Assembly: GCA_043816785.1 (NCBI GenBank) | Contig: JBDRHP010000060.1 | Coordinates: 1 to 26,069, forward strand | Direction of reading: 5' to 3' | Origin: Candidatus Margulisiibacteriota bacterium | GTDB taxonomy: Bacteria; Margulisbacteria; WOR-1; O2-12-FULL-45-9 | DNA length: 26,069 nucleotides | In this document: positions 1 to 26,069 of the stretch, one piece after another | Layout of the letters: every line of letters begins with the position of its first letter | How positions within the stretch are numbered: the stretch's first letter is position 1 | Program-made: the position numbers and the translations under genes | Notes under the pieces: model-generated | Databases searched by the model: none | The model's input: the letters and a program-made list of their open reading frames with translations, nothing else | Told to the model about the DNA's origin: nothing

Positions 1-127
1 GCACCTAAAAGGAAAACAAGAATGGCTCATAAGCCCCAAATTAGCACAACAAATGGCATAGGAAAGACTCTGTCCATGAAACCGCGACGTTTAGTCGCAG
101 GTTTCATGAGTGTTATTGGACACCCTC
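1..127 (+). mobile_element. Right end of an IS1182-like insertion sequence (partial): end of an ORF, subterminal hairpin and right terminal inverted repeat GTTATTGGACACCCTC (112-127)
   Basis: 112-127 is the exact reverse complement of GAGGGTGTCCAATAAC (25931-25946), which precedes an IS1182-like transposase start. Frame 2 reads HLKGKQEWLISPKLAQQMA* (2-61), plausibly the transposase C-terminus. Confidence 0.7.
75..108 (+). repeat. Bulged hairpin repeat, right type (GTTTA loop)
   Basis: CATGAAACC-GCGAC-GTTTA-GTCGC-A-GGTTTCATG; core identical to the copies at 5355 and 8532. Confidence 0.9.
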
Positions 128-187
128 CTTTGGGAGAAGGGCATTAAATAGTAAATAAAGATTAAAGAATAAATTGGGATGAGGGCA
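128..187. repeat. Half of a palindromic repeat (CTTTGGGAGAAGGG...GGGATGAGGGCA), putative IS target
   Basis: Both motifs occur as reverse complements at 25883-25930 with a different spacer. Confidence 0.65.
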
Positions 188-207
188 GGGATTAACCCTC
201 AGAAGTA

Positions 208-1386
208 ATGTATAAATACCTCCAATCATTAGAAAAGTTTGGTATTAACCTTGGTTTAAAAAGAATCACGCATCTACTTGATAGACTAGAAAATCCTCAG
301 CTAAAATTCAAATCCATCCACATTGCTGGCACTAACGGTAAAGGTTCAACCGCGGCGATGACCGCTTCGATCTTAAAAGAGGCTGGCTATAAAGTAGGGC
401 TTTATACTTCGCCGCATATTCTTGATTATACTGAGCGGATTAAAATTAACGGTAAGGATATTTCCGGGAGTGAACTGGAAGAGGGGTTAAGAAGGGTTAA
501 GAGGGCCTCAGAGGGCTTGAAGAAGGGGAAGAAGGCTGAGCCAACAATATTCGAAGTTTTAACTGCTGTTGCGTTCTGGTATTTTGCTAAAAAGAAGGTT
601 GATGTTGCGGTGGTTGAAGTTGGGCTAGGGGGCAGGCTGGACGCGACCAATGTTTTGAATCCGCTGGTTTCAATCATTACTAATATTGATTTGGAGCATA
701 CAGAGGTCTTAGGTAGGACCCTGGCAAAGATTGCCAAAGAGAAAGCGGCGATCATTAAGCCAGCAGTTCCGGTGGTTACGGCTGAGACAAAGCCCGAGCC
801 ATTAAGAGTGATCCGAAAAGCCGCGGAAAAGGCTGGTTCTTTGCTGGTTCAGGCTAAAGGTTATGATTCAAAGACGATTCCTAACCTGGCTGGGGAGCAC
901 CAAAAGCTTAATGCCGCGTGTGCTGTTTCAGCAGTCAGGTTGGCCGGAATAAACGTCACCCGCAGCCAAATCGTGAATGGTTTGCGAAAAACTGAGTGGC
1001 CGGGACGCTTTCAAGTCATTTCCCGCAAACCCTTGATAATCATGGATGGCGCGCATAATCCAGCCGGGGCTAAGGCCCTCAAGGTGACGATTCAGCAGCG
1101 ATTCCCAGGCAAGTATACGGTCATCTATGGCTGTCAGAAGACCAAGGATTTTAAGAAGTTTTTGCAGGAGCTTAAGCCCATCATAGGCCAGCTTATCATC
1201 ACCTCTTCATCACATAACCAGGCAGCTGATCCCAGGGCCATTGCCCGCTGGGCAAATAGTCAAATGCCCGTTCATCTGGCTCACACAGTGGGTGTTGCTG
1301 TGCTTAGATGGGATGGGAAATCACCGCTGCTGATCACTGGGTCGCTCTATCTGGTAGCTGATGTATTCAAGTTGCTATCCGCCTAA
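208..1386 (+). CDS. folC: Folylpolyglutamate/dihydrofolate synthase
   Basis: HIAGTNGKGS, GLYTSPH, EVGLGGRLDATN, WPGR, DGAHN and TGSLYL motifs. Confidence 0.95.
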   Translation: MYKYLQSLEKFGINLGLKRITHLLDRLENPQLKFKSIHIAGTNGKGSTAAMTASILKEAGYKVGLYTSPHILDYTERIKINGKDISGSELEEGLRRVKRASEGLKKGKKAEPTIFEVLTAVAFWYFAKKKVDVAVVEVGLGGRLDATNVLNPLVSIITNIDLEHTEVLGRTLAKIAKEKAAIIKPAVPVVTAETKPEPLRVIRKAAEKAGSLLVQAKGYDSKTIPNLAGEHQKLNAACAVSAVRLAGINVTRSQIVNGLRKTEWPGRFQVISRKPLIIMDGAHNPAGAKALKVTIQQRFPGKYTVIYGCQKTKDFKKFLQELKPIIGQLIITSSSHNQAADPRAIARWANSQMPVHLAHTVGVAVLRWDGKSPLLITGSLYLVADVFKLLSA

Positions 1387-1424
1387 TTTTTCAGTATAAT
1401 TTCAAGAAAAGAAGGAGAAGTATT

Positions 1425-2783
1425 ATGTTTAAAAAATATGTTTTGCTTGTTTTGGTTTTGCTGCTTGGATTTGGATTTAGCTTGAGTGTGATAAACTGTG
1501 CCCAGGTGGTTGAGACATCAACCACTACCACAACTAGTTCTACTACAACAACAACTAGTGTGGCAAATTCATATAATGCAACATCGTTTTCTCTGGGAAG
1601 TAATGTGATTACTTCTGGAAGTCTTAGATCTACGGCTGCTACTGGTGCAAAAGCTTTAGCAGCTTATTCGGTAACTGGTCATGTATATGTTGCTGATTCT
1701 ACTACTCCAATTGAAAATGCCCAAGTTTGGGCTGGCACGACAATTCTTGCTACTACTGCGGCTGATGGCAGCTATACATTAAGTGGCGTGCCGGCTGGCG
1801 ATGTTGTTTTTTCAGCTTTTCCTCCTGACGATGGCAGTCATAACGGAGGTGCTGTGTCAGTAGTTACACAAGCTTCTAATATTGATTTTTATCTTTTTTA
1901 TGTTACTACAAGTGAAATTACATCCTACGGTAGTGTTAATGGCAGCATTACAGATAGCAATGGCAGCGCAGTAGACTCTGCATATGTAAAGATTATTTCT
2001 AAAAAATCCACCTTACCCCTGGCCATGGGCTACTCAACGCAGGCTGATGTTGCAGGAAATTATTCTAATCCTTATGTTTTGGATGGTAATGTTTATGTTG
2101 CATCTGGCAGGCTAGATCTTGGTAATGGTTATACAGCCGGAGGGTCACTTGCTAGTGGCGGCAGCCTTGCTGTTAATGTGCAAATTCCCAGTCAAGAAGG
2201 AACAATCGGTGGCAGCTTTGCTGTGCCTGCTGGCTTTTCATCGTGGGATCTGTCTCAAGGACCTGTAGCTGTTATGGTAGCTGATAATGTGGGATTGGCT
2301 TTGCCAACCTATGAAGTTACATCTTCAACATATAGTGTTCCTGTTCCGGCAAATACTGATTGCGCAGTGTATTTTAGTATTTATTCAACAGATTTTGTAA
2401 AGTATTCAGGAGCTGTGGTTTGTGGTCTGTCCGCTGCAACAGGCGAGTCAGTTACGCAAAATCTAACCTTATATGGTGAGCCTCAAAGCATAGCTTGTTC
2501 TACTGCTGAAGTTGGTGGTAATGTTGTGGCTACGATCACTTGGGAAGCACCAGCTTCCTGGACCCCTGATGTTTATTATGTGAAAGGTTTTATGCCAGCA
2601 ATTAATGGCTTTAACTGGTGGGGGGCGTTCACAGATCAACTCTCAATCGCAGTGCCTGGCAATATTATGCCAGGTGAGTATTGCATAGTTTATGGGCTTA
2701 AAACTTTAACCAGTGTTGATCTTGATGCTGTAGATATTTCAACTATTGATTTTAGCCATTATTCCGGGAGAAGTAATAGATAA
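1425..2783 (+). CDS. Putative lipoprotein with Thr-rich linker and beta-sandwich (carboxypeptidase regulatory-like) repeats
   Basis: AAGGAG RBS; signal peptide ending ..SVINC; poly-Thr stretch; VTGHVY..PIENAQV..DGSYTL and VNGSITD..VDSAYV..GNYS repeats. Confidence 0.7.
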   Translation: MFKKYVLLVLVLLLGFGFSLSVINCAQVVETSTTTTTSSTTTTTSVANSYNATSFSLGSNVITSGSLRSTAATGAKALAAYSVTGHVYVADSTTPIENAQVWAGTTILATTAADGSYTLSGVPAGDVVFSAFPPDDGSHNGGAVSVVTQASNIDFYLFYVTTSEITSYGSVNGSITDSNGSAVDSAYVKIISKKSTLPLAMGYSTQADVAGNYSNPYVLDGNVYVASGRLDLGNGYTAGGSLASGGSLAVNVQIPSQEGTIGGSFAVPAGFSSWDLSQGPVAVMVADNVGLALPTYEVTSSTYSVPVPANTDCAVYFSIYSTDFVKYSGAVVCGLSAATGESVTQNLTLYGEPQSIACSTAEVGGNVVATITWEAPASWTPDVYYVKGFMPAINGFNWWGAFTDQLSIAVPGNIMPGEYCIVYGLKTLTSVDLDAVDISTIDFSHYSGRSNR

Positions 2784-2786
2784 TAC

Positions 2787-3551
2787 ATGAAGGAAAAATT
2801 GCGCCTGGTCAGGACCCTTTTGGAAAAGCGTAATGCCAGGCGAAAAGAAGGTCGTTTTGTAGTTGAAGGTCCGCATCTGGTGGAGGAGGCGGTCGACCAA
2901 CTAGATTTTGTAATTTATTCTGAGCAGCTTCCACTGGTATCCAAGCTGGCAGACCTGGGCGTTGATTGTTATAAGGTTTCCAAAAAACAGTTTGCTGAAG
3001 TTTCAGACGTGGAAACGCCTCAGGGGATCCTGGCTGTTGTTAAGCAGCGGCAGTTTCAGCTGTCAGATCTTTTTAACTCGGTTGAGCCATTAATTGTTTT
3101 TTGTGTTGAAGTTCAGGACCCTGGGAATCTCGGGACAATAATTAGGACAGCGGATGCTGTTGGGGCGGCTGGTGTGGTGCTGGCAAAGGGCACGGTGGAT
3201 CTTTATAACAGCAAGGTGATCCGCTCGACTATGGGGTCGCTGTTTCATCTGCCGATCGTCATGGTTCCAGATACAGTCGCGGCTATTGAACAGCTTAAAA
3301 AGCAACTCGTCAGGCTTATTGCTGCGGATATATTGGGCAGCGATGATTATTTTGATGTTGATTACATTGGAAAAACTGCCATCCTGGTTGGTAATGAAGG
3401 CGCGGGATTGCCAACAAACATAACGGATCTTTGCGATCAAACTGTCAAGATCCCGATGCCTGGGCGTGCGGAATCATTGAATGTTGGGGTTTCCACTGCG
3501 GTAGTGCTTTACGAAGCCTTGAGACAGAGGATGCGCGGAAGATTTGGTTAA
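2787..3551 (+). CDS. TrmH/SpoU family RNA methyltransferase
   Basis: FVVEG, QDPGNLGTIIRTA, GNEGAGL and IPMPGRAESLNV SPOUT motifs. Confidence 0.93.
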   Translation: MKEKLRLVRTLLEKRNARRKEGRFVVEGPHLVEEAVDQLDFVIYSEQLPLVSKLADLGVDCYKVSKKQFAEVSDVETPQGILAVVKQRQFQLSDLFNSVEPLIVFCVEVQDPGNLGTIIRTADAVGAAGVVLAKGTVDLYNSKVIRSTMGSLFHLPIVMVPDTVAAIEQLKKQLVRLIAADILGSDDYFDVDYIGKTAILVGNEGAGLPTNITDLCDQTVKIPMPGRAESLNVGVSTAVVLYEALRQRMRGRFG

Positions 3552-3563
3552 ATATTGATAATT

Positions 3564-4286
3564 ATGAAACAACACGAAACAGCTGAAATCAGGAAAGCCT
3601 TCGCTTTTGAGGAAACAGATGACAATGCTCATTTGTCCTCTAAGTTGGGAATTCAGCGATATGTTATGATGGCTGATCAGATAAAGAAAATATTGGGCGA
3701 TGGAAGGATTTTGGATTGGGGCTGTGGCGCGGGACAGATGTCTTATCTATTAAAAAATCGCGGCCTGGACGTGACCAGCTGCGATATTAGACCGGGAAAC
3801 AGACCCTTGCTTGAAGGAATTGGGCAATCAGTGCAGCAATTGACCGACCAGGTTAAATTGCCTTTTACTGATGCATCTTTTGATGCGGTGCTGTCTTCGG
3901 GAGTACTAGAGCATGTAAATGACCAGTTTGCTTCGCTTAAAGAAATCTCCAGGATATTAAAAGACGGCGGCTACTTTTTTGTTTATATGCTGCCGAATAG
4001 ATATTCTTATGTTGAGTTTATTTCTGATCTTTTAGGACGTGGAGATCATCCGGTCAAATATTCTTTGAAAGAAATTCGCGGGATTGTTGAACAAACGGGC
4101 TTTGAGGTTTCAAGAATGGGGTATCAGAATTTTTTTCCCTATAATTTAAAAGGCTTTCCGAAAATATTAAGAAAGATCTATCACAGCTTTGATGGCCTGA
4201 TTGAAAAGCTGGATTCTCTATTTATCTTCTTGCCCCTCATCAGGAGACTGAGTACCAACCTTGTGGTTGTGGCGAGAAAGAAATAG
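3564..4286 (+). CDS. Class I SAM-dependent methyltransferase
   Basis: ILDWGCGAG, LPFTDASFDAV, LEHV, RILKDGG; ATG 3564 preferred over TTG 3555. Confidence 0.88.
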   Translation: MKQHETAEIRKAFAFEETDDNAHLSSKLGIQRYVMMADQIKKILGDGRILDWGCGAGQMSYLLKNRGLDVTSCDIRPGNRPLLEGIGQSVQQLTDQVKLPFTDASFDAVLSSGVLEHVNDQFASLKEISRILKDGGYFFVYMLPNRYSYVEFISDLLGRGDHPVKYSLKEIRGIVEQTGFEVSRMGYQNFFPYNLKGFPKILRKIYHSFDGLIEKLDSLFIFLPLIRRLSTNLVVVARKK

Positions 4287-4291
4287 GATGT

Positions 4292-5311
4292 ATGGAAGAT
4301 AGAATTAAACGAATAGAAAACGAAGCGCTCCAGGCCATAAATGGGGCAACGAGCCTTCATTCTCTTGAAGATGCTCGGGTCAGATATCTGGGCAAAAAAA
4401 GCGAATTCACACAGCTATTAAGGTCGCTGGGCACAATCCCGCCTGAAGAGCGGCCAAGGATGGGAGCTTTGATCAATGAGACCAAAGGCAAGATCGAACA
4501 AGCTCTGCGCCACAAGAAAATAGCCCTGTCGCAGAGCGAGCAGCAGAATAAGATCGCGGCCAACAGGTTAGATGTGACACTGCCGGGTCAGGGAATTAAA
4601 CGCGGCAAACTACATCCATTTACCAAGACTCTGGAAGAGGTCAAGCGGATTTTTCTTGGTTTGGGATATGAAGTTGCCGAAGGCCCAGAAGTTGAACTTG
4701 ATTATTACAATTTTGATGGATTAAACATTCCGCCGCATCATCCATCACGAGACGCTTTTTCAACATTATTTATAACGGATAAGGTTTTGCTCAGAACCCA
4801 TACCTCGCCGGTTCAGGTGCGCGTAATGGAAAAAAGAAAACCGCCGCTGGCCATTGTTGCCCCTGGCCGAGTTTATCGCCGCGATACTGCGGACGCGACC
4901 CATTCGCCGGTTTTTTATCAAATGGAGGGTTTTCTAGTTGATAAGAATATTACTTTTGGAGATCTCAAGGGCACGCTGACCGAGTTCTTGCGCCAAATGT
5001 TTGGCCGGGATAGAAAAGTTCGTTTTCGACCTAGTTTTTTCCCTTTTACTGAGCCGTCAGCTGAAGTTGATGTTGAATGTATCCTGTGTAATGGCCAAGG
5101 CTGCCGGGTCTGTAAAAATGCCGGCTGGCTGGAGATCCTGGGTTCGGGCATGATCGACCCCAATGTTTTTAAGGCTGTTGGTTATGATCCAGAAAAGTAT
5201 AGCGGCTTTGCTTTTGGCATGGGGATCGAGCGCATCCACATGCTTAAAACTGGGGTTGATAACATACGTTTGTATTATGAAAATGACTTAAGATTTCTGG
5301 AGCAATTCTAA
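4292..5311 (+). CDS. pheS: Phenylalanine--tRNA ligase alpha subunit
   Basis: LLRTHTSPVQ, YRRD, FRPSFFPFTEPS, GFAFGMGIER. Confidence 0.98.
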   Translation: MEDRIKRIENEALQAINGATSLHSLEDARVRYLGKKSEFTQLLRSLGTIPPEERPRMGALINETKGKIEQALRHKKIALSQSEQQNKIAANRLDVTLPGQGIKRGKLHPFTKTLEEVKRIFLGLGYEVAEGPEVELDYYNFDGLNIPPHHPSRDAFSTLFITDKVLLRTHTSPVQVRVMEKRKPPLAIVAPGRVYRRDTADATHSPVFYQMEGFLVDKNITFGDLKGTLTEFLRQMFGRDRKVRFRPSFFPFTEPSAEVDVECILCNGQGCRVCKNAGWLEILGSGMIDPNVFKAVGYDPEKYSGFAFGMGIERIHMLKTGVDNIRLYYENDLRFLEQF

Positions 5312-5316
5312 AATTC

Positions 5317-5348
5317 ATGGAGCCTGAGACTGAACGTCTCGGCTCCAT
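5317..5348 (-). repeat. Bulged hairpin repeat, left type (TGAAC loop on + strand)
   Basis: ATGGAGCC-T-GAGAC-TGAAC-GTCTC-GGCTCCAT. Confidence 0.88.
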
Positions 5349-5354
5349 AAGTGC

Positions 5355-5384
5355 AGGAACCGCGACGTTTAGTCGCAGGTTCCT
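5355..5384 (+). repeat. Bulged hairpin repeat, right type
   Basis: AGGAACC-GCGAC-GTTTA-GTCGC-A-GGTTCCT. Confidence 0.9.
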
Positions 5385-5399
5385 ATTAAGGGAGCAGAA

Positions 5400-7385
5400 A
5401 TGAAAGTTCCGATCAATTGGCTTAAAGAATTAGTGAGCATTAAGGCTAGTCCTGACCAACTGGCCCAAAGGTTGACTATGGCTGGGCTGGAAACGATAGT
5501 TGAGCCAGGCAATATTCTTGAGGTTGATATTATTCCGAACCGCTCTGATTGTTGGAGTGTGCGAGGAATTGCTCGTGAAGTTGCTGCCTTGACCAAGTCC
5601 AGCGTCAAAAGTCCCAAACCAAAACTAACGCAGATCAAAAAGAAAGCCAGCAGTGTGGTTGCGGTTGAGGTCAAAGATAAAGAGCTTTGCCCGCGCTATA
5701 TGGCGCGGGTGATCGAGAATGTGGCCGTAGGTCCTTCGCCTGACTGGCTGAAGAAGCGGTTAGAAAGTGTTGGCATCCGTTCGATAAATAATATTGTTGA
5801 TGTTACGAATTATATGCTGATCGAACTCGGCCAGCCCATGCACGCGTTTGACGCGGGTTTGATCGCAGATAACACGATCGTTGTGCGCCGGGCCAAAGCA
5901 GGGGAAAAGATCAAGGCCCTGGACGAAAATGAATATGAGCTTCGCCATGACATGCTGGTGATTGCTGATACACAAAAGGCGATTGCCATTGCCGGGATAA
6001 TGGGTGCGGCTAACAGTGAAGTCAGGAAAACAACCAAGACCATTGTGCTTGAGTCTGCCTACTTTGACCGGGTCTCGGTGCATAAGACTTCAAAATTTCT
6101 CAAGCTTAGATCAGAATCTTCAGTAAGATTTGAACGAGGTGTTGATTGGGTGGCAGTGGAAGAAGCCGTGGATCGCGCGGCAGCTATGATCGCCAAGCTG
6201 GGCCAGGGTAATGTCCTGGCCGGTAAGATCGATAAGAAGGCCAGGGAGCGAAAACCAAAAGTTATTACTTTGCGGCCAAATAAAGTAAACGAGCTCCTGG
6301 GGACAAATATTTCCAAAGCAGAAGCGGGAGGTATTTTAAAACGATTAGGTTTCAAGGTGTCCGGGAGCCAAGTTGCGATCCCGTTGTTTAGGGCGGCTGA
6401 TGTTTACCGCGAGATCGACCTGATCGAAGAGATCGCCAGGATTTATGGCTATAACAAAGTGGCAGCGACCATGCCTAATACTTCTTTTCCTGGTAAACAG
6501 ATCGATCTTAACGATATCTTCCATGACCAGGTCAGGCAGATAATGGCTGGCTGTGGTCTGAACGAAGTTTACACGGACAGCATGCTCGGTGCAAAAGATT
6601 TTGAACTGGCTGGCCTGGATTATTCTAAGGCTTTAAAGATCGAGAACCCCTTGATCGTTGACCAGAGCTATCTGCGCACCATGATGATCCCCAGTCTCCT
6701 AAAAGTGATCCAACACAATTTGCACCGTCAGATGGAGAATGTGTTTGTTTTTGAGGTTGGCAAGGTTTTCTTGCCAACTGAGCAAAAGCTGCCAAAAGAA
6801 AAGTGGATACTTTGTGTCGCGGCCACTGGTTCGCCGTTTATCAGCGCCATTGATAAAGGGCAGGTTGATTATTCCTACCTCAAAGGCATCATTGAAAATC
6901 TGTTCTTGGCCTTGGGTCTGACTGGAGTTAAATTTGCAGAAGCTAATAACCATTTACTGCAGCCGGGCAGGTCAGCAAATGTTTCCGGTCTGGGTATCAT
7001 TGGCGAGCTGCACTCAGGGATCGCCAAAAATTTCGGCTTTGAGAAACCGGTTTGTTTCTTTGAGATCGATCTTGATGCATTGTTTAAGCTGGCTGCTAAG
7101 CAGAAAAAGTATAAACCCCTGCCGAAGTTTCCCTCGGTGGCGCGAGATATTGCCATGTTCGTGCCTAAGGGGATCGAACACCAGATGATCGTTGACGTGA
7201 TCAGGCAAGTTGGCGGCAGCCTGGTTGAGGACGTTTTCCTGTTCGATAAGTACAAAGACAGTTTGGCTTACCGCATAGTTTACCGCGACCCGGCTAAAAC
7301 ACTGACCGACACAGAGGTTAATCCCAGACACGAGGAGATCGTTAAGACTGTTGAAGCAAAACTCAACGTTAGGATTAGAAGATAG
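5400..7385 (+). CDS. pheT: Phenylalanine--tRNA ligase beta subunit (short form lacking B2 domain)
   Basis: MKVPINWLKE, PNRSD, INNIVDVTNY, GQPMHAFD, DLIEEIARIYGY, FPSVARDIA; follows pheS. Confidence 0.96.
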   Translation: MKVPINWLKELVSIKASPDQLAQRLTMAGLETIVEPGNILEVDIIPNRSDCWSVRGIAREVAALTKSSVKSPKPKLTQIKKKASSVVAVEVKDKELCPRYMARVIENVAVGPSPDWLKKRLESVGIRSINNIVDVTNYMLIELGQPMHAFDAGLIADNTIVVRRAKAGEKIKALDENEYELRHDMLVIADTQKAIAIAGIMGAANSEVRKTTKTIVLESAYFDRVSVHKTSKFLKLRSESSVRFERGVDWVAVEEAVDRAAAMIAKLGQGNVLAGKIDKKARERKPKVITLRPNKVNELLGTNISKAEAGGILKRLGFKVSGSQVAIPLFRAADVYREIDLIEEIARIYGYNKVAATMPNTSFPGKQIDLNDIFHDQVRQIMAGCGLNEVYTDSMLGAKDFELAGLDYSKALKIENPLIVDQSYLRTMMIPSLLKVIQHNLHRQMENVFVFEVGKVFLPTEQKLPKEKWILCVAATGSPFISAIDKGQVDYSYLKGIIENLFLALGLTGVKFAEANNHLLQPGRSANVSGLGIIGELHSGIAKNFGFEKPVCFFEIDLDALFKLAAKQKKYKPLPKFPSVARDIAMFVPKGIEHQMIVDVIRQVGGSLVEDVFLFDKYKDSLAYRIVYRDPAKTLTDTEVNPRHEEIVKTVEAKLNVRIRR

Positions 7386-7403
7386 AGCCGCAGATAATTA
7401 TCG

Positions 7404-7429
7404 TAACCTGCGGCTGAACGCCGCGGTTA
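7404..7429 (-). repeat. Bulged hairpin repeat, left type
   Basis: TAACC-T-GCGGC-TGAAC-GCCGC-GGTTA. Confidence 0.85.
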
Positions 7430-7464
7430 GAAATAATAGCGAGGGTCACTCGCTGTAGCTATAT

Positions 7465-7511
7465 GAGTTGCGACGCCGCGCCTGCCAGCAGGCAGGGTTA
7501 GTCGCAGGCTC
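7465..7511 (+). repeat. Right-type hairpin interrupted by a 21-nt palindromic insert (7476-7496)
   Basis: GAGTT-GCGAC-G[CCGCGCCTGCCAGCAGGCAGG]GTTA-GTCGC-A-GGCTC. Confidence 0.8.
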
Positions 7512-7513
7512 CG

Positions 7514-7915
7514 GTGATGTTCATGTACTACCACTATATTTTCAGAACCTATAAGAAGAAATCTAGTCTGTTATTGCCTGAATTTAAGACAAAATTAGGC
7601 GGTGATTTTGTAAATATCGCTCAGGAAAAAGGCTTTAATCTCATTGCTCATGCGATTCTGGAGGATCATGTCCATATGTTGGTTAAACAGCTTGAGTCGG
7701 ACAAAACTGATTATGTCATGCGCATGTTTAAGGGTATATCTTCTCGAAGATTCTTTCAGGAATATCGATCGAATCCTTTTGAGCATTGTAAATTATAGGG
7801 GAGGGGCTATTATGCCCGTGTAATTACTGAAGAAGAGGTTCCAAAAGTGATAGAATATATAAAGAACCAGATTGGAGCCGATGGCTATGATAAAAGGCAT
7901 TCAACAATTAAATAA
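7514..7915 (+). pseudogene. tnpA: IS200/IS605-family Y1 tyrosine transposase with in-frame TAG at 7796-7798
   Basis: YHYIFRT, DHVHML (HUH) and FKGISSR motifs; the frame continues past TAG as KL*GRGYYARVITEEEVPKVIEYIKNQ... to TAA 7913-7915; TAG sits at the conserved Trp of LWxxxY. Confidence 0.88.
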
Positions 7916-7928
7916 TATTCAAAAGGAC

Positions 7929-7964
7929 AATTGGAACCGCGAGGTTTACTCGCAGGTTCCAATT
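7929..7964 (+). repeat. Bulged hairpin repeat, right type
   Basis: AATTGGAACC-GCGAG-GTTTA-CTCGC-A-GGTTCCAATT. Confidence 0.9.
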
Positions 7965-7976
7965 TGGTGAGTAATC

Positions 7977-10487
7977 ATGGCTGATCTGACCCCCATGGCA
8001 AAACAATATCTTTCCATCAAAGAAAAGCATCAGGATGCTATTCTCTTTTTCCGTTTGGGAGATTTCTACGAGATGTTCTATCAAGATGCTGAAGTCGCTT
8101 CAAAAGAGCTTGACCTGGTCCTGACTGGTCGGGGGAAAGATGACCACCGGATGCCGATGTGCGGCATTCCTTACCACGCTTCGCAAAATTATATTGCCCG
8201 TTTAATTGATAAAGGATACAAAGTAGCCATCTGCGAGCAGGTTGAGGACCTGCCTGCCGGCAGGCACGGCCCCAAAGAGGCTAAGGGAGTGGTGAAACGC
8301 GAAGTTGTCAGGATCGTTACCCCGGGAACGGTTATTGAAGCGCATCTTTTAGCAGAAAAAGCCAATAACTATTTGTTAGCCATTACCAGGGAGAAGAATA
8401 AATACGGCCTGGCATATGTTGATGCCTCAACCGGGGAGTTTAAGGTAACAGAGCTTGAAACCGAGGGAAAATTGTTGGATGAAGTTAACCGCATCAATCC
8501 TTCTGAGATTTTGCTGTCTGATATGATTCCGGAGGAACCGCGACGTTTAGTCGCAGGTTCCTCTACAGTTTCAGAATTTAAGGACACCTATGATTCTGAA
8601 GCTGCTGAAGAAAAACTTAAGCAATTTTTTAAAGTTAAGTCGCTTGATTCTTTCGGCCTAAACGCCGTGAAAACCAGCTGGGGAGCGGCAGCAGCTATCC
8701 TGGACTATCTTAAGGAAACGCAGAAGACCAGTTTGGACCAGATCAACCAGATCAAGCCCTATCAAACTTCTCATTTTATGTTTATTGACGCGGCCACCAG
8801 GCGCAATCTCGAGCTTGTCCAAACCATCAGAGACAAATCATACAAAGGCTGTTTGCTCTGGGTGCTGGACAGGACAAAGTCGTCGATGGGCGGACGTTTG
8901 CTGCGGCAATGGATACTGCAGCCGCTGCTTGACGCAGCACAGATCAATCAGCGTTTGGAGGCGGTTGAAGAGCTTTATAACAACGCGATACTGCGCGCTG
9001 AACTCGGGCAGGAGATCAACAATGTTTCGGATATTGAGCGGGTTGTTGGACGCATAGCTTCCGGCACTGCCAATGCCAGGGATTTGATCGCGCTTAAAGA
9101 TTCCTTGAGACTTTTGCCCAAACTTAAAAGCCTTATGTCTAAAGTCCAAAGTCAGCTGCTGCAGCAGCTGGGCCGGCTCCCAGATTTTACTGGGATTCTT
9201 GATCTGATAACCAGATCAGTTGTTGATGATCCGCCTTTTGCTTTAAAAGACGGCAACTTGATAAAACAAGGGTTTGAAGCTGAACTTGACCAGATCAAAG
9301 CCGCGGCTCGTGAAGGTAAGGCCTGGATCGCTCAGCTGGAGAATGAAGAAAGAAAACGCACCGGGATCAAATCGCTTAAAGTCGGTTTTACCAGGGTTTT
9401 TGGCTATTATATCGATATAACCAGATCAAACCTTTCTCAGGTGCCGGATAATTACATCAGAAAACAAACCTTAGTAAACAGTGAACGATTTATCACTCCC
9501 GAGCTCAAGGAAAAGGAATCACTGATCCTTAACGCAGATGAGCGCTTGAAGGAAATGGAGTACAAGGTTTTCTGCGATGTTCGCTCCAAAGTTGCTGAAC
9601 AAACTTCTGAACTGCAAAACCTGGCGTGGGTCCTGGCCCAAATTGATGTTTTGCTGTCTTTAGCTGAGGTCGCAGTTGAAAACCATTACAGCAGGCCAAA
9701 AATCCAAAAATCTAAATCCGGAATAAATATTATTGAATCAAGACATCCTGTAGTTGAAAAAGTGCTGGGAGAGCATCGGTTCGTTCCCAATAATGTTGAA
9801 ATGGATGAAGCAGCCGGGCGTTTCCTTTTGATCACCGGGCCTAACATGGCTGGAAAATCGACCTACATGCGTCAGGTGGCTCTTACTTGTTTGCTGGCCC
9901 AGATCGGATCTTTTGTCCCGGCAAAAGAAGCTGAGCTCTGCCTGGTTGACAGGATCTTTACCCGCATTGGCGCCATGGACGACATTTTCTCCGGCCAGTC
10001 AACTTTTATGATGGAAATGACCGAGACAGCCAATATCCTGAATAATGCAACTGACAAGAGCTTGATCATTCTTGATGAGATAGGGCGGGGGACTTCAACC
10101 TTTGATGGCATGTCGATCGCCGCGGCAGTGGCTGAATATATACATACTAAGATTGGAGCAAAGACTTTGTTTGCCACCCATTACCATGAGATCACCCAGT
10201 TAGTTGATAAGCATCCAGGCATGGAAAACCTGAATGTTCTGGTTAAGGAAGAGGGAGATCATGTAACTTTTCTGCACCAGATCGTTAAAGGGCCAGCGGA
10301 CCGGTCTTATGGGATCCAGGTGGGTAAACTTGCCGGTCTGCCTGCTGAAGTAATTAAAAGAGCCAAGGAGGTTTACTCAACTTTGGAAATGGTTGAAAGC
10401 GATCTGGGGAAAATTAAAAGCTCCAGGCCAAAGGCCAGAGGCCAAAAGGCCAAGGGTGCTGAACAGGAACAAGTTAGTTTATTTTAG
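7977..10487 (+). CDS. mutS: DNA mismatch repair protein MutS
   Basis: TPMAKQY, FRLGDFYEMF, TPGT, TGPNMAGKSTYMRQ, DEIGRGTST, FATHYHE, SYGIQV. Confidence 0.98.
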   Translation: MADLTPMAKQYLSIKEKHQDAILFFRLGDFYEMFYQDAEVASKELDLVLTGRGKDDHRMPMCGIPYHASQNYIARLIDKGYKVAICEQVEDLPAGRHGPKEAKGVVKREVVRIVTPGTVIEAHLLAEKANNYLLAITREKNKYGLAYVDASTGEFKVTELETEGKLLDEVNRINPSEILLSDMIPEEPRRLVAGSSTVSEFKDTYDSEAAEEKLKQFFKVKSLDSFGLNAVKTSWGAAAAILDYLKETQKTSLDQINQIKPYQTSHFMFIDAATRRNLELVQTIRDKSYKGCLLWVLDRTKSSMGGRLLRQWILQPLLDAAQINQRLEAVEELYNNAILRAELGQEINNVSDIERVVGRIASGTANARDLIALKDSLRLLPKLKSLMSKVQSQLLQQLGRLPDFTGILDLITRSVVDDPPFALKDGNLIKQGFEAELDQIKAAAREGKAWIAQLENEERKRTGIKSLKVGFTRVFGYYIDITRSNLSQVPDNYIRKQTLVNSERFITPELKEKESLILNADERLKEMEYKVFCDVRSKVAEQTSELQNLAWVLAQIDVLLSLAEVAVENHYSRPKIQKSKSGINIIESRHPVVEKVLGEHRFVPNNVEMDEAAGRFLLITGPNMAGKSTYMRQVALTCLLAQIGSFVPAKEAELCLVDRIFTRIGAMDDIFSGQSTFMMEMTETANILNNATDKSLIILDEIGRGTSTFDGMSIAAAVAEYIHTKIGAKTLFATHYHEITQLVDKHPGMENLNVLVKEEGDHVTFLHQIVKGPADRSYGIQVGKLAGLPAEVIKRAKEVYSTLEMVESDLGKIKSSRPKARGQKAKGAEQEQVSLF
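8249..8269. repeat. 21-nt palindromic mini-insertion in mutS (adds LPAGRHG)
   Basis: CCTGCCTGCCGGCAGGCACGG; removal restores EQVEDPKEAKG; reverse complement matches 7476-7496 at 19/21. Confidence 0.88.
8532..8563 (+). repeat. Right-type hairpin repeat in-frame within mutS (EEPRRLVAGSS)
   Basis: GAGGAACC-GCGAC-GTTTA-GTCGC-A-GGTTCCTC; 30 nt identical to 5355-5384. Confidence 0.92.
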
Positions 10488-10493
10488 GCTTCA

Positions 10494-10502
10494 TGTTATA
10501 AT
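10494..10502 (+). promoter_or_regulatory. Extended -10 promoter element
   Basis: TGTTATAAT 20 nt upstream of ATG 10523. Confidence 0.5.
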
Positions 10503-10522
10503 GGTAAAAAAAAGGGACTAGC

Positions 10523-10939
10523 ATGAAAAAAATAATTATTGTAAGTTGTCTGTTGTTAGTTGTAAGTTTTTCCGCAGGTGCAATGCAGCCGGAGATCATT
10601 GGCGGGGTTAGAGACGGAATGGCAATTGGCATGATGGCGGACGCGCCGGTGGCCAAAAATGTTGGGATCAGGTTTGGACTGGAAGGCAACACTGGCAGGC
10701 AACCCTTGTTGCTCTTTTTTGGCGGAAAATTTTTACTGACATATTTAGGCCGTTCTCCCATGTATTTTGGCCTGGGCGCAGTCGGTTATACGGGTGGCTC
10801 TGGCAGCACTTCGGTTGGTCCGGCCTTATCAGTGGTTTTTAATCGGGCCTTTAATGTTAATCCCATGTTCGTGGAATTTGGCGGAGATGTTGCTGACGGG
10901 GCCCGTTTATTAGCACAAGTAGGTTATAAAATATACTAA
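10523..10939 (+). CDS. Secreted protein, probable small outer-membrane beta-barrel
   Basis: Signal peptide (MKK..SAGA); alternating amphipathic Gly/aromatic strands; C-terminal VGYKIY beta-signal-like end. Confidence 0.65.
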   Translation: MKKIIIVSCLLLVVSFSAGAMQPEIIGGVRDGMAIGMMADAPVAKNVGIRFGLEGNTGRQPLLLFFGGKFLLTYLGRSPMYFGLGAVGYTGGSGSTSVGPALSVVFNRAFNVNPMFVEFGGDVADGARLLAQVGYKIY

Positions 10940-11065
10940 ATGGCACTCGTTCAGCTAATTTTAGGGACTAGTATTATTGCCGCGGTGATCTTCTATTTCA
11001 TTAAACGCAGTAAAAAACTCAATGAGATGGAAATGGAAGAGCGCTTGAAGGATGAATATCGCTAA
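10940..11065 (+). CDS. Small (41 aa) single-pass membrane protein not in ORF track
   Basis: MALVQLILGTSIIAAVIFYFIKRSKKLNEMEMEERLKDEYR*; ATG immediately after the upstream stop. Confidence 0.6.
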   Translation: MALVQLILGTSIIAAVIFYFIKRSKKLNEMEMEERLKDEYR

Positions 11066-11451
11066 GGCCAGTCACCGATCCTGAGGCTTGCATAAAAATA
11101 ATCAATGATCTCTTGGTAAATATCAAAGAGCAGTTCAAAACCTCTGGTTGCCTCTGCTAATTGGGATCCGGATAGAGTAGTATAAAACGAGTCAACTCCT
11201 AAGCTAAGATATTCAATCAGCGCCAGCTGCCGGCTAAGCTCAGCCCCAATAAATCGCCGGCATTCTTTAGCAATTTCTGTGTTGCCTGTCTTTTTTGCCG
11301 TAACGGCTAGAATGGCCAGTTCCGCAAGATATTCCCAGGTATGGATCTCTTTTTCAACCACCAATTGATTGACACTGGTCCTAAGCTTCTCAAGCCCTAG
11401 GCGTAAGCTCCGGCCTGTTGGGCCCGTGGGAACAGGATAAGGCCTAAGCAA
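11062..11451 (-). CDS. Hypothetical protein (possibly C-terminal half of a frameshifted gene)
   Basis: 129 aa ORF with weak TTG start; frame open upstream to 11505. Confidence 0.45.
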   Translation of the reverse strand: MLRPYPVPTGPTGRSLRLGLEKLRTSVNQLVVEKEIHTWEYLAELAILAVTAKKTGNTEIAKECRRFIGAELSRQLALIEYLSLGVDSFYTTLSGSQLAEATRGFELLFDIYQEIIDYFYASLRIGDWP

Positions 11452-11459
11452 ACTGTTAG

Positions 11460-11678
11460 CTATTTTGTTGGAAATGTCAGCTGAAAAAGCTTCCGGGTAA
11501 AATTTTCAAAGTTAAGCCTTACGGTTTGCAGTATATTTGCCAGATGCTGGAGGTGTTTTAGGTTCCAGCCAAGCCTGGGTAAAGCTTGGTGCCTGCTTAA
11601 TCGGGCCATGGCAAAATGTTGCAGCGGCCGGTATTGAGCAGGTATGGTGTAGCTGGTTTCTGACCCGAGCATTTTCAT
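11460..11678 (-). CDS. Hypothetical protein (possibly N-terminal half of a frameshifted gene)
   Basis: 72 aa ORF starting 18 nt after the stop of 11697-12206. Confidence 0.4.
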   Translation of the reverse strand: MKMLGSETSYTIPAQYRPLQHFAMARLSRHQALPRLGWNLKHLQHLANILQTVRLNFENFTRKLFQLTFPTK

Positions 11679-11696
11679 GGTTCTATTGTCTTTTGA

Positions 11697-12206
11697 TCAA
11701 AATGAACCATATTTAATTCTTGGTCCTGTTAATAGACGATATAATTCAATCTTAACTTGAACAGCAGCTTTGGTTGTTAAGCTCATTGTTAAATAGCAGT
11801 GCAGATGTTTTTCATAGTTGTCATAGGATGAGAGCCAACCTGTTTGTTCAGTTTGAGGACGCCCATAAGTGGCTAGTTCGCGGATAGCGGCTCTGACTGC
11901 TTGAGAGATCAAGGCTTTAACCAGATCCTCGCGAATGAAGCTTGCGGTGTTTGTTAAGGTGAAGTCCACCTCTGAAAGATCTCTGGCTTGCAAAATAGCG
12001 GCAATTTGCGGGAAATCCTTGAAAAATTCGCTGAGTGAGACAACTCCACGGGGATTATCTTCGCGCCACGTTTGGCGCTCGCGTAATTTGTCTCTTATCG
12101 TATCAGAGAGGCGAGTAAGACCTTTTAAGTAAGTTGGACCGCGCCTAAACAGGATCTGCGCTGGTCTTTTCATCAAAGTGACTATTGGCATGATCATTTT
12201 ACTCAT
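11697..12206 (-). CDS. Hypothetical protein
   Basis: 169 aa ORF, GAGGA RBS and sigma28-like promoter upstream. Confidence 0.65.
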   Translation of the reverse strand: MSKMIMPIVTLMKRPAQILFRRGPTYLKGLTRLSDTIRDKLRERQTWREDNPRGVVSLSEFFKDFPQIAAILQARDLSEVDFTLTNTASFIREDLVKALISQAVRAAIRELATYGRPQTEQTGWLSSYDNYEKHLHCYLTMSLTTKAAVQVKIELYRLLTGPRIKYGSF

Positions 12207-12223
12207 GATAAATCCTCATACTT

Positions 12224-12251
12224 TTATCTGCAATAGGTCAAGATAATTTCA
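12224..12251 (-). promoter_or_regulatory. Sigma28-like promoter (leftward)
   Basis: Minus strand TGAAA-N15-GCAGATAA vs FliA consensus TAAA-N15-GCCGATAA. Confidence 0.55.
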
Positions 12252-12265
12252 GTTGATCTGTGAAA

Positions 12266-12293
12266 TGAAATATCCCCTCAAATCTTTCGATAT
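12266..12293 (+). promoter_or_regulatory. Sigma28-like promoter (rightward)
   Basis: TGAAA-N15-TTCGATAT. Confidence 0.45.
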
Positions 12294-12304
12294 ATATAGT
12301 AGGA

Positions 12305-13036
12305 ATGATTACACCTGTTAAACAAGTAAATATTCCCAGAACGTTGATCTTGACACATTTGCGTCAGGCTGAGCCTCACAATCTCAGATCGTGTACTAAG
12401 CTCTGGAATCTGACTGATCGCGCTTTTGGGGCAGAGGGGCCTTTTGCCAAGCGATTATCTTTGACAGAAGAGGGCAGTGATTTGCCAGCCGGGGTCAAGT
12501 TGGGGCCGTGGGACAATAAAGTTTTTTCTTGGACAGGCGCGATTGATGATGTTACCCCTCTTCCAAAATATCAGAAAATGAACCTGCCGCCGCCTGATTT
12601 TGTCTCAGCTTATGATCTTGGCTTTGCTCAGCCAGGGGAGCAGAGTTTTATCCTTGGCGGAGGCAACCTGGATTTTTGTATTTGGGAAACCTTTCAATCA
12701 CTGGTCAAGGTAAAACTTGAACAAGGAGAATCCTTTCAGGCGATTATTCCGCTGGCCATGGTTTACTGGTCAGACAGGTTAGGTAATCCATTTAAATATA
12801 TTGAGCAGCCGAACCGCTACACTAATTTTCTGGAACAGACACACGCAGCTGGGAAATTGAGCTCGTCTCAGGTTTTTATCGATGAACAGCTGGTGTTCAG
12901 TCGCTCGGGCAGCGGGCCAACTATTGAACTCCACTGGTTTACGGCCTTAAAAGGGATGTTTGCGTCGCCGTTCTTTCCTGAAACTAGCGAGCCAGCTTCT
13001 CTTAATCGAATGATCAGCTACTTTGCCCAACGTTGA
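12305..13036 (+). CDS. Hypothetical protein
   Basis: 243 aa ORF, no confidently recognised family. Confidence 0.65.
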   Translation: MITPVKQVNIPRTLILTHLRQAEPHNLRSCTKLWNLTDRAFGAEGPFAKRLSLTEEGSDLPAGVKLGPWDNKVFSWTGAIDDVTPLPKYQKMNLPPPDFVSAYDLGFAQPGEQSFILGGGNLDFCIWETFQSLVKVKLEQGESFQAIIPLAMVYWSDRLGNPFKYIEQPNRYTNFLEQTHAAGKLSSSQVFIDEQLVFSRSGSGPTIELHWFTALKGMFASPFFPETSEPASLNRMISYFAQR

Positions 13037-13051
13037 TTTATTTTCTTATTC

Positions 13052-13080
13052 TTGAGCCACTTCTGCTGATGTGCTAGAAT
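13052..13080 (+). promoter_or_regulatory. Sigma70-type promoter for thyX
   Basis: TTGAGC-N17-TAGAAT with extended TG; 8 nt before ATG 13089. Confidence 0.5.
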
Positions 13081-13088
13081 CTGCTAAT

Positions 13089-14495
13089 ATGAGAGTGATC
13101 CTCGCTGGCTACAATGTTGATACCGAAGTCCTGGAAGACCTGAAAAAAACTAGCCGTCCGCGTCAGGATGTTACCCCGGAAACTTTGTCCGCTTCTTATG
13201 CCAGGATCTCCCGTGATCCCAGGCCGATCAATGAACTGCGTAGGATCGCCAGGGAGGAAGTGACCAAAGCCAGGCAATCAAATTCCACCATTATTTTCAA
13301 GATGGGGCATCATTCCATTGCCGAGCACGCGGTGTTTAATTTTGACATTCTTGGAGTATCGCGTTTAGCTTTGGAAGAGATTGAGAAATTTCGTCTTTGC
13401 GCCTACACAGAAAAGTCCCAGCGCTACCAAAAGCTGGGTAATGATTTTGTGGTTCCAGAGGAGATCAAGGGTTCTGATCTGGAAAAAGATTTTACTGCCA
13501 CGATCAAAAAACAGAATGACTTTTATCATGAGTTGGTTGAAAACAAGATCGAACCGGAAGATGCGCGTTATGTGACTTCGCTGGCCACCGAGGGTCAGCT
13601 GGGGCAGACCATCAATGCCAGGAACCTGGAATTTCTCTTTCGGCGTTTTGCTTCTCATCCCTTATTTGAGGTGCGGCAGATAGGTTCAGAAATGTATAAG
13701 CTGGTTGAGCCGATCGCGCCTTCGATCATTCTTTTTGCCGGGGCCAATGAATACGATCAAAAAACTTTTTCCGAGCTTAAGGCCCAGAACGAGAGGTTTT
13801 GGACCCAACCTAAAAAGGCCAAGAAGGCCGTAGAGCTGGTCGAGCATTCTAAAGACGCGGACAACAAAACGATCGCCGCGCTGCTTCACACCTCAACAAA
13901 TTTACCGTATAAAAAATGCTTAAAACAAGCCAAAGCCATGAGCGAAGAAGAAAAGAAGGAATTGATCAAGACTTGTTTTAAATACGCTGAGCTCTATGAC
14001 CGGCCGCACCGGGAATTTGAATATGTTGATCTAACTTTTGACCTGGTTGTTTCTGCTGCTTGTTTTGGTCAGTTAAAACGGCACCGCATGGCTTCCATTA
14101 CCAGCCAGGCTTATGAGCCGGGGCTTGGGGTGCTGATCCCGGAAGCGATCGTTAAAGCTGGTCTGGATAAGAAATTCAATCGGGTCATAAACATCACCAA
14201 TAAAGCCTTTGAGAAGATCTCTGGCAGTTTCCCCCTGGCTGCTCAGTACGTGTTAACCAACGCCCATTGCAAACGGGTTTTGGTCAAAGTTAATGGCCGG
14301 GAGCTGTATCACATGTCCAGGTTGCGTGAGGATAAGCACGCCCAATGGGATATCCAGAATATTACCAGGCAGATGACGGACCTGGCTAAAAAAGTTATGC
14401 CCTTGACCATGCTTTTTATCGGTGGGAAAGATGCTTATTCGGCTATCTACGAAGCTAATTTTGGTAAGAAACCAAAAGTTTTACCCGAGTATTAA
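13089..14495 (+). CDS. thyX: FAD-dependent thymidylate synthase, tandem two-domain form
   Basis: GHHSIAEH, SR..EKSQRY, EDARY, NARNL; second repeat REFE..QLKRHR..NGRELYH..LR..HAQWDI; ATG 13089 preferred over GTG 13071. Confidence 0.85.
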   Translation: MRVILAGYNVDTEVLEDLKKTSRPRQDVTPETLSASYARISRDPRPINELRRIAREEVTKARQSNSTIIFKMGHHSIAEHAVFNFDILGVSRLALEEIEKFRLCAYTEKSQRYQKLGNDFVVPEEIKGSDLEKDFTATIKKQNDFYHELVENKIEPEDARYVTSLATEGQLGQTINARNLEFLFRRFASHPLFEVRQIGSEMYKLVEPIAPSIILFAGANEYDQKTFSELKAQNERFWTQPKKAKKAVELVEHSKDADNKTIAALLHTSTNLPYKKCLKQAKAMSEEEKKELIKTCFKYAELYDRPHREFEYVDLTFDLVVSAACFGQLKRHRMASITSQAYEPGLGVLIPEAIVKAGLDKKFNRVINITNKAFEKISGSFPLAAQYVLTNAHCKRVLVKVNGRELYHMSRLREDKHAQWDIQNITRQMTDLAKKVMPLTMLFIGGKDAYSAIYEANFGKKPKVLPEY

Positions 14496-14519
14496 GTCTT
14501 AAAAGGGAGTAATCTAATC

Positions 14520-14888
14520 ATGAAAAAGCCTATTAAGCGAAGGAAAAAAGAGATCGATATTCATGAGGTCTTGAAAGATGTTACTGAGAAGGTCGAAAAG
14601 ACCGCTAATGTCAAAACTGTTTTTGGCGACCCGATAAAGATCGAAGATCGGACAATCATTCCTGTGGCCACAGTTTCGGTTTCCGACGGCAGAGGAGGCG
14701 CTGGTTTACATGTGGAGAGCAAACCAGTTGGTTATATTGAGATAACTAAAGAGGGGGCAAAATTTGTCTCGACACCTGATTCCACTAAAATAGCTTTACG
14801 CGGCATCCTGAATGGTGTTTTTGCTGTTGGGGTGTTTGGTTTGGTTGCCATCATCAAAGCTTTTAAAAAGGAAAAGAAGTCAAAATAA
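14520..14888 (+). CDS. GerW/YtfJ-like protein
   Basis: ANVKTVFGDPI..TIIPVA..GGAG..PVGYI pattern. Confidence 0.75.
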   Translation: MKKPIKRRKKEIDIHEVLKDVTEKVEKTANVKTVFGDPIKIEDRTIIPVATVSVSDGRGGAGLHVESKPVGYIEITKEGAKFVSTPDSTKIALRGILNGVFAVGVFGLVAIIKAFKKEKKSK

Positions 14889-14890
14889 TA

Positions 14891-15760
14891 ATGCGCTCCC
14901 AATCAGTCAAAGCCCAGGCAACCACACTGCTAGCTTCTTTGATGTTTGCCTTAATGGCCTTTTTAGTCAAGGTCTTATCCGTGAACCTGTCAGGCGCGGA
15001 GATACTTTTTATCAGGGCGATCATCAGTATCCTGCTGCTTGGCGCAGTACTGCTTTTTGTTTTTAAGGGCAGGCTGAGGATCAGAAATCTCAATATGCTG
15101 ATGGTTCGCGGTTTGTTTGGCGGTTTTGCGGTCTTGTTATATTTTACGGCAATTTCCCGCATCCCTTTAAGCAGCGCAGCCATGCTGGCTAATGCCTATC
15201 CTGTGTTCGCCATTTTATTCTCTGTGATCATTGTCAAAGAGCGTCCGAACCTTGATTCGCTCTTTGTTTTGCTGCTGGCTTTTGGCGGGATGTTTCTGAT
15301 CCTGGAGCCGCGTTTTGGCAAGATCGATATTGGCTATTTTATGGCTTTAGCTGCTGCGGTTTTTGGCGGAGTGGCGGTGGCATCGATCAGGGAATTGCGG
15401 AAGACTGATTCTTCCTGGATGATCACTCTTGCCCAAATGGTGGGAGCAGCCTTGTTTTCGCTGGCCCTTTTGCCCGGACGTTTTGTTGTTCCTGACGCCA
15501 GGCAATGGGGATTACTATTGTTAGTTGGGATACTAGGTACTGGGGCTCAGCTAGCTTTTTCCAAGCCCTTCAAGTTCCTTCCTACGGCAGAAGGCAGCAT
15601 GGTCGCGCCGGTTTATACGGCTTTTACAGTTGTTTTAGCTGTCTTGTTTCTGGGAGAAGTTATGACCCTGCGCTTGGTCATGGGTTTCTTTCTGGTCTTT
15701 GGCAGTATCATGTATTTGCTTGCCAGGGAAGAGGTCAAGTTCCGCAGACATTTACTATGA
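14891..15760 (+). CDS. DMT/EamA family transporter
   Basis: About 10 hydrophobic helices in two repeats; RGLFG, P.FA, LGE motifs. Confidence 0.88.
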   Translation: MRSQSVKAQATTLLASLMFALMAFLVKVLSVNLSGAEILFIRAIISILLLGAVLLFVFKGRLRIRNLNMLMVRGLFGGFAVLLYFTAISRIPLSSAAMLANAYPVFAILFSVIIVKERPNLDSLFVLLLAFGGMFLILEPRFGKIDIGYFMALAAAVFGGVAVASIRELRKTDSSWMITLAQMVGAALFSLALLPGRFVVPDARQWGLLLLVGILGTGAQLAFSKPFKFLPTAEGSMVAPVYTAFTVVLAVLFLGEVMTLRLVMGFFLVFGSIMYLLAREEVKFRRHLL

Positions 15761-16164
15761 GACCTTTGAAGCGTTTTATCCTCTGTTTTGTCCTGCTTGA
15801 TAACCTGTTGACCAACTTCTCAAAGAGATCGCTTTTTAGGAATAAATGGCAGCTGGAAGGTGCCTGCAAAAAATGCGGCAGTTGCTGCAAAGAAATTTAT
15901 CTTAAAATAACTCCCCGGCAGCTGGGCAGTAAAATGTTCGCTCGGCTGGCTGTCAAATGGATAACCTGGCTTTTTGATTTTATACTCTTACGGATCGATC
16001 AAGAGAACCACTATCTGGTTTTTACCTGTAAACATGTTCAGCCTGATGGCAGATGCGGCAATTACTTCTGGCGACCAAGTGTTTGCCGTAATTATCCATT
16101 GGTGGATTATTTTGAAAAGCCAAAATTGCTGCCTGATTGCGGGTTCTATCCAGTTGAGAAGTAG
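15757..16164 (+). CDS. YkgJ family cysteine-cluster (CxxCxxCC) protein
   Basis: CKKCGSCC...C...GRCGNYFWRPSVCRNYP; ATGA overlap with EamA stop gives start 15757, not 15505. Confidence 0.8.
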   Translation: MRPLKRFILCFVLLDNLLTNFSKRSLFRNKWQLEGACKKCGSCCKEIYLKITPRQLGSKMFARLAVKWITWLFDFILLRIDQENHYLVFTCKHVQPDGRCGNYFWRPSVCRNYPLVDYFEKPKLLPDCGFYPVEK

Positions 16165-16203
16165 TTATTAATTTGGTATATTAGCTGATAAGGGAGATTG
16201 TAT

Positions 16204-17208
16204 ATGAGAAAATATATTTTATTCTTCATTATAATGTTGACCGGCAGCGTGTTGATTTTTGGTTGCACGACAACTTCTGTGGCTCCTACGACCACAACGA
16301 CTCCCGGTTCGACAACTACCACCACTGCCGGAGGAAGCGGGCCAACGGCTAAGCCGGATTCGACAGTCAGGCTATGTTTTATTCATCATTCCAGCGGAGG
16401 GAATTGGCTGGTAAACAGTTCCGATGATCCGACTGTTGGCGGGGACCTCGGCTTAAATTTGAACGCAAATAATTATTACGCAACAGAAACAGATTATGAC
16501 TGGGAAGCCCAGCCTGGGGATGCCTTGGGTTATAACACTGATCTTGGTTTCTGGACCGCCTGGTTTAATACAGCCAAGATGCCCTATGTCTACGCGAATA
16601 ATTCTCATTACTATTATACCAACACAATTAGTGATCCTGGCGGAGAAAACCAGATTGTAATATTTAAGTCGTGTTTTCCCAACAGCAACTTGTATGGCAA
16701 TCCGACTGACGCGGCTGCCACTGGCGCCACCAATCCTATTGAGGGACAAAATGCCGGGATTGGGGCTGGACAGTCCGCGGATTATACTGTGGCAAATGCC
16801 AAGTGGGTTTATAATACACTCCTGGCATATTTTGCCACAAAAACCAATAAGCTGTTTGTGGTTGTTACGGCACCTCCTTTAACTTCGGGCAATTACGCGG
16901 GATCTAACGCGGCAAATGCCAGGGCTTTTAATAATTGGCTGGTGAGCGATTGGTTGAGCGGTTATTCGCACAATAATGTGGTGGTGTTTGATTTCTTCAA
17001 TGTTTTAACCGGCGCGGATAATCATCATCGATGGTCTGTTAGCGCTGTGCAGCATTACACAGCTCCCGGGAGTTCCAATGCCGCGTATTATCCCACCGCT
17101 TCTGACGGAAGCGATGATCATCCCAATTCAAGCGGCAATCAAAAAGCGACCGCTGAATTTGTGCCGCTTTTAAATTATTATTACAATAGGTGGCAAGGTC
17201 TCATTTAA
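16204..17208 (+). CDS. Putative lipoprotein with Thr-rich linker and possible SGNH-like hydrolase domain
   Basis: Lipobox LIFGC, TTTTTPGSTTTTT, FIHHSSG, FKSCFP, VVTAPP, DDHP near the C-terminus. Confidence 0.65.
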   Translation: MRKYILFFIIMLTGSVLIFGCTTTSVAPTTTTTPGSTTTTTAGGSGPTAKPDSTVRLCFIHHSSGGNWLVNSSDDPTVGGDLGLNLNANNYYATETDYDWEAQPGDALGYNTDLGFWTAWFNTAKMPYVYANNSHYYYTNTISDPGGENQIVIFKSCFPNSNLYGNPTDAAATGATNPIEGQNAGIGAGQSADYTVANAKWVYNTLLAYFATKTNKLFVVVTAPPLTSGNYAGSNAANARAFNNWLVSDWLSGYSHNNVVVFDFFNVLTGADNHHRWSVSAVQHYTAPGSSNAAYYPTASDGSDDHPNSSGNQKATAEFVPLLNYYYNRWQGLI

Positions 17209-17210
17209 TT

Positions 17211-19187
17211 ATGCAAAAGCTTAAATTCCTGTTTGGTACTCACTGCCACCAGCCGGTTGGCAATTTTGAGCATATTTTTTCTGAGGCTTATGAACGCGCC
17301 TACCTGCCTTTTTTAGAAACAATGGCCAAACATCCCCGGATCAAGTTCGCTGTCCATTATAGCGGAGTACTCTATGATTGGTTCAAGAAAAACCGCCCTG
17401 AGATCTATGATCTTTTGAGAAAACTTGTTAAAAGAGGGCAGATCGAGATACTTTCCGGAGGCTATTACGAGCCGATCCTTTCTGTGATCCCTGATGAGGA
17501 CAAGTTTGGCCAGATCGAAATGTCCAATCAATTTATCAAAGAAAATTTTTTGCGGGCGCCTCAGGGTCTCTGGTTAACTGAGCATGTCTGGGAGCCGAGT
17601 TTGCCTAAAGTCCTGGCAAGATCCGGGATAGAATACACGCTGGTTGACGATGACAATTTTATTCGCGCCAACGTAGATCCGGATAAGCTGTTTGGCTACT
17701 ACCTGACTGAAGATGAGGGTGAAATTGTTAAGTTGTTCCCGATTAGTCGCCGGCTGCGGGAACTGATCCCTTTTCGCTCTCCGGAGAAGGTTATTGCCTA
17801 CCTCAAGTCAATTCCCAATCCAGATGGCAATGCCGCGGTGGTTTTTTTTGATGATGGGGAAAAATTTGGTTTTAGGCCTGAAACCCATAAGCGGGTCTAT
17901 GAAGAAGGCTATCTGGAAAAATTGTTGACTTTATTGGAAGAAAATTCCAGCTGGCTTGAATTTACAAATTTTTCCGATTATCTGGACGAGTATGCTGCCC
18001 AGGGCAGGATCTATTTGCCGGCAACCTCATATTTTGAGATGATGAAATGGTCTCTGCCGGCTGAGTTTGATGCTGAGCGCGATGGTTTTTATAGGAATTT
18101 CTTTGTTAAATATCCGGAAGCAAATAATCTCCATAAAAAAATGCTAAATGTCAGCAGCCGCTTGAAAATCATATGTAAGGGCAAATCGTTGTTTGGCAAG
18201 CAGCCTAAAGCCGCGGAAATTGAGCGCGCCAGAAAAGAGCTTTATCAGGGACAGTGCAGCTGCGCTTACTGGCACGCCATGTTTGGCGGCCTTTATTTGA
18301 ATTACTTAAGGCATGGCGTTTACACGCATCTGATTAAGGCCGAGGTAGAGCTGGAACAGTTAAGTCGGGCTGGCAAGCCATTTGTTGAGCTGAGCTTAAC
18401 TGATATTGATAAGGACGGCCAGGATGAGGTTATCCTGGCTAATAACCTGCTCAATCTGTATTTTTCTCCGGCCAGGGGCGGGTCACTTTATGAACTGGAT
18501 TACAAGCCAAAGTTTTATAACCTGCTTAATACCCTGGCCAGGCGCGAGGAAAATTATCAAGATGGATTATCAAGATGTTCACTGATCGATCATTTTCTTT
18601 CCTCAACCACAGGCTTAGCGGAGTTTAGCGTCAGCGGTCAAGGCGAAGTCGGTGATTTTGTCGCTGGCAATTATCTTGTCATGCCCAGCCGAAAAGAATC
18701 CGAGGTTGGTTTAAGGCTTTCCCGGCAAGGCAGAGTGGAAGGCTCTTTGGTCAAGGTTGAGAAAACGATCTCGTTGTTTGCCAAGCAGTCGATCATTAAT
18801 ATTGAATATGAGGTTAGCAATCTTGGTGAGGAGCCTGATGAGTTCTGGTTTGGACCGGAATTTAATTTTAGCCTGCTGGCTGGCTATGCGGCTGATCGAT
18901 ATTATCAAATAGCAGGCCGAACTCTGGCAGAGCAAAATCTGGCCAGCAGCGGTGAGGAAGCGGAGGCTAGCTCGGTTAAACTCGTTGACGAAGGAAGCGG
19001 CTTTGATGTATCATTAACCATGAGCAAACCCGCGTTGCTCTGGCGTTTCCCGATTGAAACCATTTCTCAGTCGGAAAGCGGGGTGGAGAAGATGTACCAA
19101 AGTTCGGTTGTTTTGCCAACCTGGAAATTTAGGCTGGGGCCGAAGGCTTCCTGGTCCGTTAAGATTACGCTGCGAATTGAAGAATAA
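17211..19187 (+). CDS. GH57 alpha-amylase/4-alpha-glucanotransferase
   Basis: HCHQPVGN, GGYYEPIL, GLWLTE, DDGEKFG, YWHAMFGGLY; ATG 17211. Confidence 0.9.
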   Translation: MQKLKFLFGTHCHQPVGNFEHIFSEAYERAYLPFLETMAKHPRIKFAVHYSGVLYDWFKKNRPEIYDLLRKLVKRGQIEILSGGYYEPILSVIPDEDKFGQIEMSNQFIKENFLRAPQGLWLTEHVWEPSLPKVLARSGIEYTLVDDDNFIRANVDPDKLFGYYLTEDEGEIVKLFPISRRLRELIPFRSPEKVIAYLKSIPNPDGNAAVVFFDDGEKFGFRPETHKRVYEEGYLEKLLTLLEENSSWLEFTNFSDYLDEYAAQGRIYLPATSYFEMMKWSLPAEFDAERDGFYRNFFVKYPEANNLHKKMLNVSSRLKIICKGKSLFGKQPKAAEIERARKELYQGQCSCAYWHAMFGGLYLNYLRHGVYTHLIKAEVELEQLSRAGKPFVELSLTDIDKDGQDEVILANNLLNLYFSPARGGSLYELDYKPKFYNLLNTLARREENYQDGLSRCSLIDHFLSSTTGLAEFSVSGQGEVGDFVAGNYLVMPSRKESEVGLRLSRQGRVEGSLVKVEKTISLFAKQSIINIEYEVSNLGEEPDEFWFGPEFNFSLLAGYAADRYYQIAGRTLAEQNLASSGEEAEASSVKLVDEGSGFDVSLTMSKPALLWRFPIETISQSESGVEKMYQSSVVLPTWKFRLGPKASWSVKITLRIEE

Positions 19188-19202
19188 CTTTAAGGAGGAG
19201 TC

Positions 19203-20246
19203 ATGCCGGAACTGAGAAAAGATCCGATCTCTGAACGCTGGATGGTTATTTCCACTGAGCGAGGGAACAGACCCACGGACTTTAAAATGCCTGCGGTGGC
19301 TGAAGAATCTGTGGGCAGCGGCGGCGCCAAGTGTCCTTTTTGCGAAGGCAACGAAACCAAGACCCCTCCGGAAATAAAAGCCTGGCGTAAACCAGACACT
19401 TCTCCCAATACCCCTGGCTGGGATGTGCGTATTGTGCAGAATAAATTCCCGGCCTTGACCAACCAAGGCGATATTAACCGTACCGGCATGGGTGTATTTG
19501 ATATGATGAGCGGGATCGGCGCGCACGAGGTTATTATCGAAACCCCAGTCCATGAACACAATATCCCAGACATGACCGATGAACATGTTGAGAAAGTTCT
19601 TTGGGCCTACAAGCAGCGGATCCTTGATTTGTCTCAAGATAAAAGATTTCGTTATGTCTTAATTTTTAAGAATTACGGCAAATCGGCCGGAGCTTCCCTG
19701 GCTCATCCCCATTCACAATTGATTGCCACGCCGATTACCCCTCGCTACGTTAAGCTGGAGCTGTCGAATGCCCGAGAATATTTTATGGAGAAAGAGCGCT
19801 GTATTTTCTGCGATATTATCCGCCAGGAGCTCGGTTCTGGCGAGCGTGTGGTTTATGAAAACGAATATTTTGTAGCGATCGCGCCTTTTGCCTCCAGATT
19901 TCCTTTTGAGATCTGGGTGCTGCCGCGCCGCCATGAATACGCCTTTGAGATCATGCCGGACGAGGAGCGTCTGCTTTTAGCTAAGTGTTTAAAAGAAATC
20001 CTGAAAAGGCTTAAAGTTTGTTTGAACGATCCGCCGTATAATTATGTGGTGCATACTTCGCCTAACCCCATGGTGCGGCCGGGCAAGCCGGATTATTGGG
20101 GCACGATCCAGTATGATTTCCACTGGCATATTGAGATCATTCCCCGGTTAACGAAGATGGCTGGTTTTGAATGGGGTTCGGGCCTGTATATCAATCCAAC
20201 CTCTCCTGAACAAGCAGCCAAGTTCCTAAGAGATATCGCGGTCTAA
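19203..20246 (+). CDS. galT: Galactose-1-phosphate uridylyltransferase family (HIT) protein
   Basis: ELRKDP, CPFCEGNE, NKFPAL, FKNYG..AGASLAHPHSQ, HWHIEI. Confidence 0.9.
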   Translation: MPELRKDPISERWMVISTERGNRPTDFKMPAVAEESVGSGGAKCPFCEGNETKTPPEIKAWRKPDTSPNTPGWDVRIVQNKFPALTNQGDINRTGMGVFDMMSGIGAHEVIIETPVHEHNIPDMTDEHVEKVLWAYKQRILDLSQDKRFRYVLIFKNYGKSAGASLAHPHSQLIATPITPRYVKLELSNAREYFMEKERCIFCDIIRQELGSGERVVYENEYFVAIAPFASRFPFEIWVLPRRHEYAFEIMPDEERLLLAKCLKEILKRLKVCLNDPPYNYVVHTSPNPMVRPGKPDYWGTIQYDFHWHIEIIPRLTKMAGFEWGSGLYINPTSPEQAAKFLRDIAV

Positions 20247-20252
20247 ACACTG

Positions 20253-21548
20253 ATGAAGATCCTCTTTGTTGCCTCTGAAGTCGTGCCTTTTGCTAAAACG
20301 GGCGGGCTGGCTGACGTTGCTGGCGCTTTGCCCAAAGCCATCAAAAAGCTTGGCCATGATATCCGCATCTTTATGCTGCGCTATAAATGTGTTGATCCAA
20401 AACAAGATTTTCCGGTAAAGGTCTATTTCTATGAAAACCCCCGCTTTGCAAGTCGTGATGAATTATATTGTATTAATGGTAAAGATTATCCTGATAATTA
20501 CGAGGTTTTTTTAGGGTTTTGTCAGGCAGCCCTACCTTTGCTAAAAAATCTTGACTGGCGGCCTGACATAATTCACTGTAATGACTGGCAGTCCGGCCCG
20601 GTTATTCAATATCTGTGTGAGCAAAGAAAGTCTGATAATTTTTTTCTGCGGACAGCAGCTGTTTATTCAACCCATAACATTGCTTATCAGGGCAGTTTTC
20701 CTGGCAAAGAAATCGATAATTTTGCTAAAGCAGGTTTTGCCTGCGCTGATGTGATCAATACTGTTTCGCCGACTTATGCTCAGGAGATCCAGACTGAAGA
20801 ATACGGCGCCGGGCTGGAGGAGCTGCTTAAACAAAGGAGCAAGGATTTGTACGGGGTTTTGAATGGGGTTGATTACGAGATCTGGAATCCAGCTACGGAT
20901 AAAAACCTGGTTAAACGTTATAGTCGAATGACTTTGTCATTAAAAATAAATAACAAAGCTCCTTTGCAGCAAAGTATGGGGTTGCCGATTGATGAGAAAA
21001 CCCCATTGATTGGGATTGTTTCGCGGTTAGACGTGCTAAAAGGTTTTGATATTATTGCTGAGGCGATCGAGGGCCTTGTGCAATTGGATTGCCAATTATG
21101 TCTATTGGGTGCTGGCGACCCAAAATACCATGAACTATTTAAAGATCTGCGCCGCCAGCATCCAGATAAAATAGGGGTTAAGCTTGGTTTTGATGCTGCT
21201 TTGGCAGAGCAGATCTATGCGGGTTCGGATATGTTTCTGATGCCTTCTAAATATGAGCCCTGCGGTTTGGGCCAGCTGATCAGTTTTAAATACGGCACGA
21301 TCCCCATTGTCAGAAAAACCGGCGGGTTAGCTGATACTGTTCATGATAGCAAAGACGGTTTTGTTTTTGAAGAATACACTGGCCAGGCTTTGCTTGCAGC
21401 GATTAGGCGGGCGATTGAAGCGTACCAGGATAAAGCAACCTGGAAAAAAATGCAGGAGCAAGTTATGGCATATGATTATTCCTGGGATGCCTCGGCCAAG
21501 AAATATATTTCATTATATACAAAGGCCCTGGATAAGGTTATCAAGTAA
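20253..21548 (+). CDS. glgA: Glycogen synthase (GT5)
   Basis: SEVVPFAKTGGLADV, IHCNDWQ, TVSPTYA, NGVD, MPSKYEPCGL, KTGGLADTV. Confidence 0.93.
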   Translation: MKILFVASEVVPFAKTGGLADVAGALPKAIKKLGHDIRIFMLRYKCVDPKQDFPVKVYFYENPRFASRDELYCINGKDYPDNYEVFLGFCQAALPLLKNLDWRPDIIHCNDWQSGPVIQYLCEQRKSDNFFLRTAAVYSTHNIAYQGSFPGKEIDNFAKAGFACADVINTVSPTYAQEIQTEEYGAGLEELLKQRSKDLYGVLNGVDYEIWNPATDKNLVKRYSRMTLSLKINNKAPLQQSMGLPIDEKTPLIGIVSRLDVLKGFDIIAEAIEGLVQLDCQLCLLGAGDPKYHELFKDLRRQHPDKIGVKLGFDAALAEQIYAGSDMFLMPSKYEPCGLGQLISFKYGTIPIVRKTGGLADTVHDSKDGFVFEEYTGQALLAAIRRAIEAYQDKATWKKMQEQVMAYDYSWDASAKKYISLYTKALDKVIK

Positions 21549-21557
21549 TCCTCCAGA

Positions 21558-21683
21558 TGTCATGCCCGACTGACTTGTCCCCACGAAAATGGGGATCGGG
21601 CATCTATTCTGGATCCCCGCTTCCGCGGGGATGACAAATTCCCGCTGGAGTTTGCCCCTGCGAAAGCAGGGGCGGGAATGACA
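21558..21683. repeat. Cluster of three GTCAT/ATGAC-tailed hairpins, two with nested inner hairpins
   Basis: GTCATGCCCGA..TCGGGCAT; ATCCCCGC-TTCC-GCGGGGATGAC; ATTCCCGC..GCGGGAATGAC. Confidence 0.8.
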
Positions 21684-21751
21684 TACGCTTTCGAAATTAT
21701 TATTTTTGTGTTATCATTATAATCGTAATACATTAATTTGGGAGTGAATAA

Positions 21752-22711
21752 ATGAACAAATATCTTATTGCTTTCTTGGCCATTATTGTTACGGTTGTTG
21801 TTGGTTCAATAATAATTGTTGGTTGCCAGACAAATGTAACAACTGGAGATGTTACGACAACCTCAAGCACTACTACCACAACAGGGGCAGGCACTACTAC
21901 CACAACAGTAGCAGGCACTACTACCACAACAACTACCACCACTACGACAACCACGGTTTTGGGTATTTCCGGAACAATCACTGACTATGGAGGGGCTGAA
22001 CCCCAGCTTACGGTATTAGCTTTTTCTAATTGGGAAGATGACCCCACGGCGGAAACAAGTGCCAGCGTTTCCGGTACGCAAGCGAACTATAACTTAACCG
22101 TGGCAGCTCCTGGCAATTATTATGTTGTTGCTATTGACTTTGATCCGAATGGTGCCGGCGAACCTACTGTTGGCAGATACGCTGGTATATATGGCTATTC
22201 CGGGACTGACCCGATTGAGGCGGCGGGGAGTTCGGCAGCTTTGGTTCAGGTTGCTGCTGCCCAAGGTGCCTCAGTAACAGTTGCTTCAGTTGCCACGGCT
22301 AATTTTACCATGCATCCAATTATTGCTGGTACGCCTGACATCACTGGAACAGTTACTTGGACTACTGGGGAGGCCGGTTTAATTTTTGTGGGATTGATGA
22401 CAAGTGAAGCCGGTGAGGGGGGACCTGAAAATAGTGCTAGCGCAATCGTAGATGCCGGAACAACGACCTATGATTATTCTTTATCTGGCGTGTCAAATGG
22501 CACCTACTATATCCTTTCTATTTTGTATCCAGGAACCACAGAAGCAGGTGGTCCGCCACCTTCGGGGTCTCAGTGTGGAATATATTCTGATGGTTTACTT
22601 CCAGGGGCTTGGGGAGGATCTGGCACACCGCAGCCAGTTACTTTTGAAGGTACACCCTTAACTGGCCTTGATTTTCATTTAAATGATAGTTGGCCTGTTT
22701 TTGGGCCTTAA
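21752..22711 (+). CDS. Putative lipoprotein with long poly-Thr linker and two similar beta-sandwich domains
   Basis: GGGAG RBS; lipobox IIVGC; ISGTIT..PGNYYVVA..GIYG repeated as ITGTVT..NGTYYILS..GIYS. Confidence 0.75.
   Translation: MNKYLIAFLAIIVTVVVGSIIIVGCQTNVTTGDVTTTSSTTTTTGAGTTTTTVAGTTTTTTTTTTTTTVLGISGTITDYGGAEPQLTVLAFSNWEDDPTAETSASVSGTQANYNLTVAAPGNYYVVAIDFDPNGAGEPTVGRYAGIYGYSGTDPIEAAGSSAALVQVAAAQGASVTVASVATANFTMHPIIAGTPDITGTVTWTTGEAGLIFVGLMTSEAGEGGPENSASAIVDAGTTTYDYSLSGVSNGTYYILSILYPGTTEAGGPPPSGSQCGIYSDGLLPGAWGGSGTPQPVTFEGTPLTGLDFHLNDSWPVFGP
21867..21931 (+). repeat. Coding tandem repeat, 24-bp period
   Basis: GCACTACTACCACAACA at 21867, 21891 and 21915. Confidence 0.85.
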
Positions 22712-22736
22712 TCTCAAAAGGAAGCTTGATTTTTAG

Positions 22737-22764
22737 AAAAGGGAAGCGTTTTGCTTCCCTTTTT
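22737..22764 (+). terminator. Intrinsic terminator (possibly bidirectional)
   Basis: AAAA-GGGAAGC-GTTTT-GCTTCCC-TTTTT after the lipoprotein stop. Confidence 0.8.
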
Positions 22765-22846
22765 GTTTTATGGTAAAATCGTCCTGTTATCCCGCTTTAG
22801 CGGGATCCCGTAACACAAATTAATATAGAATAATAAGGAGAACGGG

Positions 22847-23593
22847 ATGTCAGGACATTCTAAATGGTCAACGATCAAGCATAAAAAAGGCAAAACTGAT
22901 GCTGCCCGCGGCAAAGTTTTTACTAAGATCATTCGCGAAATAACTTCAGCCGCAAAAATTGGCGGCGGCGACCCGCAAGCTAATCCTCGTTTGCGCTTAG
23001 CGATCGATAAAGCCAAAGAAGCCAATATGCCTAATGATAATATTGATAGGGCAATTGCCAAAGGCACTGGAGGCGGCGAGGGGATCACCTTAGATGAAGT
23101 TACCTATGAAGGGTATGGCCCGGCTGGGGTGGCGATCATGGTTGAAGCCATGACTGATAACAAACAACGAACCGTAGCTGAAATACGCAATCTTTTTGCT
23201 AAGGGCGGCGGCAATATGGGGTCAACTGGCTGCGTTTCTTATTTATTCAATAAAAAAGGCAGTCTGGTCTTTGAAAAGGCTGGAGTTGATGAGGAAGCGC
23301 TGACAATGGAAGCGATAGATGCCGGAGCTGAAGACATCCTGGCTGAAGAGAGCACTATCGAAATCGTTACCAGCCCGGATAATTACGAAAAGGTCAAAGA
23401 AGCGTTGAAGGCTAAGGGGTTTAAACCTTCATCAGCAGAAGTTACCATGGTACCGACAACTACAGTGAAAGTTACTGGCGAAGCTGCCAAGAAGCTGGTT
23501 AAACTTATCAACTTATTCGAAGAGCACGATGATGTGCAAAATGTCCATGCCAACTTTGATATCCCCGACGATATTCTTGAGCAGGAATCATGA
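22847..23593 (+). CDS. yebC: YebC/PmpR family protein
   Basis: MSGHSKWSTIKHKK, NPRLR, YEGYGPAGVA, DDVQNV. Confidence 0.96.
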   Translation: MSGHSKWSTIKHKKGKTDAARGKVFTKIIREITSAAKIGGGDPQANPRLRLAIDKAKEANMPNDNIDRAIAKGTGGGEGITLDEVTYEGYGPAGVAIMVEAMTDNKQRTVAEIRNLFAKGGGNMGSTGCVSYLFNKKGSLVFEKAGVDEEALTMEAIDAGAEDILAEESTIEIVTSPDNYEKVKEALKAKGFKPSSAEVTMVPTTTVKVTGEAAKKLVKLINLFEEHDDVQNVHANFDIPDDILEQES

Positions 23594-24303
23594 AACTAGC
23601 TGCTGATCTCCATGTTCACACGGTTTCTTCTGGCCACGCTTACTCAACAGTTGAAGAATATGTTGCCCAGGCCAAGAAGGTCGGCTTAAAAGGTATTGCG
23701 ATCACTGACCATGGGCCAGCCATGCCTGGCGCGCCTCATGCCTATCATTTTCAAAATCTGGGGATGATCCCGGCCAAGATGAATGGCGTCCGGATCTATC
23801 GCGGGATAGAGGCGAATGTGGTTGACGCCGAAGGCCGAACTGACTTGCCGGATGAATGGCTCACGCGCTTTGAGATAGTTTTCGTGGCCATGCACCCGCT
23901 CTGTGGGTATGATAATCAGGGTGAAGAAAAAAATACAGAGGTGCTTTTTAGGGCGATCGAAAAAAATCCTCAAATAAATCTTATTGCCCACCCGGGGAAT
24001 CCTAAGTATCCGATCAATGTCAAAGAAACAGTTGCCTTGGCAAAAGAGAAAGGCGTTATCCTTGAGATCAATAATAGCTCTTCTACCAGCCGGGCAGGCA
24101 GTTGGGATAAATGCCTGGCTTTTGCCAAAGAAATTAAGCGGCAGGACGCTAAAGTTGTCTTGACAACTGACTCACATATTTCTACTATGTTGGGGGTCTT
24201 TGATAAAGCGCTCAAGCTGATCAAAGAAGCAGGTTTAACTGAAAAGCACGTGGTAAATACTTCATTGGCCAAAATAGAAAAATACATAATAAAGGGTTCA
24301 TAA
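23590..24303 (+). CDS. PHP-domain phosphatase (YcdX-like)
   Basis: DLHVHT..SGHAYST, ITDHGP, GIEAN, AHPGN, EINNSS, DSH. Confidence 0.88.
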
Positions 24304-25061
24304 TGTTAGCAAAACGAATAATTCCGTGTCTGGATGTAACCGAGGGCAGGGTAGTCAAGGGTGTAAAATTTGTTAATTTGCAGGATGCCGGGGATCCAGT
24401 AGAGTTAGCAGCTTACTATGATAAAGAAGGCGCTGATGAGTTGGTCTTCCTTGATATCACCGCTTCTTCAGATAAAAGATATATTATGCTGGATGTGGTC
24501 AAGCGGGTGGCAGAAAAGATCTATATTCCTTTTACAGTTGGCGGCGGGATCAATGATGTTGAAACCATGCGCCGCTTGCTGGCTGCTGGAGCTGATAAGG
24601 TTTCAGTTAACACCGCAGCAGTCAATAATCCAAATCTCATCATGCAGGGAGCAGAAAAGTTTGGCAGCCAGTGTATTGTCTTGGCAATTGACGCTAAAAA
24701 GATCGGTGATAATAAGTGGGAAGTTTATACTCATGGCGGCAGAACGCCCACTGGTTTGGATGCTGTTGAATGGGCGAAGCAAGGTGCCTCTTTGGGAGCG
24801 GGTGAAATACTCTTGACCAGCATGGACTGCGACGGTACAAAAAATGGCTATGAGTTGGAGCTGACCAGGGCTATTGCAGATGCGGTGGAGATCCCGGTGA
24901 TCGCTTCAGGCGGCGCTGGAACAACAGAACATATTTACGAGGCGTTTATTAAAGGCGAGGCTGATGCGGCTTTATTAGCGTCACTGCTCCATTATCGTGA
25001 GCTCACGATCAAAGAAATAAAGGAAGCCCTCATTGATAAAGGAATTACTGTTAGAAGATAA
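24303..25061 (+). CDS. hisF: Imidazole glycerol phosphate synthase cyclase subunit
   Basis: [42 protein letters not shown]. Confidence 0.97.
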
Positions 25062-25869
25062 GAAGAAAGTCGAGCGTGCTTTGGCTAAGTATCTGCCGAA
25101 AAAGGGTAAATTAGCTTCTGCCATGCGTTATTCGGTTTTTGCCGGGGGAAAACGTTTTCGACCTTTTCTTTGCTTAGCAGCAGCCAGAGCGCTTGGAAAA
25201 AAATCAAAGTTAGTTTTGCCGCTTGCCTGTGCCATTGAGCTGATCCATACTTTTACCCTTATTCATGACGATCTGCCGGCAATGGATAACAGCGATTTCC
25301 GCAGAGGAAAACCGACTTGCCATAAAAAATATGGTGAAGCTACGGCAATCCTGGCAGGGGATGCCTTAAATACTTTGGCTTTCGAGGTCCTGGCCAAAGA
25401 GACAAAGAATTCCGTTGTTGTTTCAGAGATTGCCAATGCCTTGATGCAGGTTGTTATCGGTCAGGTAGCGGATATGGCCAGCGAAGGCAAAAAAATAAGC
25501 TTATCAGCCTTAAAATCGATCCATAAACAGAAAACCGCCGCACTGTTGCGGGCCTGTGTTCGCGCGACCGGTCAGTATTTAAAAGCGACGCCAAAACAGA
25601 TCAGGTCCCTGACCGCTTACGCAGAACATCTTGGCCTTGCCTTTCAGATCGCGGATGATATACTGGACGCTACTTCGACTCGGAAAAAAATAGGAAAACC
25701 GGTCAAAGCAGATATAAAAAAGGGTTTTCCTTATATAGTGGGATTGGAAAAATCTAGGAAGTTGGCTGAGCAGGAAAAGAAGAAAGCAATTGGCGTTTTA
25801 AGAATGTTTGGCAAAAAAGCTAATGCTTTAAGGGAAGTTGCTGAGTTTGTGGTTGATAGGAAGAAATAA
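25033..25869 (+). CDS. ispA: Polyprenyl (farnesyl/geranylgeranyl) diphosphate synthase
   Basis: [44 protein letters not shown]. Confidence 0.92.
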
Positions 25870-25882
25870 AGAGTGTTCCGAA

Positions 25883-25930
25883 TGCCCTCATCCCCGCTGG
25901 AGTAGAGGTCAACGCCCCCTTCTCCCAAAG
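25883..25930. repeat. Half of a palindromic repeat (TGCCCTCATCCC...CCCTTCTCCCAAAG), putative IS target
   Basis: Reverse-complement counterpart of 128-187. Confidence 0.65.
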
Positions 25931-25944
25931 GAGGGTGTCCAATA

Positions 25945-25986
25945 ACCTCAAGAAACCGGCGAATGAACTTCGCGGTTTCTTGAGGT
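25945..25986 (-). repeat. Bulged hairpin repeat, left type
   Basis: ACCTCAAGAAACC-G-GCGAA-TGAAC-TTCGC-GGTTTCTTGAGGT. Confidence 0.85.
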
Positions 25987-26008
25987 AAAATTGAGGTGAG
26001 GTGAATAA

Positions 26009-26069
26009 ATGAAATTTAAAGATTACAATCAAAGACAACAGTGGTTAATCCCGCCGAATATTGAAGATG
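26009..26069 (+). CDS. IS1182-family transposase, N-terminal fragment (truncated by window)
   Basis: MKFKDYNQRQQWLIPPNIED matches the F..Y.Q.Q..L.PP...D N-terminus typical of IS1182 transposases; only 20 codons visible. Confidence 0.7.
   Translation, partial: MKFKDYNQRQQWLIPPNIED

Follow-up and report, generated by a model that had tools for sequence, protein, structure and literature searches.

A REP-like family of bulged hairpins and its candidate IS200-type Y1 nuclease in an uncultured Margulisbacteria-type genome

In an uncultured Margulisbacteria-type host, a contig stretch of 26,069 nt, analysed here at its full length and hereafter called the window, carries a short bulged hairpin at places as different as the pheS-pheT junction, both sides of a tnpA gene, the interior of mutS and the ends of IS1182-family elements, which raises the question of what these hairpins are and which enzyme spreads them. 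The initial annotation viewed them as a TnpA-driven family with left and right ends, told apart by two loop types and bracketing different cargo. The reading put forward here, and held to be probable, is that of a REPtron-like system in which a candidate Y1 nuclease, domesticated from the IS200/IS605 type, spreads the hairpins.

A family of bulged hairpins and its inverted doublets

Seven hairpins of the window share one unit, i.e., a 5-bp inner stem, a 5-nt loop and a 1-nt 3' bulge, and each folds as originally drawn (DNA folding z of -4.8 to -10.7, with 0/200 shuffles equally good). The loop GTTCA is found on the reverse strand at 5317..5348, as the left partner of the pheS-pheT doublet, at 7404..7429, upstream of tnpA, and at 25945..25986, inside an IS1182 left end; the loop GTTTA is found on the forward strand at 75..108, inside an IS1182 right end, at 5355..5384, as the right partner of the pheS-pheT doublet, and at 7929..7964, downstream of tnpA. 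The seventh hairpin (8532..8563, +) is a single copy lying in frame inside mutS, where it encodes the peptide EEPRRLVAGSS. While these seven copies are all real, two others, upstream of tnpA, had been overlooked, namely a degenerate hairpin reduced to its inner stem with the loop GGTCA (7439..7453, +), similar decayed copies being present at the orthologous site of genome G039, and a hairpin whose loop is split by a family-C palindrome (7465..7512, +), as read from the sequence. Both loop types stand, but they are closer than first described: the loop written TGAAC is GTTCA read on the opposite strand, so that GTTCA and GTTTA differ by one base only.

These TTYA-loop hairpins, designated family A, form a genome-wide family of 125 copies in 1.5 Mb, with 124 consensus matches in the genome vs 1, 0 and 0 in three shuffled genomes, which bears out the REP-like density first suspected. 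The stems exhibit compensatory pairs and sequence-variable extensions. The GTAG/CGTC tetranucleotide is indeed missing from the hairpin foot (0/115 copies), and a search of the flanks for a guide or cleavage motif returned nothing conserved past the foot. Within the class, family A is present in 52 of the 65 genomes considered.

Close pairs are tail-to-tail in 43 of 46 cases, in line with the inverted pairing anticipated by the initial annotation. The two partners of these doublets carry different loops in 36 of 43 cases (p=4.5e-6), so loop type is not independent of pairing, and all 43 are mismatched at at least two of four variable sites, doublets with at most one site difference numbering none for 15 expected; the anticorrelation from one partner to the other is equally strong for loops, stem sites and stem extensions. 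In predicted folding, real doublets give two local hairpins in 52/54 DNA and 45/54 RNA strand folds, whereas control doublets with identical partners give one long hairpin in 48/54. As partners differ at two sites or more, each hairpin is thus predicted to fold alone, and the C/T loop contrast would be one of several mismatches preventing a long perfect palindrome rather than a left/right mark. The same tendency was encountered in other genomes, where none of the 33 inverted pairs is identical and two show one difference for 10.5 expected (p=0.0002), while same-orientation neighbours are identical at these variable sites in 6 of 7 cases.

The spacers of the 43 doublets are all different from one another, and doublets in this genome were therefore not simply copied whole. 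Spacer lengths fall at 11-16, 20-30, 35 and 46; a helical periodicity was considered and dropped, the spacers of genome G001 being continuous from 13 to 21. The idea that the spacer arises by inverted copying of target DNA suits some short spacers but fails at pheS-pheT, since the empty site there has no intergenic DNA. A distant family-A pair on contig C72, 1.8 kb apart, encloses ordinary host genes, and was rejected as a case of cargo.

As for the insertion sites, the comparison with empty alleles in relatives was carried out at the pheS-pheT junction: of 27 order-level loci, 22 are empty there, 2 hold a doublet and 3 other inserts; more generally, orthologous sites of hairpin insertions are empty or occupied by other repeats. 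The comparison of GltB orthologues was readable in 1 of 5 loci. No excision joint was found over positions 1-9200 in four sequencing runs, whose contigs drop rare variants.

The Y1 nuclease as candidate cognate enzyme

The tnpA gene of the window (7514..7912, +) encodes an IS200-type Y1 (HUH) nuclease of a clade designated DKR, and is broken by a TAG codon at 7796-7798. This TAG is real, as the contigs that cover it in runs X1 and X2, both from one sample, and in X4, from another study, show no other letter. An intact paralogue of the clade, 44% identical to the window gene, runs downwards from G000:C10:14427. The clade enzyme passes the NCBIfam IS200 profile (69.1, cut-off 55) and fails the RAYT profile NF047646 (48 bits vs a cut-off of 80), RAYT being the best score of the three other Y1 genes of the genome; its best solved relatives are the TnpA of ISDra2 and IS608. 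Among 38 sequences, HUH, W, Y, Q and DK are invariant, the motif being YxxxQ, not YxxNP, and the C-terminus reads Q..G.DKR with no YxxxQxxHH tail. In a quick tree, the clade sits on a branch apart from canonical IS200/605 and RAYT-like sequences, with moderate support (SH-aLRT 89, 141 columns), and sequences bearing the HH motif are placed elsewhere.

The clade was matched in 26 of the 65 class genomes, generally as one or two genes per genome, the exception being G021 with two close paralogues. It appears settled in the chromosome, being fixed after pheT in 5 genomes and beside a TrmH-type gene in 6, a synteny which crosses families. The association of the hairpins with a Y1 TnpA, as first proposed, extends to every clade locus examined: a family-A hairpin lies within 250 nt of the gene at 29/29 loci, the nearest downstream hairpin is on the sense strand at 26/29, and the upstream hairpin is inverted at 21 of the 24 loci having one. 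The same layout surrounds a Chloroflexota homologue. Hairpin copies reach a median of 36.5 in the 26 enzyme-matched genomes vs 3 in the 39 without, counts in which related genomes are not independent, and loop class changes 6 times on the enzyme tree vs 13.3 times when shuffled, the subclades spanning host families and other subclades having the loops TTTYA, TTYA and GATAYT. The DKR-clade nuclease is thus likely to be the cognate enzyme of family A. In five genomes with 19-61 hairpin copies, no clade enzyme was found, profile search included, hence either the hairpins last, or even spread, in its absence, or the assemblies miss the gene; in genome G054, the two matches belong to a sister clade with other palindromes.

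Respective to the mechanism, the enzyme would bind the hairpin on single-stranded DNA, nick and rejoin it through its tyrosine, and in this way seed and rewrite doublets wherever a site tolerates them, in many cases at the expense of the sequence there and with no target duplication. Family A bears a close resemblance to the right-end hairpin found at an archaeal IS200/605-like locus (L089), both following tnpA directly and on its sense strand, and would derive from such an IS200/IS605 right-end hairpin, now outward-facing on both strands. A more specific and more doubtful version, to be regarded as tentative, supposes an independent domestication of IS200/IS605 in Margulisbacteria, with a relative in Chloroflexota, outward hairpins of the right-end type, an enzyme exchanging stem and loop segments between partners, and doublets repeatedly captured in IS1182-type ends. 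If true, segment exchange would account for sites that reassort freely yet leave partners mismatched, for the C/T side swaps among near-identical MITE copies described below, and for other repeat families entering the loop at one point, while IS1182 capture would mean spread by two enzymes, namely HUH and DDE.

IS1182 elements, MITEs and other explanations

Both ends of the window are occupied by IS1182-family fragments. On the left lie (i) the 3' end of a transposase gene (1..61, +), from one IS copy truncated where the contig stops, the same DNA ending a complete 497-aa gene at locus L066, (ii) a 16-bp right terminal inverted repeat (TIR; 112..127, +), identical at six contig ends whose outer flank differs and present in the complete element of L066, and (iii) half of a family-D target hairpin entered by the IS (128..141, +), this repeat being DUF559-linked as it flanks DUF559 genes. 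On the right lie half of a family-D target hairpin, flanking a second IS1182 end (25917..25930, +), a 16-bp left TIR (25931..25946, +) and the 5' end of a transposase gene (26009..26069, +). The IS1182 of the window was inserted in the loop of another palindromic repeat. The fragment at 26009-26069 is probably a different copy from that at 1-61, because their flanks are not direct 5-bp repeats of each other. That the window is circular, with a single IS copy bridging its two ends, is unlikely, the two 5-bp flanks being reverse complements, and the six left and six right IS contig ends could not be paired; a PF05598 search for an IS1182 interior in this genome's assembly came back empty. IS1272 is a member of the same IS1182 family.

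With a transposase scoring 393.5 bits against NF033551 (cut-off 270), the IS1182 at the window ends is an ordinary DDE element. The complete copy in L066 possesses its own 16-bp TIRs outside the hairpins, together with a 5-bp target duplication; the hairpins are therefore not the termini of IS1182, and the view of IS1182 as hairpin cargo was abandoned. The window element and an 82%-identical relative both hold a hairpin pair inside their TIRs, and a close IS1182 relative in genome G046 has GTTCA at both ends and non-identical 5-bp flanks. IS1182 would be a DDE element in its own right, within whose ends a doublet-like pair has come to lie. Related MITEs of the IS1182 type copy whole doublets in other genomes and would provide a second doublet-spreading route in some relatives. 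Such MITEs carry doublets in 12 near-identical 133-bp copies in genome G034 and 8 related copies in G021, with a 5-bp direct repeat at 17 of the 21 loci having both flanks. As these recently multiplied doublets sit inside TIR-bounded, duplication-flanked MITEs, their spread is attributed to a DDE enzyme, and within one MITE lineage GTTCA and GTTTA swap sides between copies.

It could then be considered that most doublets merely travel with IS1182-type MITEs or are what is left of decayed ones, spread by a DDE transposase, the Y1 gene being just another site. Besides these MITE copies and the pairs inside the two IS1182 elements, the same TIR occurs near an IS1182-like open reading frame in genome G058, although partial and below cut-off. 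This explanation is nonetheless unlikely, since that TIR is missing from the present genome, whose 43 doublets are not bounded by outer inverted repeats either (mean 7.58 vs 7.56 shuffled), the TIR is found in 8 of the 65 class genomes vs 52 for the hairpin, loop class follows the Y1 enzyme, and in genome G036 the same MITE shell holds an unrelated GTAG-type doublet.

Likewise unlikely is the original proposal, in which GTTCA and GTTTA copies are the left and right ends, different in function, of an element driven by TnpA, with nothing, tnpA or IS1182 as cargo. The excess of mixed doublets speaks in its favour, and in this genome the two tnpA genes and the IS1182 all have GTTCA upstream and GTTTA downstream; at tnpA homologues, this order is also the commonest (9/19, counted by hand), but it is reversed in 4 and replaced by loops of the same type in 6, i.e., broken at 10 of 19 loci. 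GTTCA comes first along transcription in 14 of 22 doublets and GTTTA in 8, which is not significant, and a fixed order relative to transcription was rejected. Loop type shows no linkage to any other variable site (p 0.44-1), the anticorrelation between partners is as strong in stems and extensions, and the two GTTCA ends in G046, the side swaps within one MITE lineage and the outer TIRs and target duplication of IS1182 all contradict fixed ends; in addition, the end hairpins of a canonical IS200/605 locus (L088) are direct repeats on one strand. That the hairpins are selected host RNA elements, i.e., mRNA stabilisers or terminators, instead of mobile DNA is very improbable, for while 27 of the 43 doublets separate genes that run in one direction and the stems show compensatory pairs with variable extensions, 18 of the 22 candidate clusters examined are well inside reading frames, other repeats or nothing at all occupy the orthologous sites, a T-run follows just 7 of 115 copies and an Rfam search of the window gave no match; an RNA role may be a secondary effect.

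Comparison with known systems

Like the REP/BIME/REPIN-RAYT system, or REPtron (PMC8266576, PMC6006769), the present one comprises a low-copy, vertically kept HUH-Y1 gene with its own flanking hairpins, which number over 100 in the genome and form inverted doublets with a variable linker, and a bulged stem is shared with E. coli group 2 REPs. The enzyme, however, is IS200-type (DHVH, YxxxQ, ~130 aa, C-terminal DKR) where RAYTs have YxxNP, the GTAG/GTGG foot is absent, and the name REPIN refers to a long hairpin, which the doublets avoid in predicted folds. A preference for REP heterodimers over homodimers, for which SbcCD/palindrome avoidance was proposed as cause, and in-frame REP copies in repair genes and tRNA synthetases have been described (Di Nocera et al. 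2013, PMC3733652), and both features recur here. Those REPs are GTAG- or CGTC-tagged, and their CGTC families lack a flanked transposase, whereas family A is untagged and flanks an IS200-type gene, and avoidance was measured per site, stem extension included.

Compared with IS200/IS605 (TnpA_Y1 subclass 1.1; ISDra2, IS608; PMC6006769) and PATEs, enzyme motifs and size are alike, but the upstream hairpin is inverted instead of direct, the gene is syntenic instead of duplicated, its two copies being 44% identical rather than near-identical at unrelated sites, no neighbouring tnpB was seen, a search for a conserved end or target motif gave none, and there are ~60 hairpins for each gene. IS200-like proteins behaving as domesticated genes are also known from subclass 1.2, class 3 and IS200 Group 3. 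Class 3 is characterised by a Y----Q motif, ~178 aa and a CnGA foot (PMC6006769, Table 1) and, like IS200 Group 3 (Bertels et al. 2017, PMC5581495), has been linked to abundant short repeats (PMC6006769). The YxxxQxxHH tail of subclass 1.2 is missing here, as are the Y----Q spacing, CnGA foot and 178-aa length of class 3; the likeness to IS200 Group 3 is by description, and the family-A hairpin is absent from the published REP table. As regards IS1182, IS1272 targets palindromes (PMC5678879) and the window element likewise enters one, i.e., family D, with the differences of a 5-bp duplication (in L066) and a REP-like pair inside the TIRs, of which no published description was found in the portions of the literature available.

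Heterodimer preference and in-frame insertion are thus already published for REPs, while the enzyme/hairpin family is apparently new, no description of a DKR enzyme/family-A hairpin system having been found in print. The origin and spread of REP doublets are still considered open (PMC8266576), most of the REP-linked enzymes described so far are RAYTs, and IS200-bearing genomes have served as a contrast group (10.1101/2021.07.10.451892). Here, a REP-like lifestyle is encountered on an IS200-type branch outside the RAYTs, and the unexplained REP heterodimer bias is quantified; such clade genes carry annotation as mobile IS200/IS605 transposases, which calls for caution. The system is unusually testable, since its enzyme (~130 conserved residues) exists in intact form, its substrate is short and varies naturally, its subclades differ in loop, and empty alleles are at hand. 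Since its lifestyle is REP-like, its enzyme IS200-type and its hairpin still IS-end-like, it resembles a snapshot of the transition that has been proposed from IS to REPtron.

Family-A hairpins and their inverted partners

The window, a complete contig (C60 of genome G000), contains the seven family-A bulged hairpins (5-bp inner stem, 5-nt loop and 1-nt 3' bulge) as the initial annotation described them; when read so that the bulge follows the inner stem on its 3' side, their loops are GTTCA or GTTTA, i.e., they differ by a single base. Going by the names given to homologues of the hairpin-flanked Y1 enzyme, the host is a Margulisbacteria/Saganbacteria-type bacterium. The family is genome-wide, as anticipated, with 124 consensus matches in 1.53 Mb vs 1, 0, and 0 in three shuffles, and 125 copies, 19 of them loop-interrupted, when the scan also allows split copies. 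The pattern was found in 52/65 genomes of the class. Around 18 of 104 copies (e.g., C39:9320, C49:12975, and C80:21917) exhibit a variant with two adjacent G-A mismatches directly under the foot and further pairs closing, resembling sheared tandem GA pairs.

Family-A neighbours at most 80 nt apart in G000 (n = 46) comprise 43 tail-to-tail, 2 tandem and 1 head-to-head arrangements, and the tail-to-tail doublets are mixed for their loops in 36 cases (p = 4.5e-6), 20 in one order and 16 in the other along the + strand, which fits one element sitting in either orientation. The proposed pairing of left (TGAAC) with right (GTTTA) ends is thus retained as pairing, whereas the loop base is no left/right marker: over 115 copies, with each repeated IS end entered a single time, it shows no linkage to the foot or to any of the three stem sites (p 0.44-1).

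The rule of the doublet is mismatch with its own inverted partner. In G000, every doublet (43/43) has at least two differences between its partners across the four variable sites, those with at most one difference numbering 0 vs 15 expected (0/20,000 shuffles as low). Past the foot, each stem runs on into its own variable flanks for 2.27 pairs, compared with 0.63 when shuffled (104 copies), the corresponding pairing across partners being 0.12. For 27 unsplit doublets taken on both strands, folding into two local hairpins is predicted in 52/54 strand folds with DNA energies and 45/54 with RNA energies, and identical-partner controls are predicted to form a single long hairpin in 48/54 and 54/54, respectively. 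At loci of other genomes, partners are identical in 0/33 distinct inverted pairs, differ once in 2/33 vs 10.5 expected (p = 0.0002) and have different loops in 24/33 (p = 0.009), while 6/7 same-orientation neighbours are identical at the variable sites, this set including related MITE copies and its rows not being fully independent.

An IS200-type Y1 clade flanked by family A

Five Y1 genes are present in G000. Three (C16:17359-17676, C49:10273-10602, and C99:6781-7116) score as RAYT, each with its own GTAG-type palindromes, and two, namely the window tnpA and a paralogue on C10, are flanked by the family-A hairpin. The former is broken by a TAG, confirmed in covering contigs from two samples; the latter is intact, 44% identical to it, above the IS200/IS605 profile cut-off and below the RAYT cut-off, its best solved relatives being ISDra2 TnpA and IS608 TnpA. 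The homologues, which have HVH, W, YxxxQ and, at the C-terminus, DKR in common, form a compact clade (13 representatives at E <=1e-30 out of 1.8 billion searched) that branches apart from canonical IS200/605 and RAYT-like rows in a quick tree of few columns (SH-aLRT 89). Enzyme matches occur in 26/65 class genomes, one of these being a sister-clade gene.

The co-location with tnpA homologues initially suggested was recovered: of 30 enzyme loci returned, the 29 belonging to the clade all have a family-A hairpin within 250 nt, and the single sister-clade locus has none within that distance. The closest downstream hairpin lies on the sense strand at 26/29 clade loci, and an inverted hairpin precedes the gene at 21. 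The supposed fixed order around tnpA, C-type loop upstream and T-type downstream, does not hold, since 9 loci follow it, 4 are reversed and 6 are same-type (hand count, both flanks scorable). Loop classes (GTTYA, ATTYA, TTTYA, TTYA, and GATAYT) track the enzyme subclade, across host families too, with 6 changes on the enzyme tree vs 13.3 shuffled, a figure inflated by kinship. Clade genes are syntenic, 3' of pheT in five genomes and 5' of a TrmH-type gene in six. Genomes with an enzyme match have a median of 36.5 family-A copies vs 3 for those without, but no clade gene was found in five genomes with 19-61 copies, which counts against strict dependence of the hairpin on the enzyme. An Anaerolineae homologue displays the same inverted layout. 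As canonical IS200/605-like loci carry similar TTCA-loop hairpins, in direct orientation at locus L088, the family-A hairpin may have descended from an IS right end.

Many clade genes run on through the downstream hairpin, the proteins ending in hairpin-encoded peptides (e.g., C10 tnpA and homologues P0007, P0013, P0027, and P0029). Some 15 representatives of 270-315 aa (P0059, P0061, P0062, and others) have two tandem Y1 domains. Other IS200-type Y1 genes of the class form a sister clade (L033, L071, L072, L086, and L087) and have perfect palindromes with a TTYA loop in their flanks; a palindrome of this type sits at the pheS-pheT junction of genome G039.

Insertion sites, DDE elements and other repeats

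The pheS-pheT junction is gapless in 22/27 order-level loci (one duplicate locus excluded); 2 contain a doublet, with stems and flanks that are not the same, and 3 contain inserts of another kind. Clusters in long ORFs are internal and in frame in 18/22; the host gene MutS was confirmed by profile, and others we take from their sequence to be IleS, MetH, GltB, LeuS, Mfd, PcrA, and others. Compared with four relatives that have no full copy, MutS gains just 1-7 residues in the hairpin segment, and GltB is 2 residues longer there than the orthologue (1/5 loci parsed); such orthologue comparisons show sequence replacement, not clean insertion. The same protein loops in relatives contain independent doublets or unrelated repeat families. 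Neither target duplication nor cleavage motif emerged at the G000 family-A copies.

IS1182 ends lie at G000 contig breaks (six left, six right). That hairpins form these ends is contradicted by a complete copy (L066; 497-aa transposase), whose 16-bp TIRs stand outside the hairpins; inserted into a family-D palindrome, this copy is flanked by a 5-bp duplication of the palindrome's loop. An 82%-identical element in G046 has two hairpins within its TIRs, both GTTCA. In G034, G021, G023, and G035, entire doublets are found within a separate MITE that has another TIR; 12 near-identical copies were fetched from G034, a few perhaps being one site at two contig ends, and 8 from G021, with a 5-bp direct repeat at 17/21 loci with both flanks. 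The TIR of this MITE is located close to an IS1182-like ORF in G058, partial and below cut-off, and the same shell in G036 contains a GTAG-type doublet. In seven G021 copies with equal stems, the C is on either side, varying by copy (6/7 mixed). DDE elements are therefore a second route of doublet spread elsewhere; since the doublet-bearing MITE is absent from G000, the doublets of the latter are not explained by them.

Family D (window 128-178 and 25883-25930; C102, C57, and C5) flanks 3/3 DUF559 genes of G000 and is the target of 12/12 IS1182 ends. Family B, a second palindrome doublet of 42 nt (84 nt once), splits the family-A loop at the same point in 19/19 split copies (e.g., C10:13968, C16:4137, and C102:787); with 18/21 genomic copies within family A, it is a repeat parasitising another repeat. 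Of family C (~42 G000 copies), one copy splits a family-A hairpin upstream of tnpA (window 7476-7497) and another lies in frame in mutS (8249-8270). Six small GIY-YIG genes (C55, C105, C2, C24, C77, and C33) were also observed, at least four between decayed and intact tRNA-like sequence (by eye) and one amid tandem palindromes. The window further encodes three predicted secreted proteins or lipoproteins with Thr-rich linkers (1425-2783, with weak carboxypeptidase-regulatory-like domain matches, 16198-17208, and 21752-22711) and three ORFs of 129, 169, and 243 aa without Pfam match (11062-13036).

Comparison with known systems

The literature covered, which took in few subscription papers and neither ISfinder nor supplements, yielded no description of repeats of this kind in these bacteria. 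For REPs, both a preference for heterodimers and copies lying in frame have been described before (PMC3733652). Groups of IS200-like proteins that have become domesticated are mentioned in PMC5581495 and PMC6006769, and the REP table of the latter does not feature the family-A hairpin. With the enzymatic steps that we infer for it, the family-A system works like a REPtron/BIME but is set apart from it by both the RAYT and the GTAG tests; its enzyme is of IS200 type, although the IS tests likewise set the system apart from the IS200/IS605 insertion sequences.

Follow-up and report, generated by a model that had tools for sequence, protein, structure and literature searches.

Transposition of the IS200/IS605 type proceeds through single-stranded DNA, uses hairpins as substrates and generates no target duplication, and GIY-YIG homing endonucleases of the I-TevI type are carried in cassettes. 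Rickettsia palindromic elements (RPEs), on which Ogata and colleagues reported in 2000, are said to be about 100 to 150 bp long and confined to Rickettsia, and the small dispersed repeats (SDRs) of Nostocaceae, the subject of work by Elhai and colleagues in 2008, reportedly measure about 20 to 30 nt, insert precisely and nest in other repeats. REP and REPIN sequences, which are linked to RAYT genes, are short non-autonomous hairpin repeats present in many copies per genome; they are the subject of Bertels & Rainey 2011 (PMC3116915). As set out by Chenal et al. 2025 (PMC11893778), the GIY-YIG nucleases named Ssn bind hairpin repeats that flank their own genes and cut the adjacent single-stranded DNA.

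Here we analyzed a window of 26,069 nt, the whole stretch of contig JBDRHP010000060.1 under study, from a Candidatus Margulisiibacteriota bacterium (hereafter, the host) that carries a small palindromic insert in its mutS gene. This insert belongs to a family whose core is the perfect 20-nt palindrome CCTGCCTGCCGGCAGGCAGG. Like the RPEs, the palindrome lies in frame in conserved genes and is translated as an extra surface segment; unlike the RPEs, which were compared by description only, it measures 20 to 21 nt, is identical across phyla and is mostly intergenic. It shares with the SDRs a very small size, precise insertion and the ability to nest in repeats, whereas SDRs are confined to particular lineages, do not form perfect palindromes and are not known to have a nuclease partner. 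The resemblance to Ssn and its NTS/SRM hairpins covers a short GC-rich hairpin, tens of dispersed copies and a wide range of phyla, as well as the position of the hairpin beside a small single-domain GIY-YIG gene and the pairing of different nuclease clades with different hairpins. However, the palindrome of the 20-mer is perfect and lacks directional flanks of the GTCAT type, the gene of its partner nuclease sits inside a tRNA gene, a piece of which is duplicated, and copies occur in frame within genes; in the main text of PMC11893778 the terms 'tRNA' and 'in-frame' have 0 occurrences. The SRM motif (HGTCWY...RNCYNB) overlaps none of the 39 palindrome copies in the host genome, where it has 13 matches compared with 7 to 12 in shuffled sequences.

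In-frame insertion in mutS and other genes

The mutS gene occupies positions 7977..10487 on the plus strand of the window and encodes a protein of 836 aa in which all 5 MutS domains are present. Within it, positions 8249..8269 (plus strand) hold the 21-nt variant CCTGCCTGCCGGCAGGCACGG, an exact copy of the 21-mer form that has one added C compared with the 20-mer. These nucleotides encode LPAGRHG (residues 93–99), which falls within domain I (Pfam MutS_I, residues 5–121). An earlier note on this DNA had described a precise, in-frame palindromic insertion of 21 nt without target site duplication (TSD), and had expected an alignment of MutS orthologues to reveal a clean 7-aa indel. Both the sequence and the alignment bear this out: exactly 7 residues are missing in 19/19 orthologues from relatives (...CEQVED-------PK.AKG), E. 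coli MutS (1e3m) shows the same 7-residue gap at GD^PATSKG, and LPAGRHG is absent from all of these proteins. The junction of the insert is ambiguous by 1 nt (C) only, which indicates that a real target duplication is absent at mutS. LPAGRHG occupies a domain I loop, where it is probably tolerated. The insert is spanned without gaps by an independent Logan contig from X1 (463 nt, exact) and by a second one from X4, which comes from a different study (295 nt, 1 mismatch), which shows that it did not arise as an artefact when this record was assembled. A search for polymorphism of the insert in public runs returned no indel rows, these runs being stored as contigs, which drop rare variants.

A clean 7-aa insert is present in at least 5 further host genes, which encode an MBL hydrolase, ApbE, an EtfA-ferredoxin protein, RibF and YbeY, and in all of them it lies within a Pfam domain. 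Against the closest relatives, a clean 7-aa gap was obtained for the MBL hydrolase (5/5), ApbE (5/5), EtfA-ferredoxin (4/4) and YbeY (5/5); for RibF, the 7-aa gap was seen in 5/5 closest relatives and was split 5+2 in one of them. It is probable that DnaX, GrpE and a DUF4130 protein also carry the insert. For GrpE a clean gap was found in just 1/5 relatives, the DUF4130 protein has a homologue in just 1/5 relatives that ends short of the insert site, and the DnaX linker at the insert site is too variable for orthologues to be compared.

Filled and empty versions of non-coding sites were also available. A tRNA-Leu fragment interrupted by the palindrome (GGTAGA-20-mer-CGCAAGG) could be set against the intact tRNA, and a REP sequence of genome G011 (GGCTGAA-20-mer-CGCCGCGG) against the corresponding empty site of the window. 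In each pair the difference is exactly 20 nt and there is no TSD. The proposal of the earlier note that the element is sized as a multiple of codons is thus not supported, and its basic unit is 20 nt. Copies in coding sequence consist either of a propagated 21-mer variant or of the 20-mer plus one flanking base, and the extra base is the same as one in the flank (G for RibF and EtfA, A for GrpE). Using a mechanical rule, in which the frames in relatives are predicted ones, 22/30 examined 21-mer copies lie well inside open frames of at least 200 aa; by the same rule, this is the case for 8/34 copies of the 20-mer type in the host genome. The occurrence of 20 nt in non-coding DNA versus 21 nt in genes suggests that selection probably keeps only frame-preserving versions within genes. 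A consistent target duplication at the coding sites was sought with readings of 1, 2 and 3 nt and was rejected because no reading fits all sites. With GGC flanks, RibF and EtfA can be accommodated, but ApbE, GrpE, mutS and the MBL gene cannot.

Copies, spread and targets of the palindrome

Further genomic copies, for which the earlier note had proposed a search, were found. The host genome (1.53 Mb) contains 39 of them, 28 being exact 20-mers and 11 having 1 to 3 mismatches, and several are the clean 7-aa inserts in other genes reported above. In the order to which the host belongs, the 20-mer (at most 1 mismatch) was detected in 28/31 genomes at 0 to 35 copies per genome, and a control with the reversed pattern gave 0 matches in all 31 genomes; the exact 21-mer has 33 occurrences across 16/31 of these genomes. 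A scan of one genome per species recovered the exact 20-mer in at least 122 stretches. By their record titles, the matches listed belong to Patescibacteria, Omnitrophota, Bacteroidota (isolates included), Planctomycetota, Gamma- and Deltaproteobacteria, Bdellovibrionales, Thermodesulfovibrio and Chloroflexi. In viral contigs, the 20-mer is present in 40 stretches. As single-stranded DNA it folds into a hairpin with an 8-bp stem and a 4-nt loop. No frame of the element contains a stop codon, and its commonest surviving translation is LPAGR(Q/H), a Pro/Gly-rich loop. The literature searched contained no description of the 20-mer, of its 14-mer core or of the LPAGRQ/PACRQAG/LPAGRH peptides.

The left flanks of the validated sites all differ (GAGGA, CTTTT, CAAGG, TTTGG, GAAGG, AATGG, GTAGA and CTGAA), and a comparison of 39 plus 124 copies revealed no conserved flank or target tetranucleotide beside them. 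The earlier note had wished to see in-frame bias and insertion-site context tabulated: the coding copies all keep the frame, and the insertion-site context yielded no common flank or target tetranucleotide. Doublets were also lacking, as no two palindrome copies lie less than 200 nt apart in the host genome. Judged from the flanking sequence, at least 9/39 copies are located just upstream of start codons, and several of these directly precede a Shine-Dalgarno-like motif, GGTGAGG. At gene ends, 3 copies replace C-terminal tails. Several copies are found where contigs end, and pairs of contigs with overlapping ends meet at a copy (C6/C49 and C67/C95).

Some of the sites are themselves hairpins. 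Across phyla, flanking stems of at least 6 bp were found in 15 of the 122 copies listed, compared with 2.1 expected, and the palindrome usually abuts one strand of the stem. Copies in this cross-phylum set occupy loop/stem junctions of existing hairpins (such as a tRNA D-arm, REP or terminator) more often than chance. In the host genome alone the enrichment of flanking stems is not significant (perfect stems of at least 6 bp: 1 versus 1.1 expected).

RAYT and GIY-YIG genes beside the copies

Upstream of mutS, at positions 7514..7915 on the plus strand, the window contains an IS200/RAYT-like Y1 (HUH) transposase gene with the motif HVHMLV that is broken by an in-frame TAG (7796-7798). It lies 60 nt upstream of mutS, and its placement ahead of mutS is syntenic in several relatives. 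A REP hairpin of the RAYT's own repeat type, GGAACCGCGAG-GTTTA-CTCGCAGGTTCC, lies 3' of the gene (7933..7960). On its upstream side, the REP hairpin AACCTGCGGC-TGAA-CGCCGCGGTT (7405..7428) is empty, that is, without palindrome, and in the syntenic hairpin of G011 an exact 20-mer is located between TGAA and CGCC. The copy that the earlier note had placed in opposite orientation at 7476-7496, with 19/21 identical positions, is indeed there, on the minus strand and with 2 mismatches. This diverged copy (7475..7496) sits in a REP loop between the stems GCGAC (7470-7474) and GTCGC (7501-7505), with which it folds as nested hairpins; the uninterrupted REP, GCGACGTTTAGTCGC, is found beside a paralogous RAYT on contig C10. 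No match for this second copy arose in 100 dinucleotide-preserving shuffles of the window. The 2 palindrome copies near RAYTs, in the window and in G011, are thus insertions into REP loops. The host genome contains 5 Y1_Tnp genes, each flanked by its own non-palindrome hairpins, 3 of which are of the GTAG+hairpin type and 2 of the GGAAxCxGCGAx type. The palindrome resembles REPs and REPINs in being a short, non-autonomous, multicopy hairpin, and true REPs and a RAYT are present in the window itself. It differs in that it lacks a GTAG-type flank and doublets, is not the RAYT-flanking hairpin and does not co-occur with Y1 genes. With IS200/IS605 it shares the absence of a TSD but not the specific tetra- or pentanucleotide 5' target.

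The 31 genomes of the order yielded 78 small GIY-YIG genes, which we placed in a maximum-likelihood (ML) tree. In one clade (support 97/91), the 20-mer was found within 150 nt of 4/4 members, all at the same tRNA-Leu D-loop site. Overall, 6/78 of the small GIY-YIG genes have the 20-mer within 150 nt and 72/78 are without it. Across phyla, 10 of the best 30 GIY-YIG loci have the 20-mer within 200 nt, in orphan pieces of tRNA-Leu, -Gly, -Lys and -Gln, and in a matched control a palindrome (with 2 mismatches) was within the same distance at 1/30 Y1_Tnp loci. A single old insertion, passed down together with the cassette, could explain the 4/4 result, but the presence of the 20-mer at different tRNAs in other phyla speaks against this.

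The cassettes consist of an orphan tRNA 5' piece, the nuclease ORF and then an intact tRNA, as identified with ARAGORN. This layout is present on host contigs C24, C55 and C2, the GIY-YIG cassette on C105 sits between 2 intact tRNA-Leu genes, and an intact tRNA follows the nuclease ORF at 8/11 inspected cross-phylum loci. The palindrome is in the orphan 5' piece, 20 to 80 nt upstream of the nuclease ORF. Partner nucleases are single-domain proteins of about 80 to 90 aa that comprise the catalytic domain only; the Pfam search identified only GIY-YIG in the partner nuclease, and none of the NCBIfam models exceeded the cut-off for the small nucleases. Over 66 aa, the partner nuclease shares 35% identity with the host's own NTS-flanked Ssn-like protein, which belongs to the opposite half of the tree. 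Sister nucleases have other GC-rich hairpins (CCCGCC-N3-GGCGGG and others) at the same tRNA sites, and these are not expanded. Like the cassettes of the I-TevI type, those described here place a small GIY-YIG ORF in a conserved host gene whose function is preserved by the layout; they differ in that there is no intron and the 5' part of the tRNA is duplicated, in that the nuclease is a catalytic domain only, and in that a dispersed satellite hairpin accompanies them. A search for viral carriers of the cassette detected a GIY-YIG gene within 600 nt in just 1/40 viral stretches and none in 39/40. In G024 (31 copies) and G023 (24 copies), whose genomes are 85 to 90% complete, no palindrome was found within 150 nt of the fetched GIY-YIG loci.

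How the palindrome may spread

Our preferred reading, which we hold at about even confidence, is that the palindrome is an ultra-short non-autonomous hairpin element, a companion of the tRNA-lodged GIY-YIG clade, which would move it, and that it is filtered by reading frame in genes. We infer the role of the nuclease, and the manner of movement, from their association at tRNA genes. New copies would arise when the whole unit is inserted precisely and without target duplication. In genes, only frame-preserving versions would persist, since 20 nt shifts the reading frame; these would be the 21-nt variant with an extra C (…GGCACGG) or the 20-mer plus a duplicated flanking base, and the 21-nt variant is itself copied from site to site. 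By analogy with Ssn and its SRM hairpins, the nuclease may recognize or cut the hairpin DNA in single-stranded form, and repair of the cuts, or ligation of the released hairpin DNA, would plant new copies. Horizontal transfer of the cassette would spread the identical palindrome between phyla. GIY-YIG enzymes are hydrolases that are not known to have strand-transfer activity, and insertion would therefore require additional steps. Also weighing against this reading, most copies stand alone, with no copy near 72/78 small GIY-YIG genes of the order and no GIY-YIG gene near 39/40 viral stretches; the fetched GIY-YIG loci of the copy-rich G024 and G023 have no palindrome nearby, flanking stems are not enriched in the host genome by the perfect-stem test, and 0/39 copies fit the SRM motif.

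Several other explanations have to be weighed against this one. The palindrome could be a minimal REP mobilized by a Y1 HUH transposase of the RAYT/IS200-like type, such as the neighbor of mutS, and an HUH-type enzyme is what the earlier note had suggested. A hairpin substrate and TSD-less insertion suit single-strand transposition of the IS200/IS605 type, 60 nt separate mutS from the RAYT-like gene, which has a palindrome copy on its 5' side, a copy occurs at the syntenic RAYT of G011, and there are 5 Y1_Tnp genes in the host genome. However, these 5 genes are flanked by different hairpins of their own, and the palindromes close to RAYTs are nested in REP loops. The presence of Y1 genes does not track the palindrome either: no Y1_Tnp gene was detected in G023 (24 copies), G026 (29) or G015 (13), and G004 has 8 Y1 matches and 0 palindrome copies. 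In addition, across phyla a copy lies within 200 nt at 1/30 Y1 loci versus 10/30 GIY-YIG loci, copies have no conserved flank or target tetranucleotide, and the window RAYT contains an in-frame TAG. On the basis of the flanks of the 5 Y1 genes, the census of 31 relatives and the 30 cross-phylum loci, we rejected the RAYT as cognate enzyme as the main explanation, and we regard movement by a Y1 transposase as very improbable. Hardly more credit is due to the proposal that the palindrome serves a function under selection (for instance as a protein-binding site, a terminator or a regulator of translation) and has been acquired many times for its usefulness, with the coding copies as by-products. 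The copies just upstream of starts (at least 9/39), several of them before GGTGAGG, and the 3 that replace C-terminal tails would agree with such a role, but clean inserts in conserved domains of 6 genes make no obvious regulatory sense, function leaves the arrival of an identical 20-mer at new sites unexplained, and related genomes that are similar in size contain anywhere between 0 and 35 copies.

We consider it unlikely, but less so than these two proposals, that no dedicated enzyme is involved and that a stable GC-rich hairpin spreads through host replication and repair (for instance by template switching or microhomology copying at stalled forks and hairpin loops), being next to GIY-YIG genes only as the operator, terminator or immunity insert of the cassette. 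The nesting of copies at loop/stem junctions of other hairpins is in line with this, as are the extra base of coding copies, which matches the flank and resembles imprecise repair, and the other GC-rich hairpins that remain unexpanded at the same tRNA sites beside sister nucleases. Nevertheless, identity at 20/20 bases across phyla and a range of 0 to 35 copies between sister genera would be difficult to achieve unless some agent recognized the sequence, and other, equally stable hairpins of the host genome have not expanded. An artefact of sequencing or assembly, such as an adapter or a chimeric hairpin, might be suspected from the copies at contig ends and the overlapping ends that meet at a copy (C6/C49, C67/C95). 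The mutS copy is spanned in independent assemblies of 2 studies, though, coding copies are all in frame, point substitutions exist among the copies, and the palindrome occurs in isolates and MAGs of many studies; we thus attach next to no weight to an artefact.

A bolder version of the nuclease-based reading, which we put forward tentatively and rate as clearly less probable than the reading itself, is that this is the smallest known mobile DNA, a flankless hairpin copied or pasted in single-stranded form, by a miniature tRNA-parasitizing GIY-YIG nuclease, into genes and into the loop/stem junctions of other hairpins. The two would make up a two-part selfish system that crosses phyla, possibly via phages, and whose 21-nt form keeps adding loops of the LPAGRQ type to essential proteins, MutS included.

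If our preferred reading is correct, a 20-nt hairpin would suffice as a mobile unit with a sequence that is identical across bacterial phyla, and the known pairing of GIY-YIG single-strand nucleases with hairpins would gain a new, tRNA-lodged arrangement. The nuclease, having a 20-nt hairpin of defined sequence as its partner, would also be a candidate tool for single-stranded DNA. For annotators, the element would account for the recurrent LPAGRQ, PACRQAG and CLPAGR peptides, and for contig breaks, in the genomes of uncultivated bacteria. Finally, its coding copies would constitute a natural record of loops that accept 7 aa, in MutS domain I, a ferredoxin domain, RibF, YbeY, ApbE and the MBL hydrolase.

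An in-frame palindromic insert in mutS

The mutS gene (7977-10487) is the sole long ORF at the insert site and encodes an 836-aa protein with all five Pfam MutS domains. It contains, in frame, a 21-nt palindrome copy at 8249-8269 (CCTGCCTGCCGGCAGGCACGG), which encodes LPAGRHG, residues 93-99 of the protein, within domain I (Pfam match, residues 5-121). MutS genes were detected in 27 of 30 relatives, and we aligned the 19 that had been fetched as loci. Exactly these seven residues were missing in all 19 orthologues (CEQVED-------PK.AKG), none of which contains LPAGRHG, and E. coli MutS (1e3m) had an identical gap in the alignment, at GD^PATSKG. The precise, frame-keeping insertion proposed in the earlier note is thus seen as a clean 7-aa indel. 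Removing the 21 nt restores GAG GAC CCC AAA with a junction ambiguity of one C only, in keeping with the lack of a clear target duplication, and the second copy placed on the opposite strand at 7476-7496 was confirmed, with 2 mismatches. No match to the palindrome copy occurred in 100 dinucleotide-preserving shuffles of the window.

The insert was spanned gap-free by a Logan contig of sequencing run X1, probably the source run (463 nt, exact), and by one from a different study (run X4; 295 nt, 1 mismatch), and contigs of related organisms from the same samples showed an empty mutS site, in which ...GAC is followed directly by CCAAGAAGGCC... No indel row at the insert was found in the public runs, which consist of contigs and are blind to rare alleles. 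In MutS the seven residues separate two strands, ...VAICEQVED and PKEAKGVVKREVVRIVTPGT, and occupy a turn at which every orthologue, like the solved E. coli protein, has a gap. Because of this position, and because the mismatch-contacting GDFYE motif is intact, as are all the other domains, and the same allele is found in two studies, MutS with the 7-aa insert is, judging from its sequence, probably functional.

Copies, lengths and distribution of the palindrome

The further copies that the earlier note anticipated are present throughout the genome assembly (1.53 Mb, 106 contigs, 46.9% G+C, 86.75% complete). The perfect 20-nt palindrome CCTGCCTGCCGGCAGGCAGG (the 20-mer) has 28 exact copies and 11 with 1-3 mismatches, a number that counts two copies twice and is probably an underestimate, since the palindrome breaks the assembly at contig ends; the ends of contigs C6/C49 and C67/C95 overlap as reverse complements exactly round a copy. 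No other GC-rich hairpin repeat of this genome comes near the 20-mer in frequency. Its single-stranded form folds with a stem of 8 bp and a loop of 4 nt (-8 kcal/mol). The 20-mer lacks stop codons in every frame and, being a palindrome, can be read in three ways only (PACRQAG, LPAGRQ, CLPAGR). Open frames were listed round all 39 copies, and those with long frames were checked by Pfam and against the five closest relatives. In-frame inserts were validated in six genes including mutS, and all six are read as LPAGR(Q/H). Seven residues are missing at a clean gap in 5 of 5 relatives in an MBL-fold hydrolase (contig C1), ApbE (C2), and YbeY (C12), and in all 4 relatives covering the site in the ferredoxin domain of an EtfA-like protein (C11); they are also missing in 5 of 5 relatives in RibF (C49, duplicated on the overlapping C6), with the gap split 5+2 in one. 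Three more in-frame inserts are probable, in GrpE (clean gap in 1 of 5), the DnaX linker, and a DUF4130 protein. In addition, copies replace the C-terminal tails of PheA, RnfE, and NrdR, at least 9 lie just upstream of start codons (judged by flanking sequence), and one on C16 occupies the loop of a hairpin resembling a terminator. The sequence GGTGAGG follows or, on the other strand, precedes four copies (C49:6717, C79:2661, C16:10624, and C85:8640). On C49 and C79 a start codon stands 4-5 codons past this Shine-Dalgarno-like sequence, and translation start could be affected.

Relative to the 20-mer, the mutS copy has an additional C (…GGCA-C-GG) and no substitution. The identical 21-mer is present in the MBL gene and dnaX, with diverged forms in ybeY and at 7476-7496, and it occurs exactly 33 times in 16 of the 31 genomes of the order; from its identity at 33 places we infer that it was itself copied from existing copies. 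At least 20 residues separate the 21-mer from both ends of an open frame of at least 200 aa in 22 of 30 fetched copies (frames being stop-to-stop and, outside this genome, putative genes), and all six possible readings are represented within open frames. By the same mechanical frame rule, 8 of 34 copies of the 20-mer type in this genome lie within long frames. Coding copies with an exact 20-mer have one additional base that repeats a flank base, G in RibF and EtfA and A in GrpE. A codon-multiple element had been suggested previously, but this was not borne out as the native length, because two non-coding filled/empty pairs differ by exactly 20 nt, with no duplication: GGTAGA(20-mer)CGCAAGG in an orphan tRNA-Leu piece versus the neighbouring intact tRNA, and GGCTGAA(20-mer)CGCCGCGG in the relative G011 versus the empty hairpin at 7405-7428. 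It is likely, and in part demonstrated, that the unit is 20 nt and that the coding copies are a selected 21-nt subset; in the simplest reading, genes retain only the rare frame-preserving versions. In DnaX (C73:1886), this genome and the relative G013 (locus L299) share the 21-mer in the same frame, in a variable linker after domain III where it is absent from five closer relatives. Either an old insert was lost repeatedly or a hot spot was hit twice.

With at most one mismatch, the 20-mer was found in 28 of the 31 genomes (0-35 copies each), and the reversed-sequence control gave none in any of them. Copy number swings between sister genera, with 35, 34, 31, 29, and 28 copies in some versus 0-1 in others. 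A cross-phylum scan for exact matches, using one genome per prokaryotic species, returned at least 122 stretches. According to their record titles, the matches listed include many Patescibacteria classes, Omnitrophota, Bacteroidota (with the cultured Winogradskyella, Flagellimonas, Flavivirga, and Longitalea), Planctomycetota, Gamma- and Deltaproteobacteria, Bdellovibrionales, Thermodesulfovibrio, and Chloroflexi. Viral contigs contained 40 stretches with the 20-mer, one contig six times; this IMG/VR contig of 29.5 kb carries exact 20-mers (loci L381-L383, L390, and L391). On another viral contig (L387), a 92-nt tRNA-Met called by ARAGORN spans a palindrome copy. The flanks of the copies are unrelated from site to site. 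It is close to certain that the mutS segment is one inserted copy of a hairpin element that is dispersed and has been shared horizontally. In-frame palindromic inserts also occur as the RPEs of Rickettsia, which, unlike the 20/21-nt palindrome, are far longer and lineage-bound.

Landing sites and the RAYT genes

Perfect flanking stems of at least 6 bp were found at 15 of the 122 listed cross-phylum copies versus 2.1 expected from re-paired flanks, and stems of at least 7 bp at 8 versus 0.7. Sixteen such cases were listed, one of them from this genome; the palindrome abuts one stem strand in 11, and in most of these the old loop is on the other side. An identical loop/stem geometry is shared by a tRNA D-arm, the C16 terminator, and two REPs (the hairpin repeats of RAYT, or Y1/HUH transposase, genes), one in the window and one in G011. 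Within this genome alone the perfect-stem test was not significant (1 versus 1.1 expected), and neither a motif nor a hairpin was shared by the coding sites. In many genomes of other phyla, Bacteroidota among them, the palindrome lies amid short 6-9-nt repeats, tandem or direct (for example aattacg x3, tctaaaa x2, ttcgtca on both sides; loci L022, L029, L055, L065, L079, L102, and L121), and ttctga repeats surround it at C55:2991 in this genome.

An IS200/RAYT-like Y1 gene (7514-7915; motif HVHMLV, Pfam Y1_Tnp) lies directly upstream of mutS, after pheT. It has an in-frame TAG at 7796-7798, where the intact paralogue on C10 has Trp (KLWGRGY). A Y1 gene is also found upstream of mutS in G011, G018, G010, G017, G016, G020, and G030, as expected of a vertically inherited RAYT. 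A contig of run X2, from another study, joins 7428 to 7933 through 33 other letters and lacks the whole RAYT between the REPs, which is weak evidence for a RAYT-less allele because the shorter side of the junction has only 24 letters. The genome has four more Y1 genes. Each Y1 gene is flanked by its own hairpins, three by classical GTAG+hairpin REPs, and the window gene and its C10 paralogue by hairpins of the type GGAAxCxGCGAx-GTTTA-xTCGCxGGxTCC. One such REP has the 7476-7496 palindrome in its loop (GCGAC^GTTAGTCGC), so the palindrome is a guest there and distinct from the REP. At C10:12574-15918 (L143), a different 42-nt insert (GCACCTCGACTTCGCTCGGTGC…) occupies the loop of a REP 3' of the intact RAYT, next to a copy of that REP without interruption; REP loops appear to be landing sites in general. 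In G023 (24 copies, 90% complete), G026 (29 copies at 84% completeness), and G015 (13 copies) no Y1_Tnp was detected, whereas G004 has 8 Y1 matches and no palindrome copy. As a control, 30 Y1 loci were fetched from 40 genomes of other phyla that contain the 20-mer: one had a copy (2 mismatches) within 200 nt and three within 1.5 kb, one of these because a GIY-YIG cassette adjoins. The REP/RAYT features that were tested thus do not hold for the palindrome, and its movement by an HUH/RAYT enzyme is very unlikely; the HUH-type mechanism suggested in the earlier note is probably wrong.

GIY-YIG nuclease genes lodged at tRNAs

Besides uvrC, the genome has six small GIY-YIG genes. ARAGORN called a tRNA gene at four of them (C24, C55, C105, and C2) and a tRNA-like sequence precedes that on C77 (loci L195 and L197-L200; tRNAs Leu-taa, Glu, Leu-caa/cag, and Gln). 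The cassettes consist of an orphan copy of the tRNA 5' part, an ORF of 80-99 aa, and the intact tRNA, with the duplicated piece at C24, C55, and C2; on C55 the last ORF codons overlap the tRNA start. The 20-mer lies within the orphan tRNA-Leu piece of C24, 67 nt upstream of the ORF, and 81 nt upstream of the GIY-YIG ORF on C55. In a maximum-likelihood tree of 78 small GIY-YIG genes fetched from the 31 genomes (a few listed places left out), many forks of which are unresolved because the alignment has only 89 columns, one clade (support 97/91) has a member each from this genome, G011, G017, and G006. All four members have the 20-mer no more than 150 nt away, and its D-loop position in a tRNA-Leu piece is the same in each. 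Overall, 6 of the 78 genes have it within this distance, two of them on other branches. In sister genes the corresponding tRNA sites are taken by other GC-rich hairpins (CCCGCC-N3-GGCGGG, GCCTGCC-GTA-GGCAGGC). The orphan pieces of L200, L244, L198, L259, and L247 hold small GC-rich hairpins at fixed positions, sometimes nested, and TTTA-CCCGCC-N3-GGCGGG, CCTACC-GATA-GGTAGG, and GCCTGCC-GTA-GGCAGGC, with 5, 1, and 1 copies in this genome, show no expansion. We also took the best match to the nuclease encoded on C24 (about 80 aa) from 30 of the same 40 genomes as in the Y1 control. The 20-mer was within 200 nt at 10 of these 30 loci, mostly 20-43 nt upstream of the start, and wherever it precedes the ORF it is contained in an orphan tRNA piece. 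These pieces differ (Leu, Gly, Lys, Gln), as do the positions in the D-arm region, so they are independent instances of one architecture and not one inherited event.

The association of the palindrome with tRNA-lodged GIY-YIG nucleases is thus evident, and a functional tie between them is likely. Counting against such a link, the majority of copies lie away from small GIY-YIG genes and the majority of these genes away from copies, GIY-YIG is absent within 600 nt of 39 of the 40 viral stretches, and no adjacency was seen among the loci fetched from G024 (31 copies) and G023 (24 copies). Tentatively, the nuclease may also make the new copies: it would cut the hairpin or single-stranded DNA, and repair or ligation after the cut would yield a further palindrome. 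The insertion chemistry is the weakest part of this proposal, since GIY-YIG enzymes are not known to join DNA. That host repair alone copies the palindrome, with no dedicated enzyme, appears unlikely, and that the palindrome is instead a selected functional site we consider improbable.

According to Chenal et al. (2025, PMC11893778), cd10448 single-domain GIY-YIG proteins bind hairpin repeats (NTS/SRM) that flank their own genes and cut single-stranded DNA beside these hairpins, each homologue having a preference for its own hairpin. Hairpin and nuclease are paired in a like manner here, as a candidate member of that system. However, the published SRM motif matches none of the 39 palindrome copies, directional flanks are absent from the palindrome, and neither tRNA nor in-frame insertion comes up in the main text of that paper. 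Identity between the C24-type protein and the Ssn-like protein encoded on C33 of the same genome is 35% over 66 aa; the C33 protein belongs to the other half of the GIY-YIG tree and has NTS-like repeats alongside. The C33 gene (C33:2682-3603, L196) encodes 99 aa closely resembling the Ssn type, with …GTCATCCCCGCGAAAGCGGGGATCCAG… on the downstream side and GTCATTCCCGCCCCTGCTTTCGCAGGGATAAAC… present three times upstream, and looks like part of another nuclease-hairpin pair, separate from the first. In the library searched, no paper had the 20-mer, the 14-mer core of it, or the peptides LPAGRQ, PACRQAG, and LPAGRH. The palindrome is a real and unusual element and, within the literature searched, an unpublished one.

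Follow-up and report, generated by a model that had tools for sequence, protein, structure and literature searches.

At the ends of IS200/IS605 elements, the hairpin, the guide, and the cleavage site lie on one strand and do not form an inverted pair. Y1 enzymes are reported to bind hairpins in a strand-specific manner, in an account that also describes the spread of REP-like repeats within and between genomes as poorly understood (PMC8266576). The Y-x-x-x-Q motif is assigned to the IS200-like subclass 1.1 (PMC6006769), and the layout features of REP/RAYT systems used for comparison below are those given in three accounts (PMC6006769; PMC3337134; PMC3733652). Insertion sequences (ISs) are also linked to palindromic repeats as targets: IS1397, IS621, and IS1594 insert into REPs (PMC3184786), and IS1272 is described as using inverted-repeat targets with no duplication, with palindrome targeting cited for some IS1182 members (PMC5678879). 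In the literature searched (subscription reviews and ISfinder lay outside its scope), no description was found of a DDE IS that carries REP-like hairpins within each of its ends.

An IS1182 element at the contig ends

The DNA analyzed here (the window; 26,069 nucleotides) comprises the entire contig C60 of an incomplete genome (G000). An earlier note, made from the sequence alone, had described an IS1182-like DDE element with hairpins inside its terminal inverted repeats (TIRs) at the two window ends, and the family assignment is borne out by the proteins. The stub of the open reading frame (ORF) at 26009 (20 aa), correctly taken as the start of a transposase, is the N terminus of a 497-aa protein, P0005, and a stub at 2-61 (19 aa plus stop) is the C terminus of the same protein. 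P0005, which was reached by a homologue search starting from a relative in genome G025, scores 393.5 bits against the IS1182 model NF033551 (cut-off, 270). The G025 relative scores 383.3 bits against the same cut-off and has DUF772 and DDE_Tnp_1_6 domains; a relative 83% identical to it carries the NCBI label Margulisiibacteriota. Plasmid matches annotated as IS1182 show only ∼30 to 32% identity. The full-length copy that the note had called for was recovered from metagenome contigs: locus L026 codes for P0005 at 100% identity and is 1,638 bp long, with perfect 16-bp TIRs bounding a single 497-aa ORF and a 5-bp direct repeat. A PF13751 search of the genome gave no match to the transposase body, because the interior of the multicopy element is unassembled; a scan of the genome contigs with a single protein likewise gave no match.

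The genome has six left and six right IS ends, all at contig ends and with identical interiors. The 5-bp flanks of the two window ends differ, and the ends are therefore separate insertions, two copies of one element, so that both do belong to the same kind of element, as the note's reading required, but come from different copies of it. The contig depth in X1 (60.7, compared with 6 to 10 for most flanking contigs) is compatible with several copies, although it does not give a copy number. The 26-kb contig was also considered as a composite transposon or a circle, a reading that was rejected because the flanks differ and the interior consists of housekeeping genes. The features at the two ends are the following:

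25884..25930, + strand: target half-site from another palindromic repeat family, split at the 3-nt loop (same context at 12/12 ends; 11 empty sites)
25931..25946, + strand: left TIR of an IS1182 copy, 16 bp (identical in the 6 genome left ends; exact reverse complement of 112..127)
25945..25986, − strand: left subterminal hairpin, a REP-like host repeat in reverse orientation abutting the TIR (z = −8.7; profile score 35 bits, 0/200 shuffles)
25986..25991, + strand: −10-like hexamer, part of a putative promoter for the transposase gene, 17 nt past the hairpin-loop hexamer (conserved in the left-end alignment, including the hairpin-less L034; without a consensus-scan call)
25993..26003, + strand: Shine-Dalgarno-like GAGGTG, two overlapping copies (invariant in 16/16 aligned left ends)
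26009..26069, + strand: IS1182 transposase gene, 5′ stub (first 20 aa match P0005; NF033551)
1..61, + strand: transposase gene, 3′ stub, second copy (last 19 aa match P0005)
75..108, + strand: right subterminal hairpin, a forward copy of the repeat present at the left end (z = −8.2; core identical to 8 free copies)
112..127, − strand: right TIR (reverse complement of the left TIR)
128..186, + strand: other half of a target palindromic repeat, second insertion (same context at 12/12 ends)

Both hairpins are present where the note had placed them. The left one overlaps the inner edge of the left TIR by 2 nt and folds at −18.9 kcal/mol, which none of 200 shuffles equaled, and the right one, 3 nt inside the right TIR, folds at −14.3 kcal/mol. 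They are not separate left and right types, as had been supposed, but members of one family in opposite orientations.

Target site and mode of movement

All 12 genome ends have exact TIR junctions with the same target repeat. The insertion point is the 3-nt loop of a different, unrelated palindromic repeat family, of which the genome retains 11 empty sites. Duplications of 4 to 5 bp are found at 9 of the 19 loci tabulated (10 counting L040); several full loci, e.g., L016, L023, L024, L027, and L044, lack one, and the 12 flanks of the G000 IS ends contain at most three duplication-consistent pairs. Mismatched flanks and absent duplications may mean that there are more copies, that copies have rearranged with each other, that the assembly is mixed, or that insertion is IS1272-like. 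Movement by the element's own DDE transposase, acting on the 16-bp TIRs, fits every insertion seen. Neither a copy lacking TIRs nor an empty TIR-hairpin-TIR shell was found at the 12 genome ends, in a TIR scan of 146 genomes, or among the contigs listed for four runs, a search for Y1-moved products that is limited by the tendency of contigs to drop rare variants. Together with the 12/12 exact TIR junctions, this outcome leaves the hybrid element with two possible mobilization routes, which the note had entertained, without positive support.

Joints that skip the interior, seen in the contigs of the four runs, were examined as candidate excision products and rejected; they are free doublets of the repeat, with short sides and other or unknown letters between them. 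In genome G143, a bare IS1182 TIR stub (L221:588-603) lies in the usual target repeat and is followed by a different element with ends that are, by eye, IS481- or IS3-like.

The hairpin family in the host

By pattern, the genome contains 106 copies of the hairpin, 94 free and 12 IS borne. These copies are mostly intergenic, imperfect palindromes in high copy number, as is typical of REP-like sequences, with no Rfam match at the gathering level. Free doublets are almost always arranged reverse-forward (28, compared with 1 forward-reverse), and free single copies show no orientation bias (6 forward and 5 reverse between codirectional genes, on crude ORF calls). The hairpin has a GG or GGA foot, after which the bases vary, and no GT(A/G)G 5′ tetranucleotide; this foot is kept in 88 of the 94 free copies and lost in the IS copies of the genome. 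No conserved guide tetranucleotide was seen flanking the family. In free copies, the stems are lengthened by paired bases that vary (2.1 bp, compared with 0.6 bp in shuffled sequences). Compensatory changes in the outer stems were accordingly rejected as proof of IS-specific selection; since free copies show stem covariation too, such changes are a family trait. The host copies and the associated gene in the window are the following:

5321..5390, strand not assigned: free reverse-forward doublet between pheS and pheT (fold and pattern; gene names from translations)
7405..7428, − strand: reverse hairpin upstream of the Y1 gene (family pattern)
7514..7915, + strand: Y1 (HUH) transposase gene, IS200-like Y-x-x-x-Q (PF01797, 49 bits; TAG codon in frame at 7796-7798, ahead of the catalytic Tyr)
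7928..7965, + strand: forward hairpin downstream of the Y1 gene (z = −9.6)
8530..8566, + strand: free single hairpin copy inside a mutS-like ORF (fold; ORF translation)

The genome has five Y1 genes, two of which are flanked by the hairpin: one intact, on contig C10, and the other that at 7514 in the window. Across the class, 14 of 30 Y1 loci have the hairpin on both sides, reverse upstream of the gene and forward downstream of it. The intact host Y1 protein exceeds the cut-off of the IS200 model NF033573 (69 bits; cut-off, 55), scores below that of the REP-transposase model NF047646 (48 bits; cut-off, 80), and has the motif Y-x-x-x-Q rather than NP, so that it does not classify as a RAYT. Given this IS200-like protein and the lack of a GTAG foot, the hairpin is REP-like and not a canonical REP. 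Three other Y1 genes of the genome, on contigs C16, C49, and C99 (L185, L186, and L187), have NP motifs, and each has its own flanking palindrome family, of which the one at C99 has a GTAG foot. The closest relatives of the Y1 gene at 7514-7915, L189 (75% identity) and L190 (64% identity), apparently lie at the same place before mutS, which suggests vertical inheritance of the gene.

The hairpin pattern occurs in 43 of 146 genomes, 43/65 within the class and 0/81 outside it. The element itself is found in two genomes; one further genome has a TIR stub, and another has a single isolated match to the TIR. The note's suggestion that the IS is the source of the hairpin family is therefore contradicted, because the spread of the repeat far exceeds that of the element.

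Several other repeats and genes were observed along the way. The mutS-like ORF contains two palindromic repeats (8249-8270 and 8530-8566), neither of which disrupts its frame, and other small palindromes are nested in loops of the hairpin family at 7470-7510, in the left end of L027, and in L183. Eleven viral contigs (L234 to L244) have one exact match each to the hairpin pattern. The window also encodes predicted secreted proteins or lipoproteins with Thr-rich N-terminal linkers (1425-2783, 16198-17208, and 21752-22711), the last of which has a 24-nt tandem repeat.

Hairpins in related IS1182 elements

A hairpin profile was built from 92 free copies and used to score 27 loci, namely, 26 of the closest among the 160 relative loci found, plus L016; L047, a near duplicate of L046, was omitted. 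A second scan for relatives yielded mostly distant Paenibacillus elements, whose ends are outside the scored set. By this profile, 14 of the 27 loci have a significant left hairpin and, of the 19 whose right end could be scored, 12 have a significant right one, so that 12 loci have it at both ends, 2 at the sole assembled end, and the other 13 at neither. The check that the note had proposed, on whether all copies and related ISs have the hairpins, thus comes out as 12/12 genome ends and 14 of the 27 loci scored. The hairpin-bearing loci form two supported clades, with sister clades that lack the hairpin; the tree gives no decision on one shared origin for the two. L042 and L043 nest within the hairpin-bearing clades, but their hairpins are not significant and have been lost, and degenerate or interrupted hairpins are found in the right ends of L031 and L044 and the left ends of L035 and L027.

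Conservation was assessed in 16 between-lineage pairs with 50 to 60% amino acid identity, among which identity at four-fold sites is 0.24 to 0.37, i.e., saturated. The hairpin cores are 0.70 to 1.0 (left) and 0.65 to 1.0 (right) identical in the same pairs, compared with 0.39 to 0.56 for the neighboring inner spacer. The hairpins are thus retained far above the neutral expectation and, with four-fold sites saturated, this retention requires either selection or renewal. Together, TIR and hairpin form an imperfect terminal repeat of ∼55 bp, in which the distance from the element end to the hairpin loop varies from 32 to 43 nt.

The two ends of an element resemble each other more than they resemble the ends of other elements. 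The outer segment of the left end is 0.79 identical to that of its own right end and 0.70 identical to the right ends of other elements; for the spacer only, TIR excluded, the values are 0.63 and 0.49 (11 elements), with a permutation p of 2e−5, or 2.4e−4 without L030, in a permutation that ignores relatedness. The left end of L030 is a perfect copy of its own right end up to the hairpin core, and L025 and L033, with transposases from different clades, are identical over an 81-nt left end, although L025, L030, and L033 could be assembly chimeras. Exchange between the ends explains the inverted pair without two captures. Hence, of the symmetric capture that the note had listed, the capture is supported, and the symmetry is attributed to end-to-end copying instead. 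L029 and L030 are inserted at one site and have the same 4-bp duplication, but their interiors are reversed relative to each other, the crossover falling inside the 24-bp hairpin core.

Independent capture by an IS1380 lineage

Among 48 other DDE loci screened, three show the pattern: the G025 element, L272 (with two mismatches), and L266. The last is an IS1380 element (264.7 bits; cut-off, 180) in which the hairpin lies flush against the right TIR (L266:419-2046, G006). Within the five loci of this lineage, the hairpin is found inside the right end in three, with a partial match at a contig end in one and truncation in the other; by eye, it is present in 0 of 4 left ends. The three right-end loci are L266 and L291 (both G006) and L289 (G036), and the hairpin is flush with the TIR in two of them. 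The 33-nt hairpin of L266 is the reverse complement of the left hairpin of the IS1182 locus L044. These right-end-only hairpins imply that capture into IS ends is recurrent and that a one-ended state exists.

Origin and role of the hairpins

We consider it about an even bet, or slightly better, that an IS1182 element captured the host repeat, duplicated it from one end to the other, and is mobilized by its own DDE transposase, with the hairpins perhaps being kept for transposase expression. An IS1182 ancestor would have acquired the Y1-associated REP-like hairpin just inside one end, and sequence exchange between the ends probably made, and still maintains, the inverted pair and its ∼55-bp terminal repeat. 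The hairpins would not be required for DDE transposition, and every jump would add two further copies of the repeat. The left hairpin may occupy the −35 region of the putative transposase promoter: the spacing from its loop to the −10-like box is 17 to 18 nt in 13/13 left ends (12 by script and L016 by eye, L027 being excluded because of an insertion), compared with 3/85 free copies. The left hairpin thus keeps register with this box rather than with the TIR, suggesting that it acts in expression. However, the box is present in the hairpin-less L034 and so predates the hairpin, and the fixed spacing may be plain inheritance; in addition, the consensus scan made no promoter call, and the loop hexamer matches TTGACA at 3/6 positions at best. 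The right hairpin, 3′ of the stop codon as at the Y1 genes, may also act in expression; the terminator scan called only the 5-bp inner stem of the left hairpin and nothing at the right one.

The main rival is neutral renewal, because IS cores switch among host variants and free copies share the stem covariation. Here, the hairpins would be useless passengers of the IS, refreshed by the host repeat machinery (Y1, conversion from the ∼100 free copies, and arm-to-arm templating) and decaying in hosts without the family, which we regard as quite possible but not probable. Left cores do switch among free host variants, even between L025 and L028 (95.7% DNA identity), free copies also have extended stems, and the hairpins of L042 and L043 have decayed. 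Conversely, a 4-nt-loop variant that is rare in the genome (3 copies; the 5-nt loop has 97) has been kept at the left ends of five loci from three clades and occurs in none of 12 right ends, and the loss of the GG/GGA foot from the IS copies is contrary to fresh replacement. A role for the hairpins as subterminal binding sites co-opted by the IS1182 transposase would account for their conservation and for the extension of the terminal repeat at both ends, but it is very unlikely, given the variable end-to-loop distance and the hairpin-less relatives L034, L038, L041, and L043, which share the same TIRs and 4-bp duplications. An origin of the family in the IS ends, for which the 12 IS-borne copies among 106 can be cited, is extremely unlikely: apart from the imbalance in distribution, Y1 genes are flanked by free copies, the hairpin is missing from more distant IS1182 relatives, and the left IS variant is absent among the free cores.

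A second route of movement, in which the host Y1 enzyme excises or moves the hairpin-to-hairpin cassette as a giant REP doublet (REPIN) besides the DDE route, is unlikely. It is suggested by the reverse-gene-forward order, which is that of the free doublets and of the Y1 loci (14/30), by the intact Y1 gene above the IS200 cut-off in this genome, and by the L030 crossover within the 24-bp core. End-to-end copying, however, yields an inverted pair automatically, so that the order is only a one-in-two coincidence. Moreover, no TIR-less copy or shell was found, strand-specific Y1 binding to an inverted pair would leave one bindable form per strand, and both the missing guide tetranucleotide and the altered foot of the genome's IS copies weigh against this route. 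A bolder extension of the capture reading is doubtful: DDE elements of the class would repeatedly recruit the Y1-associated hairpin, IS1182 at both ends and IS1380 at one, the host Y1 enzyme would still bind or nick it, regulating transposase expression or driving exchange between the ends, and the IS would both amplify the repeat and transport it from host to host. If true, DDE and HUH systems would be linked in both directions.

An active DDE element thus bears 12 of the 106 copies of a host repeat, and a second IS family has independently captured the same hairpin. Carriage by DDE elements may be an overlooked route of repeat spread, one that needs no Y1 enzyme. If the hairpins are neutral, the element is a modest structural curiosity. 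One IS, one hairpin, and one Y1 protein make a compact, testable system, and the relatives provide a set of elements with two ends that evolve in concert.

Comparison with known systems

The element resembles the IS1182 family (NF033551), to which IS1272 belongs, in its DDE transposase above the cut-off, its 16-bp TIRs, and its palindromic targets, and differs in carrying a host repeat hairpin inside both ends and in the 4- to 5-bp duplications at 9/19 loci. Subterminal hairpins at both ends, along with a host Y1 protein that passes NF033573, recall IS200/IS605; however, the IS has no Y1 gene (its only long ORF encodes the DDE transposase), has TIRs and duplications, and holds its hairpins as an inverted pair. 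It is therefore a member of IS1182 and not of IS200/IS605. IS1397, IS621, and IS1594 present a similarly close link between an IS and a palindromic repeat, but the relationship is reversed here, the repeat being inside the IS, which in addition targets a second, different palindrome family. The many intergenic bulged hairpins, mostly in inverted doublets and flanking a low-copy Y1 gene, are those of a REPtron (RAYT with REP/REPIN). In contrast to a REPtron, the family lacks the GTAG foot, the Y1 protein falls below the REP-transposase cut-off (48 versus 80), and a DDE gene lies between the hairpins with TIRs outside them, so that the element resembles a REPtron in layout only.
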